Assembly: GCA_000004985.1 (NCBI GenBank)
Contig: GG738849.1
Strand: one strand, 5' to 3'
Source: Naegleria gruberi
Taxonomy: Eukaryota
Length of the DNA stretch: 64,000 nt
In this document: piece by piece, positions 1-64,000 of the stretch
Position numbering within the stretch: the first letter of the stretch is position 1
Layout of the letters: each line of letters opens with the position of its first letter
The notes under the pieces: model-generated
The model's database searches: none
What the model was told of the DNA's origin: nothing
Seen by the model: the letters and a program-made list of their open reading frames with translations, nothing else
Position numbers and translations under genes: made by a program

Positions 1-3000
1 AGCATTATCCTCTTCACTACTGCTATCCTCATATTCCTCATCCTCGTCTGTTGATTCAATATAACTTTCATGGAATAGGAATTCTTCAATAGCGATACAC
101 AAATCTTTCCATGTTTCCTCATCAACATCTTTAACAAAACTGTCTTCTGGAGAAATAACACAAGCCTTAACGACATTTTCTAAACCCTTGATGGAGGATT
201 TCCATAAAAAGTAGCTCTTTTGATTGGATTGTTTGACAAACTTGGTTTGAATCATATCGCCCAATAACTGAATAGTTTGCTTAAAAAGCTTTTGTCTAAC
301 AGCTGTAGGAGCTTGCAAACAACAACACTCAAGCAAAGTTTTTTGAAGTAAAACAGCATACTTGACAGGTGTCTCTATTTGTCCCTTTCTAATTGAATTC
401 TTAGAAGGAAGATGATTGCTTAAAATATCAAAAATGTATTCTCTAGTTTCGTCAGAGAATGAACTAATTTTACAAACCAAATCCATACAAGATCTTTGCA
501 CGGCAGATGGGAATATTATTACATTTACAGCTGCAGGACAAACTAGAAATTGGTCAATAAGATAATTAATAACATTTCTAATATCCTCTTGAGTGAAGAT
601 ACTTTCACCTCCATTTTGTTGTTGTTCATATAATTTTCCAATACCATCTAATAGTTGAGTTATTGTATCCACATTTACAAATGATTCTTTCTTATCATTA
701 GTGACATACTTGGAAAAATCTGCAAGTGTATGCCAAATTTCCCAAGCACCCTTCCACAGATTTTGCTTAATTTTACCTCTTGTACAGCTGATCATATCGT
801 ATAGATTTTTAACAGCTGTCATGGCAATTTCTGATGTTTTGGAGAGGACAGACTTGTGAATAAATAATGTAATATCGTTGCATGCCTTATCAACAAATAA
901 TGGAATTTCAGAAAGGATAGTTTTTCCGTGTTCACAAACAACTCTAGATACGAAATCAATTACCAAGGCTCTTGTTTCGCTCCATTGTTTAGCGGCAGTA
1001 TTTCTTGTGTGGTGAACAACAATTTGTTTCTTCTTTTTCTTTGAATCATCTGACTCAATTTGAGCATCTTTTCCTGCTGTTGGGAGCTCAAAATCTTCTA
1101 AACTGGTCTCAGCAGAGGTAGCAGCTTCGTGTGTCATGTCGAGAATCTTCAAGAGAATGTCAGAAATACACTTTTCCCATGTCTTTTTGATGAGTTGATC
1201 TCCTTGTGAAACCATTACAAATGATAGGATTTTAAGGGAAGAGTTTCTAACGTCAGGTCTAGAGTCTACAGTTGCTTCTCTGAGCTGCTCATAAAGAGTC
1301 AACCACAATTCATCAACTCTACTCAAATCACCTTCATTTTCTCCTGCCTCTTTATCATCTTTGTAAGTGTCTTGATTCTTTACTTTTGGATATCTGTCAG
1401 TTAAAAATTCAGCACTACTCATAAATAAATTGATGGCAACAAAACTTAAATTCAAGTCTGAGGCATCTCTTTGTTTGACATATGCACTGATTACAGTGAA
1501 AAACTCTGTAAGACATTCAAATCCTAATGTTGGTAAATATTCTTTGGAGGCTATGGATTGTACGCACTTGAAACCAAGTGGAATTAATTTGGCTCTATTT
1601 ACAGTGCTATTTGCTGACTTCTTTTTCGAGGTAGGAAGAGCAGCACATTCTTTTAACAATGGAAGCAAAACAGTCCAGGCTGTAGTGAGCTTGTGGCCAC
1701 ATTTACCAATAAGACTGTTAAGAGTTGTCAAAAGTTGTTCTCTTGTTTCCATATAATCACATGATGATTGGAAAATATCCATGAAAATAGTAAACACAAT
1801 TCTTTCCAAATCTGGAGATACTATCTCATTACTTTCCAATTCTCCGTCCTTGTTTCCAAATCTTACGCTATATTTGTTATTCTCAGGTCTATACATTGAG
1901 ATGATAACTTCATAAACGAAATTAATAGATGATTTACGAGTATGTTCATTTTCATTCTCTACCAACCATAGAATGTGAGAGGAAAACAGAGGCCATGTTT
2001 TCTCTACCCTATTCATATTGACTTGAACAGTTTCCAAAATTTTTTGTGCTGCAAATAATCTACTTTCACCAAGGAGGGCATTATTGGTTGTATCTTGTGA
2101 CAATCTGCACAATGACTTCAACATTACAAGAACAGATTCATCACTCAAGTGAGAGGTACTCATGAATAAATTTTGTAAAGCTGCAAACAAAATATTTAAA
2201 TCTTCTTGTTCACTTTCTGGTGCTGATGTGAAAGGCATTCTTTGGTTGAGTAGCTTATCAATTACCAAGAAATTCTTAAGCAACAAGTACCAACTGCTCC
2301 CCAACAATCCACCAAGACAGTGAGCAATATTGAACAATATTTTCATGACCAATACAGATTTTCTATTGAGGTCATCCATTTTCATTGTTACATCGGTTGG
2401 GCTGTTAGCACTATTTGCAACAACTGGTTCATAAGTTGTGTAGAATAGATCGCTAGTATTACTAAGATTAGAACTGGAATAGGTTCTTCTGGATAATTTG
2501 ATTTTTGGGGTAAATTTACAAAGGTTTGTCAAGAAGGCATCTCTTGGTGCTGATAATCCAGTAATTCCGCATGTATGAGTAAATAAGAGGTAGTTTCTCA
2601 AAATTGATTGAATATTTTCATCACCTTCACAAACCTCTAAGAGAATATACAATAAAGTTAATGTTGGCGCCCAAACAAGGTTTACAAATATTGAGCATAT
2701 TTTTTTCTTTTCCAAAGATTCTTCAGTATCTTCATCAACTTGGTTTTTCTTGATAGGACCAGTTGGTTTCTGAATACCTGACATGATACTCAGGGAAGTT
2801 ATTAATCCAGTGATACACTCTAAACAAGCACCAATTGATTCTCCAAGAGAAGGTGAATAGGTAGTCTTGTCAACTAGAATATCTAGTCTTGAAGTTTGTT
2901 TTTGTGTTAAATCAAAATTGCTTAACTTTGCAGATAAGCTACTGCTTCCTGTATTAATTGGTTGAGTATTCTTCTCGGCACTCATCGGGTCTGTTGGAGT

Positions 3001-4371
3001 ACCTGGAGTGGCTGATGTATTATAGTTGAGTAACTGTTGTACATAGGTAGTGACAGCACTAGAAAGTTTTGTAATAATATGTCCATCAATATTCAATTCA
3101 CCATTCTCAGATGATGAAGGTAGAGATTTATGAATATGAATCAATAATTCATAATCATAAAATATACTTTTCAACACTTCTAAAGCCAATACCTTGTTGC
3201 ATTGATTGGAAGATTTTTCAATAACATCTCGCAAGTGATCACAAATGACAAGAGTAAAAGTTTCAAAATGAAGAACCAAACCAAATGAATTGATTACAGA
3301 GCTTAAAAGCTTGTAAACTCGAAGCATTAAAGAAAAATTTGTAGAACTTCCATTAGAAATATTACTAATATTTGTCAATAAAAATGGTGTCATTCTTTGA
3401 CTGATGATATTCTTGAATAGATCAAACTGTAAGACAAAGTATTAATTAAATAATAAATAATTAATTGTACTTACTGTTGTAAAATATTTTCCATAATGTG
3501 ACAGTACTGAATCAACCAATTCAAGAATAAAATTAATATCTATATTTGAAATTCCAAGCCATTCCCCTGTTTCACCTTGAATAGTAGCACAAAGATCATT
3601 AAAATACAAAAATGCATTCTTGAATTGATTAGATTCCTCATCAATGGATCTTTCCAATTCTTCATTAGTCTCTGGATTAATTTTAGGTTTTAAAAATTCA
3701 AAAATTGATATTGTAGCTTGACGAAGAGTGGCTTTAGCAGTCATGTCAACATTTAAACTTTTAGATCCTTCCAGTGAATAGCATAATTTTAACAATTTTG
3801 AGAGTGTAATTTGATTAAGTTCATAACCCTCTCGTGCAGTGAAAATTGCCAAGACTAACTGAAGAATTTTAAGTTGCACATTTTCCTCTGTTGTGTGTTG
3901 TCCTAATCGACTGACTGTTTCTACAATAATATTCAATCCAGCCTGATGGTGATTGTTCGGAATTTGTGAAAAGCAATAAACCTACCTCGGGTACAGCACC
4001 ATATAGTAAAAGTTGATGAAGTGAAGATAGAGCAGTCACTATTAATTTTGTTGTTTTGCTTTCGCAAGCTATAAGAAATGGTTTAACAATATCCTCATTA
4101 TTTCCTTTAATCACTAAATAATAATAACAATAAATTCCGAAGATATTTTCCATCATCAAAATATTCACTTTAATCCACAAAATAAAACAGACCACATACA
4201 CTGAATAACTTGATCAGATGAAATACCTTGCTCTTCCATCTTTTCTTGTATCGATCTTAGTTGTCTGACACCACGATCAGCAGCATCTTTGATTGCCGGA
4301 AACTTCTTCTGTTGTGCTTCCACAGATAAAGATCTCAACTCACTCTGTAGTACCTTGAGAAGAGAACTCAT
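1..4371 (-). CDS. mon2: MON2 homolog (Golgi/endosome ARF-GEF-like scaffold), 5' portion; 3' end lies beyond the window start. Exon model (minus strand): 4371-4200, 4113-3986, 3942-3475, 3426-1
   Basis: The N-terminus MSSLLKVLQSELRSLSVEAQQKKFPAIKDAADRGV aligns with the MON2 N-terminus (human [27 protein letters not shown]). Downstream exons continue MON2-like with PFL..CESKTTK and QFKNAFLYFNDLCATIQGE. Three GT..AG introns of 86, 43 and 48 nt restore the frame between the ORF-track fragments 4165-4371, 3869-4201 and 3442-3936. The long open minus-strand frame from 3426 to 1 is missing from the ORF track only because it has no stop inside the window. Confidence 0.75.
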
Positions 4372-4579
4372 TTTTTGATTAAAAAAAAGAGCTCGAAATA
4401 TTTAAATTGATGATATTATTAATACATTACTCTGCTACCTGGTGATGAAAAATATTATGTAAATTTATGTAAATTGGTATTGATAATAATTTATTTGTGA
4501 TTTATGTGATTTAAATTGGATGATTTAAAAAATTGGCGTTACGTAGCTTGTTGGATTTATTTTAAATTGGTTTTTTGTA

Positions 4580-4601
4580 TGTGATCGAAAATGGCGGGAA
4601 T
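4580..4601. promoter_or_regulatory. Composite ATCGA + E2F-like site (TGATCGAAAATGGCGGGAAT) in the divergent MON2/CEP120-like promoter
   Basis: GGCGGGAA matches the E2F consensus TTTSSCGC in reverse. It sits in a 217-bp AT-rich intergenic region. The ATG inside atggcggga is followed by a stop after 12 codons and is not a gene start. Confidence 0.45.
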
Positions 4602-4625
4602 CAAACTACAAAAAAATGCAAAAAC

Positions 4626-7600
4626 ATGAGAAGACAACCACCTTCGTCATCGCCCAATAGTAGTAAACCACAACAACAATCAACATCTGCAAATGTGCAA
4701 CAACAATCAAATAATATAGTTCCTAATGTAGCCGTCAGTGAAACTAGTAGACAACATCCATTTTTCTTGCAAGGAAAAGATGAGCCCATCCTTTCCGAAT
4801 CACTGCCTCCAAAAGTGAGAGGCCAATGCTTGGGAGAGATATTCCTATGCTTGCATTGCATCAAGTGGATTACATAATAATAATAATAATTTTGCAATTC
4901 ATCCAATTTGGTGGGGAAGTGATGACAGATCTGTGTCACTTATTCCATCCAGCAATGAATCAAACAGCAAGGAGGATAAATCCAAAATCTCTGTAAGATA
5001 TCCTGTGAAAACAACAGAGGATATATTTAGAATATACCTGTCGAGTATGTAGTATTCATGCAATTTCATTAATTTACACAATATTAGATTCAAAGATTTT
5101 ATCATTGGTGATTGTGGATTGTTCAAGCCAAAATATTATTGCTGAAGCAGCAGTACCAGTTATTCAAATTTCATCATCAAATGCTATTCAAAAAGAGTAA
5201 GTATCTCAATATCATTTTCTGACCCTCAATAGATGGTTCAACGCTAAAAAAGGAAATGAAATTATTGCAAGTATTCAAGTGACAATAGCATTGGATTATT
5301 TTCTTCAAGTGACATCTTCTTCCCCTCAAAAACCTGCAAAAATTCAGAAAGAAATAGAAAGTGACTCAACAAGAGAAACAGAAAAGAAGCAAGAAAAGAA
5401 AGAACAGAAACCACAAGTACTGAAACACTACGATACAGATCCAGCAGAGGATGAAAAAACTGAAAAAGCTCCAAAAAAAACCGTATCAAAGACAGTAACA
5501 ATACGGGAGCCTTCAAGCAATAGCTTTGAACCAAAAAAGGTAACTGATCCAATTGACGATCTAATTCAGAATGCAAATATGCTAGAAAATGAAGTGAAAA
5601 AGTATTTATCAGAAAGCAATGTACCATTTTTCGATATACACTCTTTTAATAACAGAGAATCTACGGATGAAGTTCCCTTCTTCTTGAGGGATCAGGAGGA
5701 AGATGATAAGTAAGTATTCTTAATTCATCTGAGCATTTTAATTCTTCAAAGTTTCTCTGCTTCCATATCAACGATTTCTCCACGAGCTAGTTTTGATGAA
5801 ACCCATCTCTCTGAGGAAGAGCCTGAGGAAGAAGAAACCCTTGCTCCTCCAAAAATTCCAATTCAACCTCCCCAACCTGTAATATACCACTTTTTCCAAT
5901 CACCTCCTCCTCAACCTCAATATCCAACCAAAAATAATTCACCTACCATTGCAGAGAGAAAGGTAAAATCACCTAAGGAAGAAAAATATACCCCTGCTGA
6001 GCCTAAACCAATAGCAAGTCAGGAAAATCCAGTCTTCAGACACCTCCACACTCACATTCATGTTGATGAAAAACCACCAGTTAAAACCAGAGTAAGTATA
6101 GATTTATTCGATTAACTGTATTAATAAGAATAGTTCAGTATAATGTTTCACATAATTTCTGCCAAGCTAACCAAACGAATAGAAGAAAAGGATAACTGTA
6201 GAATCAAGGTGGATTTTAAACTCCCTTTTGGAAAAGATAGAGGAAAGAGTTCCCAAAACATCATAGTTACCTTCGATGAAGATGTTCGAGTCAACACGTA
6301 TGAGATATTTTCCTTCTCCAACCAAAATGTATTTCTCCCAAAGTTTAGAGATTGTTGTATGGTTATTGAAATATTTGACAATTTCAACAATTTTCTTGGA
6401 CTCAATCTTCTCAATCTTAATATTTTCTATGAGGCATTTTCTTTTGAAAAAAATTCTCAGTACATGTTTCCAAATAAGGAGGAACCAGTGATTGGACATT
6501 ATGGAGCATTTTCATGTAGCAATCCTGTTTCGGATGAAGTGATTTTGGAAATGAATTGCGTGCTGGCATTCGGTACAGAGTTCCAGGTCAAGGGATTCCT
6601 CAATTATCAGAGAGCTGCAATGACGATTCAGAATTTCGTAAGGTCTTCCCTCTCAAAATCCAGAGATAAACATCCTGAAGAAAGAGACATGATAGAAGAT
6701 AACAAACGCTTTAAACCAAGACCAAATGATGAAATCGAACAACCACGAGAAGAATACGAAGAAGAGGAACAGTATCACGAAGAAGATCAATACCCTATTA
6801 CCGAAAGCCAAGATATTGTTCATCCTATCTCTAAACCAAGTTCTCGAAATCACCAAGGTCAACAACAACCTGTTAATATACCAAAATGTATACCTCTTCC
6901 TGTGTTGTCATGTTTGACGGTGAGAATCAATAGAGCAACTGGATTGAAAGAGGCTGCCATTAAAGTGGGCTCATACAATTCACACCTTAGAGCAGCATCA
7001 CAAATTGGTGTGAATCCATTCATTGAGTTTGACAATATTAGTGGAGGTAAACCCATTCAAACACCAATATTAGCCAAAACATTTTGTCCAGTGTGGGACT
7101 TTGAGCATACTTTTGAGATATTTATTGATGAGTCAATGTTCCATACTTTGAATCATGATGAGATCATTTTCAAAGTTTTCCATAGAATTCCTCAATCTAG
7201 GATTGTCAGTCCCAATACCCCAACAGTAATTCAACTTGGAACAGTTGCGATACCTTTAAAGTATCTATTGAAATGTAAGAATGGTATTTCAGGTTGGTTT
7301 GATGTTTATGCACAAGATGAATCCATTGTTGGTACTGTAGATATTAGTATGACCTTTGATGAGAATACTGTTAACAACCTGTTTTTGAAAGAGCCTAATT
7401 CCAAAGTGGTTCAATCAAACAAACCTTCCCATTCCATTTGCAGGTTTACTATTGTCATTGAAGAAGTGAATATACCAACAGAGGTTACAGAGAGTCTAGT
7501 GCCATTTTACATGTCAGAACAAGAGCAACCAATACCTTGCTTTTTCTTTTTATCTTACAGATTGTTGGGAGAAGATTCTGTCATTGATAGCAGGCTGTAT

Positions 7601-8959
7601 AAATCTTCAACTAATGTTTCAAAGACAATACTACATCATACTACAGAGTTTAAGAAGGTTATTGACTCCAAGTTCAAGAAGTTGGTAGAAAAGGAAAAGA
7701 TGACAATACAAATTTATTGCTCTATTGATAACGGAAAACCAGCAGACGAGCAAACCATTAGGAAAAGAGCCAAACTCATTGGTTGTGTCTATATTGACTT
7801 GAAAAAGTTGTTTGAAAAGGGAAATCAAAAAACAGCCTATATAAGTGGAATTTACAATATTATTAACACTGAATCGGATAATCTCAATAATGGAAATGTT
7901 AAAATCAAACTAGGATGTGAAAAGATCAATTTTGGAGAACACCAACAAAAGATCAGAGAAAGCCTCATTCTCAACAGTAATAACTTTAAAAATATTGGTG
8001 TTCAAGCCAATACGAGCTTTTCTCTTCAATCTGAAGATGACTCTCAATTTATAGAGCAAATGGAGGAGCCAGAAGTTACTATGGATGAAAAAGCTCTGAA
8101 AATAACAGAAGAGTACTTGAAGGTTCAAAGCACTTCAAGAAAGAGAGTCAAGGTTCAAACAACATTCTCTCCTAATCAATCTGTAATAGAAGAACCAGAG
8201 GTCAATAGTCCAGTAATTCCCTCCAAGGCACCTTTGAACTATCTCAACATTAACATTGAAGAGGCTAATTTACCAAAAATTTATGGATATCATGGTGTAA
8301 AACCAAGGAATCCATACTCTTTTGTGAGACTTGTTCATCCAACTGGAGATTTGGAAAAGAGAGAGTACAGAACCAGATCAATTGAAAATGAGTGCAATCC
8401 CCACTGGGATGAATACTTACAACTTCCAATATTTTCTCAAATTGAAAATCTTTCCCTTCAAGTTTTCAGCAAGGACGAAAGCAAAGATTACTTGATAGGT
8501 ATTTCTAATATTGATCTATCTGGTCTGTGGTATGGTCTGAAAAAAATAGATGGTTGGTATCATATTGAAGACGCTGAAAAGTCGAAAATTGTTGGACAAA
8601 TCAAGATTAGTATTTCACCCGAGTTGTCTGTAAACAAAATTTCATCTCCCCAACTAGTGTTCAATAGCATTTCCATTCCAGAGGTTGACTATAAGGCATC
8701 TCTAGGAAGAAGTTTTGATAGACACTTACACTCCCTTATTAATAAGAATCAACCTTCTCCAAGCAATGGTGATTATAATACTCCTTCGGCTGGTGCATCA
8801 ACGCCAATCATTGAAGATAATATTAGCAATAAGGAAGATACTGACATAAGGGAAATCCCTGCATCCTTATACTCTAGCATGAATAGCGTAAATTTGGAAC
8901 GCGAAAAAGAAAAACTGAAAAATCACTTGCTTGACCTAGAAAACTTGTTGAATAAATGA
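4626..8959 (+). CDS. CEP120-like centriolar protein with multiple C2 domains and an IQ motif. Multi-exon; the 5' exons are only partly resolved. Exons I could place: about 4626-4814 (Q/S-rich), about 4990-5195 (beta-rich, frame joins the next exon; not a confident C2 call), about 5255-5712, about 5755-6092, and the last exon about 6135-8959
   Basis: The last exon (ORF 6143-8959) contains two clear C2 domains, LSCLTVRINRATGLKE...TFCPVWDFEHTFEIF and VRLVHPTGDLEKREYRTRSIENECNPHWDEY...KDYLIGISNIDLS. It also carries the CEP120 hallmark PCFFFLSYRLLGEDSV (human CEP120 PEFFFYYSLLGNDVT) and the IQ-like motif AAMTIQNFVR. Upstream exons join through GTAAGT..AG introns of 42-45 nt with conserved frame, for example ...AIQKE|WFNAKKGNEII and ...EEDD|N-FSASIS. 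An in-frame ATG with no preceding exon was not found for the beta-rich exon at about 4990-5195, so exon 1 is tentative. Confidence 0.55.
4875..4890. repeat. (TAA)5 microsatellite in an intron or spacer of the CEP120-like gene
   Basis: ataataataataataat. Confidence 0.8.
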
Positions 8960-8960
8960 T

Positions 8961-9800
8961 TTATTTTGAGAAAATTAATCTAAGAATGTAAAAAACGAAT
9001 AAGAGAATGATAATGGCAGCCAAGTGCAACATGTATGGATACTTGAATTGATACAAATCATACAAATGTTTGAGGTAATGTACAATGACCTTTCCAGAAA
9101 GTTTGCTAAACCCGTGCAATCTAACACCAAAAGCAAAGGCATGTTCAGCATGCTTTTTAACACCAGCCTTAGCATATAACTCGAGGGCAATCTTAAAACC
9201 AATTGGGTTAACAGAATTCAAAAGAGCTCTTTGATAAACTGATTTTGGTAAAGCGAAAAATCCAGACATTGGGTCAGAAAGTGGAGTAAGTGGTCTAGCC
9301 AAAGATCTAGCACCCTTTGAAATGATTTGACGATAGAGTGGCCAATTACTATCAACACTCATAGATCCACTTCCATATCTTGTTCCTAAAACGAATTCTA
9401 CTGCATTATCCTTAAATAAATATTGGAACATTTTTGGTACATCTTCAGGTGGATGTTGAAGATCTGCATCCATACACATCAAATATTGACCCTTTCCTTC
9501 ATCAAATCCTCTCAAGACAGCACTACTCAAACCCTTTTCATTGGTTCTTACAATAATTCTCAAGTTTGGATATTTAGTTTTATCCTTTGCCAATTCATTA
9601 ATAATATCATCACTTCCGTCCTTTGAATTATCATCAACAACGATCACTTCAGTATTACTTCTGATGAGTTTTTGTTGATCAAGAGTTTTAATTTCTTGTG
9701 TTTCCACAGCATCATAAATACGAGTGACCAATTCCTTCAAGTTGGCAGCTTCTTTAAAGGCTGGAATAACAATAGTAACGAGCACACTGCTTGAGGACAT
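8961..9800 (-). CDS. dpm1: Dolichol-phosphate mannosyltransferase (GT2 family) with a C-terminal transmembrane anchor, single exon
   Basis: VLVTIVIPAFKEAANLKELV, the DPM1 catalytic motif CMDADLQHPPE, GTRY, and a hydrophobic C-terminus as in yeast-type DPM1. The full 279-aa ORF starts at ATG 9800-9798. Confidence 0.85.
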   Translation of the reverse strand: MSSSSVLVTIVIPAFKEAANLKELVTRIYDAVETQEIKTLDQQKLIRSNTEVIVVDDNSKDGSDDIINELAKDKTKYPNLRIIVRTNEKGLSSAVLRGFDEGKGQYLMCMDADLQHPPEDVPKMFQYLFKDNAVEFVLGTRYGSGSMSVDSNWPLYRQIISKGARSLARPLTPLSDPMSGFFALPKSVYQRALLNSVNPIGFKIALELYAKAGVKKHAEHAFAFGVRLHGFSKLSGKVIVHYLKHLYDLYQFKYPYMLHLAAIIILLFVFYILRLIFSK

Positions 9801-10097
9801 TCTCCGATAACAATATTAAAAGAAAATAAATTGTTGATGAATAAAAGTAAAGCCTTGGCGATTCAAAGCTTGCTTAATTTTTTTTTGAAAGAAGAGGAAG
9901 ATTAAAGTGCGTGAACAGGAAACACGTGTTAGTGGTTAATGTTGGTTTGTAGATCTTTTGATAAGTGGGAAAAAACAATTATGAGTGTTGTTGTTCAGCA
10001 CTCACTTTACAAAGAAGTATTAGCTGCTCTCTTGTTCAATCAATTTCCAATCAGTGCTCTTTTACTATCGAAATGGACACAAGAGATTGTTTAAAAA

Positions 10098-11708
10098 ATG
10101 AAGAGGGTTTTGGTTACGGCAGCTTCATCATCGAGGAGGACGTCCCTATTAGTAGTGCCCTCATCATCATTATTGAAAATTGGAATTTCGAATAAATGTC
10201 CTTCTCAACAAATAGTACAATTATTGAACAAAACAAGTGGCACAGTGCTATCATCAAAATATTTTCACAATAATTTATCGGAAACATCTTCGATCAAGAA
10301 GAAGAATTTCCTCTCCTATCCTTCTTCATCTTCAATAACATCATTACGTAATTTTTCCAAGAGAAATCCAATCACTTCATCTCCAAATTCTTCCTCCGAA
10401 CAACAAGGTCAAGAGTATGATCCACAAAAAATCAGTAGAAATGCTGTTGTGAAAGCCATTGCTGGTAACGCCTTCATTACTGGTATCAAATTTATGGCTT
10501 ATCTTTCCTCTGGAAGTGCAACCATGTTGGCTGAAACTTGCCACTCTCTCATCGACTCTTTAAATCAAGGATTATTATTTCTGGGTATTAAACAATCATC
10601 AAGAACTCCGGATCAGGTAGGTATCTTTACCATAATATTTATTATTATTTACTATTAATTTATTATTAACTTATATTACTGATGGACTTGATAAAAGAAA
10701 TATCAATATGGATACGGAAGAGCTCGTTACTTTTATTCACTAGTTAGTGCATTGGGTATTTTCTGGGTAGGCAGTTTTTCCGTCATGTATAATGGAATTC
10801 AAACTTTGATACATCCAATTACAGAAAGTTTTACATCAAATAATGTAGCTACTGAGCACTCTTTGACAGAGTCGATAGCTGCCTCTCATCATCATTTAAT
10901 TGACAAGGAGTCTTGGTCTTATTCACTATTATCAAATTTTATGCCAGATCAAATGGTCACTACAATGATTTGTAATTATGGTCTAGTCACACCAGTGGTA
11001 CTCTTTATTTCATTAATAATTGATGGAGGAGTTCTTTTGAGTGTAATCAAAGATTTGAAAGAAGAAAAACCAAAAGATATGGGAATATTGACCTACCTCA
11101 AAGGTATACAGGATCCTATGGTATTGGCTGTACTTCTTGAAGATTTGGCTGCCTGTTTGGGTGTTTTTATTGCCTTTGGTGGAATTGGCATGTCAGTGTA
11201 CACAAACAATCTTGTCTATGATACAGTTGCTTCATTGGCTATTGGTGGTTTATTAGGAGTCGTCTCTCTTTCCCTCATCGAACTTAACAAGAATTATTTA
11301 ATTGGTAGAAGTATTGATAGTAAGACCGAAGCTAGAGTTAGAGAAATTCTAATGAGAAGGGAGTCGATTGAGGCTGTCTATGCAATTCAATCACAGTGGC
11401 TCAGTCCAACCAGTTTTAGTATTACTATTGAAGTTGATTTTAATGGTCACTATTTTTGTAAAGTACTCAAAGAGCTAGGATATGAAAAGGAGTTTATCAG
11501 AAAGGGTAAAGATGTTAAAGAACTTATGAAACTCCTCAACTGGTATACTGAAGATGTTACCAAGGCTATGGAGAGAGAAATTATTGACATTGAGGATGAT
11601 ATCAGAAGACAAATTCCAGAAGCAACATTTATAGAGTTAGAACCTAGTAGTAATTTGACAAATTTCAGAATTGTTGAATACTTGTTGAGCGATTCTAGAA
11701 GAGATTAA
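10098..11708 (+). CDS. Cation diffusion facilitator (CDF) metal transporter, MMT1/2-like, with a mitochondrial-type presequence. Exons 10098-10616 and 10699-11708
   Basis: N-terminus MKRVLVTAASSSRRTSLLVV, Arg/Ser-rich. The CDF core is NAVVKAIAGNAFITGIKFMAYLSSGSATMLAETCHSLIDSLNQ. An 82-nt intron (gtaggt...aaaag) joins ...RTPDQ to KYQYGYGRARYFYSLVSALGIFWVGSF, restoring the conserved CDF YGYGR segment that is split between ORFs 10098-10658 and 10752-11708. Confidence 0.8.
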
Positions 11709-12029
11709 AAATTCTTAATGTATTATTAATACTGTATGGCTCAATCTCTTTCAAATACATTCAATGTGTTCTCAACAATATTTTGTAAAATGGTCTATTT
11801 TTGGCCAAGATGTTTGTTGCCTACATTGCACGTTTAAACTTCCAAGTCCTTTTGTTGATGATTGAAAAAGGTTACTCTATTGAGATGAAACAAAATTAAA
11901 AAAAACGCTTCTTCGTCTCCTGTTGAATCTGCTAATAAGAAACAATAACTTCCCGAAGAGAGCAAGTCTTTGTATATAACCGTGTTATTGTATTATATAA
12001 TATTTACTAGTATTATATTTTTGTAAATA

Positions 12030-15000
12030 ATGTCTGGAGTTGGATCTTGGTTTATAGGAGGATTCTCCAGGCTGACAGATCCTATTAAAAAAAGAATATT
12101 TAAATTCGTGATTAAAAGACTTCTCGGAAGGTTTATTGAAGAACCCGATCTATCACAACTAGATGTTCAACTACCAGGTTCTCAAACACATAGGAAGGCT
12201 TCACATATTTCTGGACAACAAACAGATCAAATAGCCTCTTTTGATTTTGAATTGAAGAATGTACAACTCAAAGTTAAGGAGATTAACGAGAATATTCTGA
12301 TGCACAACAGTAAACTATCACAATCATCAGACAAGGATGGAATACCATTTATACTATCGAGTGGATATATTGAAAAGATTTGCGTAAAAATACCTTCCCT
12401 TATGGATATTATGAAGGAATCAATGATATTAGAACTTAATGGTTTAGAAGTGCAATTACAATTTAATGGTATGAATGAGGATTCTGGTTTTGGTAATGCT
12501 GCAAACTCATTCTTATTTCATTCGACTACATTTCATGATCCAAATGTTTTAGCAACGAGTATTCTTTTAGGTGATGTTACTAAATCTGATATTGCTCACG
12601 AGTTTAAAGATTTGGAAAAGGAAGATTTTGAAGAAGAAACAGATCCAATGAATTCCAGTATGGACAGTTCAACTATATTTAGTGATACAAAACAAGAAGA
12701 TACTGTTGGATTCAATGAGGGACATACAATTATTTCCCAAGCTGTTGAAAGAGTAATTTCTCAGCTCAAAGCCTTCGTTACCAATGTAACTGTAAGATTA
12801 GAATTTCCAAAACCAAGAACTACTGCTCCAATTGATACTCCAGTTCGTATTAAGAAGGAACAACGTTTGAAGAATGTACTTTTATTGCACTTCCCTAGAT
12901 TGGAATATTTGGATGAAACACCTAAAACAGAATCATGGCCATCTAAATTCACATACTCATTCATATTTAAAGGAATATTTCTTCAAGTGTTTGAAGAGTA
13001 TCACTCTTCAGGGTATAAAGTAGATAAGGATGATGAATCAGACTTTCCATCATCAAGTGTTAAACGTGATATGAATTCTTCATCAGATTTTACACCAACC
13101 TCTAATTATATTGTAAATACTCAACCTTCAAATACACTCGACGAAGGTAACACTATTTTTTATGGAGAAACAGAAAATAACAAGATCAAGGTCAATATAA
13201 GACCTTCAACGAACGCAATGAATGGCTCCATATTTGGTACACCCTCACCAACATTTCCAATACCTAATTCAAGTTCTAAAATTGATATTGAATTTGACAT
13301 TACTTCGATTCACTCGGTTATCACACCTAGTCAAATGGATATTTTATTGCAGATATTTGAAACTTTGAATAGTCGAGGAATTAATGTTGGATTTGATTCG
13401 TTTGCTACATCCTCAAAGGAAGAAAAAGAAGCTTCACCAGAGTTTAAGAGTTTCAAAAGTGACCATTCTACTGATCAAATAGGTACGAATGCCATGCTTC
13501 AAAGTATCGAAATTCCAATCACTACAAAAATGTCAGAAACTACTCTCATCAAATATCAAGAAAAGTTGGAGAGGACCAAATTACATGAGGAAGAGGTTGA
13601 TTCTGAAAATTTCCAATTCCATACATTCGAAAGTGAACCATTTTCTGATGAATCTGAAACAGAAGAGCATCAAATTCCAGAAATTAGAAAACCTGCAGGT
13701 ACACCAAAAAAGAAAACAAGCCCTCCTATTGAAAAATCTCCAATGAAAAATGTAAATCACAGATTTCTTACAATACCAAAGGCAACAGATACTCCAGCAT
13801 TTGGCTATAATGATATTAACTTATCTTCCAGTTCTGTTCCATGTATTAACTTTAAGATTGACATCAAACTAAAGGCAGCAACATTTAATTTACTCTATGA
13901 AGATGCAAATTTGGGTACAATGTGGAGAACCTTCTTCCGATCACATGATCAAAATTCTGGACCAGACATACCTGGAATAGGGCATCTTTCATTGAGGTTT
14001 GTCAATGGAATTTCGTGTGGTGTAGCTTTTAGTACTGGTGGCATTGTTACTAATGACAATTTCTCAGGTATTGAGCAAAAGAATATCAACAAAACTGATA
14101 CCACTTTCCATTTGACATTTGGGGATGTTCAACTTTCGGAAAGATTATGTAAAGAGTCTTTTGGAGGAAGACACATCTATTCAGAGTTGAAGGTTTTAGA
14201 GTTTTTGAACAAACCAAAGGATTCATCTGATCCAATCATTGACTATACTTATCATTTCAAAAAACGAGAAAACCTAGTCAAACATACACTCCGAATTAAC
14301 AGTCAAATCCAACTTAGTTTTGATCCAGGATTCCTTCAAAGAATGAACAAGGTGTCAAGTAGACTTTTCTCAAAGTCATCTCTATTCACTAAAATCTCTG
14401 AAAATGCAAATACAAGTCAGTATGGAGCTGTCAATGCATTTAATGAAAATTTTGAACAGGCTATTCTAGATGACTTGGATAAGGATCAAACACAAATAGG
14501 AGCACCTCAGCGTGTTGCCTTTGATATTTTAACATGTGGCATTTTGATTGATATTTTATTGCCAAAAGAGGCAGAGAATGGTGAGACTGTATTCCAATCA
14601 ACCCACTCATATAAGCCAGATCGTCTCCGAATTGATTGTAAGGAGATTAAAGTTAAGGCTTCCTTTAGAGAGGATGGAAATCAAATGTTGATAGACAATG
14701 AATTATATCAAGACAGAATCCAAATCGATAAGAATGCAACAATTATACCTATTATTGTTGGTGAAACTAATTTGATACTCATTGAGAAAAAGACTGGCAC
14801 TAGTATCGTTAAGATTAGACCAATGAAGATTTTCGCTACAATCAAACCTTCTGATGAAAATCATTCTATGGAGGAAGATGTACTATACAAGTCTTATATT
14901 TCAGTGCCTGAGTCCGTTTCATCTGACTTTTATGATGAAGTAGAACACTCATCATTAGATTCTTCTGTTGAAGAGTTTAATGGAGAAGATGATGAACAAG

Positions 15001-18000
15001 ACATTAGTGAAGATAAATATATTGATCCATCACAGCATGAAGAGGACGTGGACTTCTCAATTGATTCAATTGAAGATACCATAATTGGTAGCAAGGCATT
15101 GGAAAAATCCAAAATTTCTATTATTATCGATCTTGCAGAAAAGAATTCTAAATCCTCTGATTTTAGTATTGAGATTAGCAGAGAACATTTCCAAAAGTTG
15201 AATGATTTTATTTCTAAAATATCTCAAGCTCTCTCTGCTGTGTTCGATGAAAACCAAGCCCACAAGAAACCTTCTCCAAAGACGATTGATTCCAACCCAT
15301 CTGTGGCCATCAAATTCACAAGTAATAACTTTACCGTACGTCTATTAGATACCAACATGAGCAGAAATTGTGTTTTGAAGTTCAAAAAACTAAACGCGCT
15401 GTTAGTTATGTTCTCTAATTGGATTTCCAAGGATAACCAAAAGTGCACTCTTATCAATGCATACATTTCAAATGAGAGCATTACATTTTATGATGAAATT
15501 GCTAACTCACGTAGCTATATTTTACGCAGAGAGGATAAACTTGTAAAGGGATTTAGACAAGCCAAGAATTGCACAAACATCTCTGTGAATGTTGAGCTCT
15601 ATAACAAGTCCATCTCTGTTCAACCAAAGATATTTTTCTCTGGACTCTTCTTGGGATCCATGTTCCCTACCGAGGAAAATAATTGGAGAAAATTCTTGAC
15701 TCAATTCTTTGCCAGTGATTCCAAGACAGAACAAAAGATGATTCTCGACATCAAGACAGTTCTTCAAGACTGTGCTCTTGACTACCAGCCTAAAGACTCT
15801 GGAAATAGGCTGATACTTTTGGTGGACAAGCTTGGATTCCATACACACCTTAATTTACCAACACCATCAAAGAACACTATCTATGATATTAATTTTGAGG
15901 GTATGAGTTTACTATTGCACAATAACTTTGTCCACGATATTCCAAAATATCTACAAGAAGAAATCAAAAACAAGAGAATACCAAGAAGTGAATTTGGTTT
16001 CATCAATGAGCTTCACTATCTTTGCTTTGTGACAATTGCAAGCCTTGACAAACTTAATCTCAAATTCACACAGAGATCTGTCTCTGTCGAGGAATCACAG
16101 GCATCCTTAATCTTTGCATCCTCAACACAAGTAGATTTATTGGGACAGAGTAGTATTTACAAATCTAAAATTGTTAGCAAATTTGCTCTTACTGACAAGG
16201 AGAAGGAAATATTTAAACATAAGGAGCCAATCACTAAATTAGAGATTTCTGATGGAACCCTTATTGTGAACCTTTGTAAAGATTCATTGTCAACATTACA
16301 AGATGTAATCAAACAAATGACAGCACAATTTGCAACTCCATCATCAAGTGAGCAAAAGGTAACTGAACCAGAGAACCCTATTGTGATTAGATATCCTTCT
16401 CTTGAAGAGATTGATAACCCTGTCTTTACATCAAGCACTCCACAAAACTCTGTGAACATCTTTGAGGGAGTCAATGATTTACAGTTTGGTTTCTCTCCAA
16501 AGTTTACGAATAGTGCCGTCACAGAAGGAGAATATGCATTACCAAATAGAAAAACAAACACAAGAACTTTACCTTCTTCCAATAACTCATCAGCCTCAAA
16601 ATTATCAAGGGAAGACAGTGGAAAGACCTTGACTCCTGTCAAGACAGAACCACAACCAACTGGACTAATGTCTTGGGTTACCTCTCTCATGAATGATTAC
16701 TTGACAGAAGATGACTCAAAACCGCAACAGATTAAACCAACCATAACACCTGGATCAACATCTTACTATCCACAAACATCATCAGACGATGAAGACGACG
16801 ATGTTATCGTCACTAGTATTTACAAAGATGGGGTTGGTAGTAGTACCATGCTTGGTCAAAAGTCAACAAATACCAAGACATTACTCTCCTCCTTCATTCA
16901 AGAGCATACCTACTTTCCAACCATTAAGAAGGAAGATTTAGAGAATGATTCACGTCTACCATTAGATTATCCAACACCATCCTTTGAATTGGTACTATCA
17001 AAGTGTAATATTCTGTGTCACATTTTTGGAGGTAAAGATTGGGCTGACAATTCAGAAAGCGATCAAATGAACACTAGCCAATCTTCCACCACCTCTTCCA
17101 CTTTCTTACAATTTGGTGATTTAATACAATCCACCAGAGACCACACAAAACTGGTACAATTGAATCTGAACGATTTGTTACTGCAATACGATACCTTCCC
17201 TAATAGTGTTGCCAACTCTAATGTTTCTAGACTTTCATTTTCTATTACTGACATTGAACTTTTGGATAAGTTGAAAGAGTCAAACAGAAATAAGATTCTT
17301 AAATATTGGGAGACTGAATCTGAGCCTAGAGAAACTGACAGTAAAATGATTAGTCTTCTTCATGAGGTGATTAGACAAAAGGGTGCAACAAATGCAAATG
17401 AAGTTAGATTGGATATTGATATTCTGCCAATTCGTCTCAATGTTCACCAATCCACAATGGAATTTATAATTGAATTTTTTACATCTAATAAGGATGAAAT
17501 TCCTACCACACTACAAAATACTACAATGGAGGAAACAAAACCAACCTACTTCCAACAAGTTCATATTAGTCCAATTCAATTCAAAGTCGATTATCAACCT
17601 GTAAGAGTTAATCTTGATGCAGTCAAAGAGAATGGAATTACATCCTACAAGTCTGTAGCTCAAATGGTAAATCTAGTCCCAATTAACGGTGCTGAAGTCA
17701 AGATTAAACCAATCCAACTCAATGGTATCAGTGGCATTGAAGAGGTTGTTTCAAAATCTACAGCTCTCATTTTGGATTCAATTGATACTGGTGATATTTT
17801 CAGAGCATTATTGGGAATTATGCCTATCAAATCAATGTACAGCATTGGTACAGGTGTTGCTGATTTGGTTGTTCTCCCAATTCAATCCTATCAAACAGAT
17901 GGTCAAGTGCTGAGAGGATTAAGAAGAGGATTATCATCCTTTGTTACCAATCTGTCTGTTGGAACCGTACAACTTACCTCTAATGCTGCTACAGGTGTTA

Positions 18001-18377
18001 ACTATGTAGTTCAGAAAACTGATCAATATGTTAAGCAAAGCAGTGGTCTTGGCAAATTTATTAATTATGATTATGTTCAAGATGATGATGGGGATATTAG
18101 AACAGTACCAAACACTCCTCCACCTGCTGATGAAGATTTGCCAACCAATATTAACAATGCCATTCAAAGAGCTTACAGAGATATCAGCACTGGATTTGAA
18201 GATGCTAAACTTGCTGTCATTGCCATTCCAAAATCTGGTAATGTGTGGACTATTCCAAGAGTTGTACTCTCACCTCTGGCTGGTATGACAGGAGCTATCT
18301 CTAATCTTATGATTGGTATCAGAAGTGAAGTTGATTCTTCTTACAGACAAGAAAACAAAGACCTTTACAAAAAATAA
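12030..18377 (+). CDS. atg2: Autophagy-related protein 2 (ATG2), chorein-N lipid-transfer protein, 2115 aa, intronless
   Basis: The N-terminus ...KKRIFKFVIKRLLGRFIEEPDLSQLDVQL matches the ATG2 chorein-N start (human ATG2A ...VCRYLLHHYLGHFFQEHLSLDQLSLDL). The size (about 2100 aa) and the conserved C-terminal region are typical of ATG2. A single uninterrupted 6.3-kb ORF. Confidence 0.8.
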   Translation: MSGVGSWFIGGFSRLTDPIKKRIFKFVIKRLLGRFIEEPDLSQLDVQLPGSQTHRKASHISGQQTDQIASFDFELKNVQLKVKEINENILMHNSKLSQSSDKDGIPFILSSGYIEKICVKIPSLMDIMKESMILELNGLEVQLQFNGMNEDSGFGNAANSFLFHSTTFHDPNVLATSILLGDVTKSDIAHEFKDLEKEDFEEETDPMNSSMDSSTIFSDTKQEDTVGFNEGHTIISQAVERVISQLKAFVTNVTVRLEFPKPRTTAPIDTPVRIKKEQRLKNVLLLHFPRLEYLDETPKTESWPSKFTYSFIFKGIFLQVFEEYHSSGYKVDKDDESDFPSSSVKRDMNSSSDFTPTSNYIVNTQPSNTLDEGNTIFYGETENNKIKVNIRPSTNAMNGSIFGTPSPTFPIPNSSSKIDIEFDITSIHSVITPSQMDILLQIFETLNSRGINVGFDSFATSSKEEKEASPEFKSFKSDHSTDQIGTNAMLQSIEIPITTKMSETTLIKYQEKLERTKLHEEEVDSENFQFHTFESEPFSDESETEEHQIPEIRKPAGTPKKKTSPPIEKSPMKNVNHRFLTIPKATDTPAFGYNDINLSSSSVPCINFKIDIKLKAATFNLLYEDANLGTMWRTFFRSHDQNSGPDIPGIGHLSLRFVNGISCGVAFSTGGIVTNDNFSGIEQKNINKTDTTFHLTFGDVQLSERLCKESFGGRHIYSELKVLEFLNKPKDSSDPIIDYTYHFKKRENLVKHTLRINSQIQLSFDPGFLQRMNKVSSRLFSKSSLFTKISENANTSQYGAVNAFNENFEQAILDDLDKDQTQIGAPQRVAFDILTCGILIDILLPKEAENGETVFQSTHSYKPDRLRIDCKEIKVKASFREDGNQMLIDNELYQDRIQIDKNATIIPIIVGETNLILIEKKTGTSIVKIRPMKIFATIKPSDENHSMEEDVLYKSYISVPESVSSDFYDEVEHSSLDSSVEEFNGEDDEQDISEDKYIDPSQHEEDVDFSIDSIEDTIIGSKALEKSKISIIIDLAEKNSKSSDFSIEISREHFQKLNDFISKISQALSAVFDENQAHKKPSPKTIDSNPSVAIKFTSNNFTVRLLDTNMSRNCVLKFKKLNALLVMFSNWISKDNQKCTLINAYISNESITFYDEIANSRSYILRREDKLVKGFRQAKNCTNISVNVELYNKSISVQPKIFFSGLFLGSMFPTEENNWRKFLTQFFASDSKTEQKMILDIKTVLQDCALDYQPKDSGNRLILLVDKLGFHTHLNLPTPSKNTIYDINFEGMSLLLHNNFVHDIPKYLQEEIKNKRIPRSEFGFINELHYLCFVTIASLDKLNLKFTQRSVSVEESQASLIFASSTQVDLLGQSSIYKSKIVSKFALTDKEKEIFKHKEPITKLEISDGTLIVNLCKDSLSTLQDVIKQMTAQFATPSSSEQKVTEPENPIVIRYPSLEEIDNPVFTSSTPQNSVNIFEGVNDLQFGFSPKFTNSAVTEGEYALPNRKTNTRTLPSSNNSSASKLSREDSGKTLTPVKTEPQPTGLMSWVTSLMNDYLTEDDSKPQQIKPTITPGSTSYYPQTSSDDEDDDVIVTSIYKDGVGSSTMLGQKSTNTKTLLSSFIQEHTYFPTIKKEDLENDSRLPLDYPTPSFELVLSKCNILCHIFGGKDWADNSESDQMNTSQSSTTSSTFLQFGDLIQSTRDHTKLVQLNLNDLLLQYDTFPNSVANSNVSRLSFSITDIELLDKLKESNRNKILKYWETESEPRETDSKMISLLHEVIRQKGATNANEVRLDIDILPIRLNVHQSTMEFIIEFFTSNKDEIPTTLQNTTMEETKPTYFQQVHISPIQFKVDYQPVRVNLDAVKENGITSYKSVAQMVNLVPINGAEVKIKPIQLNGISGIEEVVSKSTALILDSIDTGDIFRALLGIMPIKSMYSIGTGVADLVVLPIQSYQTDGQVLRGLRRGLSSFVTNLSVGTVQLTSNAATGVNYVVQKTDQYVKQSSGLGKFINYDYVQDDDGDIRTVPNTPPPADEDLPTNINNAIQRAYRDISTGFEDAKLAVIAIPKSGNVWTIPRVVLSPLAGMTGAISNLMIGIRSEVDSSYRQENKDLYKK

Positions 18378-18380
18378 AAA

Positions 18381-21146
18381 TCACTCAAATAATATTCTTC
18401 TCCTTTGATCTGTAATATGTCTATCATAATTTTGATTAGAAATGGCTTTGCCTCTAGTTTCTAAATCCAGTTGATTTTGTAACAATTTGTATTCCTCATC
18501 CTGAGTGAGCCTATGCTGATATCGTTCATACTTGCCCATTTCCTTTTGTACTTTGGATTTGAAAGAAGTATCATCTTGAATAACTCCACTATTTCTAAGA
18601 AAGTCTCTTGTTTGATTTTTCTTCTTGTCCCTTTCATTGCTTACCTTCTTTTGCATGTAAACCTCCACTTTGTTTTTAAACCAATCCTTTTCTCCATCTG
18701 TTTTACAAATAAAAGTTTCAATGTGTTTAAAAGCTGCCTTTCGCATTACTTGATGTCTCTCTTGCTCAAATTGTGAATCAATGTTTTGGGAAACAGCCGA
18801 CATTTCTAAAGTACTATCTGTATAAAATGATTCGTATTCAAGTGTTTCTTGTAGAGATGTCACATAGCTCAAAACAAAGTGCTCACCCTCACTTTCTTTC
18901 GTGGATTTGTTTTTGATTATGTTAGTAATACAATAATCCCTTACGAGCTCTATTCTTTCCTCCCATTTATAGGGAATATAATATAACTGTGATTCTGAAT
19001 TCTCATCCAACTCGGAGTTTAAAACATAATTACTAATCTTTTCAATTAGATTTTGAATAACATGTTTTTTCTTAACTACTTTCAGGTCCAACAGTTCTTT
19101 CAACTTTTCCTCATCATCATTTCCTTTGAAAATCCATTCAAACAATAATGTGGAACTCTCCAATTCTATATCTGATTTTGTGAGATAGGGTAATATATCA
19201 CTGTATCGACTACTTGTCTCAATATATTGGGTTGCCTTCTTGAGAAGATTCTGTACAATGCTCAAATTATGAAGAGGACCCTCTGAGGAAATTAAATGTT
19301 GGAATTTAGAGAAAGGTACATCACCAATTTCCTCCTTGATAGCTTTCAGAAATTGAAAAGATCTAGCTTGTATTTGTTCCATATGATATCGTTCTACTGA
19401 ATTTAGATCTCTAAATGTTTCAATATCATGTCTTGTAATTGTTTCAAGATTTTTGAGAAATGACGGGTAGGATAATTTCAAATTCTCACCCAACATTTTG
19501 GGAATTTCGTCTCTTCTCTCCAAAAAACTTTCCAACTCCATATTCGATAGCTTTACCTTGACTCTATCTAGAAACATATTCTTAAATTCGTTGGATAAGT
19601 CTTCAGGACGAATGTATTCATTAGAATCGATATGAGGTTTGAGAATTGATTTTTCCAATAAACCTTGATACTTCTTATGTTTGTGGTATTCCAATTTTTT
19701 CAATAGAATTTTAGTAATCATTTCGCTCACAACTTGTTTGTGTTCGGTTGATTCCCAGACACTCTCCAGATTTTCAAGATGTTTGAGTCGGTACTGTAAC
19801 TCTTTCTCCTTTTGCTTGATCTGTTCTTCCTTTTTCTGTATGATCTTTTTTGGATCTCTATATAATGGAATCTGTATATTGATTGGACCAACAATATCTC
19901 TATATTGATTCATCCAATTATCAATTTCCCTCGACATGTTTGATGATCGACCCATACTATTAATTCTACTGGAGAAGGTATTATTATTCCAATATGATAA
20001 GCTATTGTTATTATTGCTTTGTAATTGAGTATCATCCATCGAAATGGAAAAATCCTTCTTCCTCTCATTATTTCTATTCTTATTCTGCAAATAGTTAAGA
20101 TAAACTTTTTTGGAAAAATCCACAATTCCCTTGTAGTGAACTCTCTTACTATCTCGTTGTTTGATTGGTTTTTCTGTCTTGTCTATAATATTATTAACGC
20201 TCTCATCATCCAACATTTGAATACCAGGAATTGGTATTAATCTTCTTTGAAGTAGCTGCATAATTGTCATTGAAATAATTTTCAATGCTCTCTTAGAAGT
20301 ACTCTCTCCTGATTGTTGTACAGCTGATGATTGGTTACCATGTCGAGAGTGAATATTGCTCAACTCTGAGGAAATGTTCTCCGTTTCTGATTTTAATCTT
20401 TTCAGTTCTGAAACTATAAATTGAACCAAGGATCTACCATTTTGAGCATTTGGAAGAAACTTATCAATAGCAATTTCCAACAACTCTTTCGGTATTCTTC
20501 TGTATTCCCTTTCTTTTAATTGAAGTTGATAGAGAGCTGTTCTAAGTGCATGTTTAAATTCGTACAATGTAATACTGGTTTCTCCCATCACATTTAACAA
20601 AATTTCAAAAACCTCAGTCTTCAGTTGTTCCCAAATCAAATCCATATTTTGATTTTCAATTCGGCCAGAAGAAGATTTTGAAGATGTCATTTGAGTATTC
20701 TTCCAACTTGAATATTGAGTGTTAGATTGTAACCATTCATCCTGATCATGAAAAAAGTCAACAACCTCTCCATTATTCCACATTAAATTATCCATCATTT
20801 TCCTGATATGATTTTCAATTTCTTCCATTCCTGATTTCTTTTCTAATTTTCTGGAAATGTATCGTGTTAGTTTTTGATATAGTTTTTTGAATTTGGGATG
20901 AACAGAAGGTGAATCACCTTGTGATGACGTTAAACTAAATAAATAGGGACATGTTTTAATTAATATTTGGTTCGGAATTTGATTACCAATAGAGGTTGAT
21001 TCATCATTTTCTTCTGATAATTCTTGTTTGATAGAAGATTGTAAAATCCTATTAAATAAATATTCATTATTTCCTTCCGATGATTTCTTGTTGTTATTAA
21101 CAATACTATTAGATAAATCGTCTAACCAATTATCATTCTCGCTCAT
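18381..21146 (-). CDS. Hypothetical 921-aa coiled-coil protein (orphan), single exon
   Basis: Uninterrupted minus-strand ORF starting MSENDNWLDD. Coding-like composition, predicted coiled-coil stretches, N/S-rich linkers. I recognise no family motif. Its stop lies 3 bp from the ATG2 stop (convergent). Confidence 0.5.
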   Translation of the reverse strand: MSENDNWLDDLSNSIVNNNKKSSEGNNEYLFNRILQSSIKQELSEENDESTSIGNQIPNQILIKTCPYLFSLTSSQGDSPSVHPKFKKLYQKLTRYISRKLEKKSGMEEIENHIRKMMDNLMWNNGEVVDFFHDQDEWLQSNTQYSSWKNTQMTSSKSSSGRIENQNMDLIWEQLKTEVFEILLNVMGETSITLYEFKHALRTALYQLQLKEREYRRIPKELLEIAIDKFLPNAQNGRSLVQFIVSELKRLKSETENISSELSNIHSRHGNQSSAVQQSGESTSKRALKIISMTIMQLLQRRLIPIPGIQMLDDESVNNIIDKTEKPIKQRDSKRVHYKGIVDFSKKVYLNYLQNKNRNNERKKDFSISMDDTQLQSNNNNSLSYWNNNTFSSRINSMGRSSNMSREIDNWMNQYRDIVGPINIQIPLYRDPKKIIQKKEEQIKQKEKELQYRLKHLENLESVWESTEHKQVVSEMITKILLKKLEYHKHKKYQGLLEKSILKPHIDSNEYIRPEDLSNEFKNMFLDRVKVKLSNMELESFLERRDEIPKMLGENLKLSYPSFLKNLETITRHDIETFRDLNSVERYHMEQIQARSFQFLKAIKEEIGDVPFSKFQHLISSEGPLHNLSIVQNLLKKATQYIETSSRYSDILPYLTKSDIELESSTLLFEWIFKGNDDEEKLKELLDLKVVKKKHVIQNLIEKISNYVLNSELDENSESQLYYIPYKWEERIELVRDYCITNIIKNKSTKESEGEHFVLSYVTSLQETLEYESFYTDSTLEMSAVSQNIDSQFEQERHQVMRKAAFKHIETFICKTDGEKDWFKNKVEVYMQKKVSNERDKKKNQTRDFLRNSGVIQDDTSFKSKVQKEMGKYERYQHRLTQDEEYKLLQNQLDLETRGKAISNQNYDRHITDQRRRILFE

Positions 21147-21231
21147 TGTATGGTTAATGCATTTTTATAATTTAAATTTTAGTTATTTATTTCCTAGGGC
21201 TGTTTAATGATCGAATTAGCACACTTATGGC

Positions 21232-22029
21232 TTATTCTTCATCAGCAGCTTCTTCTTCTTCATCAATCTTAGGAGCCAAATAGTAACGAATATAACAATC
21301 TTCAATAAACTTGAATTCAACCAACAATGGTGATTCCTTTGAGAGGTACAAACCAACTTGATTACTCAAGGAGGCAGATTTACAGAAAGTATTCAAGTAT
21401 TTCAAAGCAAATGTCAAACTGACAGATTCCTTCAATTGAATTGAAGTAGATTCATCACTCTTGTCAGCCTTTGTGTTTTCTCTGACAGTAATACTTCCGC
21501 TACCTGATTCACCAGTTACAGAGAATTTAACACCATCCTTGTTGACAGAAACAGTGACAGTATCACCAATAGTTTGCAAATCAGAACAAATCTTCTTGAA
21601 TTCAGCTGCTGGCATGGTAATTTCAGCAGTATAATCTGGTTCTGGAATGCCAACTGGTTCGGCATCAATTTCGATCAACTTCATTTCAAATTCACTCATT
21701 CTTTCTCCATTCTTGCTTTCGAATGTAAGAGCGAGGTTGTTTGGTTCATCAGAAGCCTTCAAGGAAATGGCATCATCCTTACCGGCACACTTTAACATCT
21801 TGTTCATGGCTTGCATGCTGATACCCAAGACAACATTCTTATCACATCTGTATCTTTCAAAGGCGTCCTTCTTGAGCATGAGGTGAACAAGAGAGACGTG
21901 AGCAGTGTCCATGGCTTGAAGGGCCATACCGTTACTATTACAATCAAAGTTAGCATCATTGACTAATTCCTTGATGGCATCGAGGATCTTCTTGAGGATT
22001 TCACCTTGTTGGAGTTTTGCTTCGAGCAT
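21232..22029 (-). CDS. pcna: Proliferating cell nuclear antigen (DNA sliding clamp), 265 aa, intronless
   Basis: Collinear with human PCNA along its whole length: MLEAKLQQGEILKKILDAIKELV..., LAPKIDEEEE, acidic C-terminal tail, QLGIPE-type IDCL region, SVSLTFALKYLNTF. Confidence 0.95.
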   Translation of the reverse strand: MLEAKLQQGEILKKILDAIKELVNDANFDCNSNGMALQAMDTAHVSLVHLMLKKDAFERYRCDKNVVLGISMQAMNKMLKCAGKDDAISLKASDEPNNLALTFESKNGERMSEFEMKLIEIDAEPVGIPEPDYTAEITMPAAEFKKICSDLQTIGDTVTVSVNKDGVKFSVTGESGSGSITVRENTKADKSDESTSIQLKESVSLTFALKYLNTFCKSASLSNQVGLYLSKESPLLVEFKFIEDCYIRYYLAPKIDEEEEAADEE

Positions 22030-22097
22030 TTTGAATAAATTATATGGTGATTATTTACACGGTTTGTGTGTTTGAATTTTTTTTGATTTTTAAAAAA

Positions 22098-22118
22098 GTT
22101 TAGCGCCAACTCGATTCC
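22098..22118. promoter_or_regulatory. E2F-like site TTTAGCGCCAAC followed by TCGATTC, about 70-90 bp upstream of the PCNA ATG (gene on the minus strand)
   Basis: TTTAGCGCC differs by one base from the canonical TTTGGCGCC. Read on the gene strand it is GGAATCGAGTTGGCGCTAAA, the same ATCGA..GGCGC arrangement as the other sites. PCNA is a classic E2F target. Confidence 0.45.
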
Positions 22119-22146
22119 TTTTGACTGCTAAATTTTTAAATTTTTA

Positions 22147-22181
22147 ACGTAACGGACGTGTGAACAGGCGCGAGCGGGAGA
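22147..22181. promoter_or_regulatory. GC-rich island (ACGTAACGGACGTGTGAACAGGCGCGAGCGGGAGAG) in the PCNA/ADAT1 intergenic region
   Basis: A 35-bp stretch of about 60% GC in an otherwise AT-rich (more than 75%) spacer. It contains GCGGGAGA, a TCTCCCGC E2F-like half-site on the gene strand, and a GGCGCGAG. Confidence 0.35.
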
Positions 22182-22267
22182 GTTTTGTTTTGTAATGTGA
22201 CAGATTTCAGCAAGTACAGTTAAAAACCACCATTTTACAAACTTTATTGATAACGGAGAACAATAAA

Positions 22268-23608
22268 CTAAATATTTTTTTTTATTATCCACTTATCAAA
22301 TGGTGGTTGAGATTTCATAGTATTCAATTTGATAACGTAGGTGGATTCTCTCTTTTTAATTTCGTGGTATGTTTTCATGTTTGGTTCCTTGTTTTCCAAT
22401 AGTTGAGCCAGTTCTGCACTCAGTTCCTTTCTTTTAATACAATTAATGAAGGATTTAAAGAAGATGTGTTTAGATAGTTGAGTGGCTGCTTTTGGAGTAT
22501 TTTCATCCTTCTTGGTTGTTCCTTGTTTGTGACCTTTCATACCAATAACAACTTCCTCAACATGAGATTGATTTTCCTGTGCTAAATTCAAGTAAGATCC
22601 TATACTATATCCACTGCCTTTTATCTTTGTTTCTGAAGCTCTATCAGAGAAATGTGGAATATTCGATACACCTTCCTTAAATAAGTAAAACGAAGGAGTC
22701 TTGGTACTTAATTGGTCAACTCTATCAACAATTGATTGATTCAATCGTTGTTGTGTGAGTTCCAAATCCAATTTAGATTTTTCACTCAACAATATTAAGA
22801 ATTTGTCAACAAAAATTGGTTCAAAAAAGTTTGATAATAATGATCCTTGAATTCCTACAACATTCCACTTTGTAATCTTGTCACTGCAGGACATGCTCTG
22901 ATTTCTTGAGCCTCCTCCAGGTTTTAGACGAACTAGATTGATAGTTTGATCCTCTCCAAACTTTTCATGAGTGCATGAATCGTTATGAATAATTTTAGAA
23001 CCAGTTCTACCTTCCAGTATTACCTTCTTTCTTTGTTTTTGGTTCTGATGAGTTTAGTTCTGTTTCATCTAGTTTCCGTTTCATATCATTCGGTTCAACA
23101 TTTTCAGACTTGTTGAGCTGTTCTTCATTATTTGCCTGGCTGTTTTGTTCAATAGTTTCACTTCCACTACTGACAGTACTAGGAGAATTAACAATTGAAC
23201 AATCCCCACCTTGAAAATAATTCTTCTAATAAAATTATGAAAACAATCCAATAACATACATGGCAATTCTGTTAATATCATGTATAATTCAAAATTATTC
23301 TTCAATTTCCACCTCTCCACTTCTTCTACCCAATCAAAATATTCCGAACACTTTCCACTCTCCATTAAATTGTACATAAATTTCATAAAACTTCTCCTTG
23401 CCATAACTTCAGCATGACAATCATGAAGTAAATATCCATTATTGATATCCTTCTCAATCAAGTCATGTCCGATACATTTTGTACCTGTACCAATCGAGCA
23501 GACAATGAATTTCTTTTCTTGTGGGATTGAATTATTAGAGCAATCCACTAAAACGAGAGCTGCAAAAATTGTAAATTCACTTCCTTGTGGTTTTCCTTTT
23601 TTTGTCAC
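22268..23608 (-). CDS. adat1: tRNA-specific adenosine deaminase 1 (ADAT1/Tad1-like A-to-I editase). Exon 1 23608-23260, 50-nt intron, exon 2 23209-22268, with a reading-frame discontinuity near 23022-23044
   Basis: Deaminase zinc motifs HDCHAEVMARR and TELPC|GDCS, the latter split by a GTATGT..CAAG intron. The C-terminal block KVILEGRTGSKII...SMSCSDKITKWNVVGIQGSLL aligns with human ADAT1 KVIDVYRTGAKCV...[21 protein letters not shown]. The frame changes by +1 inside CCAAAAACAAAGAAAGAAGG, with no intron long enough to explain it. Confidence 0.75.
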
Positions 23609-24074
23609 TTTGTCTGAATAAAACTATAGGTAAATAATTAATTGATAATTGTGTTTGAAACTAACTTTAAAAACATGCTTCATAAGATTTCCGAAATGAT
23701 GAGTTGTACAACCGTCATTATTAAATGACATTTTTTATATTTATTATTCTTTAAGATATTATTCTCAACAACTTGTTGCAAACTATTCTTTAATATACAT
23801 CCATAATGAAAATCGATTCAATATTATCCATCACTGAAAACAATTGTATTGAGAGGAGAAACAGACAACAATAGAAGTTGTTTGCTTGAGTAAGGAGCAA
23901 TATTTAAAAATAATATCAAAAAAAAAATTGTACAGCACAATCTTCCTCCCTTTTGTATTCAAACTTTGAACAAGAGAGCATTTTGAAGATTTAAATCACT
24001 TCCGCATTAAAAATAGTATTAATATTACTAGTGTGTTATTGTTAAATAGATTACTTTGTTGCGAATACTTTAGA

Positions 24075-27000
24075 ATGGCTGACGATTTATTGGATGGAAT
24101 TGATGATCTTTTTGATGACGATGATATTTCAAACCTTTTATCCTCAACAGATAATACTACACCAAGTCAAAATATACAACAACCCACACAAACATCACAA
24201 CAAATTCCCCTACCAAGACCTTCATCCTCTGTTTTAAATCATCAACCAATCAATGTTCCTACAGTAATCACATCAAACATGAGGTCATCATCCACTACGA
24301 TCCCAATGCCTCAACAACAACAACCCTTTAATAATGCTTTTAATAATAGGAGTAGTCAACCATTTATTAATTTCCACGGAATGAATCCATCTCATAACGT
24401 TATCAATCCTAACCAAATGCATACCATGAACAAACCAACAATGACTCAACAGGAATATCTGAATTTGATGAGAAATCCAAATCAGAACTACATACCTTCA
24501 AATCCTTCTTCATCCAATAACAATAATAATTTTATGAGGATGAATTCACTCCCCCTCAACCTTCCAAACATTAATAGCAACAATAGTAATACTGCAACAC
24601 ACAATCCTTACCTCATGCAAGTGGCTAATCTCAACAAACAACAACAACTTGTCAAAAGTTTTACAACTCAACAACCACAAGGTAAATACTCCTCCTCAGC
24701 AACTGCACAAGTAGCTCCACCAAAACCATCTATTCCTCTCCATTCTGTCATTAACCAAATGGGAGGAAATCCAAAACTCCAATTTTCAACAATGGTCAAT
24801 CCACCACCTTCTTCTGCTTCTGGTAATGCAAAATTGGCTCATTCATTCTTAAATTCTATTCAACAACTCAATACACCAACAGGTGGCGTAATACCTCCTT
24901 CTTTTTTCACATCAGCCCCATCAGCCCCAATTCAGATCACTCTACCAACAAGCACAAAGGGATTTCTTGAAATTTCAGCTGGTACAAAGTTAGGAAAGAA
25001 ATGGCCTAAACTTTTGAGTGAAATTCCAAAAGTTGAGATCACTGTTGTAAATAATAGAATATGGCAATCTTTGACCTCATCTCCAAACTCTAATGCTGAA
25101 AATAATTCCATCAGATGTTATGTTCCAGATTTTGGTTCAGAGTTTGATGATTTTGATGATGATGATCTTGATGATGAAGAGGACGATATGCTATCAGACG
25201 ACGAAGAGTTCAATAATATGGATGAGGAATCCTTTGACTTGAACAAATTTAATTCTAAAACCAAAAAGAGTCAAGGTATGAAGAGAACAAGGTCTGGAGA
25301 AAGACCAAGACAAAAAAGTAATGCGTGTGTCTATTTATTTTCTCCGAATAGAGAAGCATTTGGATATATTAGTTCTCAAGAGTATAATAATTGCTTTGTT
25401 CCTCTTTCTAAACACAAAGTAATCATGATAACTGTATCTCCACTTCCAAGTACTGATAATTCAGGAAGATTTTTTGTTTCTCTCAAAGTTTATCTTGTCA
25501 AAAAAGCCCTTGTGACTGATAAGAATATTCTCGAGTCTAATAATGATTCTAATGATTCCAATAACAATATTTTGACAACAGCTGTTGATGGAATGGCTGA
25601 TGAGCAAATTAGAATCTATAATATTCGTAAAAACTTTTTGAAAAAGTTATTCGAAATTTTAGATAGAAATAATTGTTCAACAGGTGCTTCTTCCTCTTCA
25701 GATTTAACTGAATATGATTCTAGCAAAGTGAGAAAGACGAGTGAATCTGATATTAATGCTTCTAGAATTAAACAAGAGGAAGAGGATGATCTTGATGCCC
25801 TCGATGACACTGATTTGGATGAGTACATTATTCAAAAAGCACCAGCTTCCAGCTCTACAAGCAGTTCTAACTTGGATATCCAAGGTACTGATAAGAGTCT
25901 AGAGAAGCAACTCGAAGAGTTGTACGATGAGATTGAAAAAACAATTGTTGATGATGAAAATGCAGAGAATGATTTTTCTGATGAGGAGGAATCGAGTCAT
26001 CACGAAATTGAAATTCCTGACGATACACTCTTAACGGCTGATCTTAGAAGTTATCAAAAGACTGCTGTGAAATGGATGCTTAAACGTGAAAGAATTGGAG
26101 AAGATAAAGTCAAAACCACACCCAAGTTACACTCCCTTTATCAAGAAAGAAAATTCCCAGACGGAACAGCATTTTACTTTAATCCTCTTAATGGTATTAT
26201 AACATTGACATTTGTTCCTGCTCCACCTGAACCAAAGGGTGGTATTCTTGCTGAGTAAGTTTTTATTTTCGAATACTGGTTACTAATTTAATAATTTTTT
26301 AGTGAAATGGGTCTTGGTAAGACTGTAGAAGTAATTGGCTTGATTGCCTCCAATAGAATGAAAGGAAAAAAGAATACACAAAAAGTTGGTGACAAGTATC
26401 AATCTCCTGCTACTTTGGTTGTAACTCCATTGACTATTGTTGACCAGTGGAAGCAAGAAATTGAAAAGCACACAAACAATCAACTCAGTGTATACGTTTA
26501 TCAAGGTAGTAGGCGTATCAGAGATGCACCAACACTTCTCAAATATGATGTAATTATTACCACATACAACACACTTAGTTTCGAGTTTAGTCAAACTTAT
26601 ACACCAGCAAAAGAAAGGTCCAACGCAAAAAAGAAACAAACGAAGGATACATCAATGCAGCAACCTAGTCCAATATACAAGATGAAATTTTTCAGAGTTG
26701 TTCTCGATGAAGCTCACAATATTAAAAATAGAAAGTCTCTTCAGGCCAGGGCTACAGCAGCTGTTGATGCAGAAAGAAGATGGGCAGTCACCGGTACACC
26801 AATTCAAAATCATATTGATGACTTATTCTCACTATTCCACTTCTTGAAAGTTAATCCACATGGAGATTGGAGATGGTGGTCAAGGTTTATTGGCAAACCA
26901 TTCGAAAAGAAGGATAAGAAGGCTATTGACGCTCTTCAATCTGTTATCAAGAAGTTGGTCATTCGTAGAACAAAGAATAAGAAGATTAATGGTAAAAGAA

Positions 27001-28151
27001 TTGTCATGTTGCCACCAAAGAGAATCGAGACAGTCAATATACAATTTACTGAGGCAGAGAGTAATTTTTACAAATCTCTCTACGAGTACAGCAAGGGTAA
27101 ATTTAACGAGTTTGTTAGAAGTGGAACTGTTCTTAAAAATTATGCAAACATTTTGGAAATGCTTTTGCACTTGAGACAGGTTTGCAACCATCCAGCTCTC
27201 ATCATTACAAGTTTCCAGAAGAAATCTGAAAAATCAACCATGAATGGCTTCTTGGAAAGTTTTGAACAAAAGAATGCCTTTGAAGTATATGATTCTATTT
27301 TACCAATGTTACCTCAAGTTTTAAAACTTAATAAGGAAAAGAACAAACCAAAACAAAATTTGGAAGATGGCATGATTTCCTCTCAACTCAAAGCTATTAA
27401 TGTTACTAAATATATGAGGACTAATTGGAGATCGAGTAGTAAGATTGGAGCTCTTATAGAAAAATTGAGAGTTTTAGAGTTGGGAACTAAATCAGTTGTG
27501 TTCTCACAGTGGACATCCATGTTGGACTTGGTAGAAGTAGCTCTCGAAAAATCTAACATTAAATTCGTCAGACTTGATGGTAAAATGCAAAGAAAAGACA
27601 GAGATGATGCAGTACAAAAATTCAAATTTGATCCTCATATTCAAGTTTGTCTTATTTCCCTCAAGGTTGGTGGTACAGGGTTGAACTTGGTTTGGGCTAC
27701 ACATGTATTTTTATTAGATCCATGGTGGAATCCTGCTATTGAAGAGCAAGCCATTGATAGAGTTCACCGTATTGGTCAAGATAAGCCTGTTACTGTTTTC
27801 AGATTCGTTGTAAAGGATTCAGTTGAAGAACGTATTTTGAGTTTACAAAAGAGTAAGACTAAAATTGCCAATGAAGCGCTCAATCTTGGTGGAAGTGATG
27901 ACGAGGAAGAAGAAAATTATACAACCTATACAACATCATTCTTGGGTGGCTCATTTGGTGGTGGTGCTTTGAAGAGCAAGTCATATGACTCTGATGAAGA
28001 ATATGAGGATGACGATGAAGACGAATTCAATGAAGTAACTGTAGATGACTTGGAGGATGAAGAATCAGGATCTGGTGGTGCCATGTTTGGCCATACCAAG
28101 AAGGATGCTCAAAAAATACGTATCAAGGATTTGTCTACAATCTTTGTTTAA
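24075..28151 (+). CDS. SNF2-family DNA-dependent ATPase of the Rad5/Rad16/lodestar lineage, with no RING finger visible between the ATPase lobes. Exons 24075-26254 and 26303-28151
   Basis: A 48-nt GTAAGT..TAG intron splits the codon GA|T and reconstitutes canonical motif I, ILA-DEMGLGKT. Further motifs are DEAHNIKNRKS (motif II), VTGTPIQNHIDDLFSLFHFLKV and the helicase-C block LISLKVGGTGLNLVWATHVFLLDPWWNPAIEEQAIDRVHRIGQ. The N-terminal 700 aa are N/Q/S-rich and acidic. Confidence 0.8.
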
Positions 28152-28242
28152 TAAAACAAGAATTATTGTCTACAATCTCTTTAATTCTAATAAATGTGAA
28201 CTGAATGACACAAAAGAGGAAACATAAAATTATGATAAAAAA

Positions 28243-29091
28243 ATGAGTCAACAGCCTTTTTTCCAGAAGGTTACACAGGCAAGAAAGAGCAAGTCTTCTG
28301 TTCCGAATACATCTACAAGCTTTTTTTCCACTTTAAATGCAACACTCCAAAACGATACAAGCGATAGGGATTTTTTGAATTATTTTAGTCTGAGTGAAGA
28401 GGATCACCAGAGAAGTGATGAAGCCCTTGGTCTTCGTACACAACATGATCCAGAAGCTAGTACACCATTAGCACCAGAAGATGATGAGGATGAACCTGTG
28501 GGGGATGAGGAAAACTCTCCAATATCACAACCAACACCTAGGACAAGACCTAGGCATCCAAACTATGGAATGAAAACAGTGAGGCAAACTTCTGCCTCTT
28601 CATCAAATAATCCAAATGAAAAACGAAAAAGAAAGCAAAGGTGGCTTCAAGAAATTCGAAAATATCAAAAATCAACTAGGAATCTCATTCCAAGGGCATC
28701 TTTAATTAGATTAATCAAACAAGTTACTGCCGAATTATCTGAGAAAATTCCATACATTAGACAGCTTGCTGGTGAAGGTGCAATTCGATGGAGAAAGGAT
28801 GCTCTTGCTGCTCTCCATTCAGCAGCAGAAGATTTTTTACATGAATTTTTAACACTTTCTAACTATGCCACATTGCATGCCAAAAGAGTTACACTCATGG
28901 GTAGGGATTTAAAGCTTGTACAAAATATTAATAGGGAACACAATAGACATAGTAACAATGCTGGAGGAAAGAAACAAGCGTCATTTCAAGAAAGACCAGC
29001 AAGGAAGAGAAAGGATCCCAAGCGTAAGGACCTTTCAGAGTCAGTCCCAGAAAATAGTGATGATTCTATGAGAGATGAAGAGTCCTCATAA
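28243..29091 (+). CDS. Centromeric histone H3 variant (CenH3/CENP-A-like): long divergent N-terminal tail, H3 histone fold with extended loop 1, plus a roughly 45-aa basic/acidic C-terminal extension
   Basis: Histone-fold region RWLQEIRKYQKSTRNLIPRASLIRLIKQV...LHAKRVTLMGRDLKLVQNI compared with H3 [28 protein letters not shown]...IHAKRVTIMPKDIQLARRI. Loop 1 (SEKIPYIRQLAGEGAIRWRKDA) is longer than in canonical H3, and the N-terminus is non-H3. Both are CenH3 hallmarks. Confidence 0.75.
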   Translation: MSQQPFFQKVTQARKSKSSVPNTSTSFFSTLNATLQNDTSDRDFLNYFSLSEEDHQRSDEALGLRTQHDPEASTPLAPEDDEDEPVGDEENSPISQPTPRTRPRHPNYGMKTVRQTSASSSNNPNEKRKRKQRWLQEIRKYQKSTRNLIPRASLIRLIKQVTAELSEKIPYIRQLAGEGAIRWRKDALAALHSAAEDFLHEFLTLSNYATLHAKRVTLMGRDLKLVQNINREHNRHSNNAGGKKQASFQERPARKRKDPKRKDLSESVPENSDDSMRDEESS

Positions 29092-29160
29092 TTTCAAATC
29101 ACTTTGTAAATAGCCTTTAACTGTAACAATATCAAAAATTGTAAAATATGTTCATGTATG

Positions 29161-29189
29161 TGATCGAATTTTAATACCCGCCATTTTTT
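29161..29189. promoter_or_regulatory. Composite TGTATGTGATCGAATTTTAATACCCGCCATTTTTT upstream of the FIGL1-like AAA ATPase
   Basis: Shares the 14-mer TGTATGTGATCGAA with the 4574-4587 element, and an E2F-like CCCGCCATTTT 10 bp downstream of it. Confidence 0.45.
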
Positions 29190-29200
29190 CTTCACTTCCA

Positions 29201-31147
29201 GTGTTTGTTCGAAATGCTAAATTAAAAAAAATGTCTGAACACTGCTCACTTTCGGAACAACTTGCGACCATACTAGTGCTACGAGAGGAAAATTTACTCT
29301 CTGAACCAAAACGAACGGACACTGTGGAAGTAACAATACCCGATTATTTTTCAAAACATTATAATAGAGTTTTAAGAGATCCTCTGGGGGAGTATCGTTC
29401 TCTGATTGAAGTACAATCGGTTGAAGAGGCTAATAGTTTTATAACATTTTCTAAACAAATCTTTAATCAAGTCTCTGTGGAGAATAATATAGTAGAACCA
29501 TCAAATTATAAATTAATATCAAAATCAGAAATCACAAGACAGTCACCACTTCTCCAAGCGTTAATGGTGAAAAGACAACACGAATATATTGCACCAAAAA
29601 TTGTAAATGTACCTTCATCTGTTGTTCGATCAACAACTCCGAGCTTTGAAAATGTAAATAGTAATAATTCAGTTGTACAGCAACAACAAATAGGAAGGAA
29701 GCCTATTCGATCATCTCACAACAACAAGTCTTCTGATGTTATGGTCATTGATGATGACGAGGAAAAACAACCAAAAAGTTCCTTCGTGACAGCTAAACAA
29801 TTAGTGAAGAAAAACAAGGGTAGTAATAGTAAGGATATTATGTCTGATGATGAAAATGAAGAGGAAACAATCAAGAAAAAGACATTGAGCGACATTAAAA
29901 ATCCAACCTCTAACTATCATCCAGTCACTTCATTGACAAGAAATTGTGGAGAAAATACAGGTGGAACGAAAAGGAAAAAGTTTGTGCCACCTTTGAAAGA
30001 TAATGGCAATAATAATAGTAATAATAATAATAATTCGAGTTCAAATTCAGGAGAAAAGCCTGCAAAAAAGAAAAAGAAAGGTGCTGATGATGAAAAGGCT
30101 CCTGATTTATCTAAATTATTTGAGGATGGTGAAATACCAGAGGAGTTGTCACATCTAGATCCTAAATTGATTGAGACAATTTCTAATGAAATTTTGGAAT
30201 CTAAAGTATCTGTAACTTGGGATGATATTGCTGGTTTGGCCTATGCAAAGAAATCAGTGCAGGAGGCTGTTATTTGGCCCCTAATGAGACCAGATTTATT
30301 TACAGGATTAAGAAAGCCTCCAAAGGGTAAGTTATAATTTCTGTTTAAAATATTCAAATTTATTTAAAATATTAATGAAATAGGACTTTTATTATTTGGA
30401 CCACCTGGTACTGGTAAGACACTGATTGGTAAGGCTATTGCTCATGAGAGTGGATCAACCTTCTTTTCCATTTCTGCATCCAGTTTAACCAGTAAATGGG
30501 TTGGTGAAGGTGAAAAATTGGTGAAAACACTATTTTCTCTGGCTAGATATTTCCAACCTTCTGTTGTTTTTATTGATGAAATTGACAGTTTACTTTCTCA
30601 AAGAAGTGATGGAGATGCTGACAATGGATCTAGAAGACTCAAAACAGAATTTTTAGTTCAATTGGATGGTGCTTCTACAAATGATGACCAAGATAGAATT
30701 TTGATTGTGGGTGCAACCAATAGACCAGAAGAAATTGACGAAGCTGTCAGAAGAAGAATGGGCAAGAGATTGTACATTCCTCTTCCATCTAAGGAGGGTA
30801 GAAAGGAAATGTTTTTGAGACTTCTCGCCAAGAATCCTAATACACTCTCTGATGAAGAAATGGAAAAGTTAGTAGAACTCACTGATGGTTATTCGGGTTC
30901 TGATATCAAAAATCTTTGTGCTGAAGCTTCTATGTTCTCAGTTAGAGATCTTGGATCATTTATTAAGCATGCGTCAGCTGATCAATTGAGGCCAATTGAG
31001 TTTAAGGATTGTAGATCAGCCCTTAAATCAATTCGTCCTTCTGTAGCACAAAGTGATCTAGATAGATATATTGAATGGAATAGAACATTTGGTTCTTTTG
31101 ATTTTGATGAGAAGGAACAAGAAGAGTCATCAGCAAAAAGTGATTAA
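29201..31147 (+). CDS. AAA ATPase of the meiotic clade (fidgetin-like 1 type). Exons 29201-30326 and 30384-31147
   Basis: A 57-nt GTAAGT..ATAG intron splits the codon G|GA and restores ...[27 protein letters not shown] (Walker A). Downstream motifs are [11 protein letters not shown] (Walker B), [21 protein letters not shown] (second region of homology with arginine finger) and the C-terminal WNRTFGSF. A non-ATPase N-terminal region precedes the ATPase; the start may be ATG 29201 or 29231. Confidence 0.8.
30008..30034 (+). repeat. (AAT)n imperfect microsatellite encoding an Asn/Ser run in the FIGL1-like gene
   Basis: aataataatagtaataataataataat. Confidence 0.85.
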
Positions 31148-31483
31148 AATTTTTATTGTGTATTCTTCATCTTAATCAATTAGCTACTCCAGATAATTTA
31201 ACAAAACTCGATGTCTGTCGATATTGAACTAGGTGAAAGGAATCCGAAACTTAAAATCACTTAATACCAACATTGGGGACAGAAAACTTTGTTATCCTTG
31301 ACTTGTTTTGCAAAACTCTGTTATTGATAGTTGAAGAATCCAATAAATCCAAGAAAACACTTTTCTTTGTTAATGCTAAAATATATTTCTGAATTTTTCA
31401 GATTTAACATTTCACCGATTCTTGTGATATTTTTCACATCATGCTGTTTTCCATAGTTCTTTGAAGGTTCCATTCTCATCAGA

Positions 31484-31971
31484 TTATAATAAATACTTTT
31501 TGAAATATTTCAATTTGCCATCACCATTGAAATAACATTCATAACAATGAGTCATAATATATGGTTTTCCAACATTGGTTGGACACTCTTCAATTAATCT
31601 CATTTCAACTTCTACTCCATATCCGAACCAATTGGGTTTAGTTTTGAATTTAGGTTCGAGTGTTGAAAGTGGATTATCCTTCCTAAAATTTTCGATACCT
31701 TGTTTAAAAACAATTTGTTCTGCCATTTGATGAGAGATGCGACTTCTACCTGCAGTTGAGAAATCAGACCAATCTTGTTTATCGTATTTTTCTAATTGTG
31801 ATTGCAGGAACGTTTCACATTCTAATTTAATTTTATCATCATGAGAGAGTGAATCGGCTGCTTTATCCGAATTATTTACACCAGTACTTGTTGATTCTGT
31901 GGCAGTCTGTGAAGATGTTGTTGATGGATCTTTTGTATCCTTTGAATTATTGGTTTGTTGTTGAAGCATTT
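31484..31971 (-). CDS. Hypothetical small protein (about 160-180 aa) with a conserved-looking C-terminal block
   Basis: Minus-strand ORF 31484-32035; the most plausible start is MLQQQ at about 31971. The C-terminus PNWFGYGVEVEMRLIEECPTNVGKPYIMTHCYECYFNGDGK looks like a folded domain, but I do not recognise the family. Confidence 0.35.
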
Positions 31972-32099
31972 TTTTATTGAAAATAGTCAAACAGTCATAA
32001 TGTGTCAAAATTATCTGGCATTTGACGTATTTCAATAATTTCCAAGACTTTTAAGGGACAACCAATTGCTTATTCTCTTCGTTCCACTATGAAAAGAAT

Positions 32100-33218
32100 T
32101 CAATTTTTTAAATCCATCTCAAAATTGATGCAAACATCGTAATATTTTGAATTTTTCAGCATGATTCTATGATATTTACAATTTGGTGATCCATAAAGCA
32201 ATTCACACACAAAATCCAATTCTTCCAATGTTGAGGGAAGATACAATGCTTTTCCTCTTCTTCTACATCTTCCAGATCGCATTCTACTAATTGCCTTATC
32301 ACAAATGACATCAAAATGCACAACCAATTCGCACCACTGCATGTCAATTCCATACCAATCATCATGAGTGCCAATCAAATACAACGATTCATAATACAGT
32401 TGATGTAATTTCCCACACTGAGGAACAACCAATAGGGAGGGAAATATTGAATCTTTTAGAATGACATGAAACTGCTCTGCTCTGGAGTAGGTATTGCAGA
32501 ATAGTACCGTAGAGACAGTTCCATTTTGAATGGATTGTAGCAAGCTGAGCTTTTGATCCATTTTTGGACAATAGACGAAATTCTCATAAATATTATCTCC
32601 CAACTGCTTCTCTCTTTGATCGAATGTAATAATAAGTGAATCCTTCAAATAATCATCATACATGTAACATTCTTTGGGTAACATTCTCAAACCAGTTCCC
32701 AGAATTTCACATCCTTTTGGGAGTTGATTGAAAATACTCTTAATACACTTTCTTCTTCCACATCCAATCTCTAACATGATATCCATTTCATCAATTGCAA
32801 GAATTTCCAAACTAGTAAAATTAATTCTATTCTTCTTAATTGCTAATTCTGGAGTGGTAATCAAAATTCTTGGATTTTCTCTCCAATCACTAGAAATTTT
32901 CGCCTCTTGAATAAAATCAGCAAGAGCAAGCATAGCACTTCTTACTTGATAGGCCAAAAACTCGTTCGGAACTAGAACTAAACCTTGCAATTGATCATCC
33001 TTCTTTGAAAAATCAACATGTTTCAATACTTTAATTATCAATCCAATAGTTTTCCCTGATCCTGCAATCCATTGAACTAGTGTGCAAGATTTCGTTGATT
33101 CAAAAGATTTCAAGATGGCTATTTGGGAGGGAAGCATCATTTCAAATCCATAGCAATAAATTCCTTTTAAAAGATTCTCCGAAACATTTAAATCCTCAAA
33201 AGATGTAGAATCAGACAT
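32100..33218 (-). CDS. Divergent eIF4A-like DEAD-box helicase paralogue with degenerate catalytic motifs (DEMD in place of DEAD), 372 aa, intronless
   Basis: Collinear with the eIF4A N-terminus: FEDLNVSENLLKGIYCYGFEMMLPSQIAILKSFESTKSCTLVQWIAGSGKTIGLI compared with [53 protein letters not shown]. Motif II is LAIDEMDIML, and motif VI is degenerate (SRMRSGRCRRRGKA). Confidence 0.65.
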   Translation of the reverse strand: MSDSTSFEDLNVSENLLKGIYCYGFEMMLPSQIAILKSFESTKSCTLVQWIAGSGKTIGLIIKVLKHVDFSKKDDQLQGLVLVPNEFLAYQVRSAMLALADFIQEAKISSDWRENPRILITTPELAIKKNRINFTSLEILAIDEMDIMLEIGCGRRKCIKSIFNQLPKGCEILGTGLRMLPKECYMYDDYLKDSLIITFDQREKQLGDNIYENFVYCPKMDQKLSLLQSIQNGTVSTVLFCNTYSRAEQFHVILKDSIFPSLLVVPQCGKLHQLYYESLYLIGTHDDWYGIDMQWCELVVHFDVICDKAISRMRSGRCRRRGKALYLPSTLEELDFVCELLYGSPNCKYHRIMLKNSKYYDVCINFEMDLKN

Positions 33219-33410
33219 TTTTTTGATTGAGAGTAGTTAACCTTGATCATTTGGAAAATTCAATCTACAGATATTCCCATTAAATCTGTTAGGCTTTGAA
33301 AAATTTAAAACCCTTGATCGCTTTTTATCGGCAGTTGGAAAAAAATCAATGGTTATTGTATGATCACAATGAAGGTCAAATCGAAACGTTATTTTTTTAT
33401 TTTTAAAAAA

Positions 33411-36400
33411 ATGAGCCTGAACGGAAATGTTACACCTCCTACATCATTATTGAACAACAATAGAAAAAACAAAGTTATTGGTGACGATGATGATGATGAG
33501 GACATGGTGTCCTCCAATAATAATAATAATAACAATAATAACAATAATAACAGTGCTAACGTTTCGCAAGGAGGTTCTGCATCAGCTAATAGTAGAAGGA
33601 AAGAAGAAAAGAAAGTGGTGAAGAGTTATGATGAATCGGAGAGTGCTAGCGATATGGACACAGATTCTGAGTCTGATGTATCGGATACTAGTAATAGTAG
33701 TTCTTCGGGAGAAGAAGAAGAAGGTATGTTAAATAATTATTTAGAAAATTAATAGTGTCATTTTGATATATTAAAAAAACAGAGGATGGATATTTGTGGA
33801 ATATTACTGAAGAAGATGGAAAAGATGTTGCTGTCCGAGGTTATGAGCATAGGTTTGTTTTTAAAAGGGCTATATAATATTTAATATTCTCGGAATTGTT
33901 TTTAATATCATCATCGTTAGAGGCGAAAACAAAAATCCAACTGCACCAGTTATGATGCAAATGAAAAAGTCCAAAAAAATTAATTTTCCAATTACTGTGA
34001 AAGATAACAAGTGTTCTATCGGATTATCTGGGTATTGTATGATAAAGGCGTCACACTGTATGGAGAGCGGATCGTATTATTATGAAGTCAAAATTGAGGA
34101 ATCCGTATCATGTGACACAACCAAACTTCCTGATTATGCAAAACAAAGTCATTATAGATGTGGATGGAGTATGGAGCAAGGATTCGATAAAGCTTGTTGT
34201 GGATACGATAAATACTCATTTAGTTATGGAAGTAGTGACGGAAATTGTTTTCATAAAGGAAAAGGATCTAAATACGGAGAAAAGTTTGGAGTTGGAGACA
34301 TAATTGGATGTTATATTGAAATACCAGATACCTCAACACCCAATATAATTTATGTTGATGGAAGTATGAGTTTAAAAACTGGAGAAGTTTTCAGAACAAA
34401 GATTGCTACATTGGCAGAGAAAATTGTACCAAATAGCAAAATAATCTTCTTCAAAAATGGAAAATTTCAAGGTGTCGCTTTTACTGATATCCCATATGGA
34501 GCATACTTTCCAGCTATTTCACTATATATGAATGCAAGCGTAACAATGAAATTTGAAAAATATCAACTACAATATAACCCTTATGATATCTGCCCAGAAT
34601 ATATTGCTAAAGATTGGAAACCTGTTGGTGATTTGAGACACCGTAATAAGAACACTCAAAAAACTCCAAGAAAGTCAAATTCACAAAACGAATTCAAAAC
34701 TCCACCTAGTATTTCAAAAGGCAACTTGAAAGAGATTGGAAAGGGTGCTTCTAAACAATTTCATCAATCACCATCCCAAAACAGACATTCAAAAATTGCC
34801 TCAGCCACAATTACTGAAAATAAGAAACCAAAAGAAAAGAAGGAAAAATCTGAGAAATCTCATCATCATCATTCCCATTCAGGACATGGTGATAAGAAAA
34901 CTAAAAAAAAGAAGGAACCAAGGCCATCCAATTCAAGTACCACAGATTTGAAAAAACCAGTTACTGATAAGCAGCCTTCTCCTTCTATTGTTATTGAAAA
35001 ACCTCCAATTGAATTACCACCTCCTCCACCTACTGTTTCAGTTGTCACTTCTACTGAAGTTCCAAAAAGTGTTACTGAGAAGAAAGAAAAGAAAAAGAAA
35101 CCAAAGCCTTTAAGGATTATTACAGACGAAACAGACCTACCAAACATTAAGGAAACAAAACCAAAAATTCAAGATTCTCCAAGATTACCACTAACCCCAT
35201 CTAGTTTGAACCAAAGCTCTGACTCTCCTCTTGTCAGAAGTTCCTCTTCCATGTCAAGGGTGCCAAGTTACTCTGATGTTATGCCTCCTTCTCCTGTTCC
35301 TCCACAACCAAAATCAGATCAGCAAAAATCAACAACACCAACTTTGGATAAGAATACTCGTTCTCCTTCCTCTGCAGGCTCATCGTCTTCAATTAGGAAA
35401 TCTAATAGTGGAACCAGTCTAGAAAAGAGTACATCCTCATCGACACCAACTACACCTGCCACTATCTCAACACCAATCTCAGCAACAAGCACTGCCTCTT
35501 CCTCTTCTGCAAGTAACGCAACTACACCTGCAATAATTCCTCCTGTAAATGATGTCATGCCTGTAAATAAGCCATATATAACAAACATGTCTGACAAGCC
35601 TATCGTTCAATCCTCATTTCCTTCGATTGAACAAATTACACCTCAAGCCAAGGAAAGGAAATCTAAACCAAAGTCTGAAGGTTCATCAATCATGGCTAGA
35701 TCAAAAAATTTCACACCAAAGAAAGTATTAGCCAAGAAGGAAGATTCGGTACCTGTAAAAACTGCTCCTAAGAGAAAGGCTCCAAGTAAAGATGAGGAAC
35801 CTGTCATTCATCACCACACAGTTAAGCTTTTGGATCCGAAAGATCTTCAACAGGCAAAGAAAGCTAAACCTACTCCATCTGCTGAGACAACACCTGTGGC
35901 TACTAATGCACCAAGTGAACCAAAGCCATCATCACCAACTAAGAAACGAAAGACAAGCAAGGCTGAAGCAAAAGAACCAAAGGAAACTCCATCATCTACT
36001 AAAACCAAGGACGAAAACAAAAAGATTGATTCTATTGAACAGGTTACTAGTAATGTAAAAGAAGCTATTCCTGAAAGAATTATGGAGACTATTATTCCTA
36101 AACAACAAATTCAACAAACAGTACATAATCCTGTTCAACCAACAGCTGTGAATCAAACCATACAAGATGCCTCTAAAAACATTTTACAGACCTCTCAACA
36201 TTACTCATCACAACTCAATCAGATTAGTCAACCAAATGTGCAAACAGTTCAGCAACCACAACACGTTAGCACGCAACAATCTTCCACTCCTCAATATGAA
36301 AGATCGAATGCAGAACCAGCATATTCATTTTCTAGTTTGCTGTTAGGATCACCAAACACTTCAAAGAGTATACAAGATCAAATAGGTCAAATATCGTCCT

Positions 36401-37809
36401 CTTCCTCAAACAATTTGAATCACCAATCTTCACAGATACCTGTTAATAATAGTAATTTTTACAAAAATACCTCCCAAGTTTCTACTACCGAAAGAAAACA
36501 AGATTGGCCTGTACATCAGTTACAGACACCAAACAGTGTAACAGCAGCAAGCATGGCAAACACATCATCATCAGTTAGAAATATGCAAACAAGCTTGCCG
36601 AATAATGTTCAAGATATGTCACCAAGTTATCAATCTAGAATGTCTCTTGAAAATCTTATGGCTCAAAACAAACATGAAAATTTGAGATTACTGGAACAAA
36701 TTAATACTCTGCCAAAGGATATTCCAAAGCAACCAAATCCAATGCAAGTCTCTACTCCAACAATGACAAGCCATACTCCTTCTTTCCGTGAATTACTCGA
36801 AACACCAAGTAGCTTTAATTCATCCTCCAGTAGTTCACAAATGTCTAATTCCAATAATTTCTTGACTTCTCAATCAAGAAACATACCTTCAACCGTACCA
36901 CAACAGCAACAGAAGGTTGGTAATCCAAATTTTGTAAACTATCAAATTGGTAAGGATCATACCCAAGGATCAAATCTAGGCAATACCAACAACTATTCCA
37001 ACTATCTACAACAACAACAACAACAACAGCAGCAAGCAGTTAATGAAGTGAAGCAATTGAGTCAACAGGTTTCGAATCAAAATATTTCAAATAATTATGG
37101 TCAATATTCCCAACAACAAAGAGGTAACTTCCAAACCAATACTGCCTATTCATCCAATATGAACACTGCCTCACATAATTTCGCACCTCACCACCAAAAT
37201 GTATTGGTCAACAATACTTCTGCCAACAACATGAATGTAAACCAAAATAACATGACCAATATTGCAAGTATGTCAAATATGAATCAAATGACATCAAATT
37301 TGATGAATAGTCAGAATAGCTCCAAATATAATTCTCTTCAAGGTGCTTCTCTCAACTATCCAACCATGAATCAACAATCCCAGCAACAACAAATTACAAG
37401 TTCATATTCAGGAAATATGGGAGGTCAACCAAAGCAAAATATGATGAGCACTTCTCAACAAGCTTTTAATCAACACCAACATTCCCAACAAACATTGTCT
37501 CATAATCAGCAACAACATTCCCAACAACAATACTCTTCGAATAATATTCCAAGAGGTTTTGCACCACAACAAATTAATCCACAGCAACTGGGAAATAGTC
37601 AAATGACCTCTAATCACCAACAACAATCAATGAATGTTGGTAATTCCAATAACAATATGCAACAATTCCTTCCTGGTATGCATCAGCAATTGCCCAATAA
37701 TTCCCACAACTTCCAAAACTACCAACAAAACAATTCACAACAACAACAAAACACTGGGCAACAATCATCTTTCAAATACTCTTACCTCAATAATAATATC
37801 AATAAATAA
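33411..37809 (+). CDS. ASH2-like SPRY-domain protein (Set1/COMPASS subunit homologue) with a C-terminal low-complexity Q/N/S/P tail of about 1000 aa. Exons 33411-33723, 33783-33852 and 33921-37809
   Basis: SPRY core GYCMIKASHCMESGSYYYEVKI...RCGWSMEQGFDKACCGYDKYSFSY...[38 protein letters not shown] compared with human ASH2L [20 protein letters not shown]...RLGWSQPLG...[29 protein letters not shown]. Two introns (59 and 68 nt, phases 1 and 2) link an acidic and poly-N first exon and a 70-nt micro-exon to the SPRY exon. I see no PHD or winged-helix region. Confidence 0.75.
33517..33552 (+). repeat. (AAT/AAC)n microsatellite encoding poly-Asn in ASH2-like exon 1
   Basis: aataataataataataacaataataacaataataac. 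Confidence 0.9.
37008..37039 (+). repeat. (CAA)n(CAG)n microsatellite encoding poly-Gln in the ASH2-like C-terminal tail
   Basis: acaacaacaacaacaacaacagcagcaagcag. Confidence 0.9.
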
Positions 37810-37954
37810 AACCTGAATATGACAAAAGGTGCCTAACTTCTGTAACAAGTTTCCCTCCTCGGCGAATAGAACAAAAAAGAAGTACAGAACAACTAACAGA
37901 AAAAAAATGTCAGCCCTAGGAGATAGTTAGCAACTGTTACACAATTTCGGATAT

Positions 37955-38987
37955 GTGTTTTTGTCTTTTTCATCATCAATTTCGATCATCTTTTGTAACA
38001 AGTATCTTTATCAATATTATCATTTTAATAGTGGTACATTGTTGATGGGACTTCACTTTGTATTTACAGCAATTTTTAGTTTTGCTCTCTCGCAAGCACA
38101 CAAATTCTTTCCTCAGTACAAGGCGTTGGAAAATTTCAAGTTGAAGAAGTTGGATTGGCAATCAGCCGCTCTTATGGGCTTGTTGTTGGCTCTTTCCGTA
38201 GTTTTTAATAACTTGAGTTTACAGTTTAATACTATTGGTGTTTATCAACTTTCCAAGTTGGTCATCATGCCAACAATTCTCGGATTGTCATACATCTTGT
38301 ACAAGGAAACAGCATCAAAACAATTATTATTATCTGTTTTATTAATTATTATTGGTTTAGCTATTACTGTCACTGCCGAAGTTAAGATTACAACATTTGG
38401 TCTTTTCACTTGTGTACTTGCTATTGCTGCAACTGCTGTTCAACAAATGCTTCTCCAAAAGAAGAACAAGGAATTGAATGCTAATCCATTCCAATTATTA
38501 ATTTATCAAGCTCCAGTTGCCTCATTGATTGTTCTTATTTGTTCGCCATTCCTTGATGGTGCAGATGTTATTGCCAATGATTGGCAAAAGATGACGGAGA
38601 GTATTGATTATTTGGTAAGTTGATTGTTTGCTTAGTAGAGGTGAATTAACAAAGAGGTTCAAGTTCTTTGTCATTCTCTCTTGTTTCATTGCATTTTATG
38701 TTAATTTGGGAAGCTTTTTGGTTATTGGTAAACTTTCAGCATTGACTTATCAAGTTGTGGGCCACTCCAAGACTATTGTCATTATTTATGTTGGATCTTT
38801 GATTTTCCAAACACCACTCAACTGGTCACAATTTTTCGGTGTTGTTATTGCCTTAGGTGGTACTATTTATTATTCCTATGTCAAGATGAATGAAACCAAG
38901 CCAGCAGCTACAACAACAACAGAAAAGGTACCAGAACAAGAACCACTCAAATCTGAGCAGCAAGAAGATGGCGAAGAAAGAGTATAA
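37955..38987 (+). CDS. SLC35E3-type nucleotide-sugar or triose-phosphate translocator family transporter. Exons about 37955-38614 and 38664-38987; the true initiation codon is unresolved
   Basis: SIIFCNKYLYQYYHFNSGTLLMGLHFVFT aligns with human SLC35E3 [30 protein letters not shown]. Further matches are LSLQFNTIGVYQLSK compared with LSLQNNTIGTYQLAK, and LTYQVVGHSK compared with VTYNMFGHFK. A 49-nt GTAAGT..CAAG intron joins IDYL to FFVILSCFIAFYVNL. The ORF-track start at 37955 is a GTG, and the frame stays open upstream to 37931 without an ATG. Confidence 0.75.
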
Positions 38988-39027
38988 ATCAATTTCTCTT
39001 TTTAAACATCTACTTGATTCAATTCTT

Positions 39028-41439
39028 TTATTTCCTACATGATCGAAGTATTTTCTTAAAAACTCTAAACCAGCTCTTCTTTCCATAAACTAACCTTAGT
39101 CCAACATAGCTCAAAATCTTACAAACAATCCAAAAAGAAGTGAGAATTGCCAAATAGACCCACAACATGTAATGTGGATCTGAATATCCATAATTCTTTT
39201 CCAGGAAATAGGTTCCGTTTGTGTAGTAATTTGAAGGGAGGGTAGTATTTAAAGGTGTTTCTAGTTGAATATCAAACTCATTGATAGCCATAGCTTTGAA
39301 ACCATAAAACAGATAATTGAGATATTTAAACCAAGCTAACCATTCAGTATTATGAATACCATAAACCCCACTTGTTAATATAAACATAATATTAATTACT
39401 GGTGTAATTAAATTCAATAAAGGTGGTATAGGAACAAGTGAAACAAGCATTTGAGCAAAACTCACACAAGTCCAATGATAAGTAGCAAAAATAAGGCCGA
39501 AAATTAATACTCGATCATATTCCAATGTCAATCCAGTCATAAAATAAACGATTCCACCAAAAAGCAGCGAAAATATCGACGTTTCTATTAAATCCTCCAT
39601 TGTCTTGGAAATAAAAAACGCACTAGTTCTATAGATTGAACTATTTCTCTCCTGGGTCAACATTGGAATTTGATTAATTAAATTTTTCAAACTTGCAGAA
39701 AACGTTAAAGAGATATTTAAATTGAGAAAGGTAAAAATTTTACCCTTCAATGGCATATTGTTAGGATCTATTTGAAAGTATAATAATCCAATAAATACAG
39801 ATACTGCTATTTTTTCCACGAAAGGTATTAAAAATTCCACTTTCCAATTTCTCAATCTACTCAAATAATTTCTCATTATAAGTGTAAAAACAGAGTAAAA
39901 GAAGTTGGCATAATAAGGCTCGTAGTGAAAAGTTGTTGGATCATTTTCAAGATATCGATTTTCCTCCTTATTTTTCATGGGAATGAAGAAATCGTCCAAT
40001 TGTTTGATATACTCTGTGGCAAATAACTCACTCTGATCTAACGGCTCTTGTGCATCTTCGACTAGTATTGTTTCAAATGTCTCTGTCTGAAGGAGAGAAA
40101 TAACTTGGAACAAAAACTCTACTTCATTATGATTTGATTCATCAGCACTGACACCGATTTTTGAAAAATAGGTAATTAACTTGTTCGGTGGACCAAAGTA
40201 TAATTGATTTCCCTTATTAAGTATTGATATATAATCAAATAACTCTAGTTCTTTTAAAGATGGCTTGTGAGATGTGACCACCACTCCCACACCCATAAGA
40301 GCAATTGATTTCATAATTCTAATAAAATGGGCAGCCTCTCCAATTTCCATGCCATCTGTTGGATATTCAAGAAGTAATACTCTGTGTTTGAGAACATTCT
40401 GCACGGCAATGTGTAATCTCTTCTTCTCAGCTGTTCCAAGGGCTGAATAAAACACATTCTCCTTGTTTTTCAACTCGTACTTTTTGAGGAGGTATTCCAA
40501 ACGTTCCTCTCTACAATTTGAGGCTGCACTCTTAATGTTTGTCAATTTCAATTTGACTGTGAAATTCAAAATTTCCCTCACAGTCAAAACTGGGTGGGAT
40601 GTTGCAAAATGCTTTGGGACATGAGCAACCAGAGACTTGTATTGAGTTGATGTTAGTCTAATACTCGGTTTGTCATGACACGAACAAACAACCTTTCCAT
40701 TAATTAATATTTGGCCTCCAAAATCCTTAAAATCACCTCTCTGGGATAGTATATTCAATAGAGTTGACTTGCCACTATTAGAAGAACCAATGAGAGCTGT
40801 TATCTTTCCTGGTGTCGCAAATCCACACACATTCTTAAGATGCAATGATTCATTTGTAGCTCCTAAAGGATATTGCAATCCCTTCCACTCCAAGAAACAT
40901 CTCTCATCACCCTCAACAAGTGGGTCATCATGAAATTCAACCTTTGCCAGGGAGCTTGATTTCTTAAGAAAACCTACACCTGGATGTTTGATTGGCTTAA
41001 TTGTTCCTTTCAGAGTCAATTTCCTCTGTGGAACAACATTTAATTCAAACTCTACCGCACTATTTCTCCTACTACTTTTAAAAGACAATTCATTTCTCAT
41101 GGCTGAGGCAACAGCTTGCAATGTTGATGGAGAGGCAAAATGGTTATCCTCCAGTTTATCAACAACATCGGACGACACTTGAGAAATATCGACTACTACT
41201 TGTCCTATATCATCATTGGGTGATGAAGATGTTACAACTATTGAGGGTGGAAGTGAAGATGCTTGAGATTCTTGAGTGGATACCACTGCTTCCGACATTT
41301 TTTCGCACTTGATTAGTGTGGGTTCACAGAATGGTGTGTTTCTTTCCCGCTCTACAGTTGTTACAAGAACTGTACTTGGAATGCGTCTACTGACCTCTGC
41401 CACGTCTGGAGATTGGGTTCTTCTTAAAATGTTTAGCAA
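39028..41439 (-). CDS. ABCG (White-type) half-transporter with an N-terminal NBD and a six-helix TMD. The NBD catalytic motifs are degenerate
   Basis: Walker A GSSNSGKSTLLNIL is intact and the H-loop TSHKPS is present. The signature reads SALGTAEKKRLHIA instead of LSGGERKRLSIA. Walker B and catalytic base read LLLEYPTDG instead of LLLDEPTSG. The Q-loop glutamine is absent (AHVPKH). The C-terminal hydrophobic segments and the ABC2-type architecture are typical of ABCG. Confidence 0.8.
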   Translation of the reverse strand: MLNILRRTQSPDVAEVSRRIPSTVLVTTVERERNTPFCEPTLIKCEKMSEAVVSTQESQASSLPPSIVVTSSSPNDDIGQVVVDISQVSSDVVDKLEDNHFASPSTLQAVASAMRNELSFKSSRRNSAVEFELNVVPQRKLTLKGTIKPIKHPGVGFLKKSSSLAKVEFHDDPLVEGDERCFLEWKGLQYPLGATNESLHLKNVCGFATPGKITALIGSSNSGKSTLLNILSQRGDFKDFGGQILINGKVVCSCHDKPSIRLTSTQYKSLVAHVPKHFATSHPVLTVREILNFTVKLKLTNIKSAASNCREERLEYLLKKYELKNKENVFYSALGTAEKKRLHIAVQNVLKHRVLLLEYPTDGMEIGEAAHFIRIMKSIALMGVGVVVTSHKPSLKELELFDYISILNKGNQLYFGPPNKLITYFSKIGVSADESNHNEVEFLFQVISLLQTETFETILVEDAQEPLDQSELFATEYIKQLDDFFIPMKNKEENRYLENDPTTFHYEPYYANFFYSVFTLIMRNYLSRLRNWKVEFLIPFVEKIAVSVFIGLLYFQIDPNNMPLKGKIFTFLNLNISLTFSASLKNLINQIPMLTQERNSSIYRTSAFFISKTMEDLIETSIFSLLFGGIVYFMTGLTLEYDRVLIFGLIFATYHWTCVSFAQMLVSLVPIPPLLNLITPVINIMFILTSGVYGIHNTEWLAWFKYLNYLFYGFKAMAINEFDIQLETPLNTTLPSNYYTNGTYFLEKNYGYSDPHYMLWVYLAILTSFWIVCKILSYVGLRLVYGKKSWFRVFKKILRSCRK

Positions 41440-41888
41440 GATCTGGAATTAATGAGGATACAGAATTAAACCAAGCTCTTTCTTAATTGTTTTTAAAGCA
41501 TAGAAAACAAACATTTAGCACTCTTCTTCAAGTTAGTTTTCTTTTACATTGAAACCGTATTCAATGTTTAATTGTTGATTTTCTGCATGAAGGTTCTTCT
41601 TTCGATTTCTCTTGAAGCCTCAGTAAATCGAAGACTGAAACTTAGAGCTTGTCTCCAAGCATTTAATACAAAGGATTAAGGAATTGTTGAATGTGACTAT
41701 AAAAGAAAGGTTTGGCCGAAAGTGAACCAATAAGAACTCAAACAAAATATAATTGTCAAAACTAATTTTCAATAAGAAACTCCATCATGGAACTCATACA
41801 ATAATAGGCTCAAAAATACAATATATTTTCCCTCAAATAATTTACGGTTGTTTTCTAATTAGTAAGAAGAATAAAAAAATGGATGAAG

Positions 41889-44800
41889 CTGAGGCGGCTA
41901 CAGAAAATGCTGATCACCATTCAGTGTATGATGAAAGTGATTTCTCCTCCGACGAAAATGAAGATGTAATCGATGATGACGAAGTGTATGATGATCTTTT
42001 TGATGATTCTGATTTGGAGGAAGATGATGATCAACTAGTAAAAAAACGGAAGCTGAAATCAGTAAGGAGAATGAGCAATTAGAGAAAATTCTTCAAATTT
42101 TCAATAATGAAAATCTATTTACAAAGAATGACGCTTTTGTATTGAGAAGTGAGGAAGAAAAAAAGTTTATTTCAACGGAGGCTGAAGCCAAACTGAAATC
42201 CCTTTACGAGTCTCTATATATTGCTCACTTGAACAAGAAAACGCTCTATCAAATCGAGCCGTTGGAGTTGTTATACTTATTGACCAATCACCGAGATTTA
42301 GATTGGATTGACATGCTAGGAAATGCAAAAGAAAGTAAACGGATTGAATTAATTCAAAAAGAAATTCAATCTCGAATAGATCAACAAACGGCTGAAGAAG
42401 CAGAGGAGGATAAGAATAATTTGGAAGGATATGTTTTGAGACGAGTTAGAAATCATAGAGATAGAGTTGTACATAATTTGGAAACGAAAGTTGAAGAAAT
42501 AATTAGGAGTATTCTCAATGTATTATTTTTTCCTGTAAAGAAAGGAACAACAGTGAAACCATTGGTTGATTTCGGTCCAAAAAAACTGAAACCCAAACTA
42601 AGGAGTATTGTTAAATCATTAGTGTATGGTGATTTAATGCATATTGAGGGGGAATCCGAAACAATTTCACCAGAGGAAGAAAGTGAAATGGTCGAAGTTT
42701 CTGGTCCTGAATTGGCTCAGAAGGAAATCGAACGAATGACAAAGGAACTGCACAACCTAAAGTCTCTCAACCTAGCATACAATGAAAAGGAGGAGGTTCT
42801 TATAGATATTACGAGGGATAAATTCTACGAGTTATTTAATGAAACAAGAAGACAAGCAATTGAGATTAGAAACTTGAAAGAGCAATTGGAAGGAAGGATA
42901 AAAATAATAGAAAAGATGAATGAGGAATATATCTATGATTTTCAGAGGTTGAAAATGACAATTATTGAAAAATTGGAACAAAAAAAGGCACTCACTGATG
43001 ATATTATGCTACTTTCAACTATGGGTGGTTCTTTAATTGCTGATTTTTCATTACTATTGGAGGAGGAAAGAAAAAAGGCACTAGATCAATTGAAATCTGT
43101 TAGAATAACTTTTGGTAAGGAAAAGAAAGTTATTGAAAACCAAAAGTTAAAAGAAATGCTCATTTGGAAGCAAAAGCTGGAATATCTTATTCAGGATCGA
43201 AACAGAATTGTCGAAGAATTGAAGAAAACTCACGAAGAAGAGAAAAAGCGCCTGATGGAAGAACTCTCTCTCCACAAGGGTAAAAAGGGACTTAAAAAAC
43301 TCAACTCTAAGGCCAATCTCTCCACCAGAAAGATTTCTTCTCCAATGCTGAGTGTGAGGGATAAACCTAAGAAACATCTCTTCATGACTCACACCAAGCC
43401 AATTAGTATTGAGCCAACCATTAAAATCTCAGCTCCAACCATAAGTGCAACAATCACCCACGGATCAACTAGACATCTTCTAACAAAACCATCTCCTTTG
43501 ATGAATATTACACATGCTGTAACCAATACTGTCACACCAACTACTCACCCACTACCTCCCCAACAAACTCCACTCACAACTACACAATCCTCAACTGTGG
43601 CCACCACTACCAACGCTAATTCCACAATACCCACTCGTGCTAGCTCAGACCTGCCCTCAAAAATTCTCACAACATCCCACTACCACAGTAATTCAAGTAC
43701 TGCACTACATCCAACAAGACCTAAGAGTGGAGGTGCAATTCTTTCAAAGAAAGAGTCTGTGGTTATTCCAGTTGACGAAGGTCCAATGTTGAGGACCTCT
43801 CTTGATAGAAAGCGAGTCAACTTACTTAGAAGTGCTAAAAAGAGTTACAGAGAAGTTTTGGATATAGACTCTGAAGAAGAAGCTTTGCTGAACGATAAAC
43901 CCGTTAAATATAAGGGAAGAAACAACATGACAAAGCTACATAGCGAAATTCTTGTCCACAAGAAACAAAACAGAGCACTCAGAGTCTTATTGAAGGAGAA
44001 GAATGAGAAACTTCGAACAGTAGTGGCAAAACTAAAGCAAGTGCGACAAAAGAGAGAAACGGCCTTGGATGAGTTGGAAAAGTTTAGAGAAATGCTAGCC
44101 CAAGAAATGAGCACCAATTCTTCTCTTAGAATTCAAATTAAGAGTCTAACCGAGCAAGTCAAAAGATACTCAAGACAGGAAAGAAACAATTCTCTCATGG
44201 AAGCCAAAAATGAAAACAAATCCATGCAAAGAATTCGAGAGGAGGGAAAGAAACGAACATTTGAGATCAGATCCAAGTTTGGTGGACTAAAAAACCAAAT
44301 GAAATTTTGGTCAAGGGAAATGAAAGAGGAGTTAATGAATGTAATAGATATAGAAGGAATAGAAGAGTTGGAAACGGCTGTTGCTGAAGCAGGAGCCGTA
44401 GATAGTGTATTTTCTAAAAACTTGGAAAAGTGGGATCGTTTCATTAGGAAAACTGCTCTCAAAAAAGCATCAAGTCAACCAGCATTAATGGTTGCTCAAA
44501 ATGGTATGTTGTCGATCTCTTTCTATTATTTTTTATTGTGAAAAGAAAACAAAAAGGCCAGCAGAGTGATGATATGTGACAGAGCAATGCAGACTGAAAT
44601 GACTTGCTTTCCAAATGCTGAGAGTGTATCAAAGCAAACCCTTAGTGTTGGAAAAACTGTTCCAAAGGATCTTGAAGACGCTTTTGATACCATTGAACAG
44701 CAAAATGTTGTTCTTGATGAACTAATTCATGATATTGAAAGAAATTACGAATTGGATAAGGCTGAAAAGACTAAATTTTACCGAATCAAAGAAAAGAAGG

Positions 44801-45435
44801 ACATATTAGAAAGGGAAAGAATGGCAAAATGGGGAAAGGTATTTTCTCTTGCTCAAAAACTTTCGAATTATGGCAATATCCGAGGAATTCCACTCTCTAT
44901 TAGTACTATTGACCAAGAGGTAGGATTGGATAAAGATATGAAAAATCAAGCCTCAATCTTTCGGCAATTTCACATATCTCAATCGACGCTGTCAGAAACT
45001 CGATCTTCTTCCCCTAACAAATCTAGAACAGCATCAAGAGCTTCACATAGAAATCCTGACATTGTAAATAACAGGTTAGAAGATTACCCATATGGAATTA
45101 ATAAGAGATCAGAGAGCGTTGGTCCCTTCATTGTTGAATATGCAGATCCTGTCAATGAATCAACACTTTCAAGATTAAGTGCCATACCAACAATCTCACC
45201 AAAGAAGACTTTACCAAAATTATTTACCACATCTCTTCATACTAGTCAGAACTCTTCATTGAACAATACCAAAGATTCAAGTATACTCAAAGGGAATTCA
45301 GATATCTTGTTGGGAAGAATGAGTGCTCCTTTAGTGAGACCAAGGAAAAAGAAAGAAAATCAAACTATGGAATCTAATGATTACAGACAGTTTCTCAACC
45401 CATACAAGCAACATCAAAAAAAACCATTCATGTAA
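41889..45435 (+). CDS. Hypothetical large coiled-coil protein with an acidic N-terminus and a Ser/Thr-rich middle. Proposed exons 41889-42061, 42127-44503 and 44546-45435; the last junction is tentative
   Basis: ATG at 41889 (MDEAEAATEN...). A GTAAGG..AAAG intron (65 nt) joins ...KLKS in frame to NDAFVLRSEEEKK. The 2.4-kb ORF has long heptad-like stretches (KEIERMTKELHNLKSLNLAYNEKEE...). A 42-nt GTATGT..AAAG intron would continue the frame into ORF 44566-45435, whose listed start is a GTG. Confidence 0.45.
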
Positions 45436-45478
45436 TAATATATTTTCTTAATTTATGTAAATGCTGGTTTATGATAAA

Positions 45479-47995
45479 TTATGGATCGAAATAATTTCCA
45501 GATATTGGTCCACCAGCGGTACTGCTTGTTTCAATGTTCGTTTCAGTCTTTAATAATCCATAATCACGACGTGATTCAACTCTCTTTAATTTCTTGATTT
45601 CTTTCTTATATTTCCTGAGCATGGATCTTCTCTCCAAAAAGTTTGAATGTTGCTTAAAGTCCTGATCATAAGAAGTAGGTTCAAGATCAATTAAAGTTCC
45701 ATAAAAACCTCTGTGACGTCCCATTACAAGAACAATACACAAGATAACTTTGGAAAACGTTGTCCAAAATCCACAGTAAGCCAATGATGACCCATCCTTA
45801 CCAACAGTCAATCCAGAGTTTGCATAGGCAGAAATAACTTCAAATAGGATGAAGAAAATAGAGAAACTCTTTGGATCTTCTTTCATGGAGTTATTTTCTG
45901 CAATAGAAATAATAAATACCATGATAATCATCCACATGTTACTTGTGGAGAGAATGGTAGCAAAGTAAAACCAAAAATCTGACAAGTATTTCACTAATAA
46001 TTTTCCAGATTTCTTTGCAAACTTTTTGAACTTTTGCATACGAGGAATAGAGGCATGATTAGATTCATCAACAGGTGGAGGAAGCATTGGATGCAAAGAT
46101 GTAACTGAGGCATTTCTTGAAAGAGTATAACCGTATACTCTCTTCTCTTCTTCTTCTAGTTCTACAATGGCTTCTTGTTCTCTTGTCGTTCTCTTTTGAA
46201 GTTTAACAAATACAACATCTTCGTTCTTGGCATTACTGGTTTCAGATTCCAAGTTATCATTATTTTCTGTGGCAGGAGTTTCAACACTGATTGTTGGTGG
46301 GCTGGATGGTTTGGTTTTGACTCTTCTTTCATTCTTGTGGGCAAACTTGATTGTTTTTTTTTCATCGTTGATATGTCTAACCATGTCCACTATCTTGTAT
46401 GCATTCTCTCTCAAACTACATGCCATTTGTGGTTTTGTATACATCATAATTATATAAACAGCAAGGGTAGGGAAAGAAAGTGTAAACAAGTCAATTGAAT
46501 TGAAACCACCAGTTCTAGCACTAATTGGATGGAATAAGGCGATTAAAATTCTTGTTGCTACAGATTTATCTGCCATTCTAGGACTACCCCAATCACACGC
46601 CAATGTAATAACAATACCAAAGACCAACAGTAAGATGGTGATAATACCATAAATTGTTGTCTGTATACCAGGAAACAAGTATGGTGAAAGGTGGTGATGT
46701 TTCTCTAAAATATATTTGAAAACAACCTTTCTTTTCGATGACATTTTGTAAATTATTACAAGAACATATCTCAACACCAGAGGGAAAAGAACATTTCCTA
46801 AAATGATAAGAATACCAACAGTCATACAAATTACCCAATCATCCACAAAATTGCCTAAATTTTCGTCCAACAGTGTAGATCCGCAATTGTTAAATGCACT
46901 AACAGCAATGTAAAGACCTAGCCAGAATGGACTCTTGCCGTGCATGTATTTTTCCTCATTGTACATTCCTGCAAAAACGCCTCCCAAAATTAGAAAACCA
47001 ACACTATTAATTACTACAACTAGAATGAAGGTTATAGAGTGTAGCCATAATAAAGCAGAATATTCAATGTCACTGTGAGGAAATCTTTCCTTTTGCTTAT
47101 TGGAAGTAAATTTTTGTTTCAGAGCACTAAAGAATGAAACAATTCGTGATTGGGCTGGAAAACTAACTGCTTCGTTTTGTGGGATAGTTGGTGGTAATTG
47201 TACCATAGTTGGTTGATACTTTGCTTCTTCTTCTCTAAGCTTGAACATTCTCTTTCTAGCTCTAAAAATCTTGATGAGAAGAATTGGAATCAAGGTAAAG
47301 TGCGGTCCTCCTGAAACAATTGCAAGAAACAAACTAACTTGGGATGGGACTGTAATATCAACAATTGGTTGAGTGACAAACCCAGCCAAACAAACATTTG
47401 CAAAGCTCATCAACAAGGCGTCAATATAGGGAATATTTGCTTTTGGGTTATTGAGCTCGAATACATAAATTAAAGTACCAAATAGGAATCCGCAAAAAAT
47501 AATATAAGCAATATGAATAGGTGCATAATATCTGTATAACCATTTAGGTTTCTTCTGTGTTGTAGCTTGTTCTCCACCATTTTCAAGATTATTCTTTGAA
47601 CGTTTGCAAAAATAAAAAGTACCCAAAGTTACTCTCAAAAACTGATCAATTTTAAATCCAAAATTATCATCACGGTCAACTTTTTCGTGACCCATATCCT
47701 CTTCAATTTCATTCAATTCCTTTTCTTCCTCCGATTCATTGTCAACATTTTCCATCATGGAATTTGGTTGATTTGAAAATGCACTACCCTGATAAGAAAC
47801 AGAGTCCTGGAATTGGTCTTCAAAACGTATGTTATTATGAAGATCGGTTGGTGTCGAGAGATATTGTTCCGCAGCCAATTCTCTTATACTAATATTATCC
47901 GTATTATTATTGTTTGTATTCTCCTCCAATTCGATGGAGGTTGTCGACGGTTCTAATGATGTCTTTTCTATGTTATTGCCAGTTGTAGTAGTCAT
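45479..47995 (-). CDS. Trk/HKT-family (TrkH-fold) cation and K+ transporter, 838 aa, intronless
   Basis: Trk signatures ISARTGGFNSIDL and AYANSGLTVGKDGSSLAYCGFWTTFSKVILCIVLVMGRHRGF, with four repeated M1-P-M2 hydrophobic modules. The long N-terminal and loop extensions are typical of fungal and protist TRK proteins. Confidence 0.85.
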   Translation of the reverse strand: MTTTTGNNIEKTSLEPSTTSIELEENTNNNNTDNISIRELAAEQYLSTPTDLHNNIRFEDQFQDSVSYQGSAFSNQPNSMMENVDNESEEEKELNEIEEDMGHEKVDRDDNFGFKIDQFLRVTLGTFYFCKRSKNNLENGGEQATTQKKPKWLYRYYAPIHIAYIIFCGFLFGTLIYVFELNNPKANIPYIDALLMSFANVCLAGFVTQPIVDITVPSQVSLFLAIVSGGPHFTLIPILLIKIFRARKRMFKLREEEAKYQPTMVQLPPTIPQNEAVSFPAQSRIVSFFSALKQKFTSNKQKERFPHSDIEYSALLWLHSITFILVVVINSVGFLILGGVFAGMYNEEKYMHGKSPFWLGLYIAVSAFNNCGSTLLDENLGNFVDDWVICMTVGILIILGNVLFPLVLRYVLVIIYKMSSKRKVVFKYILEKHHHLSPYLFPGIQTTIYGIITILLLVFGIVITLACDWGSPRMADKSVATRILIALFHPISARTGGFNSIDLFTLSFPTLAVYIIMMYTKPQMACSLRENAYKIVDMVRHINDEKKTIKFAHKNERRVKTKPSSPPTISVETPATENNDNLESETSNAKNEDVVFVKLQKRTTREQEAIVELEEEEKRVYGYTLSRNASVTSLHPMLPPPVDESNHASIPRMQKFKKFAKKSGKLLVKYLSDFWFYFATILSTSNMWMIIMVFIISIAENNSMKEDPKSFSIFFILFEVISAYANSGLTVGKDGSSLAYCGFWTTFSKVILCIVLVMGRHRGFYGTLIDLEPTSYDQDFKQHSNFLERRSMLRKYKKEIKKLKRVESRRDYGLLKTETNIETSSTAGGPISGNYFDP

Positions 47996-48024
47996 TTCAG
48001 ACCAGATTCGTATTGTTGATGATT

Positions 48025-48045
48025 ATCGAACTTGTAGCGCATAAA
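48025..48045. promoter_or_regulatory. ATCGAACTTGTAGCGCATAAA, 30-50 bp upstream of the TRK transporter ATG (gene on the minus strand)
   Basis: Same ATCGA-N-(T)GGCGC-like arrangement as the PCNA site (ATCGAGTTGGCGCTAAA). Confidence 0.3.
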
Positions 48046-48348
48046 CTAACGTTGAGAGAGGACACTTGTGTGCTTAGGTAATGATAAACAGTGTTATTTT
48101 TTTAATACGTCAACAAGTAATCCTTCTCTGGATATTATTGCTTTTTACTCTGTTTTTTTATTATTTAATTAAAAACGAGTTTGGATGATGGCACTGTTAG
48201 GATTATTATTGGTGCTACAAAAAACTGTAATAATACTGAGTTGAAAAATTAGTTTATTATTTTGATGTAGTAGTTGGTTCTTCCTAACCTTCTTTTGTTC
48301 TGTTAAAATCAACAAATAATTTAATAACAAAAAGGTGGAGGCTGATTG

Positions 48349-49071
48349 TCAGACATAAATATAATGATTATCATCCAACTTTGCACCATCCTTGGATAGG
48401 TATTGGCCATCCACAAATACTACTTCCCTTCTAAAGCCCTGGTCCTTCTTTAACCAAGCTTTAATTTTAAAAGTAACTATCGGAATGAAAATCATTAAAC
48501 TCAAGCTTGTGATAATGAAACATCCGAATATTGCCATTGAAATTAGAATACTTGTGGGAGAGTTGATCTTTTCCAATAATTCCTTTCCAGAATCAACATT
48601 CTTATTTATGGAGACAAAATAAGATGTTGTTGGTGTAGAATTTGTTGCAATATAACAATTAAATAATTCTCCATTCCCAACAATACTATTCGTAATAATG
48701 ACAGAATCGGTTAAATTTCTAACAATAACAGTATTCCAATTCAATTTTGATAAAATTGCTAGTGATGTATTGGGAAATTTGTAAGGATAGTCATTCCAAA
48801 TCACTACCTTTGGATAGCACATTTTAACATTGGTACAACTTCTTGAAAAGCAATGTCTTTCAATAGTGCATTGATTATCACGATCCATCATCAAACATGT
48901 TATATTATAATTATTTGAGTTGATAACTCTATCCCGATCAATGATCCAAATGTCTTTACTAGCTTCCAATCCCGATAAAACTGCAGCTAAATAGCCTCCA
49001 CAAATTATGAAGGAAATGAATGCAATTGTTGCAACAAAACAACCAAATTTTTCGCAAAATTGCTTGCACAA
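48349..49071 (-). CDS. Hypothetical Cys- and Asn-rich membrane protein with N-terminal and C-terminal transmembrane segments
   Basis: 240-aa ORF. Hydrophobic helices at both ends: FVATIAFISFIICGGYLAAVL and ILISMAIFGCFIITSLSLMIFIPIV. Multiple N-x-S/T sites and Cys residues lie between them. No recognisable family. Confidence 0.4.
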   Translation of the reverse strand: MCKQFCEKFGCFVATIAFISFIICGGYLAAVLSGLEASKDIWIIDRDRVINSNNYNITCLMMDRDNQCTIERHCFSRSCTNVKMCYPKVVIWNDYPYKFPNTSLAILSKLNWNTVIVRNLTDSVIITNSIVGNGELFNCYIATNSTPTTSYFVSINKNVDSGKELLEKINSPTSILISMAIFGCFIITSLSLMIFIPIVTFKIKAWLKKDQGFRREVVFVDGQYLSKDGAKLDDNHYIYV

Positions 49072-49156
49072 CAGATGATGTTTAAAAGAGAACAGTTTCG
49101 AATTTTTTTAATAATTTTTATTAATAACTGGGAGGTGGTTAGAGCGGTTTGAAAAA

Positions 49157-49168
49157 GGTTCCCGCTAC
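49157..49168. promoter_or_regulatory. GGTTCCCGCTAC (TTCCCGC E2F half-site) about 20 bp upstream of the IFT20 ATG
   Basis: Isolated GC-containing motif in an AT-rich 114-bp spacer. TCGAATTTTTTTAAT 60 bp upstream resembles TCGAATTTTAAT in the FIGL1 element. Confidence 0.25.
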
Positions 49169-49185
49169 AAAGTTCTACAAAAAAA

Positions 49186-49628
49186 ATGGAAGACTTGAAA
49201 TTAACGTTCGATGAGGAATATAACTTGAGAGTGTTTGACCCAGCCAAGTTTAGTACTTCCGAGATGATGAAGACCAAATCGGAGGAGTTTGCTTCCAGTA
49301 AGTGTTGTATGGAAGGATTTAATTTAATAATTCATGTGAAGAGATTAAGGATTTTCAGAAACTTGTTGCTGAAGTAATGCAAATATTGAACAATCAGGGG
49401 AAAACAATTGAAGATGAAAAATTAAAAGCCATTGGTATGAGAAATCTTGTTAAAGGGGAGGAGGATCGAAGAAAGAATTTATTGAGAGAATACAACCAAT
49501 TAATAACAGACAAGCACACAGAATTGGAGAGGTATATTGATGAATTGGAGTCGCTGAAAAAAGTTGACCAAGAACAAAAGAAGCTTATTGAAAGATTGAG
49601 CAACAATGAGCCAACAGATTTAGATTAA
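49186..49628 (+). CDS. ift20: Intraflagellar transport protein 20 (IFT-B complex), about 127 aa. Exons 49186-49297 and 49359-49628
   Basis: Collinear with human IFT20. LTFDEEYNLRVFDP compared with LHFDELNKLRVLDP. EDEKLKAIGMRNLVK compared with ENEKMKAIGARNLLK. ELERYIDELESLKKVDQEQ compared with QLERYRVEYEALCKVEAEQ. A 61-nt GTAAGT..TTCAG intron (phase 1) joins ...EEFAS to KLVAEVMQIL. Confidence 0.85.
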
Positions 49629-49713
49629 AAATTGTAAAGAATATATTGAAATTGTAAATTATGATTAATTATTAAATTATTTTCGAATATGATTTATTGT
49701 TTCTGATAAATAT

Positions 49714-50574
49714 TTACACCCTGTGAGCCTCTAGTAATGGAGCTTCTTTCTTCCTGTCAACTGTAAAGAACCTAATGATGGTGACAATAATACAAATAGT
49801 AAAGAAAATTACTGGAATTGCAAAAGAAGCACCAATGATAGTACCAATCAACCAACTCTCCATTAAATTATATGGAATGTAACACATGGTATAACTTGAA
49901 GCTTGGAAATTGAAACCAGCTTTCAGCAATTCATCAGCAACAAGAGTGGTATTGAACTCGACTGTTTGATTGGCTGGGAGAGTAAAATGGGAGCTTGGGA
50001 ATGTCTTCTTGCTGGAAGCAATGTATGGTTCAATAGGCACACTTGACAAGCCATCAGCATGAGTAAAAGAAAGGAAAACAGATTCAACTGGAATTGAAAA
50101 TTGGAGAGGATAATTTACAGTGGTCATTGTTGTATCTGTAGTATTTGAAATAAATCCAATGGTACCAAGCATCTTGTAAGAAAGAACAATATTCAATACG
50201 GTACTCTTTGGTAAACTATCCAATGCTGAGAAACTGACTGCAATTACTTGAGCTGTTGCAGTACTTGTAACATCTATCTTGAAGACTTTCAAATCGGAAA
50301 TTTTAAATCCTGTTGGAGGAGTTCCCACAATTGTTGCCTTAACTGTATGAACCCACACATATTTAAGAGGAAGGTCTGTTGTTGGAATTTTTCTTTCGAA
50401 ACTTGTAACTCCATACGATGATGATACTAGTGTAATATTTTCGCTGACTGAAATCATACAGTCATCAGTACTACCTATTGTTATGGAACCTCGAAAGGAC
50501 TTGACAGAATCAAACTGTGCCGACACTAGAGAAAATAAAATTGTCATACTAAATACTAGGGCGAGAATAAACAT
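49714..50574 (-). CDS. Hypothetical type-I membrane glycoprotein: signal peptide, Ser/Thr-rich ectodomain, a single C-terminal TM and a short basic tail
   Basis: ORF 49714-50625. The likely start is MFILALVFSMTILFSLVSAQ (signal peptide). Many N-x-T/S sites. C-terminal TM WLIGTIIGASFAIPVIFFTICIIVTII followed by RFFTVDRKK. No family assignment. Confidence 0.4.
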   Translation of the reverse strand: MFILALVFSMTILFSLVSAQFDSVKSFRGSITIGSTDDCMISVSENITLVSSSYGVTSFERKIPTTDLPLKYVWVHTVKATIVGTPPTGFKISDLKVFKIDVTSTATAQVIAVSFSALDSLPKSTVLNIVLSYKMLGTIGFISNTTDTTMTTVNYPLQFSIPVESVFLSFTHADGLSSVPIEPYIASSKKTFPSSHFTLPANQTVEFNTTLVADELLKAGFNFQASSYTMCYIPYNLMESWLIGTIIGASFAIPVIFFTICIIVTIIRFFTVDRKKEAPLLEAHRV

Positions 50575-50710
50575 GAGCGTTTTTCCTCTTGTAGTAGCAA
50601 TTCTATCATTTTTGAACATATTCACTAGTGGTTTGAGGGAGATAGGAAAACGCCTTATTTTTTTTTAAAGTTTGTTTGACAAACGGTTTAAAGTACATCT
50701 GTAGTCAGAA

Positions 50711-50729
50711 ATGGATTTGGCGCCATTTT
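50711..50729. promoter_or_regulatory. Near-palindromic E2F-type site ATGGATTTGGCGCCATTTT in the divergent promoter between the 303-aa membrane protein gene and the Arp gene
   Basis: TTTGGCGCCA is the canonical palindromic E2F/DP core. The flanking ATGGATTTGGCGCC parallels ATCGAGTTGGCGCT at PCNA. Confidence 0.4.
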
Positions 50730-50908
50730 CAATATCCCTTGATGGAATCTACTGGTCTTATTAATGTCTGTTCATTTAGGTATTTGAGAACATGATATAT
50801 TTTAATAATTGCTCAAAGACAATTGACTAGTATCATGATGAGAATACAAAACCTCTGAAATGAATATTTGCATACATCTAAGGCAAACTTGAATCACTAT
50901 AAAAAAAA

Positions 50909-52831
50909 ATGTCCTTCTTCTTTCGGAGAGGAAATCGTTCCACTAGTCAAAACAATAATCAGTCATCGGTGGCATCCATAAATTCAACATCGGATGATGA
51001 AGAGGAGGTGGCTACACCATCAATAACAGATCAGAATAAGGTATTAATTTCATCACCACGTTTCCGAAGTAGTAGCCTCTCACAACAGCAAAACAATCAA
51101 AGAACAGACGAAAGAATTGAGATTGCAGTGGAGGGTGATGATAGTGGCACCCCTTCAACTCTATCGAAAGTGGACATTAATAGAGTAGAACAATCGAGTG
51201 GATTATTGGAAATTCCTTCATCTGCCTACAAGAGAAAAATCTCATTCTCTGATGAATCAAGTCCAGAAACAACACCAACAAAAACAGCAACATCAGATAA
51301 TTTGTATAGTTCAGCACTTACTACTAAGGGTAATTATAAAGTGACACCAAATAGTAATAGAAGAGTTTTGAATAAGATTCCTTCCTCTCTCAGATTGGAT
51401 CCAAAAACATTTACAAGGAAGAACTCAACTCCTCAATTATTCACCTCCCCAAGAAATCCTTTATCATTATCTCTCTCTAAATTGAATGAAACAAAAATAT
51501 CATCCGAAAATATAAGCAATGTTGTGCTGAGTAGTAGGAGCTCCTCGCAGCTTGTAGTAATTATTGAAATAGGGAGAAAATATTTCAAGTGTGGAATATC
51601 TGGAGACTATTGCCCAAGAGTAGTTCTTCCTGTACCTTATGAACTTTCAGAAATGTTGTGTAAATGTAAAAATCATAATTTTAATATAGACCACATGAAA
51701 CAAGCCTTTTCCAGTTTTGAAAAAGATATTGGATCTTGTAATATAGAAACTGATGTAATTTTTGATGAGTATACACGAATTGGATTCGGGAACAGTATTG
51801 AAGATGATGCCTATTATGAAGAAAAACTGTCTCACCTTTTGGGAAAACTATTAAAGAGGATATTCATCGATGAACTCAAACTTCATTTGGATAGCATAGA
51901 TCATGTGGTAATTTTGGAGAATGTTTATTCACTACATGAAAATCTAGTGAGGAGAACAGTGGAAGACATGTGCAATAGAAAACGATTTTCCAAACTGAAA
52001 GGAATTAAATTTATCAATGCTCAAAGTTGTGCCCTAATACCTAGCTCTTGCTCGGTAAAATTTCAAACAGCAAATGATAGCAACAAATTGCTTTCTCCAC
52101 CCATCCTAAGTTTGACTTCGAGGAAAGGAAACGAAGAGATGGATGTAAATGGCTTGGTTATTGATTGTGGATTTTCAGAATGTAAAATTGTACCAGTCTT
52201 GTTTGGATGTATTGTGCAGGCTGGTGTGGTAGTTGTTGACACTGGATCAAAACATATTCTTCGACGATTGAAGGACAATTTGATGAAAATGAATCCAAAA
52301 GAATCACTGACACCTCAGCACTGTGACCATGTGGATCTCAATAAGTTATTCTATGAGCATGATGAAGGAGAAATGCTCAAGTATAGCAAACTGATGGATT
52401 GTGAAACAATGCTATTGGAAGATATTTTCACAAGAGTTTGTTATTGTGATGGTGAAGGAGATAATCCACTTGTTCCATTTTCAGATATTATTCAGTATTG
52501 GAATGGCAGGTATTGTATCTCAATTACTGACGCCATCAGAAGAGAGGCTTGTGACATTTTATTTGACCCTCTCATGGAAGGTATTGTGGAAAGTTTGAAA
52601 CGAATTGAAATTGATCCACGATCTAAAATTTTGAAAAACATTCTGGTATGTGGAGGTTTGGCTGAAATTGCTGGTTTCAAAAAGAAGCTCCTTAGAAGTT
52701 TGAGGGATATACTGAGTGAGCGAGATATGACAAGGAGTTGGTTGAAAAACATTGGAATCAATATGGATGATACAGTCTCTCATTCCATTCTCAATTGGTA
52801 TGGTGCCTCAATTATTTCCTCACAATTATAA
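50909..52831 (+). CDS. Divergent actin-related protein (Arp10/11- or Arp8-like) with a Ser-rich N-terminal extension of about 200 aa
   Basis: Actin-fold signatures LVIDCGFSECKIVPVLFG (actin VLDSGDGVTHTVPIYEG) and KNILVCGGLAEIAGFKKKL (actin [20 protein letters not shown]). The rest is highly divergent. Confidence 0.7.
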   Translation: MSFFFRRGNRSTSQNNNQSSVASINSTSDDEEEVATPSITDQNKVLISSPRFRSSSLSQQQNNQRTDERIEIAVEGDDSGTPSTLSKVDINRVEQSSGLLEIPSSAYKRKISFSDESSPETTPTKTATSDNLYSSALTTKGNYKVTPNSNRRVLNKIPSSLRLDPKTFTRKNSTPQLFTSPRNPLSLSLSKLNETKISSENISNVVLSSRSSSQLVVIIEIGRKYFKCGISGDYCPRVVLPVPYELSEMLCKCKNHNFNIDHMKQAFSSFEKDIGSCNIETDVIFDEYTRIGFGNSIEDDAYYEEKLSHLLGKLLKRIFIDELKLHLDSIDHVVILENVYSLHENLVRRTVEDMCNRKRFSKLKGIKFINAQSCALIPSSCSVKFQTANDSNKLLSPPILSLTSRKGNEEMDVNGLVIDCGFSECKIVPVLFGCIVQAGVVVVDTGSKHILRRLKDNLMKMNPKESLTPQHCDHVDLNKLFYEHDEGEMLKYSKLMDCETMLLEDIFTRVCYCDGEGDNPLVPFSDIIQYWNGRYCISITDAIRREACDILFDPLMEGIVESLKRIEIDPRSKILKNILVCGGLAEIAGFKKKLLRSLRDILSERDMTRSWLKNIGINMDDTVSHSILNWYGASIISSQL

Positions 52832-52842
52832 ACATGACATAT

Positions 52843-54210
52843 TTATTTGTATTTAAAAACAATGTCATCAAAGAGTGGATTTTCAAAGCTGGCCTTGATA
52901 AGATCTCCCTTTTCTAATTCTCTTGACTTTCCAGTCATTGTACCACTAGAAATGATTTGACCTGCCAAAACATCACGACCAAATTCACCTGTAATTCTGT
53001 TAATACATTGCAGACAAGTATCTAATGGACCTTTAGTTTCATTTGGATCATATTGACCATTGCAAACGAAACTTCCCTTGGCCTTTGTATCAGATTCACC
53101 ATTCAAGAAGAGTTCAACATTTTCAAATGACAACTTGGCAACTTGTGTCTTATCGAAAGTTGATGGCTTTTCTGGAATGATTAAATTAATATGACCACCC
53201 AAATCAGCAATTCTTGTCAAGACACCTCCATTATTTTCAACATTATCAACTCTTGTACCAATAATTTCTACAACACCTTTAACATGATCCAATGCATCAA
53301 TTAATTCTTCCTTTGTATATGGTTCAGAACGAGCCTTTAAATCCTTAGCCAAAACAAAACCAAATTCAATTTCTACCATTGGTCCAAAGTTTGTCACATC
53401 TTCAACTTGAACAGATTCTGGATTTTTCAAAACTTGATGTTCAAAAATAGGTCCCAAGAATGGTTGCTTGATGTTCAATCTCACCAAAGCCTTTGGTTGA
53501 GTTGCTCCAATTTTCCATCCAACTAATTTCCAACCCTTTTCCTTTTCCAAGAGATCAATCAATCTCAATTGAGCATATTGAGCTTCAGTTTCAGATTTTG
53601 GAAGAATGTTTTGAGGGAATGTTAAAATAGTTCTATTTGCTAATTTTCTCTTTTTGATAGATTTGAAAGCGGCCATTGGTGTAACTTCATCAGGATCAAT
53701 TTTAGAGAGTGCTTCCTTGTTAAATTTGAGAACAGGAACATCTTCATCTTCATTTTGTGGCTTTCTTTCTTTAATTTCATTTTCTAATAACTTTTGAATG
53801 ATTTTATCATCTCTCAATGTAATTTCTTCAATTTGTTCCAAAGCTGATTTTTGTTTAGGATTAGTTTCAAGGAAATCTTGATAATTTTTATATTGAAATT
53901 TCATCAATAATCTTGCAATATATTCAATTCTTTTTTGTTCATCACTATTCCATTTATCTTGTTTAAACCACAATTGGAGTGGCTTTTCAAGTGGTTTATC
54001 AAGAATTTTGTTAATGTACTTTTTCTTTGGACGAGCTTGAGCAACCATTGGTTTTGCTTCTTCAAAGGAAGCAGCAGAAGCATTATCCTGTTGATTGAGA
54101 GTAATTTCCGATCTAGAGAAATTTCTAACAACAACATTGCTGAATAAATACTGTTGTTGTGGCGATGAGGAATTGGATAAAAGCCTTCTGATTGGGAGAG
54201 TTGTTTTCAT
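52843..54210 (-). CDS. 2-keto-4-pentenoate hydratase / 2-oxohept-3-enedioate hydratase family (MhpD/HpcG-like, FAH superfamily) domain fused to an N-terminal extension of about 190 aa with a presequence-like start
   Basis: The C-terminal 260 aa align with E. coli MhpD. [26 protein letters not shown] compared with [39 protein letters not shown] compared with [32 protein letters not shown] compared with [30 protein letters not shown] compared with GDIILTGALGP. The N-terminus [34 protein letters not shown] resembles a mitochondrial targeting peptide. Confidence 0.7.
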   Translation of the reverse strand: [455 protein letters not shown]

Positions 54211-54480
54211 TTTGATTGAATTATTTTTTTTATTAAAATTTTTTAAATTTTGTTGTGATCCACATTTTCGAAAATTTTGGATAGCTGAGTTGTTTTGTAA
54301 TATTTATGAAAATTTAATTTTCCTGATACAGGATAATTCACTCTAATAATTGTTGGTCTAAGTGGCAACAATATATTTTAAAGGCTCTTGAGAGTGTATA
54401 AATAATTCAATTCTATTTTGACATGTTAAATGTTATTTTTAAAGAGCTAGAAGTTAAATAAAAGTAAAAATTGAAAGAAA

Positions 54481-55566
54481 ATGAATGAAGAAGGATTTTC
54501 CTCATTGTTGCAGCTAAGACATCAAACAGATTGCATTGGTGTTATTTTACAATTTTTTGGATTCAAGGAAAGAATTTGCAAGCTTTCTCTCGTGTGCAAA
54601 GATTGGATGAAACTCATCAAACAGCTGCCGATCAGAATCCATTTACATCAATACTCGAATTGGGTTGGTTGGGATGAATCAAATTCAAAAACTTATAGGA
54701 AAATGATCAAGAGTGAATTCTTGAATAATTTGATCGGTTTGGAAATGTCTGGATGTGTTTCCGAGGATGTGAAAAATGTTGTGAAGAAGTATTCAAAACT
54801 TGAGTATCTTTCTGTGCATAATTGTCATCCAAGAGGTGCATTTGCAGTTGCGAAATATCTCCCCAATTTGACTGCGTTGGATTTTAGTGAATCAAGAATT
54901 TTAAATATTGGTTCAATTTCTATTGTAAAGAGTGAAAATATGAGAAATTTAACAAGTTTAAATTTGGACTATTGTAAAGTTTCTGAAGTTTTTGCAAGAG
55001 AGCTTGTTAGTAGTCCTTATATGAACAATCTGAATAGTCTTTCTCTTAAATGTAATAATTTGAAAGTGGAAGGTGTCAAAATTCTTAGTCAAAGTCCAAT
55101 ACTTTCCAATCTAACATTCTTAAAATTAGAAAGAAATAGAATTGGAAAGGAAGGATTATCCTACCTATGTAATAGTATCCATATGAACAAATTAACCTCT
55201 CTCAATCTTAAAGGAAATTCATTAGGTGATGAAGGAATGGAAATTCTAACCTCTCACAATTCAATCCTCAAAAAACTAACTCTTTTGAATTTGAGTGGTA
55301 ATTCAATTACAGATGAAGGGATTAGAACGTTGGTAAATTCGCCAGATATGAGCAATTTGAGTTCTCTCTATTTGGGTAATAATGATGGTTATCGTGGATG
55401 GTTTAAGGTTTACAGTCTTTACAATAATTATACAAAACTAGCTGTCGAGATGATAGTTGAAAGTCCTTTTATGAAACAACTCAAAAATTTACAATTAATT
55501 CCTATGGCAGAGAAAGATAAGGTATTACTCAAATCTATTCCAAACCTAAAAATTGTTTCTAGATGA
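54481..55566 (+). CDS. F-box / leucine-rich-repeat protein (RNI-type LRRs)
   Basis: N-terminal F-box-like CIGVILQFFGFKERICKLSLVCKDWMKLI, followed by about 9 LRRs of the LxxLxLxxNxIgdeG type (LTSLNLKGNSLGDEGMEIL, LTLLNLSGNSITDEGIRTL). Confidence 0.65.
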   Translation: MNEEGFSSLLQLRHQTDCIGVILQFFGFKERICKLSLVCKDWMKLIKQLPIRIHLHQYSNWVGWDESNSKTYRKMIKSEFLNNLIGLEMSGCVSEDVKNVVKKYSKLEYLSVHNCHPRGAFAVAKYLPNLTALDFSESRILNIGSISIVKSENMRNLTSLNLDYCKVSEVFARELVSSPYMNNLNSLSLKCNNLKVEGVKILSQSPILSNLTFLKLERNRIGKEGLSYLCNSIHMNKLTSLNLKGNSLGDEGMEILTSHNSILKKLTLLNLSGNSITDEGIRTLVNSPDMSNLSSLYLGNNDGYRGWFKVYSLYNNYTKLAVEMIVESPFMKQLKNLQLIPMAEKDKVLLKSIPNLKIVSR

Positions 55567-55774
55567 TTATAAAATTCCAATTATTTACTGAATCAGAATT
55601 ATTCATCACAATATTTTCTTTGTGAATTTTAATCCATTCAACTTGCTGTAATAAAGCACACTATGAAGACTTGTACAACATGAATCCTCAGTCTACTAGT
55701 ACATCTCCATAAATATCAAGGCATACCTTTCAAAACTATTTTGATTTTACACTTTCAGAGATATAATTGAAAAC

Positions 55775-56779
55775 TTATGAGTAAACCTTCTTTACAATAA
55801 TTCTATCAGATGGATGAGATTTGTTTCCCATTTCCCAAGTATAGGAAACGGCACATGCAAGATATTCACCACTAGTACTAAAAGTCAATACAGCAATGCT
55901 TGTACTATAGGGTGCTGAACGAGAAACCCTCCTCTTCTTATCCTTATCCCAGAACATTAATACACCATCACAACCACCTGTTACAAATATATTTGGATGT
56001 CTTGGATTGAAATCAATAGTATTGACTGGATAGAGTGTTTCTACAGCTTGTTGTCCTGTTTGACTTCTGTGACATTTGAAAGCATAATTCGAATTTGAAT
56101 TGTTAAAGTATTCTACTGCTACTCTTCCTTCAATAGATCCGATAGCATAAGAATTATTGTCACCAAAACACTTGACAACTCTGGTTTGATACTTCAATCC
56201 ACTTTGCTTTCTAATATGTAAGGAGAGAGGTTGATTGGAATCTTTTTGAATATGCACAATGAATATGAGCAAGTCTTGGGATGCTACCACCAATTTAGAT
56301 CCATCAGGAGTGACATCCATGCTGTAGACCTTTTTGGTCAGGTCCAAGGTCTGTATGCATGTATTCTGTTGAGTATCCCAGAGCTTGATTGTTCCATCCC
56401 AACTTCCAGTTATGATTTTCTCTGGTGTTCCAGGAATTGTTGAAATACACTTGATAGCACTCTTGTGAAAATCAGGAAATGTTCCAATCACACTTTGTTC
56501 TCCACTCTTCATATTGTATTTGACCAATTTTCCGTCCAAACCAGCACTAAATGTACACTCCTCACCATTAGAAAAACATCCACACAATACACTTGTCTGA
56601 TGTTCATACTTGGTAACTAAAGAGTTGGATTTGACATTGTAAATTCTAACGGATTTATCCCAACTTGTAACCAGTAGCAAATCATGATTCAAGGTTGAAA
56701 AATTTAGGCTAGAAATGCCATCTGTTGGTGGATCGTGCAAGTCAAAGCCTTCCTCTGTAATGAGTTGTTGTGAAGACAT
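55775..56779 (-). CDS. bub3: Mitotic checkpoint protein BUB3 (WD40), 334 aa, intronless
   Basis: Collinear with human BUB3. [30 protein letters not shown] compared with [63 protein letters not shown] compared with [40 protein letters not shown] and YPVNTIDF are conserved. Confidence 0.9.
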   Translation of the reverse strand: [334 protein letters not shown]

Positions 56780-56793
56780 TTTTTTGTTAAATT

Positions 56794-56806
56794 TTGTGGC
56801 GGGAAT
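56794..56806. promoter_or_regulatory. E2F-like TTGTGGCGGGAAT 15-30 bp upstream of the BUB3 ATG (gene on the minus strand)
   Basis: GGCGGGAA core identical to the CEP120-like promoter site; located just beyond the BUB3 start codon at 56779. Confidence 0.4.
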
Positions 56807-56932
56807 AAAACAAAGCCTTGTTGTTTAAAAGCAAGCCTGTGTGAATGAGAAAAGGAGTGTGTTGCATTGGAGAAATGATGAAGGCTACTTGTTTGAACAA
56901 ATCCTTTTTATTATCAAGTTATTAAAAATCAA

Positions 56933-57739
56933 TTAAATACAATTTTCTCTAGATGGTTGTGAAATTGGTAATGTACGATGTGTCTTGAGGTTGCTCTTGC
57001 ACTTAAAGTTGGCACTATCTTCAACATACTTGACTTGATGATTGATAATCTTTGGTACTTTGTGTACTTGTGTGCCTGGAATTCTCTTGACTGGTAAAAT
57101 ATCCTTTTCCATAGCTTGTTGTTCTCTCTTCTTTTGTCTATCTATTCTACTCATTTGAGCATTTGCAACATTTCTTCCGTGCTTCAAACGAACAATTGGA
57201 TCCTTCACGAATGGTTCCTCTCCTTCAAAGTGGAATTGAAGTTCTGTTTGTTTGGAAATATCAGCAAGACGTGGAGCAACAACAATATATTTTCTATCAT
57301 ATACTTCATCATGAACAAATTGAACCCAACCATCTCTCAAAGCATGAAGAGTGTAATCCTTTCCTTGAAGAACATTGTATCCTGGCCAATATGTATTTCC
57401 TCTTTGTCTAATAAGAATTTCTCCAGCTTTAACTCTTTCTCCTTGTCTTCTCTTTAAACCTAATCTCTTGGAGTGAGAGTCTTTGGTTTTACTTGTAGAA
57501 CCACCACTCTTCTTGGAAGCGAAACGAAGTTGTGTTTGTTGTTGAGAAATAGAATTAATCAAAAATTGTGAAGTTGATGATGTGGTAGATGATGTTAATG
57601 ATGATGTATTGACTGAGAGTTGGGAGAATAATAAACCCGTGCTATTCAAACGTGGTTTATTAAACACGGAGAGAAGTGACGAGGAACAAAATTTCTTCAT
57701 TTTTTTAAAGAAATAAAAAAATTTAAAATTTATTTTCAA
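56933..57739 (-). CDS. Mitochondrial ribosomal protein bL27m with an N-terminal presequence and a C-terminal extension
   Basis: Core [68 protein letters not shown] compared with bacterial bL27 [63 protein letters not shown]. The start is either ATG 57739 or 57702. Confidence 0.8.
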
Positions 57740-57817
57740 TATTGATTATTTGAGGAAACATTTTTGATAAGGTTTGTGTAGATTGATTTCTTTTAATTTG
57801 AGCTAGATTTATTAGAT

Positions 57818-60800
57818 TTACCAGTACAAATTTTTGATTTTCAAGTACTTGACCAACAATTTTCTCATTTCATTGACAAAGAGTACCATAAACATCCACG
57901 GAAGAGGATACAACCATGAATCAACTGTTACAGGTCTAAAGCCGAAAATAGCATCATTAATGAACGGAACATAAATCAAAAAGGCAGAAAGAGCAATAGC
58001 AACCACAGCGCCAAGATAGATGTACAAATTGGAGAATAATGGGAAAGTAAATACAAATTCTCTTCTAGTTCTGCAGGAGTACATGTTGACAATTTGACAC
58101 AAAACAATACATAAAAAGTAACTTGTTTGAGCAGTAACCAAAATGTTGCTTTGATCCACTCCACTTAGAGTAATTCCAGTTTCTACAATAAACAATGGTG
58201 TTGATGAAGTGTTTTGGAAATAATTGCCTTGTCTAGCAGCCCACAAATACCTTGGGGGAACTCCATAAAATGCAAATGTGAATATAAAACAAAATATGCC
58301 ACCAAGTGATTCAATTAAACCAGAAACGAGATAACAGAACATGAGTTCAGGAATTCCAATTAGTGACTGCAATTTGTTTCTTGGTGGAATACTCATTAAA
58401 TCATTTTCTGCTTTTTCATAGGCGAGACAAATAGAAGATGCTACTTCAGTACCCAAATCGAGACAAATCATTTGCAAACCTGTCATTGGTACAGGAATAC
58501 CAAAGAACATGAAAGCAATAAATGAAGACATTTCAGGCAAGTTATGGCTTACTGTGTAAACAAGACTCTTCTTTAAATTGTCAAAAATCAATCTACCTTC
58601 TTGAATTCCGTTTACAATTGATGCAAAGTTATCATCCAACAAGATAAGGGCAGCAGCTTCTTTAGAGACAGCAGAACCACTCAAGTTCATTGCAACACCA
58701 ATGTCAGCCTTTTTGAGAGCTGGAGAATCGTTTGTTCCATCTCCTGTTACGGCCACAATATGACCATATTCTTGGAATTTGGAAACAATAAACAACTTTT
58801 GTTGTGGAGAAGTTCTAGCAAATACCAACTGCTTAATTTTCATAATTCCTTTCCAATCTTCATTAGTCAATTGATCTATTTGTTCTCCATGGATAACCAT
58901 AGCTTCAGGTTGAGAGCCATAATTCTGTTCATCCATTTCGTCCAGTATGAGCGCTTTTTGTTCTATGATACCCACTTGTTTGGCAATGGCTTTTGCAGTG
59001 AGAGGGTGATCTCCAGTGACCATGACTACTTGAATACCTCCAGTTTTACACTTGGCAACAGCTTCAGTTACTCCTACCTTTGGAGGATCAGTCAATGCTA
59101 CCATTCCCAAAAATGTCAAATTTTTGGCAAAATCTCTGATATTATCAATATCTCCAGATGGAATTTGTGACTTTGAAATGCTAGTTTGGGCAAATGCCAA
59201 AACTCTACAACCTTTTGATGCAAAAAAGTCATAAGAATCTTGAAAGTTGTTTCTCCAGTTCTCATCCATATCATATTCAACACCAGATATTAAAATTTTG
59301 GAACAAAGAGAAGCAATTCTTTCAGGGGCTCCCTTCATTAACAATAGAGCGTCATCGTTAGGTTGATTAGGAATCTCGTTGATAGTAAGCATCCACTTAT
59401 TCTTTGAACTAAAAGGAATACAATAGAGTTCTTCATGATCTTTTCTAATGCTTTTAAGACTGGCCTTTCCTCTGGATTCTACATACTTAATGAGAGCAAT
59501 TTCTGAGGCATCTCCAAGACATTCTCTTTTCATGATTGGAGTGTTTAAATTTGCTTCATTTTCAAGGAATGTGGCTGTACTACACAAGCTGCAAGCTCTT
59601 TGCAACAACTCTTCAGTAGATAAATTTTGAGGAGCATTACTAGAAGCACCATTGGTTGAAGTCGCGCTTGTGGAGTTATCCATATTGTATGGAATGGTGA
59701 TAACTGAAGAATCAATCCATGCTTCAACAACGGTCATCTTATTTTGTGTGAGTGTTCCAGTCTTGTCAGAACAAATGACTGAAACAGAACCCAATGTTTC
59801 CACATGATCCAGTTTCTTGACAACAATGTTAACCTCTTTCAAACGTTGTGCAGAGATTGAAAGACATGTGGTCACAGTAGCAATTAAACCTGCAGGGATG
59901 CAACCAGTAATTACACCAACTAAAGATGACAGTACTTAGTATTGTATGATGAAATTTGATAACTTACTGCAAAAAATAAAGCTCTGAAACCATGTGAAAC
60001 CAAAGCTCATACATACACAAAAGAAAATAATGCAACAAACAATAGCAATGGTTCCCAATATGAAAACAAATTTGTCAATTTCTCTTCTGATAGGTGTTTT
60101 TCTTTCCTTTTGACCACCTGCCAAGTGAGCAATTTTTCCCATAACTGTCTTGTTTGCTGTTCTAATTACAATTCCAAAACCAAATCCTTCGACAACAGTA
60201 GATCCAAAAAATAGTAAATTAGATGCTTCCAATGGGTTAGGAGCAGTATTTTCAATGGTTCTAGTTTGAGGATCTGATTCTCCAGTCAAAGTACTATTGT
60301 CTACCTTCATACCAGAACTACTGACACATCTTAAATCTGCTGGGATCAAATCACCTGTTGAAATTTTAACAACATCACCAAGGACCAAATCTTCAGCATC
60401 AATCTTTTGTAAAATACCATCTCTAATAACCCAACACGAATTCTTTTGTAACTGTTGAAAACTCTCAATAATTTTCTCTCCCTTTCTTTCTTGAACTAAT
60501 GTTACAATAGCATTGAATAAAACAACCACAAACAATATCAATCCAAGGAAAATATTTGGAATGGATTCAGGTGTTCTTTCGATGATGACGTCAAGAATAC
60601 TCAAAAAACCAGCAATAATCAATACCAAAGAGAATGGAGAAAGAAGTTCCTTGATAACTTTAACTATGAATAAAGTTCTCTTCGGAGGAGCCAGAATATT
60701 CTTACCATCAGTCAACAATCGTTCGGAAACAATTTTAGAGGACAAGCCTTGAGAGTTTTCAGGATGGTGAACATCAAAATTCGTGTCTAAGGACTCAACT

Positions 60801-60979
60801 ATGGAATCAATAGTAAGTAAATGTTCTTTAATATCAACAGCTTTACGAGAAGTCTTTTTTGAGACTTTAACATTCGTCTTGCTTTGAGCAATGACGATAT
60901 CAGTTGATTGTCATGCTTCCACATATAGAGCATTTTGGTTATCGATTGTGGTCGATACCTCCGACGATTCGTGAATCAT
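57818..60979 (-). CDS. P-type ATPase type IIC (Na+/K+ or H+/K+ ATPase alpha-subunit family). Exons (minus strand): C-terminal exon 59919-57818, 48-nt intron, exon 59968-60876, and a putative 21-nt initiator exon 60979-60959
   Basis: Motifs ICSDKTGTLTQNKMTV (phosphorylation site), MVTGDHPLTAKAIAKQVGII, FARTSPQQKLFIVSKFQEYGHIVAVTGDGTNDSPALKKADIGVAMN, DDNFASIVNGIQEGRLIFDNLKKS and LTGESDPQ. A GTAAGT..TTTAG intron joins ...FIFC to IGVITGCIPAGLIATVTTCL. The frame upstream of MSSKIV stays open to 60910 without an ATG, so the initiator exon (MIHESSE, 82-nt intron) is speculative. Confidence 0.8.
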
Positions 60980-61510
60980 TGTTGTATGTAGGTACTATTA
61001 CTAATAACGATACAGGTAACAAGACAATAAATTTTTTTTTTCAAAATTTTTCTTCAACGCCCATGATTTTTTCAAAGTACGTGGTAATTAATTTAATCGG
61101 GAGGTATTACCATCTTGGTTGTCCATATTGGTTAATTACAATAAAACGAGAGGAAGGGAACATGCTTCAATTTTTAAGGCCATAATTTCAATAGTAAAGT
61201 TCCCGTGTTGGGTTTTTGGTCAATGTTAACATTCAATATCTTGTTAAGAAGGAAAACAATTCCTTTAAGATAACAATCCAGGATAACAAAATAATGTATT
61301 TTTTTGACAACATCGTACTGCAGAGTTGTCTTGACTATTCACAGATGTAAAATGAAAACAAGGCCGAAAATTTACAATGAAAGCATTAGCAGTGTAACGG
61401 TATCACACCAGCCTTCCAAGCTGGTGACTTTAGGCTAATGCAAATCCTTTTACTAAAAACCCAAAACATCATTTTAATACTGTTTCTTTTCAAATGTTAG
61501 CATTAATTTA

Positions 61511-62284
61511 TTAAAGAAGAATAGCATTAACAAAATCCATGCCTGTTGGAACTTCAATTCTCTGCCTATTCATATTGGTATTTTTCATTCCTTCTATTGA
61601 GAGAGGATTACAATCTCTGTTGTTCCATCTTTCAAATAGCTTTTTCTTTCTGTATTCTTGATTGACAAGTTTGGATTGAGTCAAAACATGAGCCAATTCC
61701 TTCTCCGATCTCTCTAACTTTTCCTTAAAGCTTGAAGTATCCATAGAGTACAATCGCATAATATCTGCCATGTCAATAGGTTTTGTTTCAATATTAGCAA
61801 GCTTTGGTTGTTCCACTAATTGTAAAACTGGAGAAATCAATGATTCATCCTCTTCCCTTCTAGTATGTTCTTGGACAACTCTACTGGGAGGGGATAACAA
61901 TGATTCATGGCTGTCTTTTCTATTGTTTTTTGGGGGAATTTGTTTCTTCTCTTGTTTTTCTTTTAGGGGTGATGAAACTCTTTCCATCCCACTTTCAACC
62001 TTAACTTCTAGAGCTGGGGTTGAATCCGAAACACCTTCCTTCTGTGTTTGCTTCTCAATAATTGGTTTCCAAAGCCTTCTTCTTGCATTGATAAACCAAT
62101 TGTTCACCTGAACAAGTGTTAGCGAGGTTTCCTCTGCCAAGACAGCCTTCTCCTCTTCCGAAGGATACGGATGTTGAAAGTGTAAAAAAAGCCAATTCTT
62201 CAAATGCTCAACAGCCTCCTTAGGTAATGTACCTCTCGATTGTTTAACCATTTTCTGTATTGATTGTTGATTGAATGATGACAA
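61511..62284 (-). CDS. TALE-class (three-amino-acid loop extension) homeodomain transcription factor, 257 aa
   Basis: Homeodomain TLPKEAVEHLKNWLFLHFQHPYPSEEEKAVLAEETSLTLVQVNNWFINARRRLWKP, with PYP in the loop and WFINARRR in helix 3, both typical of MEIS/PBX/KNOX-type TALE proteins. Confidence 0.8.
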   Translation of the reverse strand: MSSFNQQSIQKMVKQSRGTLPKEAVEHLKNWLFLHFQHPYPSEEEKAVLAEETSLTLVQVNNWFINARRRLWKPIIEKQTQKEGVSDSTPALEVKVESGMERVSSPLKEKQEKKQIPPKNNRKDSHESLLSPPSRVVQEHTRREEDESLISPVLQLVEQPKLANIETKPIDMADIMRLYSMDTSSFKEKLERSEKELAHVLTQSKLVNQEYRKKKLFERWNNRDCNPLSIEGMKNTNMNRQRIEVPTGMDFVNAILL

Positions 62285-62585
62285 TGATTATTATTTTTAC
62301 TATTACAAATCAGTGATGAAAAAATGAGTAAGGAATATATTTTTCAAAACTGCCTTAAAACTCTGCTATTTTTTTTTGTAGTTAAGTTTTGGAGGCAGTA
62401 TTTGAACAAGCTGCTGCTTGCCACAATATATAAAAATAACATTTGACATTAAGGTGCTTTGTAATATTTTGACTTTCACCAACCACAAAAGCATTTCATT
62501 CCGATCGCACAAAATAACCGCACAACATTTTCCATGTCATCACACATTCAATAATAATTAAATTAAAAATCAACCAGATAAAAAA

Positions 62586-64000
62586 ATGATCAGCAGTAAT
62601 ATTTCAAATCCTTACTCAGGATCATCAAATATTGTTGTTTCCTCTCCTCCAACAACAACCACCACTTCTAGTAAAAATCAAAAATTATATGATGTAACTA
62701 TTTTCGGAGCAACAGGTTTTACCGGAACTCTCATCACAAGATACTTGATTCAGAGATTGAGTTCTCTTGTTGAGAGTGATTCGGATTTAATGGTGAGTGG
62801 AAGAAGATTTTGTATTGCTGGTAGAAATGAGAGTAGATTGAATGAACTTGTCATGGCACACAATATTAAAATGTCAGACAAGGGAAGAAAAGATTTAATA
62901 ATTGACGTTGCAGTGATTAGTAAAGTCGAAAAGGGACCAAAGTTATTAGAATTGACAGGCAATACAAAGGTTTTACTAAATGTTGCTGGACCGTTTATTG
63001 CTTGTGGTGGATTGGAAATTGTTGATAGTTGTGTAGAGACTGGAACTGATTATTTGGACATTACTGGTGAACCAGAATATGTACTTGAATCTGCTCAAAA
63101 ATTCCACGACAAGGCACGTGAAAACAATGTCAAGATTATTCACTGTTGTGGTTTTGATAGTATTCCTGCTGATTTGGGAACAAACATCTCCTTGTTTCAT
63201 GTAAAGAACAAATTGGAAGAATTGGGAATTTCACAAACTGACAAGACAACAATTGTGACAAATGGGTATTTGTCACTCAACTTGCCAGGTTTTGTGAGCT
63301 ATGGAACTTTTAATACTCTTGTTACATCATTGGAAAATTATAGTGTTTTCAGTGGAAAGAAAACAAGTGAAAAAATTGTACAAAAGACAAGTGACAAGAA
63401 GGGATCATATAGTAAGAGAGGAACCCAATATCATGCAGGATTGCAAAACTATATTGTACCATTTTCAACTTCAGATCCACTCATTGTTAGAAGATCGAAT
63501 CACTTGATTGGCTATGATACATCCCTTTCTGAAAATACTGAAAATACTTTCGAGTATAACAATTACTTACAACTTTCCAACCGCTACTATTTATTCTTAA
63601 TGATCATCTTCTTCATGATCATGTTCATTTGTACAAGACTTTCATTTGGAGCTAGGTTTTTAAGATTCTTGTACTCTTTAAAGCCAAATCCAACCCAAAA
63701 GGAAAGAGATGAGAGTAGTTTTGAATTTGTTTTTGAAACTTTTGGTAAGGTAACACCAGCAAACTCCACCGATCCAGTCCTGTTCAAATGTAAGACCAGA
63801 ATGTACAATAATAATGATCCAGGATATACAGAAACAGCAGTTTATTGCTTAGATAGTGCTCTCTTCTTGCTGAATAATTCAAATGCTGCCAGGTCTAATC
63901 CAGGTGTTTTGACTCCAAGTAGTGTATTTGGTGTGGAGCAATGTAAAGAGGAATATTTGAGATGTTTAGGACAACATACAACCTTAAAATTCGATTTTGT
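62586..64000 (+). CDS. Saccharopine dehydrogenase-like oxidoreductase (SCCPDH family), N-terminal about 470 aa; the 3' end runs beyond the window
   Basis: Uninterrupted + frame from ATG 62586 to the window end, absent from the ORF track because it has no stop. Rossmann motif YDVTIFGATGFTGTLITRYL, then IAGRNESRLNEL, VLLNVAGPF and a central hydrophobic segment, as in SCCPDH proteins. Confidence 0.75.
   Translation, partial: MISSNISNPYSGSSNIVVSSPPTTTTTSSKNQKLYDVTIFGATGFTGTLITRYLIQRLSSLVESDSDLMVSGRRFCIAGRNESRLNELVMAHNIKMSDKGRKDLIIDVAVISKVEKGPKLLELTGNTKVLLNVAGPFIACGGLEIVDSCVETGTDYLDITGEPEYVLESAQKFHDKARENNVKIIHCCGFDSIPADLGTNISLFHVKNKLEELGISQTDKTTIVTNGYLSLNLPGFVSYGTFNTLVTSLENYSVFSGKKTSEKIVQKTSDKKGSYSKRGTQYHAGLQNYIVPFSTSDPLIVRRSNHLIGYDTSLSENTENTFEYNNYLQLSNRYYLFLMIIFFMIMFICTRLSFGARFLRFLYSLKPNPTQKERDESSFEFVFETFGKVTPANSTDPVLFKCKTRMYNNNDPGYTETAVYCLDSALFLLNNSNAARSNPGVLTPSSVFGVEQCKEEYLRCLGQHTTLKFDF

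Follow-up and report, generated by a model that had tools for sequence, protein, structure and literature searches.

Candidate E2F-type sites in the short proximal promoters of PCNA, a C2CD3-like centriole gene and other genes of Naegleria gruberi

Several genes at this locus of Naegleria gruberi are preceded by rare GC-containing words, which raises the question of whether these words are real promoter elements, which protein would read them, and whether they join the genes behind them into one regulon. The window, by which we mean the whole 64,000-nt stretch analysed, maps to nuclear DNA of N. gruberi (JGI scaffold_5:416001-480000), and its PCNA ORF shows 100% identity to the PCNA of that species. 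An earlier note had described a recurrent E2F-like element on the basis of six quoted strings and a TTCCCGC half-site before IFT20, all of which were found letter for letter, although the C2CD3 string (4582-4601) and its 14-mer copy (4576-4589) fall outside the range assigned to the element (22098-56806). The strings lie 70-88 bp (PCNA), 25-44 bp (C2CD3-like gene), 44-76 bp (FIGL1), 15-27 bp (BUB3) and 30-50 bp (TrkH) from the nearest start codon, while in the divergent promoter the distance is 86-104 bp to the membrane-protein gene and 180-198 bp to the Arp gene.

The core TTSSCGC (GCGSSAA on the other strand) is rare, and almost all of its copies lie directly upstream of start codons. The window holds eight matches against 3.1 expected from shuffles, six of them in proximal promoters, and the shorter SSCGC has ~17 sites in 64 kb, with nine in the 5′ intergenic ~8.5% of the window, as counted after correction of the ABC-transporter start codon. 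The most promoter-enriched non-AT-rich 5-mers are CCCGC (5/6), CCGCC (4/4), CGGGA (7/13) and CGCCA (8/19), whereas the other all-G/C words CCCCC, GGCCC and GCCCC show no promoter enrichment in the window; the rarity and promoter bias claimed previously are thus borne out by window counts and control words alike. All four window copies of GCGGGAA have an ATG ≤50 bp downstream, and related loci provide an independent replication (4/5, P about 2e-5). When ~232 kb of heterolobosean DNA was scanned without bias for k-mers ≤100 bp from start codons, GCGGGAA came top of the non-A-rich words (8/9, P 1e-10), the other best ones being GGCGCCA (7/9), GCGCCAA (8/18) and TTTCCCGC (5/5), with the qualification that the pooled sample is small (~105 genes) and over-represented in PCNA and C2CD3 orthologues, so that its statistics are inflated. 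In Acrasis, the same 7-mers lie mostly within coding sequence, which counts against an E2F reading.

Could such words be a matter of chance or composition, unconstrained GC-rich strings that survive only outside coding sequence? The sample is small, and the TTSSCGC total is only 2.6x the shuffle mean, a value reached by 1/100 shuffles. Yet nearly all copies lie in promoters although these exceed coding sequence in AT content, the bias is not shared by control G/C words, the pattern is replicated in independent loci, and the cores of orthologous promoters are conserved in register, all of which makes this explanation extremely improbable and, in our view, already largely refuted. Instead, the GC cores are probably E2F-type binding sites (consensus TTTSSCGC; here TTGGCGC(C) and TTCCCGC(C)) situated in very short proximal promoters.

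In animals and plants, PCNA ranks among the classic targets of E2F. Its N. gruberi promoter carries a proximal site (22099..22110, minus strand; TTTAGCGCCAAC on the plus strand, GTTGGCGCTAAA in gene sense) that precedes the 5′ end annotated for the JGI PCNA model by ~40-50 bp, together with a distal double site (22167..22180, minus strand; gene-sense CTCCCGCTCGCGCC) that had previously been missed. E2F-like sites are present in the PCNA promoters of five species, namely N. gruberi, N. lovaniensis, Naegleria sp., Willaertia and Acrasis. GCGCCAA(A) occurs ≤~145 bp from the start codon in Naegleria sp., Willaertia (two copies) and Acrasis, CCGCCAA takes its place in N. lovaniensis, and the CCCGCTCGCGCC of the distal double site is identical in the latter species. 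The PCNA sites take the form GCGCCAAA, without CGG, and are kept as far as Acrasis. The expression of PCNA (jgi_35238), a member of mitosis cluster 1 (Kennard et al.), is periodic, with a rise of 2-3 log2 units after release from mitotic synchrony; during flagellate differentiation, it does not rise. The neighbouring CenH3 gene (AKG0020) is without a site in three species, and its expression is nearly flat. The lack of a site at CenH3 and at the SNF2-family helicase, both plausible cell-cycle genes of the window, counts against the E2F reading.

The centriole gene, formerly taken for CEP120-like, proved to be C2CD3-like. Its E2F-like site (4588..4601, minus strand; AAAATGGCGGGAAT, reading TTCCCGCC on the minus strand) lies 25 bp upstream of the start codon at 4626, and a leader element, CTACAAAAAAA (4606..4616, plus strand), directly precedes the start region. 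The E2F-like site is kept in the C2CD3 promoters of four species: in N. gruberi, N. lovaniensis and the Naegleria sp. contig, the core remains in register 9-10 nt before AACTACAAAAAAAT, a leader sequence invariant across the three, and the upstream region in Willaertia contains TTTCCCGC.

A check proposed in the earlier note, whether the genome encodes E2F and DP, returned E2F, DP, DEL and Rb. The NgruE2F, NgruDEL and NgruRB sequences are available in the source data of Medina et al. 2016, and Table S3 of Herman et al. 2021 lists two E2F_TDP proteins and one E2F_TDP+DP protein for N. gruberi, along with 78 Zn-cluster (Zn_clus) factors and two CXC-domain proteins. The DNA-binding domain of NgruE2F matches human E2F4 of the E2F4-DP2-DNA crystal structure (1CF7) with E = 7e-25, including an identical 24-residue stretch and an identical recognition helix, and its coiled-coil/marked-box region matches E2F4/5, to which this single E2F shows the closest similarity. 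We infer that E2F/DP, rather than another protein, binds the sites. The single canonical E2F, together with DP, would bind 10-150 bp upstream of the start codon, a two-domain DEL/E2F7-8-like protein may do so as well, and the Rb homologue would restrain the bound factors, the downstream gene being switched on or off.

The same promoter elements might, however, be read by a different protein, such as a Zn2Cys6 cluster or GC-box protein, their resemblance to E2F sites being coincidental. N. gruberi has 78 Zn_clus factors versus three E2F-family proteins, many sites contain CGG, which some Zn-cluster factors could recognise, strict TTTSSCGC is found at only two of the ~9 window sites, and an ABC transporter, a membrane protein and a GyrI-like gene are among the targets. 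We nonetheless regard a non-E2F binder as unlikely, considering that the PCNA sites, upstream of an established E2F target, are conserved to Acrasis in a form without CGG, that the words found enriched are the two canonical variants, TTTGGCGC and TTTCCCGC, and that the E2F recognition helix is unchanged.

The E2F reading also agrees with the G1/S system of animals and plants, which shares with Naegleria the TTTSSCGC consensus in both of these variants, placement close to the transcription start irrespective of orientation, frequent doubling of sites, PCNA as a periodically expressed target, and a set of E2F, DP, E2F7/8-like DEL and Rb with the same recognition helix. The Naegleria promoters differ in being tiny, with sites 10-150 bp from the ATG, and the target list is extended by cilium, centriole and transporter genes. 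Naegleria sites frequently deviate from the consensus in its T-run (ATGGCGGGAAT), and candidate site forms include TTCCCGCC and TTGGCGCC. In the literature on Heterolobosea (Discoba), we found no report of E2F sites.

Further sites precede genes of diverse function. The two strict TTTSSCGC matches are TTTCCCGC (41343..41350, plus strand), missed previously and located 46 bp upstream of position 41298, where an ABCG-type transporter has its first in-frame ATG, and the near-palindromic TTTGGCGCCATTTT (50716..50729, plus strand) in the divergent promoter between the membrane-protein gene and an Arp10/11 (dynactin)-like gene; the genes behind both have no obvious cell-cycle role, which counts against the E2F reading. 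TTCCCGC before IFT20 (49159..49165, plus strand) is 21-27 bp upstream of the start codon at 49186 and is followed by CTACAAAAAAA at 49175-49185, while BUB3 is preceded by TTGTGGCGGGAAT (56794..56806, minus strand; TTCCCGCC in gene sense), 15-27 bp from its start codon at 56779. The sites at these four promoters are presumably functional.

Of the promoters claimed for the E2F-like element, PCNA and the centriole gene stand, with E2F-consensus-like cores backed by positional enrichment, orthologue conservation and the E2F/DP/DEL/Rb set, but FIGL1 and TrkH do not. The FIGL1 site (29174..29187, plus strand; ATACCCGCCATTTT, reverse complement AAAATGGCGGGTAT), which precedes the start codon at 29231 by 44 bp, is specific to N. 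gruberi, being absent upstream of all four orthologues (N. fowleri, N. lovaniensis, Willaertia and Acrasis). The TrkH string (TAGCGCAT; ATCGAACTTGTAGCGCATAAA at 48025..48045) was ruled out as E2F-like because it has no SSCGC core and matches through ATCGAA only.

The element had been conceived as bipartite, a conserved ATCGA(A) 5′ extension plus an E2F core, read by E2F and a partner and uniting replication, checkpoint, centriole and cilium genes in one regulon. In the window, the composite ATCGA-N2-12-SSCGS is found three times versus 0.27 expected, ATCGA lies ≤15 bp from three of seven cores (post hoc Monte Carlo P about 0.02), and the 14-mer TGTATGTGATCGAA, repeated exactly (4576..4589 and 29155..29168, both plus strand), abuts near-identical cores (AAAATGGCGGG[A/T]AT) at C2CD3 and FIGL1. 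The core orientations beside it are opposite, which speaks for two separate sites rather than duplication. Sharing a 14-mer is unremarkable by itself, because 106 non-trivial 14-mers recur in the window, so that only its position beside a core at both loci remains notable; it is not conserved in C2CD3 orthologues. Weakly supported in the window, the ATCGA part disappears outside it. In N. lovaniensis, N. fowleri, Willaertia and Acrasis, none of the 15 E2F-like sites in intergenic DNA has ATCGA beside it, and across ~190 kb of related DNA the composite matches a promoter only at the same PCNA site, in a strain that is near-identical. C2CD3 orthologues retain the core without ATCGA, and promoter enrichment is seen neither for ATCGA(A) outside the window nor for ATCGA within it. 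Nor is ATCGA present at the BUB3, IFT20, ABC-transporter and Arp promoters. ATCGA(A) is therefore not part of the element, and the bipartite model, at odds also with the lack of PCNA induction in differentiation, is improbable.

Two known arrangements resemble the ATCGA-bearing promoters. ATCGAA might be a degenerate CHR (TTYGAA) that forms with the GC core a CDE/CHR-like tandem, as in DREAM-regulated G2/M genes, for a DREAM-type complex of E2F/DP/Rb and a LIN54-like CXC protein. It adjoins the core at three N. gruberi promoters and is one base from the palindromic CHR TTCGAA, two CXC-domain proteins are present, TTYGAA shows mild enrichment close to start codons (45/707, P 0.009), and GCGGGAGGTTCGAGTGGCGCC of N. 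lovaniensis resembles the human CDC25C CDE/CHR. However, ATCGAA lies upstream of the core at 2-10 nt, whereas in known elements the CDE precedes the CHR by 4 nt, another base stands in place of the initial T of the CHR, and relatives do not conserve the hexamer, which leaves this interpretation very improbable. In the Drosophila PCNA promoter, the DREF-bound DRE (TATCGATA) adjoins E2F sites, presumably a likeness to the ATCGA-containing motif beside the E2F sites upstream of Naegleria PCNA, but the latter is ATCGA(A/G), not the palindrome, and is neither enriched nor conserved.

A single regulon is unproven and, in its simple form, unlikely: cilium genes are differentiation-induced (review), whereas PCNA rises after synchrony release and not in differentiation. 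TTCCCGC precedes four independent cilium/centriole gene families (C2CD3, IFT20, TTL and Tctex1), often 5-12 nt before a CTACAAAAAA leader. In vertebrate multiciliated cells, an E2F4/5-MCIDAS/GEMC1 programme drives centriole amplification (review); Naegleria likewise builds centrioles outside the cell cycle, has E2F-type sites before C2CD3 (centriole elongation) and these other families, and its E2F is nearest to E2F4/5, a likeness in promoter and protein sequence that does not extend, on present evidence, to geminin-family cofactors. Multiciliated cells make hundreds of basal bodies, Naegleria two, de novo. In Stentor, also unicellular but a ciliate rather than a heterolobosean, predicted E2F targets, not of one functional class, are expressed alongside centriole genes during oral-apparatus regeneration, which E2F RNAi impairs (Sood et al. 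2022, PMC9371601). Functional data thus come from Stentor and orthologous-promoter conservation from Naegleria.

The window corresponds to scaffold_5:416001-480000 in JGI coordinates, since the CenpA entry of the published expression table (scaffold_5:444243-445091) is the histone ORF at window positions 28243-29091 shifted by 416000; PCNA stands in the same table at scaffold_5:437167-438060. The genome is compact here: 64 kb hold about 29 genes, introns are few, and the 5′ intergenic spacers measure 80-770 bp with a GC content of 22-37%. PCNA (ORF 21232-22029, minus strand, 100% identical to the NCBI Naegleria gruberi PCNA), IFT20 and FIGL1 (fidgetin-like 1 being the best named match outside Naegleria) had been named correctly in the earlier note, and so had BUB3. 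Human RAE1 ranked above yeast BUB3 when this last ORF was searched against the PDB; an identity as RAE1 was nonetheless rejected because human BUB3 outscored it in BLAST by 228 bits to 152, the human sequences in that comparison being approximate queries. The gene previously described as CEP120-like (4626-8959) is instead C2CD3-like, as its orthologues in N. lovaniensis and Willaertia carry a C2_C2CD3_N domain, with the alignment starting at window position 4707. The window's actin-related protein weakly resembles Arp10/11 of dynactin, and PDB searches of the unidentified neighbour genes gave no useful match. Kennard et al. list a pair of N. gruberi 'CenpA' genes: AKG0020, the histone-fold gene at 28243-29091, which is not induced in flagellate differentiation, and AKG0018 on scaffold_9, which is induced by more than 6 log2 units.

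GC-rich cores are indeed rare in this sequence, as had been proposed: SSCGC has about 17 sites in the window, and nearly all copies of the GC core lie in promoters. The 7-mer TTSSCGC, with matches including 4594, 22103, 41344, 49159, 50717 and 56799, occurs 8 times where shuffles predict 3.1, and 15-100 bp upstream of a start codon stand six of these matches; the strict consensus TTTSSCGC is present at 41343 and 50716. The FIGL1 site (ATACCCGCC) and the distal PCNA site (CTCCCGCTCGCGCC, 22167-22180) match the core only. CCCGC, CCGCC, CGGGA and CGCCA are the most promoter-enriched non-AT 5-mers of the window, and its other all-G/C 5-mers show no promoter enrichment. All strings quoted in the earlier note exist, though the one at C2CD3 (4582-4601) falls outside the interval to which the motif had been assigned, and two sites were absent from its list, namely the strongest PCNA element, CTCCCGCTCGCGCC, and the site of an ABCG-type transporter gene, TTTCCCGC (41343-41350). 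The latter, one of the six promoter matches, first seemed to be coding: the mechanical ORF opens at a TTG (41439), and the first in-frame ATG is at 41298 (region 41298-41448), so that coding masks built on ORFs conceal a promoter TTTCCCGC. Two putative E2F-site forms, TTGGCGCC and TTCCCGCC, can be given as probe sequences.

Comparison with about 190 kb fetched from N. lovaniensis, N. fowleri, Naegleria sp. (metagenomes), Willaertia magna and Acrasis kona extends this picture. Across the pooled 232 kb, every 6-8-mer was scanned without prior selection; those not rich in A that scored best within 100 bp of start codons were GCGGGAA, GGCGCCA, GCGCCAA, TTTCCCGC and TTGGCGCC, which represent both canonical E2F variants. 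Exact GCGGGAA/TTCCCGC has nine copies in the pool, eight of them 20-85 bp upstream of a start codon; counting only copies outside the window, the figure is four of five upstream (P about 2e-5).

The PCNA promoter carries E2F-like sites in all five species in which it was compared, never farther than about 230 bp from the ATG and mostly within 145 bp. N. gruberi has TTGGCGCTAAA and CCCGCTCGCGCC, N. lovaniensis an identical CCCGCTCGCGCC with CCGCCAA, Naegleria sp. CAGCGCCAAAA and CTCCCGCG, Willaertia ACGCGCCAAA and TAGCGCCAAA, and Acrasis GGCGCCAAAA and TGTGCGCC. The double E2F-like site CCCGCTCGCGCC (22167-22180 in the window; about 6296-6310 in L003, the N. lovaniensis PCNA locus) lies some 140 bp from the PCNA ATG in N. 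gruberi and 220 bp in N. lovaniensis, and the proximal site precedes the 5′ end of the JGI gene model by about 40-50 bp. A strain-level comparison of the PCNA promoter (L001) showed too few differences to be of use.

C2CD3 is the second gene with such conservation, E2F-like sites being found upstream of it in all four species compared. In all three Naegleria promoters a GGCGG/GCGCGG core is retained in register, with an invariant AACTACAAAAAAAT 9-10 nt further on, and the Willaertia promoter has TTTCCCGC 50 bp from the ATG. An ATG directly after the A-run of the C2CD3 leader opens a short frame, distinct from that of the real start codon and upstream of it (window 4616-4660; 316-326 in L014, the Naegleria sp. 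C2CD3 locus), with 14 codons in N. gruberi and 3 in Naegleria sp.; it may be a small upstream ORF.

At FIGL1 none of four orthologous promoters contains an E2F-like site; the one upstream of FIGL1 in the window is specific to N. gruberi. The FIGL1 promoters of N. fowleri and N. lovaniensis have in common ACTTCCACCAATC, which contains CCAAT (L010 9955-9975 and L009 9960-9975, the two FIGL1 loci), and N. gruberi has CACTTCCAGTG at the same place (29195-29205). The order CenH3-FIGL1 is kept in all three species. For BUB3, the metagenome scan yielded no relatives, and the fetched loci encode no BUB3.

The genome also encodes the proteins that would bind such sites. NgruE2F, NgruDEL and NgruRB appear in the source data of Medina et al. 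2016; for N. gruberi, Herman et al. 2021 record two E2F_TDP proteins, one E2F_TDP+DP protein and two CXC proteins. In 1CF7, the crystal structure of E2F4-DP2 with DNA, the E2F4 chain is matched by NgruE2F at E = 7e-25, including an identical stretch of 24 residues; the dimerisation and pocket-binding region of NgruE2F matches E2F4/5. Because the DNA-contacting residues are intact and the recognition helix is identical to that of E2F4, canonical DNA specificity is predicted.

Proximal position, conservation in orthologous promoters and the presence of E2F/DP together support reading the GC cores as putative E2F-type sites in minimal promoters, in agreement with the consensus match first proposed. 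Judged from sequence, the sites at PCNA and C2CD3 are those most securely predicted to be functional, and a function is plausible for those at BUB3, IFT20, the ABC transporter and the Arp11/membrane-protein pair. The literature searched contained no account of E2F sites in promoters of Naegleria. Control by E2F/DP/Rb is thought to reach back to the last eukaryotic common ancestor; to our knowledge, nearly all promoter-site evidence for it is from animals, plants and a few further groups. The E2F-type PCNA sites conserved in five heterolobosean species would extend promoter-level evidence to Discoba.

The further proposal that ATCGA(A) is a conserved 5′ part of the element did not survive the comparison with related species. 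In the window, ATCGA stands within 15 bp of three of seven cores (P about 0.02, post hoc), and the spaced form ATCGA-N2-12-SSCGS occurs three times against 0.27 expected. It accompanies none of 15 intergenic E2F-like sites in the four other species, ATCGA(A) shows no enrichment near start codons in the relatives, and among the related loci the only promoter that matches the composite is that of PCNA in a near-identical strain, at the same site. Promoters of C2CD3 orthologues keep the core and lack ATCGA; in N. lovaniensis PCNA, an ATCGA lies 18 nt from CCGCCAA and is not aligned with the N. gruberi copy. The string upstream of the 'TRK gene', which is a TrkH-family transporter gene, has no E2F core and does not belong to the element.

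The 14-mer shared by two loci, TGTATGTGATCGAA, had been offered as evidence for a bipartite element; it is not significant by itself, because the window holds 106 comparable non-trivial 14-mer repeats, and its sub-words do not recur convincingly in the relatives. Both copies adjoin near-identical cores, AAAATGGCGGG[A/T]AT, in opposite orientation, an arrangement whose chance we estimate at roughly 2-3 in 1000.

In the CDE/CHR tandem bound by DREAM, the CDE precedes a TTYGAA CHR by 4 nt. A reading of the composite as CDE/CHR was rejected, as ATCGAA lacks the first T and is placed 2-10 nt upstream of the core, which is the wrong geometry.

The same note had joined these genes into one regulon. 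PCNA is expressed periodically: Kennard et al. place it in mitosis cluster 1, with an increase of 2-3 log2 units once synchrony is released, and its level is flat or falling in flagellate differentiation. CenH3 beside FIGL1 has no E2F-like site in three species and its expression is nearly flat; PCNA and CenH3 are the window genes covered by this comparison. A single co-expressed regulon is unlikely, because PCNA is not induced in differentiation and cilium genes are (2025 review).

The TTCCCGC form lies upstream of four independent cilium/centriole families (C2CD3, IFT20, a TTL-family gene in N. lovaniensis and Tctex1 in Willaertia); of the remaining gene families, about 67 in number, only 3 carry it (Fisher P 3e-5, post hoc and from a small sample). 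TTGGCGC is the form at PCNA. At C2CD3, IFT20 and Tctex1, TTCCCGC is followed after 5-12 nt by a sense-oriented CTACAAAAAA directly adjoining the start codon. In all, sense-oriented CTACAAAAAA(A) precedes the start codon by 9-90 bp in about 9 of about 105 genes, namely C2CD3 (three Naegleria species), IFT20, Tctex1, a CCT/TCP1 subunit, a TALE homeobox gene and two unidentified genes; copies are at 4606-4616, 49175-49185 and 62374 (minus strand) in the window, and at L012 767 and 9988, L014 311, L013 23626, L004 4306 and L003 11002 in loci outside it. It may serve a subset of genes as an initiator or leader element. Within the window, the 11-mer CTACAAAAAAA has exactly two copies, at C2CD3 and IFT20.

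Tentatively, and with more doubt than confidence, we propose that TTCCCGC(C), typically 5-12 nt before CTACAAAAAA, could be the signature of a cilium/centriole differentiation programme, in which a single E2F4/5-like E2F (or DEL) would drive de novo assembly of the basal body and flagellum, with TTGGCGC(C) serving S-phase genes such as PCNA. A 2025 review describes the regulators of cilium and centriole genes in Naegleria as unknown, since RFX, FOXJ1 and XAP5 are each missing; the same review has E2F4/5 as the driver of centriole amplification in the multiciliated cells of vertebrates, and E2F has been implicated in basal-body regeneration in Stentor (PMC9371601). Taken together, this regulator gap and these two precedents mean that the E2F/DEL hypothesis merits a genome-wide test. 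In comparison with the multiciliated-cell programme, the Naegleria case consists of candidate sites at C2CD3, IFT20, TTL and Tctex1; they amount to a concrete and cheap hypothesis, testable with the published differentiation and mitosis RNA-seq clusters of N. gruberi and the public genome. If it is true, the link between E2F and centriole biogenesis would be ancient, common to vertebrate multiciliated cells and Stentor, and a candidate for the Naegleria cilium-gene regulator would have been named.

Several other promoter words were observed. Window promoters are enriched in AACCGT, with 6 of its 11 copies, and in AACCG, with 8 of 25, for example at 22061-22066 upstream of PCNA, and AAACCGTTAAA is also found in the N. 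lovaniensis PCNA promoter; AACCG(T) is a possible Myb-type site, and about 38 Myb-domain proteins are known from N. gruberi. Another word enriched close to start codons, within 100 bp, is TATATA(A) (13 of 64 copies in the window's 5′ intergenic regions and all loci), consistent with TATA boxes in a minority of promoters. A GST gene and a gene of 700-732 residues, the latter with a weak zf-C2HC match in its N. lovaniensis copy, share a divergent promoter that keeps GGCGCCAA in N. fowleri and N. lovaniensis (L010 15434-15456; L009 15522-15531); the N. lovaniensis version, GCGGGAGGTTCGAGTGGCGCC, resembles the CDE/CHR element of animals. Finally, three metagenome contigs with an IFT20-like peptide, non-Naegleria and of 42-45% GC and hence of no use as IFT20 orthologues, contain a GC-rich unit (…CTATGCGGCGACTAGTGAGCGGCGCGGTAGCACAGAC…) that is directly repeated at intervals of about 160-170 bp, downstream of the IFT20-like match (L015 1060-1430; L016 430-770; L017 1130-1160).

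Follow-up and report, generated by a model that had tools for sequence, protein, structure and literature searches.

The tails of CenH3 histones specify kinetochore assembly, and the C-terminus is the handle for CENP-C. The first-pass annotation of the locus described here had assigned recognition by both CENP-C and Scm3 to the extreme C-terminus. This is right for CENP-C but not for Scm3, because the Scm3/HJURP chaperones recognise loop 1 and alpha2 (the CATD), and the C-terminal tail is used by CENP-C alone. CenH3 paralogues with divided roles are found in Drosophila (the Cid paralogues), in C. elegans (HCP-3 and CPAR-1) and in plants (alpha and beta CENH3). In these sets only one paralogue has the main mitotic role, and the differences are situated mostly in the tails and in loop 1. 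The paralogues differ in their N-terminal tails and, to our knowledge, none is distinguished by a long C-terminal extension. Malik and Henikoff are said to have used substitution of H3 residues F84 and T107 as criteria for a CenH3. Other criteria include a loop 1 that is longer than in H3 by one residue or more and the absence of the alpha1 glutamine, H3 Q68 (PMC7052976).

In Naegleria gruberi an antibody raised to residues 1-94 of CENP-A1 (XP_002682707.1) labels punctate nuclear foci, which co-localise with CENP-C and follow the spindle microtubules (preprint doi 10.64898/2026.08.18.745565). The two other CENP-A paralogues are either down-regulated in mitosis or below detection, the text assigning neither category to an individual paralogue, and the authors suggest that these two may lack kinetochore function. 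CENP-C reads generic hydrophobicity at the C-terminus of CENP-A, according to work cited in the same preprint. The gene analysed here had been recorded in two surveys, in both cases from a fragment. Van Hooff et al. (2017; PMC5579357, Dataset EV1) placed the fragment by phylogeny in the CenpA orthologous group as NGRU000526, and Grau-Bové et al. (2022; Supplementary Table 2) classed it by best match as H3_cenH3, with a cenH3 score of 96.8 bits as against 191.8 bits for CENP-A1. The gene itself is therefore not a new CenH3. From the three-member CenpA list of van Hooff et al. (2017) we infer that it is one of the two paralogues other than CENP-A1.

The window, that is, the whole 64,000-nucleotide stretch of N. 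gruberi DNA that was analysed, contains the gene at positions 28243-29091 of the plus strand. It is one unbroken open reading frame running from ATG to TAA, with 282 codons and no internal stop, and forms a complete, intronless coding sequence for an H3 paralogue of the CenH3 family. The first pass was exact in its coordinates, in its alpha3 sequence and in its tail string of 48 residues, and alpha3 reads RDLKLVQNINREHN in the checked translation. The public record of the gene, located by an exact-sequence look-up of a 109-aa fragment, is XP_002681626.1/EFC48882.1, "histone H3, partial". This record of 109 aa equals aa 125-233 of the reading frame, which is the fold alone. It lacks the start codon, the N-terminal tail and the C-terminal tail, and its model ends in ...NINREH. 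Exact-protein look-up of the full 282-aa product and of two neighbouring reading frames matched no record, and an exact look-up of the public SNF2 model also gave no match.

An allele that likewise has 282 aa (P0126) was called independently on a metagenome contig. This contig, from an environmental strain, is 99.5% identical to the region and keeps the whole reading frame, with three synonymous and two non-synonymous changes, leaving the C-terminal tail unaltered; these 5 differences in 849 nt are too shallow a comparison for a selection test. Directly upstream of the histone gene lies a SNF2/Rad5-like reading frame that is 100% identical to an N. gruberi protein. The downstream neighbour, on the same strand, is an AAA/Vps4_C ATPase gene, and only 140 bp separate the histone stop codon from its ATG. 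The window has about 34% G+C and is dense in eukaryotic genes. An Rfam scan of positions 28000-29400 at E<=1 found no element, the 3' stem-loop of replication-dependent histone genes (RF00032) included. The sequence at 28243-29091 is thus a genuine, intact, single-exon N. gruberi gene and one of three paralogues of the CenH3 (CENP-A) family. It is already catalogued as a family member, though by its fold only; the full-length form, with a long loop 1, a long N-terminal tail and a disordered C-terminal tail, is previously undescribed. Literature searches for the accession of the gene found no mention of it, and those for a C-terminal extension of a CenH3 found no description.

The histone fold extends over aa 125-233 (28615-28941, plus strand) and consists of alphaN, alpha1, loop 1, alpha2, loop 2 and alpha3, as delimited by Pfam, a phmmer search of the PDB, and alignment. 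The Pfam Histone family PF00125 matches aa 99-226 with E=1.9e-21. The PDB search matched 174 H3/CenH3 sequences, at the head of which stand Cnp1 (1.1e-14, 58 bits), Cse4 (3.4e-13, 53 bits) and CENP-A (8.4e-12, 48.6 bits), with H3.3 close behind (3.7e-11, 46.4 bits) and H3.1 at about 5e-10. An AlphaFold2 model, which was run on a shallow alignment and has a mean pLDDT of about 55, places alphaN at 124-148, alpha1 at 154-168, alpha2 at 185-214 and alpha3 at 220-239. The H3 fold that had been claimed for the protein is consequently borne out by both the family match and the predicted helices.

When aligned with human H3, human CENP-A and the other Naegleria paralogues, the fold is 33% identical to human H3 and carries three substitutions relative to it: Q68 is replaced by A163, F84 by W183 and T107 by S206. 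Invariant columns of the alignment retain H3 residues R69, H113, R116, T118, D123 and L126. These residues contact DNA or form part of the H3-H3' four-helix bundle, and their retention makes incorporation into a nucleosome plausible. Loop 1 is lengthened; it spans aa 166-181 (28738-28785, plus strand; SEKIPYIRQLAGEGAI) and is followed by R182 and by W183, which sits at the position of H3 F84. It exceeds loop 1 of human H3 by 12 residues, that of human CENP-A and of N. gruberi CENP-A1 (each only two residues longer than H3) by 10, and that of the N. lovaniensis orthologue described below (four longer than H3) by 8. In the AlphaFold2 model the insert contains a short helix at 170-175.

The protein shares with CENP-A, Cse4 and Cnp1 the H3-type fold, the longer loop 1, the loss of Q68 and a tryptophan at the F84 position, and with Cse4 also a long, unrelated N-terminal tail. 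With canonical H3 and H3.3 it has in common the fold and the residues for DNA binding and the four-helix bundle, but it lacks their ARTKQTARKS N-terminal tail, Q68, F84 and T107, and it has the 12-residue insert in loop 1. The features listed as CenH3 criteria in PMC7052976 are all present. As far as sequence can tell, the product is an H3-fold protein of the CenH3 type. The CenH3-like character and the lengthened loop 1 recognised in the first pass are both upheld. In the comparison with the H3, CenH3 and H3.3 families that it proposed, Cnp1, Cse4 and CENP-A outrank H3.3, CENP-A by a narrow margin, and the published phylogeny and classification are those of a CenH3.

The N-terminal tail, aa 1-124 (28243-28614, plus strand), was delineated by alignment, AlphaFold2 and codon usage. 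It had been described as a non-H3 tail of about 130 aa; its length is 124 aa, and alignment to H3 finds neither an ARTKQTARKS-type motif nor any other H3 tail motif. The tail is predicted to be mostly disordered, with pLDDT below 50 across most of aa 2-121, and its codon usage is in-frame. Residues 71-90 form an acidic patch, and a basic run, NEKRKRKQR, stands right before alphaN. Its start, MSQQ, parallels the MSRQQ of the N. lovaniensis orthologue. The motif SLSEEDHQRSDEAL (aa 49-62; 28387-28428, plus strand), of the pattern LSxxDxQRSxxAL, aligns with GLSDFDLQRSEQAL in N. lovaniensis, and a partial copy of it occurs in the metagenomic protein P0129. The Smith-Waterman score of the N-terminal tail against that of N. 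lovaniensis is 65, compared with 41.8 +/- 7.4 for shuffled sequences, 20 out of 2000 of which reach the score (p about 0.01).

The C-terminal extension comprises aa 234-282 (28942-29088, plus strand; NRHSNN...DEESS) and was delineated by codon usage, its outlying length, AlphaFold2 and comparison with N. lovaniensis. CENP-A, Cse4 and Cnp1 stop a few residues past alpha3, whereas this protein continues for 49 aa. Alpha3 is predicted to extend to aa 239, and residues 240-282 have no secondary structure in the model, with pLDDT of about 45-55. Structure prediction, as suggested in the first pass, hence recovers the histone helices and a disordered tail. The 12 residues that follow alpha3, REHNRHSNNAGG, include no hydrophobic residue, all being polar or glycine/alanine, and the protein lacks the short, hydrophobic end that a conventional CenH3 has. 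A basic cluster, KKQASFQERPARKRKDPKRK, located at aa 243-262 (28969-29028, plus strand) by pattern and charge scans, has the form KK…RKRK…KRK, which fits the consensus for a bipartite nuclear-localisation signal. The last 20 residues, DLSESVPENSDDSMRDEESS (aa 263-282; 29029-29088, plus strand), identified by alignment to N. lovaniensis and a site scan, are acidic and rich in serine, carry S-x-x-D/E (CK2-type) sites and form the conserved part of the tail. The peptide DLSESVPENSDDSMR also lies within the tail.

Past the position aligned with I229 the protein described here has 53 residues, which agrees with the unusual length that had been noted; canonical H3 has 5, and the median for the 151 nearest H3-family cluster representatives is 8. 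The number is 15 or fewer in 121 of the 151, and exceeds 30 in only 14, which include the gene's own allele and the N. lovaniensis orthologue. Long charged C-terminal tails are found as well in the uncharacterised metagenomic H3-like proteins P0270, P0240, P0191 and P0271. A C-terminal tail of this length is thus atypical among H3 relatives, rare but not unique.

The orthologue was found by a HMMER scan of 1.84 billion cluster representatives. It is the N. lovaniensis protein XP_044545339.1 (C9374_008699, annotated "hypothetical protein"), which has 359 aa and aligns to residues 21-280 of the query. As in N. gruberi, its gene is followed immediately, on the same strand, by the AAA/Vps4_C ATPase gene, here the orthologue of the N. 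gruberi one. The full proteins are about 30-36% identical, a divergence at which synonymous sites are expected to be saturated. The folds are about 36-41% identical, compared with 83% for the neighbouring AAA domain. The N. lovaniensis fold is 47% identical to H3, as against 33% for the N. gruberi protein. In a BLAST comparison the N. lovaniensis protein matches CENP-A1 and the present gene equally, at 100 bits each, so that orthology is based on synteny and on an alignment that covers the full length, both tails included. Unlike the N. gruberi gene, that of N. lovaniensis has a canonical 63-nt GT-AG intron inside alpha3, and its exon 2 encodes the end of alpha3 together with a tail of 52-53 aa.

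The C-terminal tails of the two species are equal in length and have in common SFQ[E/D], DP and a terminal ENS-acidic run. The acidic end DLSESVPENSDDSMRDEESS aligns with DYQEEDMENSEDESVLDDEE of N. lovaniensis, the tail ends read …ENSDDSMRDEESS and …ENSEDESVLDDEE, and the ENS-acidic termini …VPENSDDSMRDEESS and …DMENSEDESVLDDEE, in N. gruberi and N. lovaniensis, respectively. Apart from the shared SFQ[E/D] and DP, the basic cluster is specific to N. gruberi: its C-terminal tail has 13 K/R, that of N. lovaniensis only 2. The tail had been characterised as basic and then acidic; the acidic end is conserved, but the basic part belongs to N. gruberi alone. The tail-against-tail Smith-Waterman score is 42, compared with 28.1 +/- 4.9 for composition-preserving shuffles, of which 66 out of 5000 reach it (p about 0.013); the similarity is modest, although above that of the shuffles.

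No tailed orthologue other than that of N. lovaniensis was found in the HMMER scan of cluster representatives or in the metagenome DNA scans, and the profile search found none in N. fowleri or in other heteroloboseans. A word-indexed homologue search yielded no more than four distant CenH3s, and even the partial record of the gene itself was not among them. The first metagenome DNA scan confirmed no relative; the second was filled by generic H3/CenH3 sequences of at most 43% identity, and no close orthologue stood among the matches listed. Contigs carrying SNF2 homologues at 64-74% identity lack the histone gene. The protein closest in fold, the metagenomic P0129, has no loop-1 insert and a tail of 8 residues, which may have been truncated by an intron.

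It might be supposed that the C-terminal tail does not form part of the protein, the product ending near alpha3 because of an unrecognised splice, early polyadenylation or a chance read-through into the 3' untranslated region. The public model does end at ...NINREH, the tail of P0129 is short, and at this base composition 49 codons would stay open by chance about 5% of the time (0.053). That model, however, is a fragment limited by homology, which also lacks the start codon and the whole N-terminal tail. The codon usage of the C-terminal tail is in-frame, as it is in all three segments of the reading frame, and its log-likelihood ratio of 15.4 lies above the mean of true coding pieces (11.7 +/- 5.1) and was reached by 0 out of 3000 off-frame pieces. 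Verified introns in the adjacent genes measure 47-63 nt, and the tail contains no GT...AG interval of plausible intron length; little room is left, moreover, before the next ATG. In N. lovaniensis a tail of equal length with a similar acidic terminus is encoded in the exon that holds the end of alpha3. Loss of the tail from the product is thus very improbable. The C-terminal extension recognised in the first pass stands, at 49 aa; it is probably translated and, as N. lovaniensis retains both the length and the acidic, serine-rich end, appears to be a constrained feature of the genus, not a read-through. A duplicate of CENP-A that is decaying or drifting neutrally towards a pseudogene, and has meaningless tails, could account for the low or non-mitotic expression reported for the paralogues (doi 10.64898/2026.08.18.745565), for the identity of only 36-39% to the other paralogues and for the cenH3 score, which is weaker than that of CENP-A1. 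Nevertheless, the reading frame is unbroken over all 282 codons and the key residues of the histone fold are invariant. The N. lovaniensis orthologue, too, is intact and its alpha3 is spliced correctly, each of the two tails holds conserved motifs, and a second strain keeps an intact allele. Decay is on these grounds a most improbable explanation.

A further reading is that the protein is a functional kinetochore histone acting beside or instead of CENP-A1, its C-terminal tail remodelling the CENP-C interface. All the sequence hallmarks of a CenH3 are present, the published orthology and classification agree with them, and the fold evolves very fast in comparison with the AAA domain next to it, at a rate typical of CenH3. 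On the other hand, the marker that co-localises with CENP-C and spindle microtubules is XP_002682707.1. This is a different gene, whose 230-aa product (P0135) ends in RIRGVAREAVYH, has a fold 39% identical to that of the 282-aa protein, and carries an unrelated N-terminal tail in the region (1-94) to which the antibody was raised. The two proteins come from the same genome and family and share a long disordered N-terminal tail, the tryptophan at F84 and the core fold residues. CENP-A1, however, has the short and more hydrophobic C-terminus GVAREAVYH, while REHNRHSNNAGG offers CENP-C no hydrophobic residue past alpha3. With the other two paralogues down-regulated or undetected in mitosis, and their kinetochore role doubted by the authors who studied them, this reading is unlikely. 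The label "centromeric histone" attached to the gene in the first pass is therefore not sustained, the antibody-validated kinetochore histone being the product of another gene, and the 282-aa protein is probably not the main centromeric histone. The presence of CENP-A1 at mitotic kinetochores, together with the lack of mitotic up-regulation of the other paralogues, suggests that this gene is specialised and is not the principal centromere mark. The best overall explanation, which we consider quite likely, is a specialised CenH3 paralogue that has a real tail and works outside vegetative mitosis or on chromatin away from the kinetochore.

As such a specialised paralogue, the 282-aa protein would replace H3 in a subset of nucleosomes and pair with H4, as the conserved fold residues suggest. 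Judging from structures of CENP-A with CENP-C, its C-terminal tail would exit the nucleosome face beside the acidic patch of H2A-H2B, where CENP-C docks. The acidic end with its CK2-type sites could then act as a phosphorylatable module for docking, masking or auto-regulation, and the module would change which partners bind the CENP-C side of the nucleosome. The basic cluster of N. gruberi may serve as a nuclear-import signal or may contact DNA or the acidic patch. For the tail as a whole, docking or auto-regulation through this phosphorylatable acidic module is the most likely role. A more far-reaching proposal, which is tentative and on present evidence doubtful, is that Naegleria keeps a second, genus-specific class of CenH3-derived nucleosome, in which the acidic tail occupies or masks the CENP-C docking site, recruits another partner and marks either chromatin outside vegetative mitosis or a non-kinetochore domain. 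Cryptic meiosis, encystment or the switch from amoeba to flagellate would be examples of the settings in which such a class might be used, and CenH3 would in that case have been repurposed by innovation at the C-terminus, not at the N-terminus.

The Naegleria kinetochore is only now being described, and of its three CENP-A paralogues one has been validated. The 282-aa model, with its start codon and both tails, is preferable to the public fragment for antibodies, tagging and expression analysis. A conserved, disordered C-terminal tail of 50 residues on a CenH3 paralogue would amount to a natural experiment on the CENP-C interface. Should the paralogue prove to be stage-specific, it might serve to mark stages of Naegleria, sexual or otherwise non-vegetative, that have yet to be observed.

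The centromeric-type (CenH3-family) histone H3 gene (28243-29091, + strand) lies between two enzyme genes. The upstream neighbour is an SNF2/Rad5-like helicase gene (24033-28151, + strand), which is divided into two open reading frames, 24033-26258 and 26307-28151. A GT..AG intron of about 47 nucleotides links these into a single gene, and joining across it rebuilds helicase motif I, DEMGLGKT. The first of the two frames (+ strand), encoding the N-terminal part of the protein, has no Pfam match, and neither a RING nor a HIRAN domain was found in either frame. The public N. gruberi model of the helicase is a 489-residue partial.

The downstream neighbour (29231-31147, + strand) encodes an AAA ATPase of katanin/fidgetin-like type that also has a Vps4_C domain. 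It carries a GT..AG intron of about 57 nucleotides (approximately 30327-30383), removal of which restores the Walker A sequence GPPGTGKT. The same gene adjoins the histone gene downstream in N. lovaniensis, and the AAA domains of the two species are 83% identical. Elsewhere the window encodes a C2-domain protein (6143-8959), the 2115-residue ATG2 (12030-18377, + strand), a DEAD-box helicase fragment (32100-33218, - strand), an SPRY-domain protein (33952-37809), an ABC-2 transporter (39028-41439, - strand) and a TrkH-type cation transporter (45479-47995, - strand). Two further long open reading frames, 18381-21146 (- strand) and 42142-44541 (+ strand), are without a Pfam match.

The histone start codon at 28243 is preceded by an upstream open reading frame of four codons (ATG ATA AAA AAA TGA, 28232-28246), whose TGA shares two bases with the histone ATG. 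The short frame may serve in translational control, or may simply have arisen by chance in an A-rich leader.

An environmental metagenome contig (ENA ERZ929261, k127_156732) aligns to 23247-31169 with 99.5% identity over 7.9 kb (20 mismatches and 5 gaps), showing that an N. gruberi-like strain was present in that sample. This contig is also the source of the only full-length (282-residue) public gene call for the histone.

The N. lovaniensis orthologue has a 63-nucleotide phase-2 intron within alpha3, the last helix of the histone fold (PYSW02000035.1, 8892-8954). The N. gruberi gene lacks it; an intron has thus been gained or lost between congeners within the fold. In the N-terminal tail, the motif SLSEEDHQRSDEAL (28387-28428, residues 49-62), with the pattern LSxxDxQRSxxAL, is kept in N. 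lovaniensis, the remainder of the tail being unalignable. This stretch is a candidate short linear motif that might, for instance, be recognised by a chaperone or a kinase.

The motif is partially present in P0129, a metagenomic protein (JGI 3300059473, 6.5-kb contig) that is the nearest relative by fold (41% identity) and has KQRWL-EI-KYQ and SN-ATLH in common with the N. gruberi fold. P0129 has no loop-1 insert, and its C-terminal tail is just 8 residues long. One possibility is that P0129 is the orthologue in another heterolobosean, one in which the tail was never present; another is that the gene call was cut short by an intron. Five uncharacterised metagenomic H3-like proteins (P0270, P0240, P0191, P0271 and P0142) are extended at the C-terminus by 50-160 residues. 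In P0270 the N-terminal tail is close to that of canonical H3, while the C-terminal tail is 58 residues long and basic-then-acidic. Long C-terminal tails on H3-fold proteins may be a recurrent, overlooked feature of protists, or they may be artefacts of gene calling.

Follow-up and report, generated by a model that had tools for sequence, protein, structure and literature searches.

The locus examined here raises the question of whether a DEAD-box-like reading frame of Naegleria gruberi encodes a working RNA helicase, a derivative put to some other use, or nothing functional at all. The window, a 64,000-nucleotide stretch of contig GG738849.1 (assembly GCA_000004985.1), carried on its minus strand at positions 32,100–33,218 a complete, single-exon coding sequence of 372 amino acids plus stop, uninterrupted and assigned to an eIF4A-like paralogue from the list of open reading frames and by protein identity. 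The product, hereafter the window protein, was 100% identical to XP_002681786 (NAEGRDRAFT_46148). It matched the Pfam DEAD domain (PF00270) with an E-value of 3.8e-14 (53.2 bits, the cut-off being 26) and gave no match to Helicase_C (PF00271) even at E ≤ 1; PF00271 was present in the orthologues of N. lovaniensis and Willaertia magna. Databases automatically tag members of this family as “ATP-dependent RNA helicase”, and the literature searched made no mention of their locus tags.

A decaying duplicate, that is, a pseudogene or gene-model artefact without function, was considered for a protein with very low identity to eIF4A. In keeping with it, two of the N. gruberi paralogue models are short (262 and 286 amino acids), the N. 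lovaniensis copy has no in-frame ATG (an ATG at PYSW02000020.1:546,600–546,700 is out of frame, possibly through an assembly indel), and NAEGRDRAFT_46148 is not listed in the expression tables of the literature searched (paper supplements). The genome is 33% GC, yet the 372-codon frame has stayed open, full-length open reading frames were found in three species, and the short model 73388 proved to be full-length (389 amino acids) on an independent contig. Between two N. gruberi strains, the coding sequence differed at 2 of 1,119 positions with no indels, against 11 events in 482 nucleotides of flanking DNA (Fisher p = 7e-5), so that polymorphism was about 13-fold lower in the coding sequence. 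Together with a dN/dS of approximately 0.39 between two paralogues and the invariance of the catalytic residues, these sequence comparisons indicated that the coding sequence is under constraint. The reading frame at 32,100–33,218 is thus best regarded as a real, functional gene, and decay is highly improbable.

Similarity searches pointed to eIF4A-type proteins as the source. The best match of the window protein in a phmmer search against the PDB was eIF4A3 (E = 5.8e-18), followed by eIF4A1 (E = 2e-17), with homology spanning residues 5–327, and eIF4A3 was the top BLASTP reference for all family members. The profile-HMM search that the initial annotation had proposed as a check scored eIF4A-I best at 164 bits, followed by eIF4A-III (158), Dbp5/DDX19 (139), DDX6 (137) and Sub2 (118), so that eIF4A-I and eIF4A-III outscored Dbp5 and DDX6 by about 25 bits. 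The preference for eIF4A3 over eIF4A1 was not robust, since the profile search reversed it and neighbor-joining distances were saturated; with single-sequence searches favoring eIF4A3 and the profile search favoring eIF4A1, either may be the origin. In a neighbor-joining tree of 148 sequences, the family was monophyletic on a saturated long branch with another divergent sequence as its sister, and the tree did not place the family because of the saturated distances and long-branch attraction to P0140. The window protein was 24–28% identical to human eIF4A1 and eIF4A3, falling below the identity to animal or yeast eIF4A, typically above 50%, by which orthologues of eIF4A/eIF4A3 are recognized. 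It was also absent from the eIF4A/eIF4AIII homologues listed in the supplement of PMC5862402, where the canonical N. gruberi eIF4A is a separate gene (XP_002676412). The existence of that gene makes the window gene a paralogue rather than an orthologue, and the absence of a characterized family, as initially annotated, stands. Duplication of an eIF4A/eIF4A3-type DEAD-box gene is its probable origin and the starting point of the overall reading given below.

The family comprised at least four paralogues in N. gruberi, among them the window gene, 62154, 71451 and 73388, with mutual identities of 48–58%. An exhaustive HMMER scan recovered one further gene in N. lovaniensis (XP_044549354, C-terminal half; E = 1e-61) and one in W. 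magna (KAL9658104; E = 3e-41), overall identity across genera being approximately 32%. All remaining matches were generic eIF4A-like proteins with E-values of 1e-33 or weaker, and among the 1.84 billion representative proteins scanned, which were clustered at 50% so that any N. fowleri copy would sit inside the N. lovaniensis cluster, there was no non-family relative closer than ordinary eIF4A. When the N. lovaniensis domain was used in a word-index search, all matches were generic DEAD-box proteins, and even the domain's own parent protein was missed. By these searches, the family occurs in Naegleria and Willaertia alone (the vahlkampfiid lineage). A viral origin was also considered and is unsupported, as family patterns matched no relatives when run over JGI metagenome contigs and IMG/VR viral contigs, and the metagenomic eIF4A-like proteins P0155 and P0156 scored no higher than cellular eIF4A.

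A DEAD-box protein normally conserves a full set of twelve motifs. Roles in ATP binding, RNA contact or coupling were assigned to motifs by the standard scheme (Putnam & Jankowsky 2013, as summarised in PMC9539457). Across the five full-length family members, 53 alignment columns were invariant, 35 of them identical to eIF4A. All features described below lie on the minus strand. The collinearity of the N-terminus with eIF4A and eIF4A3 that had been noticed initially was borne out by F7, LLKGIYCYGFE, Q32 and AGSGKT at residues 52–57. In the Q-motif region (residues 7–32, F7 ... GFEMMLPSQ32; 33,123–33,200; MAFFT alignment), the adenine-recognizing glutamine is kept, Q32 aligning with the invariant Gln of GFEKPSAIQ; Q32 is invariant in all family members, and F7 is present in the window protein but not family-invariant. 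Motif I, the P-loop, aligned at residues 50–57 as WIAGSGKT (canonical AQSGTGKT; 33,048–33,071), with G53, G55, K56 and T57 invariant in the family and the same as in eIF4A. The assignment of DEMD to motif II was also upheld, as three independent alignments set residues 143–146 (32,781–32,792) exactly on the columns of DEAD. The motif reads D-E-M-D rather than the literal D-E-A-D, and is encoded by gatgaaatggat, which ends at 32,781; D143, E144 and M145 are invariant and are followed by either D or N.

Alignment showed motif IV kept at residues 238–243 (VLFCNT, against VIFCNT in eIF4A3; 32,490–32,507), with F240 and C241 invariant. Motif V aligned at residues 281–293 as LIGTHDDWYGIDM (canonical LITTDxxARGIDV; 32,340–32,378), with G290-I291-D292 invariant and T284 conserved; its arginine is replaced by tyrosine in the window protein, and the Willaertia protein retains FRGID. 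The claim that motif VI lacks its arginines was wrong. In two alignments, this motif occupied residues 313–322 (MRSGRCRRRG, canonical HRIGRxGRFG; 32,253–32,282), where R314, G316, R317, R320 and G322 are family-invariant and aligned with the canonical R, G, R, R and G. Just the histidine is lost, being Met in the window protein, M, I, L or F across the family and absent from all five members covering the region. A three-residue deletion, found in the window protein and in no other member, led MAFFT to pair R320 with the fourth arginine of HRIGRxGRFGRKG; an equally good ungapped register makes R320 the third arginine. Motif VI of the paralogue NAEGRDRAFT_62154, IRTGRSGRFGRVG, is canonical except for the histidine. 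Judged by its residues, the full nucleotide pocket (Q-motif Phe and Gln, GxGKT, D-E, GID and the motif VI arginines) is kept, and all of these but the Phe are strictly conserved across the three species.

The motifs that contact RNA are the most degraded part of the window protein, a feature that had been overlooked. Motif Ia, at residues 84–89 (32,952–32,969; MAFFT), reads PNEFLA instead of PTRELA, and its RNA-contact arginine is gone in six of six family sequences, replaced by E, D or I. The segment between motifs Ia and Ib is shortened (residues 101–120; 32,859–32,918; HMMER, MAFFT and AF2), the eIF4A β-strand and GG loop being deleted, a loss of about 8–14 residues: HMMER alignment to eIF4A3 left 8 + 3 + 3 residues absent, the GG was absent in MAFFT, and the AF2 model had just a two-residue bridge at 108–109. 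Alignments gave motif Ib as TTPEL (residues 121–125; canonical GTPGR; 32,844–32,858), in which T122 is invariant and the G-R is gone. The initial annotation had found SAT unrecognizable, and MAFFT placed G176-L177-R178 at that position (motif III; 32,685–32,693), with G176 family-invariant and the other two positions variable. The QxxR of the DEAD-box set was not alignable in the window protein. The arginine of motif Ia, the GG, the G-R of TPGR, SAT and QxxR were absent in every member.

Two RecA-like lobes, expected to be confirmed by structure prediction, were recovered by AF2 with a pLDDT of 86 and a pTM of 0.86 from a 79-sequence alignment; the four family sequences alone gave an unusable model (pLDDT 49). 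The top Foldseek match was eIF4A3 in the exon junction complex (2j0s_A, TM 0.78), and TM scores to closed eIF4A3, eIF4A1, DDX19 and DbpA were 0.75–0.80; the HMMER alignment to eIF4A3 ran from residue 5 to residue 324. Because the alignment was mostly canonical eIF4A, the model speaks to compatibility with this fold and not to conformation or ligand. The window protein is accordingly predicted to be a two-lobed protein of minimal size. A family signature, YLPSTLEELDF (residues 326–336; 32,211–32,243; family alignment and AF2 model), sits on the final β-α unit of RecA2 (model strand 323–326, helix 331–342), and its Y326, L327, P328, T330, E333 and L334 do not vary among the Naegleria and Willaertia members but differ from eIF4A. 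This tail (YLPSTLEELDF...CKYxRIM) was considered as a C-terminal extension and rejected as such, corresponding instead to the normal last RecA2 strand-helix-strand of eIF4A (VAINFVxxxDxxxLxxIExxY...EMP). Basic patches at residues 128–131 (KKNR), 154–157 (GRRK) and 319–323 (RRRGK) may allow RNA binding by a non-canonical route. The window protein is also 4% cysteine, and the invariant C184, C217 and C241 form a candidate Cys-rich metal site.

We favor, with a probability of roughly 55%, the reading that this is an eIF4A-derived ATP-binding switch or adaptor and not a canonical RNA clamp or helicase. By this account, an eIF4A/eIF4A3-type gene would have been duplicated in the Naegleria-Willaertia lineage, diverged very fast, down to about 25% identity with eIF4A, and expanded to at least four paralogues in N. 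gruberi. Selection would have retained the nucleotide pocket while the grip on RNA (the Ia arginine, GG loop, Gly-Arg of TPGR and QxxR) was lost, along with the elements coupling RNA to hydrolysis (SAT, the motif VI histidine and the alanine of DEAD, whose last Asp is also gone from some paralogues). Judging from the conserved residues, the protein would still bind ATP and might hydrolyze it slowly and independently of RNA, and ATP-driven closure of both lobes would act as the switch or adaptor; RNA-dependent ATPase activity, unwinding or clamping on RNA would not be expected. It may act with a protein partner, conceivably of the MIF4G type that binds eIF4A-like proteins, and surfaces peculiar to the family, among them the invariant YLPxTxEEL element, might provide the contact. 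The methionine in place of the DEAD alanine and the loss of the motif VI histidine could impair hydrolysis, or even ATP binding.

That the family still consists of genuine RNA-dependent ATPases or helicases, whose RNA motifs have merely drifted in sequence and which would act on a specialized RNA substrate, is unlikely, though several observations speak for it: conservation covers the full ATP pocket, motif IV, T122 of motif Ib and T284 with GID of motif V, the Willaertia orthologue has both the motif V arginine and a Pfam Helicase_C score, and the predicted structure can be superposed on eIF4A3 in its closed, RNA-bound form. Against this, the losses from motifs Ia, Ib and III, the GG loop (physically deleted) and QxxR occur together in every member, and the window protein lacks even a marginal Helicase_C match. 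We know of no canonical DEAD-box helicase in which all of these motif elements are missing together.

An ATPase-dead protein, acting either as an RNA clamp, in the way that eIF4A3 is held on RNA within the exon junction complex, or as an inert scaffold of the Utp25 type, is a doubtful alternative that draws on the DEMD or DEMN form of motif II, the loss of SAT and the motif VI histidine, fast evolution and the existence of DEAD-box-derived pseudohelicases, namely Utp25 (PMC9539457) and MUT-15 (bioRxiv 10.64898/2026.09.04.749402). The RNA clamp, suggested initially, is the least compatible of the initial suggestions, as precisely those RNA-contact motifs that a clamp needs are missing and RecA1 is without the strand and loop carrying GG. 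For an inert scaffold, the invariance of Q32, GxGKT, D-E, GID and the motif VI arginines at cross-genus identity of approximately 32% would be unexpected, and Utp25 itself has no DEAD motif, keeping just Ia and partial Q, IV, V and VI motifs. Of the initial description as an eIF4A-derived pseudo-helicase, the eIF4A-derived paralogue stood; catalytic death was unsupported, given the strict conservation of the ATP residues, and was further weakened by having rested partly on a motif VI without arginines. A regulatory-subunit role, proposed alongside, is a plausible candidate function.

If the combination of a preserved ATP pocket with lost RNA-binding and coupling elements holds biochemically, nature would have supplied a separation-of-function variant of eIF4A. 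Such a variant would help to explain the coupling between lobe closure and the binding of nucleotide and RNA, and the family could be a sign that translation or RNA metabolism is regulated in a lineage-specific way in Naegleria, a genus that includes the pathogen N. fowleri. A bolder version, which we regard as a long shot, is that the family forms a new DEAD-box class, an RNA-independent ATP switch built from eIF4A in vahlkampfiid amoebae that regulates eIF4A partners such as eIF4G, CWC22, NOM1 or PDCD4 or acts as a decoy for them. Its fast evolution and its expansion in N. gruberi would then reflect either translation control as amoebae turn into flagellates or an arms race, in which it could be, for example, a decoy for factors targeting eIF4A. 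At present, it is an uncharacterized, lineage-restricted paralogue family and an unusual, not revolutionary, DEAD-box variant.

Among known systems, eIF4A1/Tif1 was the solved relative with the highest score against the family profile, and both share minimal size, two RecA lobes without accessory domains, and a collinear LLRGIYxYGFE...Q, GxGKT, D-E, FxNT, GID and RxGRxxR. They differ in that identity is only about 25% and that the family has DEMD for DEAD and has lost the RNA-contact and coupling elements listed above. The same losses separate it from eIF4A3/Fal1, with which it shares FCNT in motif IV and, in the gapped HMMER alignment only, a tryptophan in motif V. The acidic pair D401/E402 of eIF4A3 is needed for MAGOH-Y14 binding, and the matching region of the window protein aligns too poorly to judge its conservation. 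Dbp5/DDX19 and DDX6/Dhh1, minimal DEAD-box proteins under the control of MIF4G or Gle1 partners, formed the next-best group and share the two-lobe core; their partner-controlled ATPase cycle offers an analogy for the mode proposed here, but they retain all RNA-binding motifs and SAT.

Utp25/DEF and MUT-15 are closer in kind than in sequence. Utp25 has a DEAD-box-like fold with degenerate motifs and a scaffold rather than an unwinding role (PMC9539457), and MUT-15 is a pseudohelicase derived from a helicase fold, likewise with a scaffold role (bioRxiv 10.64898/2026.09.04.749402). The family too combines a DEAD-box fold with degenerate motifs. No sequence relationship to Utp25 was indicated, as no Utp25 family was among the Pfam matches of the window protein, and Utp25 is pan-eukaryotic whereas the family occurs only in Naegleria and Willaertia. 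Utp25 also lacks most of the ATP motifs, all of which the family keeps, so that the fold resembles that of a Utp25/DEF-type pseudohelicase while the nucleotide site does not. Degenerate members such as Utp25 lost the ATP site; the present family appears to be the opposite, with the ATP pocket frozen and the RNA-binding and coupling elements gone, a pattern seen over genus-level divergence.

The minus-strand ORF at 32100-33218 was uninterrupted and encoded a 372-aa product 100% identical to XP_002681786 (EFC49042, NAEGRDRAFT_46148, UniProt D2V2E2), in a window of nuclear N. gruberi DNA with a GC content of about 34% throughout and long, intron-poor ORFs. DEAD (PF00270) was its sole Pfam domain (E 3.8e-14; 53 bits, cut-off 26), and Helicase_C gave no Pfam match, even at E <= 1. 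The top PDB sequence matches were eIF4A3 (E 5.8e-18), yeast eIF4A (1e-17), and human eIF4A1 (2.2e-17), with alignments to eIF4A proteins spanning residues 5-327, followed by weaker matches to DDX19 (2e-13) and DDX6 (1e-6). Therefore, the gene described in the initial annotation was real, its coordinates were exactly those given there, and its likeness to eIF4A was far beyond chance.

Nothing around the gene suggested a mobile or viral island; the flanking genes for a SNF2-family ATPase (26307-28151, plus strand; SNF2-rel_dom at E 1e-60, with Helicase_C) and an ABCG-type transporter (39028-41439, minus strand; ABC_tran and ABC2_membrane) were ordinary cellular ones. A 282-aa plus-strand ORF at 28243-29091 matched Pfam Histone (E 1.9e-21), with its core histone fold at residues 99-226; the roughly 100 residues ahead of the fold form an N-terminal extension that is long by core-histone standards. 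Adjacent plus-strand ORFs at 29201-30337 and 30518-31147 were apparently exons of one gene, with a probable intron at about 30338-30517; the second carried the C-terminal half of an AAA domain, an AAA lid, and Vps4_C, domains that suggest an ATPase of the katanin, spastin or Vps4 type. The 1285-aa plus-strand ORF at 33952-37809 contained an N-terminal SPRY domain and then about 1000 low-complexity residues rich in Ser, Thr, Pro, Gln, and Asn, and GC skew around it was strongly negative (-0.32 at 36-38 kb).

The protein was aligned with its family, human eIF4A1 and eIF4A3, and several canonical homologues, in agreement with the HMMER alignments; the human eIF4A3 sequence used matched that in the PDB alignment. 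The Q motif (canonical F ... GFEKPSAIQ) read F7 ... GFEMMLPSQ32 with the Gln in register, and motif I (AQSGTGKT) was kept as WIAGSGKT at residues 50-57, which includes the AGSGKT noticed initially. DEMD (143-146) fell on the DEAD columns, bearing out its assignment to motif II, and the SAT of motif III was indeed lost, with GLR at residues 176-178 instead. Motif Ia (PTRELA) had lost its Arg (PNEFLA, 84-89), motif Ib (GTPGR) kept its T and lost G-R (TTPEL, 121-125), and the GG strand and loop were absent, with RecA1 about 14 residues shorter than that of eIF4A3. Motif IV (VIFCNT) was kept as VLFCNT (238-243), QxxR was unrecognisable and counted as lost, and motif V (LITTDxxARGIDV) read LIGTHDDWYGIDM at residues 281-293, with GID kept and Tyr for Arg. 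Motif VI (HRIGRxGRFG) was MRSGRCRRRG at residues 313-322, with a 3-residue deletion relative to its paralogues. The initial annotation had described this motif as lacking its arginines, which was incorrect: R314, G316, R317, R320, and G322 corresponded to R, G, R, R, and G of the canonical motif; the His alone was replaced. In NAEGRDRAFT_62154, motif VI (IRTGRSGRFGRVG) was canonical save for the His.

An AlphaFold2 model (pLDDT 86.3, pTM 0.86) had strands and helices in the order expected for two RecA lobes; a vestigial strand of two residues stood in place of the eIF4A GG strand, and the tail was disordered beyond residue 355. The top Foldseek hit in the PDB was eIF4A3 from the exon junction complex (2j0s_A, E 2.3e-22, TM 0.78), followed by closed eIF4A1, DbpA, Dbp5/DDX19, and UAP56. 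Because canonical eIF4A-like sequences dominated the 79-sequence alignment behind the model, the prediction confirmed compatibility with a DEAD-box fold and was silent on ligand and conformation.

A word-index search yielded four more N. gruberi proteins at 49-56% identity (NAEGRDRAFT_62154, 71451, 73388, and 76775). Of these, 76775 was probably a haplotig, as it sat on a 7-kb contig and its sequence was that of the N-terminal part of 62154, and model 71451 (262 aa) ended abruptly before motif V. The reference model of 73388 (286 aa) did not contain the first 100 residues, in which the Q motif and P-loop lie, and was probably truncated, since an independent N. gruberi-like contig carried the full 389-aa ORF (ENA ERZ929261, k127_210930; L003:1268-2437). 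An allele nearly identical to the window gene was present in the same ENA sample. Sample ERR1078381 (PRJEB11402; stretches L001, L002, and L003) was labelled "metagenome" and contained DNA that matched the N. gruberi reference at >99% identity across the locus; the differences included small indels within A/T runs between genes and 20 nt inserted immediately before the start codon.

When the family profile was run exhaustively with HMMER against 1.84 billion representative proteins, only two members were added: N. lovaniensis XP_044549354, through its C-terminal 430 aa (E 1e-61), and Willaertia magna KAL9658104 (E 3e-41). All remaining matches, at E 1e-33 or weaker, formed a generic continuum of eIF4A-like proteins. 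Neither JGI metagenome contigs nor IMG/VR yielded relatives. Identity was 48-54% among the N. gruberi paralogues and only 31-35% to the genes of N. lovaniensis and Willaertia, suggesting an expansion specific to N. gruberi. The locus tags were not mentioned in the literature searched, and a survey of eukaryotic mRNA-metabolism genes gave another protein, XP_002676412, as N. gruberi eIF4A, with the family not in its list (PMC5862402). XP_044549354 was annotated as 1132 aa, a cellulase-like secreted protein fused to the eIF4A-like domain via a predicted intron (L004:3001-6456, within N. lovaniensis PYSW02000020.1:541502-550957). The upstream ORF had its own stop at 5088 with a hydrophobic tail before it, and the helicase ORF (5104-6456) lay in a different frame, its sole nearby ATG (5154) being one base out of frame and preceded by an A-run resembling the N. 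gruberi start context. The fusion probably stems from faulty annotation, in combination with either an indel in the assembly or a genuine frameshift.

The family profile scored eIF4A-I highest (164 bits), followed by eIF4A-III (158), yeast eIF4A (151), Dbp5/DDX19 (139), DDX6/Dhh1 (137), and Sub2/UAP56 (118), whereas single-sequence BLASTP favoured eIF4A3 for every member. In a neighbour-joining tree of 148 sequences, the family was monophyletic on a saturated long branch, at distances of about 2.0-2.2 to everything, beside another aberrant sequence, P0140; this grouping was probably long-branch attraction. P0140, a 397-aa JGI metagenome protein, was an unrelated degenerate eIF4A-like protein with DEAN for DEAD, STT for SAT, and HRSGNAGPFGRNG as motif VI. 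The profile favoured derivation from eIF4A, and the tree did not place the family; descent from the eIF4A/eIF4A3 group is likely, with profile and BLASTP disagreeing on which.

A pseudogene was the least probable of three alternatives to the reading that we favour, an ATP-binding switch or adaptor. Against it, the family ORFs were open in three species, and comparison of the reference with the ERZ929261 strain gave 2 substitutions (F39S and a synonymous change) and no indels across the 1119 nt of CDS, as against 11 events in 482 nt of flank, four of them indels (Fisher p = 7e-5). Nei-Gojobori dN/dS against 73388 was about 0.39, probably an overestimate because dS (about 1.15) was close to saturation. 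Across five full-length members, 53 columns were invariant. Those shared with eIF4A1/3 (35/53) clustered in the ATP site (Q32, G53, G55, K56, T57, D143, E144, G290-I291-D292, R314, G316, R317, R320, and G322), and 18 were family-specific (M145, G176, C184, Y216, C217, H301, Y326-L327-P328, T330, E333-L334, and others). Such a pattern does not fit a decaying pseudogene.

In the standard DEAD-box scheme (Putnam & Jankowsky 2013, in PMC9539457), ATP is handled by motifs Q, I, II, and VI, RNA by Ia, Ib/Ic, IV, IVa, and V, and coupling by III and Va. By this scheme, the family retains the entire ATP pocket, most canonical RNA contacts are gone, and the coupling network (the SAT of motif III, the His of motif VI, and the Ala of DEAD) is lost as well. 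From these residues, we infer that the window protein is a two-lobe ATP-binding switch or adaptor that perhaps hydrolyses ATP slowly, would no longer depend on RNA in the canonical way, and probably acts via protein partners and family-specific surfaces. The strongest competing explanation was a helicase still active in an idiosyncratic manner. The ATPase-dead clamp proposed in the initial annotation, or an inert scaffold, ranked behind it and is disfavoured, as a clamp was at odds with the loss of RNA motifs and an inert scaffold with the frozen ATP site.

The nearest known proteins are eIF4A and eIF4A3; the window gene, with about 25% identity to them, is a paralogue outside both orthologous groups. 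Unlike canonical DEAD-box proteins, its product fails several of the defining motifs (DEAD, SAT, Ia, GG, and TPGR), and it retains the ATP motifs that pseudohelicases of the Utp25 type have lost. The family represents an uncharacterised, lineage-restricted, probable derivative of eIF4A with the unusual signature of an ATP site kept and an RNA site lost.

What the first reader, a model, noticed from the sequence alone, without database searches (positions are those of the whole stretch)
39028..41439. ABCG half-transporter with a catalytically degenerate nucleotide-binding domain
Walker A and the H-loop are intact. The ABC signature reads ALGTAE instead of LSGGE/Q. The Walker B aspartate and catalytic glutamate read E-Y (LLLEYPTDG instead of LLLDEPTSG). 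The Q-loop glutamine is missing. In a homodimeric half-transporter both composite ATP sites would be defective. This predicts either an obligate heterodimer partner, as in ABCG5/G8-like asymmetry, or a non-transport regulatory or channel-like role.
Basis: seen in the sequence. Interest (0 to 1): 0.55.

Follow-up and report, generated by a model that had tools for sequence, protein, structure and literature searches.

The report
Naegleria ABCG half-transporter with dead ATPase motifs
This is a real, conserved membrane-transporter gene of the amoeba Naegleria gruberi. Its ATP-burning engine has lost nearly every catalytic residue yet is still kept by selection, so it probably binds ATP without hydrolysing it, which is an unusual but not unprecedented state for this protein family.

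Summary
The minus-strand ORF 39028-41439 is a Naegleria gruberi 'predicted protein': an ABCG-type half-transporter (NBD then TMD) of 756 aa, starting at the ATG at 41298.

Its P-loop lysine and H-loop histidine are present. Five other elements are non-canonical:
- Signature: LGTAE.
- Walker B Asp: Glu (E358).
- Catalytic Glu: Tyr (Y359).
- Q-loop Gln: Lys (K276).
- D-loop Asp: Glu (E365).

This is not an error, an intron artefact or a pseudogene. The gene belongs to a clade found only in Naegleria and Willaertia, with three members in N. gruberi. Every complete member has Walker B D->E, a non-Glu catalytic position and Q->K. Canonical ABCGs from the same genomes keep all motifs. The clade's NBD is as conserved as its TMD, with dN/dS about 0.09 in an orthologous pair.

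The loss of the signature (SGG to GTA/GVA) is specific to the two closest N. gruberi paralogues. No partner lies in the window, and no complementary canonical partner was identified.

Most likely the NBD binds ATP but does not hydrolyse it canonically. The protein probably dimerises within its own clade, which would make it a nucleotide-gated rather than a hydrolysis-driven device. An ABCG5/G8-style heterodimer is a live rival.

Verdict: a new variant of a known kind, of moderate interest.

The parts
39028..41298 (-). Coding sequence of the ABCG half-transporter: 756 aa plus stop, single exon, N. gruberi 'predicted protein' P0001.
   Evidence: 100% identity over 756 aa in one tblastn segment, 41298..39031. 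The ATG is seen at 41298-41296.
41299..41439 (-). In-frame upstream extension of the mechanical ORF (TTG start, 47 codons). It is not part of the public gene model and is probably 5' UTR.
   Evidence: no homologue aligns to it.
40900..41298 (-). N-terminal Ser-rich, poorly conserved extension (ORF aa 48-180), probably disordered.
   Evidence: Only 40% identical to the 70%-identical paralogue and 14-19% to the orthologues. dN/dS is 0.43 in the equivalent region of the P0006/P0007 pair.
40150..40899 (-). Nucleotide-binding domain (ORF aa 181-430).
   Evidence: Pfam ABC_tran at aa 208-361. The AF2 model has pLDDT mostly 75-93 here. Identity within the clade is 75%, 55% and 48%.
40762..40788 (-). 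Walker A / P-loop, GSSNSGKST (aa 218-226). The Lys-Ser pair is kept; the inner Gly221 is Asn.
40612..40614 (-). Q-loop position: Lys276 in place of the conserved Gln.
   Evidence: Lys in all 9 clade members with an NBD. Gln in 438 of 490 background ABCG NBDs.
40426..40440 (-). ABC signature position: LGTAE (aa 334-338) instead of xSGGE/Q.
   Evidence: LGVAE in paralogue P0002. LSSGE, LSSGD or LSTGE in all other clade members.
40345..40380 (-). Walker B plus catalytic position plus D-loop: VLLL-E358-Y359-PT-DGM-E365.
   Evidence: E358 replaces an Asp that is essentially invariant in the background. Y359 replaces the catalytic Glu. E365 replaces the D-loop Asp.
40264..40269 (-). H-loop: His391 kept, followed by Lys392 instead of Gln.
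   Evidence: His is kept in all Naegleria members and is Gln in the Willaertia member. Position 392 is Gln in 98% of the background.
40114..40128 (-). Position of the ABCG 'NPxDF' motif: reads N438-E-V-E-F.
   Evidence: Alignment A1. Only the Asn is conserved in the clade. The motif is described in PMC9820320.
39925..40149 (-). NBD-TMD linker (aa 431-505), poorly conserved.
   Evidence: 21% identity to the orthologues. pLDDT is 40-57 in part of it.
39070..39924 (-). Transmembrane domain (aa 506-790), ABC-2 type. It is the best conserved part of the protein.
   Evidence: Pfam ABC2_membrane at aa 516-722, E 4e-29. 87% identical to paralogue P0002. The helices are in the AF2 model.
39211..39219 (-). 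Invariant N-G-T sequon (N741) in the last extracellular loop, a possible N-glycosylation site.
   Evidence: T-N-G-T is invariant across the 7-member clade alignment. Glycosylation itself is inferred, not shown.

Best explanation
SHOWN. The gene encodes an intact ABCG-fold half-transporter. It belongs to a clade seen only in Naegleria and Willaertia. In that clade the residues that coordinate Mg2+ and activate water are systematically replaced: Walker B Asp to Glu, catalytic Glu to Tyr/Asp/Ala, Q-loop Gln to Lys, D-loop Asp to Glu, and the residue after the H-loop His from Gln to Lys/Arg. The P-loop Lys-Ser/Thr, the structural core of the NBD and (in Naegleria) the H-loop His are kept. The NBD is under purifying selection about as strong as that on the membrane domain.

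INFERRED. The NBD still binds ATP but cannot hydrolyse it by the canonical ABC mechanism. It has changed from a motor into a nucleotide-binding switch.

The query and its closest paralogue have additionally lost the signature Ser and both Gly. A signature should be free to decay only if the site it completes is already dead. So I infer that this protein dimerises with itself or with its own paralogues (NAEGRDRAFT_72648 and NAEGRDRAFT_82264). That would give a dimer with no catalytic base in either site.

ATP binding and release, not hydrolysis, would then set the conformation of the highly conserved membrane domain. The protein would work as a nucleotide-gated facilitator, sensor or regulator rather than a primary pump. 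The substrate is unknown.
For: - ABCG identity and motif register.
- Clade-wide substitutions: 9 of 9 members with an NBD have E at the Walker B Asp position and K at the Q-loop Gln position. Canonical ABCG half-transporters from N. gruberi, N. fowleri, N. lovaniensis, Willaertia, Acrasis and Pharyngomonas all have D-E, Q, SGGE and H.
- Where the changes fall: of 43 NBD columns that are at least 80% conserved in 455 background NBDs, the clade changes 15. These are concentrated in the Q-loop, signature, Walker B, D-loop and H-loop+1. It keeps 23, including G218, G223, K224, T286, V287, E289, R341, P360, T361, H391, P393, G410 and G416.
- Monophyly: 100% bootstrap on a long stem. There is also a score gap in a search of 1.84 billion representatives, from at least 538 bits inside the clade to at most 362 bits outside.
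- Selection: query versus N. lovaniensis orthologue is 55% identical in the NBD and 55% in the TMD, against 21% in the linker and 15% in the N-terminus. dN/dS for the N. lovaniensis/N. fowleri pair is 0.09 in the NBD, 0.07 in the TMD and 0.43 in the N-terminus.
- Signature loss is shared by both N. gruberi paralogues, which are 70% identical, so it is old and maintained.
- All retrieved canonical heterolobosean ABCGs keep ISGGE/VSGGE. None shows the complementary degeneracy expected of a dedicated partner.
- Established knowledge: the Walker B Glu, Q-loop Gln and signature contact the gamma-phosphate, Mg2+ or the attacking water. ATP stays bound at degenerate sites. A D-loop mutant turns TAP into a nucleotide-gated facilitator (PMC7756269).
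Against: - No biochemistry was done. ATP binding and lack of hydrolysis are inferred from sequence only.
- As far as I know and could find, every characterised ABC transporter with a degenerate site still has one consensus site. A transporter with none has no precedent in ABCG (PMC7756269; one search found nothing).
- Eight of the 10 clade members keep a near-canonical signature (LSSGE, LSSGD or LSTGE). That fits a signature still needed to complete someone's working site.
- The 'signature free to decay' argument is indirect.
- Dimer partners could not be modelled because the tool predicts single chains only.
- dS is near saturation (0.7-1.5), and the dN/dS pair is not the query itself.
- No expression data were available.
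Confidence: 0.42

Rival explanations
1. It is the non-catalytic subunit of an asymmetric heterodimer with a canonical ABCG half-transporter, as in ABCG5/G8 or PDR transporters. The partner supplies the Walker A/B and H-loop of one working site. This protein supplies a permanently ATP-occupied 'hinge' site.
For: - All well-studied NBDs that lack the catalytic Glu sit in asymmetric dimers with one consensus site (PMC7756269; PMC9820320).
- Most clade members keep LSSGE or LSTGE although their own Walker B is dead. That is the pattern of PDR NBD1, where 49 background NBDs have a non-Glu catalytic position with an intact xSGGE signature in nearly all of them, 12 with a Q-loop Lys.
- Canonical half-transporters exist in the same genomes: N. 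gruberi P0181, N. fowleri P0178, N. lovaniensis P0186 and P0195, and four in Willaertia.
Against: - In the query and in P0002 the signature is itself degenerate (LGTAE and LGVAE: Ser and both Gly lost). The partner's only live site would therefore be compromised.
- No ABC gene lies in the 64-kb window or beside the two N. lovaniensis clade genes.
- No canonical heterolobosean ABCG that was retrieved shows a complementary degenerate signature.
Confidence: 0.27
2. It is still an ATP-hydrolysing pump that uses non-canonical chemistry. For example, Glu358 at the Walker B position would reach the Mg2+/water site, aided by His391 and the new Lys276/Lys392. In the 'E-D' subgroup a swapped Glu-Asp pair would do the job.
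For: - The substitutions are conservative and co-ordinated (D to E twice, Q to K twice) rather than random.
- They are invariant across the clade.
- The P-loop and H-loop His are retained.
- The NBD is strongly constrained.
- One subgroup has E-D, which keeps two carboxylates.
Against: - The residue at the catalytic position varies between subgroups (Tyr, Asp, Ala), and the Willaertia member also lacks the H-loop His. No single alternative catalytic residue is conserved apart from E358.
- Lys cannot replace Gln as a Mg2+ ligand (my inference from chemistry).
- In ABCB1, mutating the Walker B glutamates to Gln, Asp or Ala leaves only the same residual ATPase activity (PMC7756269).
- The query's signature lacks the Ser and Gly that contact the gamma-phosphate.
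Confidence: 0.15
3. It is a decaying gene, an assembly or annotation artefact, or a mis-registered alignment. On this view the motifs only look degenerate.
For: - The Pfam ABC_tran score is low for an ABC NBD (48 bits).
- The public annotation says only 'predicted protein'.
Against: - The ORF is an uninterrupted 2.27 kb.
- The same substitutions occur in paralogues and orthologues from four independently assembled species plus metagenomic contigs.
- The register is anchored by invariant flanking residues (P360-T361, R341, H391-x-P393) and by PDB alignments.
- dN/dS is about 0.09 for the NBD in an orthologous pair.
- The AF2 model is a complete ABCG fold.
Confidence: 0.03

Closest known systems
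Human ABCG5/ABCG8 sterol transporter (obligate heterodimer of two ABCG half-transporters)
   Same: - Same fold and domain order: phmmer E 1e-29 to 1e-33, Foldseek TM 0.70-0.76.
- The two NBDs are functionally asymmetric: Walker A/B mutations matter in G5 but not G8, and signature mutations the reverse (PMC9820320).
   Different: - From my own knowledge, each of G5 and G8 keeps the Walker B Asp-Glu. Each contributes one good half, so one site remains functional (PMC9820320).
- Here a single NBD has lost the Walker B Asp, the catalytic Glu, the Q-loop Gln, the D-loop Asp and the signature SGG.
- From my own knowledge, G5 and G8 are adjacent, head-to-head genes. No ABC partner lies in this window.
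- The NPxDF motif is not kept here.
N-terminal NBD of full-size PDR/ABCG transporters (S. cerevisiae Pdr5, Candida Cdr1 and relatives)
   Same: - These are the best PDB sequence matches, E 1e-42 to 1e-46.
- The catalytic Glu is replaced and the Q-loop Gln is replaced (Glu in the fungal type, Lys in 12 non-fungal-type NBD1s in my sample).
- The signature of that same NBD is retained, as in most members of the Naegleria clade (PMC7756269).
   Different: - PDR proteins are NBD-TMD-NBD-TMD fusions with a fully canonical NBD2 Walker A/B and H-loop. This protein is a half-transporter.
- PDR NBD1 keeps the Walker B Asp in all but one of the NBDs with a non-Glu catalytic position, and usually loses the H-loop His (to Tyr, Val, Arg or Gln). 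Fungal ones also lose the Walker A Lys.
- The Naegleria clade does the opposite on each point: Asp to Glu, His kept, Lys kept.
- NBD distances show no special affinity to PDR N-halves, so the resemblance is convergent.
Canonical homodimeric ABCG half-transporters (ABCG2, ABCG1, plant ABCG25/ABCG16, and the heterolobosean 'WBC-type' proteins such as N. gruberi P0181)
   Same: - Same architecture, length class and fold.
- They are the nearest NBD relatives by distance.
- They are encoded in the same genomes.
   Different: - They have every catalytic motif intact.
- They share only about 22-30% identity with the clade.
- The clade sits on a long, 100%-supported branch.
ABC proteins that use ATP binding for gating or regulation rather than for pumping (CFTR, SUR; the TAP D-loop mutant that becomes a nucleotide-gated facilitator)
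   Same: This is a functional analogy only. ATP stays bound at degenerate sites, and loss of normal NBD coupling converts a pump into a nucleotide-gated facilitator (PMC7756269).
   Different: - They have a different fold class (type IV / ABCB-C).
- CFTR and SUR still have one hydrolytic site.
- There is no homology beyond the NBD, and nothing here shows channel or regulator activity.

Membership tests
ABCG subfamily (type V / 'reverse-topology' ABC exporters) | NBD is N-terminal to the TMD in one polypeptide. | tested here: met
   ABC_tran at aa 208-361, then ABC2_membrane at aa 516-722.
ABCG subfamily (type V / 'reverse-topology' ABC exporters) | ABC-2 type membrane domain with the ABCG helix arrangement, and overall fold superposable on solved ABCG structures. 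| tested here: met
   AF2 model has pLDDT 77 and pTM 0.75. The top 50 Foldseek PDB hits are all ABCG or PDR structures, TM 0.66-0.76, E down to 1.6e-29.
ABCG subfamily (type V / 'reverse-topology' ABC exporters) | Closest sequence relatives are ABCG proteins. | tested here: met
   The first 27 PDB sequence hits are ABCG or PDR chains, E 1e-27 to 1e-46. Non-G ABC NBDs follow at E 1e-10 or weaker. Profile-search hits outside the clade are ABCG or PDR proteins.
ABCG subfamily (type V / 'reverse-topology' ABC exporters) | ABCG-typical NPxDF motif after the NBD core. | tested here: not met
   The query reads N-E-V-E-F. Other clade members read N-V-V-A-S and N-S-L-E-N. Only the Asn is conserved (motif described in PMC9820320).
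Catalytically competent ABC ATPase | Walker B hhhhD followed by a catalytic Glu. | tested here: not met
   The query reads VLLL-E358-Y359. The background is D-E in 437 of 490 NBDs, and Asp is essentially invariant.
Catalytically competent ABC ATPase | Q-loop Gln, signature xSGGQ/E and D-loop SGLD. | tested here: not met
   K276, LGTAE and DGME.
Catalytically competent ABC ATPase | Walker A GxxGxGK[ST] and H-loop His. | tested here: met
   GSSNSGKST, with K224 and S225 present. Only the inner Gly221 is changed, to Asn. H391 is present.
Catalytically competent ABC ATPase | Measured Mg-ATP hydrolysis. | not testable with these tools
   This needs the purified protein.
Asymmetric ABCG heterodimer of the ABCG5/G8 type | A distinct partner half-transporter, typically genomically linked. 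| tested here: not met
   There is no other ABC NBD in the 64-kb window (tblastn with 19 ABCG proteins). The two N. lovaniensis clade genes lie on different contigs with no ABC neighbour. Unlinked candidates do exist.
Asymmetric ABCG heterodimer of the ABCG5/G8 type | Complementary degeneracy that leaves one consensus ATP site. | tested here: not met
   The query NBD is degenerate in both its Walker B/Q-loop half and its signature half. None of the retrieved canonical heterolobosean ABCGs has a degenerate signature. For the other clade members, which keep LSSGE, this feature remains possible.
Asymmetric ABCG heterodimer of the ABCG5/G8 type | Physical heterodimerisation. | not testable with these tools
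   The structure tool predicts single chains only. No interaction data are available.
Full-size PDR (ABCG) transporter | Duplicated NBD-TMD-NBD-TMD architecture. | tested here: not met
   A single NBD and a single TMD in 756 aa. HMM search finds one NBD per clade protein.

The most novel reading that the evidence does not exclude
Naegleria and Willaertia carry a family of ABCG membrane proteins that work with no ATP hydrolysis at all. Both composite sites of the dimer lack the Walker B Asp, the catalytic Glu and the Q-loop Gln. The co-ordinated gains of Lys/Arg (Q-loop, H-loop+1) and the longer carboxylates would rebuild the pocket for tight, possibly Mg2+-independent, ATP binding. That would make these proteins natural ATP-gated facilitators, channels or sensors built on the ABCG fold.
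Probability: 0.3. Interest if true: 0.75.

Novelty: new variant of a known kind. Interest (0 to 1): 0.5.

Why it matters
Degenerate ATP sites are a central puzzle of ABC transporter mechanics. In every studied case one consensus site remains, so the contribution of ATP binding cannot be cleanly separated from that of hydrolysis.

This family is a naturally selected ABCG family in which no member has a catalytic base. In the N. gruberi pair even the signature is gone. It would therefore be a natural test case for what an ABCG membrane domain can do with ATP binding alone. It would also show how a Mg-ATP site can be rebuilt (D to E, Q to K).

The family also exists in the pathogen Naegleria fowleri and has no close relative outside Naegleria and Willaertia. 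That makes it a lineage-specific membrane protein of possible diagnostic or target interest.

If the protein turns out to be simply the silent half of a heterodimer, it is a modest addition to the ABCG5/G8 and PDR theme.

Tried and rejected
1. Intron, frameshift or sequencing error restoring the consensus. Rejected: the frame is uninterrupted across all motifs, the public model is a single exon, and the same residues occur in paralogues and orthologues.

2. Mis-registered motifs. Rejected by the PDB alignments, MAFFT and the HMM alignment of 507 NBDs.

3. A partner gene next door. None in the window or beside the N. lovaniensis clade genes.

4. Origin from the already degenerate N-half of a full-size PDR transporter with a Q-loop Lys. 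NBD distances show no special affinity. The nearest NBDs are heterolobosean half-transporters, at distances of about 1.2-1.4. The NJ grouping with PDR halves has only 56% support.

5. dN/dS for the query against its paralogue P0002. Not possible, because the P0002 DNA is not on record. I used the N. lovaniensis/N. fowleri pair P0006/P0007 instead.

6. Reading K276-E358 geometry from the AF2 model. The coordinates are not exposed to the scripting tool.

7. Literature. No paper on Naegleria ABCG proteins, and none on a half-transporter with both sites degenerate.

8. Functional hints from neighbours. None: they are a SPRY protein, a TPT/EamA transporter, a TrkH-family protein, a DEAD-box protein and unannotated ORFs.

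9. First tree script. It timed out and was redone with a faster distance routine.
Full report
**What is at the coordinates.** The window is AT-rich eukaryotic DNA (GC 0.31-0.37). The minus-strand ORF 39028..41439 (803 codons from a TTG) is 100% identical, in one ungapped segment 41298..39031, to a 756-aa 'predicted protein [Naegleria gruberi]' (P0001). The real start is therefore the ATG at 41298 (M48 of the ORF), and the gene has a single exon. Residue numbers below are ORF numbers; subtract 47 for the protein. Pfam gives ABC_tran (aa 208-361, 48 bits) followed by ABC2_membrane (aa 516-722, 102 bits), which is the reverse NBD-TMD order typical of ABCG. The best matches among solved structures are Cdr1, Pdr5, ABCG2, ABCG1, ABCG8, ABCG25 and ABCG5 (E 1e-46 to 1e-29). 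An AlphaFold2 model of aa 170-803 (pLDDT 77, pTM 0.75) superposes on ABCG16, ABCG25, ABCG2, ABCG5/G8 and ABCG1 with TM 0.72-0.76. It is an ABCG half-transporter.

Three independent alignments put the motifs in the same register. These are HMMER against PDB chains, MAFFT with homologues, and an HMM alignment of 507 ABCG NBDs. The motifs read as follows.
- Walker A: GSSNSGKST. The Lys-Ser pair is kept; the inner Gly221 is Asn.
- Q-loop: K276 instead of Gln.
- Signature: LGTAE instead of xSGGE/Q.
- Walker B: VLLL-E358 instead of Asp.
- Catalytic position: Y359 instead of Glu.
- D-loop: DGM-E365 instead of SGLD.
- H-loop: H391 is kept, but the next residue is Lys instead of Gln.

The DNA across these motifs is one clean frame. 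No intron or frameshift can restore the consensus.

In a sample of 490 ABCG NBDs outside the clade, the Walker B/catalytic pair is D-E in 437. Apart from four gapped rows, one E-N and one G-E, every other NBD keeps the Asp, and most of these are N-terminal NBDs of full-size PDR-type proteins. Gln is at the Q-loop in 438, and the D-loop Asp is present in 472. The query is therefore far outside normal ABCG variation.

**It is a conserved family, not a single oddity.** A search with the query found only seven closely related protein clusters. A profile search of 1.84 billion representative proteins found the same set plus three more. The score drops from at least 538 bits inside the clade to at most 362 bits for the next hit. 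Source names assign the members as follows.
- N. gruberi: the query, NAEGRDRAFT_72648 (P0002, 70% identical) and NAEGRDRAFT_82264 (P0167).
- N. fowleri: three members, one of them partial.
- N. lovaniensis: two members.
- Willaertia magna: one member (P0023).
- One metagenomic fragment (P0021).

A neighbour-joining tree (589 columns, 200 bootstraps) makes the clade monophyletic (100%) on a long stem. Willaertia is sister to all Naegleria members (100%), and the query pairs with 72648 (100%). No member was found in Acrasis or Pharyngomonas, although canonical ABCGs of those taxa are in the databases.

**Which changes are clade-wide and which are specific to the query.** All nine members with an NBD have Glu at the Walker B Asp position and Lys at the Q-loop Gln position.
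- The catalytic position is Tyr in six members, Asp in the Nlov_0631/Nfow_4070 pair ('E-D', a swapped D-E) and Ala in Willaertia.
- The D-loop Asp is Glu in all Naegleria members.
- The H-loop His is kept in Naegleria and is Gln in Willaertia.
- The signature is near-canonical everywhere (LSSGE, LSSGD, LSTGE) except in the query (LGTAE) and its sister paralogue (LGVAE).
- The loss of the inner Walker A Gly is seen in those two (N and L) and, as Ala, in the partial N. fowleri member P0022.

Canonical ABCG half-transporters from the same genomes have every motif intact. These include N. gruberi P0181, N. fowleri P0178, N. lovaniensis P0186 and P0195, and four in Willaertia.

An unbiased column scan gives the same picture. 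Of 43 NBD columns at least 80% conserved in 455 background NBDs, the clade has replaced 15. Among them are Q276K, D278 to an aromatic, G336, D358E, E359, L364, D365E and Q392K/R. It has kept 23, including G218, G223, K224, the LTVxE block, R341, P360-T361, H391-x-P393, G410 and G416. The changes hit the Mg2+/water/gamma-phosphate and dimer-interface residues. They spare the P-loop and the structural core.

**The degenerate NBD is under selection.** Between the query and the N. lovaniensis orthologue, the NBD is 55% identical and the TMD 55%, against 21% for the linker and 15% for the N-terminal extension. Between the two N. gruberi paralogues the figures are NBD 75%, TMD 87%, linker 53% and N-terminus 40%. 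For the one orthologous pair with DNA available (N. lovaniensis P0006, N. fowleri P0007), Nei-Gojobori dN/dS is 0.09 in the NBD, 0.07 in the TMD, 0.21 in the linker and 0.43 in the N-terminus. dS is near saturation (0.7-1.5), so the ratios are approximate, but the contrast is clear. A pseudogene or artefact is excluded for practical purposes.

**How it most likely works.** The roles of the lost residues are established knowledge: the Walker B Glu, the Q-loop Gln, the signature and the H-loop all act on the gamma-phosphate, Mg2+ or the attacking water (PMC7756269). From this I infer that the NBD cannot hydrolyse ATP by the canonical route. The intact P-loop Lys-Ser and the strong constraint on the NBD imply that it still binds nucleotide.

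The open question is the dimer partner. Two observations favour dimers within the clade for this particular protein. First, its signature has decayed. That should be tolerated only if the site it completes is already non-catalytic, which is true if the opposite Walker A/B comes from a clade member. Second, none of the retrieved canonical heterolobosean ABCGs shows the complementary signature degeneration that dedicated partners of degenerate NBDs usually carry.

A dimer within the clade has no catalytic base in either site. It would therefore act as a nucleotide-gated device (facilitator, sensor or regulator) rather than a primary pump. One analogy is the TAP D-loop mutant, which becomes a nucleotide-gated facilitator. 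Another is degenerate sites that hold ATP as a hinge (PMC7756269). I give this reading about 0.42.

**Rivals.**
- Heterodimer with a canonical ABCG, as in ABCG5/G8 or PDR transporters (about 0.27). It is supported by precedent and by the retained LSSGE signature in most clade members. That is exactly the pattern of PDR NBD1, including a convergent Q-loop Lys in 12 background NBD1s. It is weakened for the query by its own lost signature and by the absence of a linked partner.
- Residual hydrolysis by non-canonical chemistry through E358, H391 and the new lysines (about 0.15). The co-ordinated, conservative nature of the substitutions hints at remodelling rather than decay. However, the catalytic position varies (Y, D, A) and Willaertia lacks the His.
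- Pseudogene or artefact (about 0.03).

**Comparison with known systems.** By homology and fold this is a member of the ABCG subfamily. It fails the tests for a catalytically competent ABC ATPase and lacks the ABCG NPxDF motif.

It differs from ABCG5/G8, where, to my knowledge, each subunit keeps D-E and one site remains functional (PMC9820320). It also differs from PDR NBD1, which keeps the Walker B Asp, tends to lose the H-loop His and is fused to a canonical NBD2 (PMC7756269). NBD distances give no sign of descent from a PDR N-half. The nearest NBDs are heterolobosean half-transporters, so the clade probably arose from such a gene by rapid divergence.

I found no paper describing Naegleria ABCG proteins or a half-transporter family with both site halves degenerate. 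These searches cover only the open-access library.

**Verdict.** The specific ABCG5/G8-like prediction is only one of two live options, and it fits this paralogue less well than its relatives. The finding is a new variant of a known kind: a lineage-specific, selected ABCG family without a catalytic base, with an extra loss of the signature in N. gruberi. Interest is moderate (0.5). It would rise substantially if biochemistry showed a hydrolysis-independent mechanism.

**Limitations.**
- There is no biochemical, expression or interaction evidence.
- The tree is neighbour-joining only.
- The background NBD sample is biased towards top hits.
- The AF2 model is a monomer with a shallow alignment of 20 sequences.

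Noticed in passing
window 37955-38987 (+), next to the ABCG stop codon at 39028-39030 (-): A TPT/EamA-type (sugar-phosphate or nucleotide-sugar) transporter gene lies convergent to the ABCG gene. The two stop codons are only 40 bp apart, so the 3' UTRs must be very short or overlap. The gene is split into two ORFs in different frames, with a GTAAGT donor at about 38616 and an AG near 38656. This suggests a very short (about 40 nt) intron.
   Followed up: partly
window 33952-37809 (+): A 1285-aa ORF with an N-terminal SPRY domain (E 1e-9). It is followed by more than 1000 residues of Ser/Pro/Lys-rich and then Gln/Asn-rich low-complexity sequence. It accounts for the strong negative GC skew and positive AT skew at 34-38 kb.
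   Followed up: partly
window 45479-47995 (-): An 838-aa ORF with a TrkH-family cation-transport domain (Pfam E 2e-39). It is a Trk/HKT-type K+/Na+ transporter in a heterolobosean.
   Followed up: no
P0023 (Willaertia magna KAL9646448.1), outside the window: The Willaertia member of the clade is even more degenerate at the hydrolysis site: Walker B region I-E-A, and H-loop His replaced by Gln ('SMQQPT'). Yet it keeps the D-loop Asp and an LSTGE signature. Loss of the His is therefore tolerated in this family.
   Followed up: partly
Background ABCG set (for example P0037, P0164, P0068, P0099, P0086, P0069, P0132, P0057, P0087, P0137), outside the window: A subset of full-size PDR-type ABCGs has an N-terminal NBD with Walker B D-S, D-L or D-M, a Q-loop Lys and an H-loop Arg or Val. 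This differs from the fungal Pdr5 pattern (D-N, Glu, Tyr). The Q-to-K replacement in degenerate ABCG sites has therefore arisen more than once. The source organisms were not determined.
   Followed up: no
L001 3262-5607 (N. lovaniensis PYSW02000026.1): The N. lovaniensis orthologue P0003 spans 2346 bp for 740 aa, and the locus does not translate straight through. It therefore contains intron sequence, whereas the N. gruberi gene in the window is intron-less.
   Followed up: no
window 1-64000: No tRNA genes were detected in the whole 64-kb window (ARAGORN). Genes are densely packed on both strands, with 29 ORFs of at least 200 aa.
   Followed up: no

What the first reader, a model, noticed from the sequence alone, without database searches (positions are those of the whole stretch)
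49186..49628. IFT20 and a CEP120-like gene in a Dictyostelium-like genome: the source organism must build cilia and centrioles
The composition, codon bias and poly-N/Q tracts look like a social amoeba, but dictyostelids lack cilia and IFT genes. A clear two-exon IFT20 at 49186-49628, and a CEP120-like C2 protein at 4626-8959 with the diagnostic FFFxYxLLG segment, show the organism is a flagellated or amoeboflagellate protist. The gene-model expectations taken from Dictyostelium (intron size, promoters) should be re-calibrated: introns here are only 42-86 nt.
Basis: partly seen in the sequence, partly recalled or inferred. Interest (0 to 1): 0.5.

Follow-up and report, generated by a model that had tools for sequence, protein, structure and literature searches.

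The report
Known IFT20 gene of Naegleria gruberi
The window comes from the well-studied amoeboflagellate Naegleria gruberi, and the flagged gene is its ordinary, already annotated IFT20 (a small part of the machinery that builds flagella); the neighbour called "CEP120-like" is instead a C2CD3 centriole protein whose public gene model is damaged by a one-base frameshift.

Summary
The two-exon gene at 49186-49628 is real. It has a 44-nt GTAAGT...AG intron and encodes 132 aa, not 127. It matches Pfam IFT20 over the full length (E=9e-39), and its only solved-structure relative is Chlamydomonas IFT20. The spliced protein is identical, residue for residue, to Naegleria gruberi NEG-M XP_002681631.1 (UniProt D2V2E9, named "Intraflagellar transport protein 20"). 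Four other proteins in the window also match N. gruberi exactly, on the same 850-kb scaffold.

The organism is a heterolobosean (Discoba), not a relative of Dictyostelium, and this has been public knowledge since the 2010 genome paper.

The second line of evidence carries the wrong label. The gene at 4626-8959 is a C2CD3 orthologue, not CEP120. Once a 1-nt frameshift at T4875 is bridged, its N-terminus matches the C2CD3-specific C2 domain (PF25339, E=1e-30), as do the N. lovaniensis and Willaertia orthologues. No CEP120 match was found. The public model XP_002681622.1 (1181 aa, "predicted protein") skips the frameshift region and a second conserved block.

Introns measured here are 36-57 nt.

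One side lead: a GC-rich, E2F-like element (TTCCCGC) sits 20-80 nt upstream of IFT20, C2CD3, the BUB3/RAE1-family gene and PCNA.

Verdict: already known, low interest.

The parts
49186..49297 (+). IFT20 exon 1 (ATG to codon 37 plus 1 nt)
   Evidence: The splice model gives a product identical to XP_002681631.1 / D2V2E9.
49298..49341 (+). IFT20 intron, 44 nt, GTAAGT...AAG, phase 1
   Evidence: this is the only acceptor that keeps the reading frame open. The alternatives at 49344, 49350 and 49359 all give stops.
49342..49628 (+). IFT20 exon 2, including the TAA stop; encodes the conserved KLKAIG core and the C-terminal helical region
   Evidence: Pfam PF14931 covers residues 6-123. The protein aligns to Chlamydomonas IFT20 chain 8bd7_W over residues 5-126, E=2.7e-17, 34% identity.
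49159..49184 (+). Candidate promoter-proximal elements upstream of IFT20: TTCCCGC (49159-49165) and CTACAAAAAA (49175-49184). Their function is inferred only.
   Evidence: The same pair of elements sits upstream of C2CD3, at 4594-4600 on the minus strand and at 4606-4615.
4626..8959 (+). Exons are 4626-4874, 4876-5044, 5088-5196, 5233-5709, 5752-6091 and 6134-8959; introns are 43, 36, 42 and 42 nt. The conceptual protein is 1389 aa.
   Evidence: tblastn with the N. lovaniensis orthologue; model; PF25339 C2_C2CD3_N, 106.6 bits, E=1.3e-30, positions 2-143 of 145, plus C2.
4875..4875 (+). Apparent 1-nt insertion (frameshift) next to a (TAA)5 run, inside the C2CD3 N-terminal C2 domain. As written, the frame runs into five TAA stops.
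   Evidence: Removing one base restores IKWIT-NNNNNF-AIHPIWWGS, which is colinear and equal in length with N. lovaniensis IKWVT-NTYQNY-SIHPVWWGS. The public model P0017 jumps over this region.

Best explanation
The window is a stretch of the Naegleria gruberi NEG-M nuclear genome. The gene at 49186-49628 is the single-intron gene for IFT20, the smallest subunit of intraflagellar-transport complex B.

By homology, IFT20 acts as a short helical adaptor in the peripheral IFT-B2 module. There it pairs through its C-terminal helix with IFT54/IFT57, and it travels in IFT trains that carry building blocks along axonemal microtubules.

In Naegleria, the gene would be needed only when starving amoebae, which have no centrioles, assemble two basal bodies de novo and grow two flagella.

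The gene at 4626-8959 encodes a C2CD3 orthologue. C2CD3 is a multi-C2-domain protein of the distal centriole that, in animals, promotes centriole elongation and distal-appendage formation.

What is shown: the identity of the organism, the gene models and the family membership. What is inferred from orthology: the binding partners, the localisation and the induction during differentiation.
For: Organism identity:
- The spliced IFT20, PCNA, the BUB3/RAE1-family WD40 protein, DPM1 and a 455-aa protein are each identical to N. gruberi NEG-M entries on one 850,158-bp scaffold.
- The IFT20 entry is XP_002681631.1 / UniRef D2V2E9, named 'Intraflagellar transport protein 20'.

IFT20 family membership:
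- Pfam IFT20 scores 132.8 bits, E=9.1e-39, over the full model, and it is the only family hit.
- The only PDB hit is Chlamydomonas IFT20 from the in-situ IFT train structures 8bd7/8ruy, E=2.7e-17, colinear over 122 residues.
- Same-length (132 aa) orthologues exist in N. fowleri (86% identity) and Willaertia magna (74%), and both carry PF14931.

C2CD3:
- The N. lovaniensis and Willaertia orthologues hit PF25339 at 1.3e-31 and 1.6e-26.
- The frameshift-corrected N. gruberi protein hits it at 1.3e-30.
- The domain architecture 'C2CD3N-C2 followed by PKC-type C2 domains' and its presence in the kinetoplastid-heterolobosean clade are described in PMC3495828.

Biology:
- Naegleria divides without centrioles, then forms centrioles and flagella within about 1 h (PMC5839779).
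- Basal-body and axonemal genes are induced just before assembly (bioRxiv 10.1101/2024.01.08.573270; PMC12183034).
Against: Nothing contradicts the identification. The limits are these:
- No expression, localisation or interaction data for this particular gene were seen here. The primary Naegleria differentiation and genome papers are not in the held library.
- The rest of the assembly could not be searched for the other IFT subunits.
- As the sequence stands, the C2CD3 reading frame is broken at 4875. Its integrity in the living strain is therefore not shown.
Confidence: 0.97

Rival explanations
1. The source is an amoebozoan, namely a ciliated relative of dictyostelids, as the 'Dictyostelium-like genome' framing implies.
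For: The window is AT-rich (GC 0.31-0.37), gene-dense, and has poly-N/Q tracts in several ORFs.
Against: Five proteins match Naegleria gruberi NEG-M at 100% identity. Naegleria belongs to Discoba/Heterolobosea. The closest IFT20 and C2CD3 relatives are other heteroloboseans: N. fowleri, N. lovaniensis and Willaertia. The published N. gruberi GC content of 35% fits the window (PMC9928731).
Confidence: 0.005
2. The gene at 4626-8959 is a CEP120 orthologue.
For: It is a large protein with several C2 domains. It contains a segment CFFFLSYRLLGED that resembles, from memory, the start of the second C2 domain of human CEP120.
Against: - Only C2 and C2_C2CD3_N are found in Pfam at E<=1.
- The N-terminal domain matches the C2CD3-specific model over its full length, in this gene and in two orthologues.
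- Among PDB chains, which to my knowledge include CEP120 C2 domains, none is hit by phmmer at E<=1 or by a profile at E<=10.
- The motif has an extra residue and is not conserved in N. lovaniensis.
Confidence: 0.02
3. The IFT20 ORF is a decaying or non-functional remnant, or a chance coiled-coil match, rather than a working gene.
For: None specific. The protein is short and largely helical, which is the kind of sequence that can give spurious matches.
Against: - The Pfam match is full-length and about 106 bits above the cut-off.
- The ORF is intact, with a canonical intron.
- There is 86% and 74% identity at identical length to orthologues in two other flagellate-forming heteroloboseans, which indicates purifying selection.
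Confidence: 0.01
4. The C2CD3 frameshift at 4875 is genuine in NEG-M (a null or truncated allele) rather than an assembly or consensus error.
For: The base is present in the window sequence. The public annotation had to invent a long 'intron' to get past it. The site adjoins a (TAA)5 microsatellite, which is prone to slippage.
Against: NEG-M forms normal flagellates (bioRxiv 10.1101/2024.01.08.573270, methods). The sequence on both sides of the shift is strongly conserved, with no other defects. The assembly is an old Sanger draft (PMC9928731, Table 1). The one independent contig found (L001) does not reach this position.
Confidence: 0.15

Closest known systems
IFT20 (Chlamydomonas reinhardtii IFT20, PDB 8bd7 chain W; human IFT20)
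   Same: The size is similar (132 vs 135 aa). The alignment is colinear over 122 residues at 34% identity, including the KLKAIG(L/M)RN core. The match to Pfam PF14931 is full-length. The protein is expected to be an IFT-B2 subunit that binds IFT54/IFT57.
   Different: Nothing structural was seen. The context differs: Naegleria makes its flagella, and hence presumably uses IFT, only transiently after de novo basal-body assembly. The vertebrate Golgi-anchoring role of IFT20 (my own knowledge) is untested in Naegleria.
C2CD3 (human/mouse centriole distal-end protein, OFD14)
   Same: There is an N-terminal C2CD3-type C2 domain (PF25339, E=1.3e-30), followed by further C2 domains. This architecture was defined in PMC3495828. 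In animals, C2CD3 is needed for centriole elongation and distal appendages (PMC5839779).
   Different: The protein is shorter (1389 aa; human C2CD3 is much longer, from my own knowledge). Only two PKC-type C2 stretches are recognised by Pfam. The reading frame is interrupted by one base in the reference sequence. The public model is truncated to 1181 aa and is unnamed.
CEP120
   Same: It is a multi-C2-domain centriolar protein, and it has a locally similar hydrophobic strand (FFF..Y.LLG).
   Different: No detectable sequence relationship was found in Pfam or PDB searches. The N-terminal domain is of the C2CD3 type. The motif is not conserved within the genus.

Membership tests
IFT20 (Pfam PF14931) | Full-length match to the family model above the curated threshold | tested here: met
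   132.8 bits against a cut-off of 27, E=9.1e-39, model positions 2-119 of 119. It was the only family hit among 24,736 models.
IFT20 (Pfam PF14931) | The best characterised relative is a bona fide IFT20 (a proxy for a reciprocal best hit) | tested here: met
   The only PDB hit at E<=0.01 is Chlamydomonas IFT20, 8bd7_W/8ruy, E=2.7e-17. The sequence is the UniProt entry D2V2E9, already named IFT20.
IFT20 (Pfam PF14931) | Small (about 130 aa) protein conserved in ciliated relatives | tested here: met
   132 aa. There are 132-aa orthologues in N. fowleri (86% identity) and Willaertia magna (74%), both with PF14931.
IFT20 (Pfam PF14931) | Binds IFT54/IFT57 in IFT-B2 and moves in IFT trains; required for ciliary assembly | not testable with these tools
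   Inferred from orthology only.
IFT20 (Pfam PF14931) | Co-occurrence with the rest of IFT-A, IFT-B and the BBSome in the genome | not testable with these tools
   The assembly is not searchable here. The literature describes Naegleria as building canonical flagella with induced flagellar genes (PMC12183034; bioRxiv 10.1101/2024.01.08.573270). The genome paper itself is not held.
C2CD3 | N-terminal C2CD3-specific C2 domain (C2CD3N-C2, PF25339) | tested here: met
   The corrected N. gruberi protein scores 106.6 bits, E=1.3e-30, over positions 2-143 of 145. Orthologues score 1.3e-31 and 1.6e-26. The public truncated model scores 35.8 bits over positions 84-143 only.
C2CD3 | Array of about five PKC-type C2 domains C-terminal to it (PMC3495828) | tested here: inconclusive
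   Pfam C2 is found in two stretches, the best at residues 1170-1258. Further conserved blocks are not recognised by Pfam, and no structure was predicted.
C2CD3 | Localises to the distal centriole and promotes elongation and appendage assembly | not testable with these tools
   Known for animals (PMC5839779). Inferred for Naegleria.
CEP120 | Detectable homology to CEP120 C2 domains or the family model | tested here: not met
   No family other than C2 and C2_C2CD3_N is found at E<=1. No CEP120 chain appears among the PDB hits at E<=1 with phmmer or E<=10 with a profile.
   The sequence is CFFFLSYRLLG, with two residues between FFF and Y. N. lovaniensis has CYLFVTYRFYG at the same place.
CEP120 | Long C-terminal coiled coil | not tested
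   No coiled-coil prediction was run. Only a short LEREKEKLKNHLLDLENLLNK tail is visible.

The most novel reading that the evidence does not exclude
A GC-rich, E2F-like promoter-proximal element (TTCCCGC, extended form TTCCCGCYACAAA) lies 20-32 nt upstream of the start codons of IFT20, C2CD3 and the BUB3/RAE1-family gene. The related TTGGCGC lies 80 nt upstream of PCNA. In Willaertia, the same heptamer lies upstream of C2CD3 and of a CFAP74-like ciliary gene.

If this is a real E2F/DP-type site, then Naegleria would drive at least some de novo centriole and flagellum genes through the same factor class that controls S-phase genes. No ciliary transcription factor is known in Naegleria, and RFX, FOXJ1 and XAP5 are absent (PMC12183034). 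This would echo the E2F4/5-Multicilin programme of animal multiciliated cells.
Probability: 0.1. Interest if true: 0.55.

Novelty: already known. Interest (0 to 1): 0.08.

Why it matters
For the scan, this is a clean positive control. A reader with no tools correctly deduced the lifestyle of the organism from two genes. The biology itself has been textbook knowledge since the 2010 N. gruberi genome, and the gene is already named IFT20 in UniProt.

The useful by-products are small:
- One corrected family assignment, C2CD3 rather than CEP120.
- Evidence that the public N. gruberi C2CD3 model (XP_002681622.1, 'predicted protein') is truncated around a 1-nt frameshift. This can make the protein look absent or atypical in surveys of centriole-protein conservation.
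- A testable lead on a shared promoter element.

Tried and rejected
1. Genomic context. I looked up the N. gruberi IFT20 and DPM1 proteins with the look-up of encoding contigs, and neither is on record.

2. Independent check of the frameshift. I used the 99%-identical ENA metagenome contig (L001). It aligns to window 5166-10585 at 98.3% identity but diverges upstream and does not reach position 4875.

3. An intron instead of a frameshift at 4875. The only GT...AG pairs are 22-24 nt long, or would delete residues that are invariant in three species (VRGQCLGE, IHPIWWG). This was rejected.

4. CEP120 membership. Rejected.

5. Primary papers. The Cell 2010 genome paper, the J Cell Sci 2010 differentiation paper and the PNAS 2013 IFT evolution paper are not in the held library. 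Statements about induction of flagellar genes therefore rest on later papers that cite them.

6. Strict conservation of TTSSCGC upstream of orthologues. This was only partly found. There is an exact site at -52 of Willaertia C2CD3. N. fowleri IFT20 has only a near-match (ATGGCGCCAT) and N. lovaniensis C2CD3 has GCGCGG. None is upstream of Willaertia IFT20.

7. BUB3 versus RAE1. The PDB search favours RAE1 (7e-42) over yeast Bub3 (2e-26). To my knowledge human BUB3 is not among the solved chains, so this is unresolved.

Full report
**Observation**

The sequence at 49186-49628 contains two adjacent ORFs in different frames. They join through a single 44-nt intron (49298-49341, GTAAGT...AAG) into a 399-nt CDS of 132 codons plus TAA. 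No other nearby acceptor keeps the frame open. The stated length of 127 aa is off by five.

The product matches Pfam IFT20 (PF14931) at 132.8 bits (cut-off 27), E=9.1e-39, across the whole model, and no other family is hit. Against all PDB chains, the only match is Chlamydomonas IFT20 from the in-situ IFT-train structures (8bd7_W, 8ruy). That match has E=2.7e-17 and is colinear over 122 residues at 34% identity.

**Source organism**

An exact-sequence look-up shows that the spliced IFT20 is identical to Naegleria gruberi EFC48887.1 / XP_002681631.1 (NAEGRDRAFT_62977). UniRef already names this entry 'Intraflagellar transport protein 20' (D2V2E9).

Four further proteins in the window are likewise identical to N. 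gruberi NEG-M entries, all on one 850,158-bp scaffold:
- PCNA at 21232-22029
- a WD40 protein at 55775-56779
- DPM1 at 8961-9800
- a 455-aa protein at 52843-54210

N. gruberi belongs to Heterolobosea within Discoba, far from Amoebozoa. Its published genome is a 40.9-Mb Sanger assembly at 35% GC (PMC9928731), which matches the window's 31-37%. So the 'Dictyostelium-like' look is compositional convergence.

Naegleria amoebae divide without centrioles. On starvation they make basal bodies de novo and grow two flagella within about an hour (PMC5839779; PMC3144413). Basal-body and axonemal genes are transcriptionally induced just beforehand (bioRxiv 10.1101/2024.01.08.573270; PMC12183034).

IFT20 orthologues of identical length exist in N. 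fowleri (86% identity) and Willaertia magna (74%), and both carry PF14931.

**Mechanism**

By homology, the protein is the small helical IFT-B2 subunit that pairs with IFT54/IFT57 and rides in IFT trains. This is inferred, not shown. I saw no expression or localisation data for this gene, and the primary Naegleria papers are not in the held library.

**The second line of evidence carries the wrong label**

The large ORF at 6143-8959 hits only the generic C2 domain, plus a sub-threshold match to the C2CD3 N-terminal C2 domain. It finds no CEP120 chain in the PDB.

Its full-length orthologues in N. lovaniensis (1447 aa) and Willaertia magna (1412 aa) carry PF25339 C2_C2CD3_N at E=1.3e-31 and 1.6e-26.

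Using the N. lovaniensis protein as a guide, I rebuilt the N. gruberi gene. The exons are 4626-4874, 4876-5044, 5088-5196, 5233-5709, 5752-6091 and 6134-8959. The introns are 43, 36, 42 and 42 nt, all starting GTAAGT or GTATGT. The 1389-aa conceptual protein matches PF25339 at 106.6 bits, E=1.3e-30, over positions 2-143 of 145, plus C2. No other family is found at E<=1. A three-species profile still finds only PKC-type C2 domains in the PDB at E<=10.

In N. lovaniensis it is CYLFVTYRFYG.

The gene is therefore a C2CD3 orthologue. The architecture of a C2CD3N-C2 domain followed by PKC-type C2 domains, and the family's presence in the kinetoplastid-heterolobosean clade, were described in 2012 (PMC3495828). 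In animals, C2CD3 promotes centriole elongation and distal-appendage assembly (PMC5839779).

**A frameshift and a damaged public model**

The rebuilt gene needs one base (T4875) to be skipped. As written, the frame runs ...IKWIT and then into five TAA codons. With one base removed, it reads IKWIT-NNNNNF-AIHPIWWGS. This is colinear and equal in length with N. lovaniensis IKWVT-NTYQNY-SIHPVWWGS.

No plausible intron bridges the shift. The only GT...AG options are 22-24 nt long or would delete invariant residues.

The public model XP_002681622.1 / D2V2D1 (1181 aa, 'predicted protein') starts at the same ATG. It jumps from residue 40 to residue 140 of my model, and it also omits a conserved 109-residue block after ...PPVKTR. 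As a result it retains only the last third of the diagnostic domain (35.8 bits, positions 84-143).

Whether the extra base is an assembly error or a real allele could not be settled. The only independent contig (L001, 98.3% identical to window 5166-10585) stops short of the site.

**Introns**

The measured introns are 44 nt (IFT20) and 43, 36, 42 and 42 nt (C2CD3). Frame-preserving candidates elsewhere are 48 nt (26255-26302), 57 nt (30327-30383) and 42 nt (44504-44545).

**A lead noticed on the way**

IFT20 and C2CD3 share a pair of elements just upstream of the ATG. One is TTCCCGC, at 49159-49165 (+) and 4594-4600 (-). The other is CTACAAAAAA, at 49175-49184 and 4606-4615.

The degenerate E2F-like pattern TTSSCGC occurs 8 times in the window against 3.08 expected; 1 of 100 shuffles reached 8. 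Six of the 8 hits lie within 120 nt upstream of one of 22 start codons. That space is only 4.1% of the window, giving a binomial P of about 1.3e-7. The six genes are:
- C2CD3 (-32)
- IFT20 (-27)
- the BUB3/RAE1-family gene (-26)
- PCNA (-80)
- an ABCG transporter (-49)
- a membrane protein (-101)

CTACAAAAAA occurs 4 times against 0.58 expected.

In Willaertia, TTCCCGC lies 52 nt upstream of C2CD3 and 23 nt upstream of a CFAP74-like gene. The N. fowleri IFT20 and N. lovaniensis C2CD3 promoters have only near-matches (with the gene tables).

This is clearly a promoter-proximal element. Whether it is bound by an E2F/DP factor, and whether it has anything to do with the ciliogenic programme, is speculation. 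Reviews state that no cilia transcription factor is known in Naegleria and that RFX, FOXJ1 and XAP5 are absent (PMC12183034).

**Verdict**

The finding is real and correctly interpreted in its main point, but it rediscovers an annotated gene in a model amoeboflagellate. Novelty: already known. Interest is low. The modest added value is the CEP120-to-C2CD3 correction, the defective public C2CD3 model, and the promoter-motif lead.

Noticed in passing
window 4870-4880 (T4875), gene 4626-8959: There is an apparent 1-nt frameshift beside a (TAA)5 run, inside the C2CD3 N-terminal C2 domain. The public model XP_002681622.1 (1181 aa) skips residues 41-139 and a second conserved 109-aa block of the 1389-aa protein rebuilt here.
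   Followed up: partly
window 4594-4600, 22103-22109, 41344-41350, 49159-49165, 50717-50723, 56799-56805; L005 2949; L003 2194: The E2F-like heptamer TTSSCGC occurs 8 times against 3.1 expected. Six of the 8 hits are within 120 nt upstream of start codons, including IFT20, C2CD3, PCNA and the BUB3/RAE1-family gene. In Willaertia it also lies upstream of C2CD3 and a CFAP74-like gene. It is only partly conserved in N. fowleri and N. lovaniensis.
   Followed up: partly
window 4606-4615, 48215-48224, 49175-49184, 62372-62381(-): CTACAAAAAA occurs 4 times against 0.58 expected. It sits 11-20 nt upstream of the IFT20 and C2CD3 ATGs and recurs upstream of their orthologues. Most genes here have an A-run immediately before the ATG. 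It may be an initiator or leader element.
   Followed up: partly
window 28243-29091 (+): This is a 282-aa histone-fold protein with a roughly 120-aa N-terminal tail. Its best PDB matches are centromeric H3 variants (S. pombe Cnp1 1e-14, Cse4, CENP-A), ahead of canonical H3. It is a candidate Naegleria CenH3. The exact single-ORF product is not in the protein collection.
   Followed up: partly
RAE1 and BUB3 are paralogues, and to my knowledge human BUB3 is not among the solved chains, so the assignment is unresolved. It is annotated only as 'predicted protein'.
   Followed up: partly
window 29201-31147 (+): This is a multi-exon AAA ATPase of the meiotic clade. Its C-terminal part matches Fidgetin-like protein 1 best (E=7e-63), ahead of spastin and katanin.
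   Followed up: partly
L001 355-5744 vs window 5166-10585: An ENA metagenome contig (ERZ929261) is 98.3% identical to this Naegleria region but diverges completely upstream of window 5166. Either a close N. gruberi-lineage relative is present in an environmental sample, or the contig is chimeric.
   Followed up: no
window 12030-18377 (+); 24033-28151 (+); 50909-52831 (+); 61511-62284 (-); 56933-57739 (-): Other neighbours identified by Pfam are ATG2 (2115 aa, single exon), a SNF2-type helicase split by a 48-nt intron, a divergent actin-related protein, a TALE (KN) homeobox protein, and mitochondrial ribosomal protein bL27 with a long N-terminal extension.
   Followed up: partly
window 4617-4661: A short upstream ORF (ATG at 4617, 14 codons, out of frame) overlaps the C2CD3 start codon at 4626. 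Whether it lies within the mRNA is unknown.
   Followed up: no
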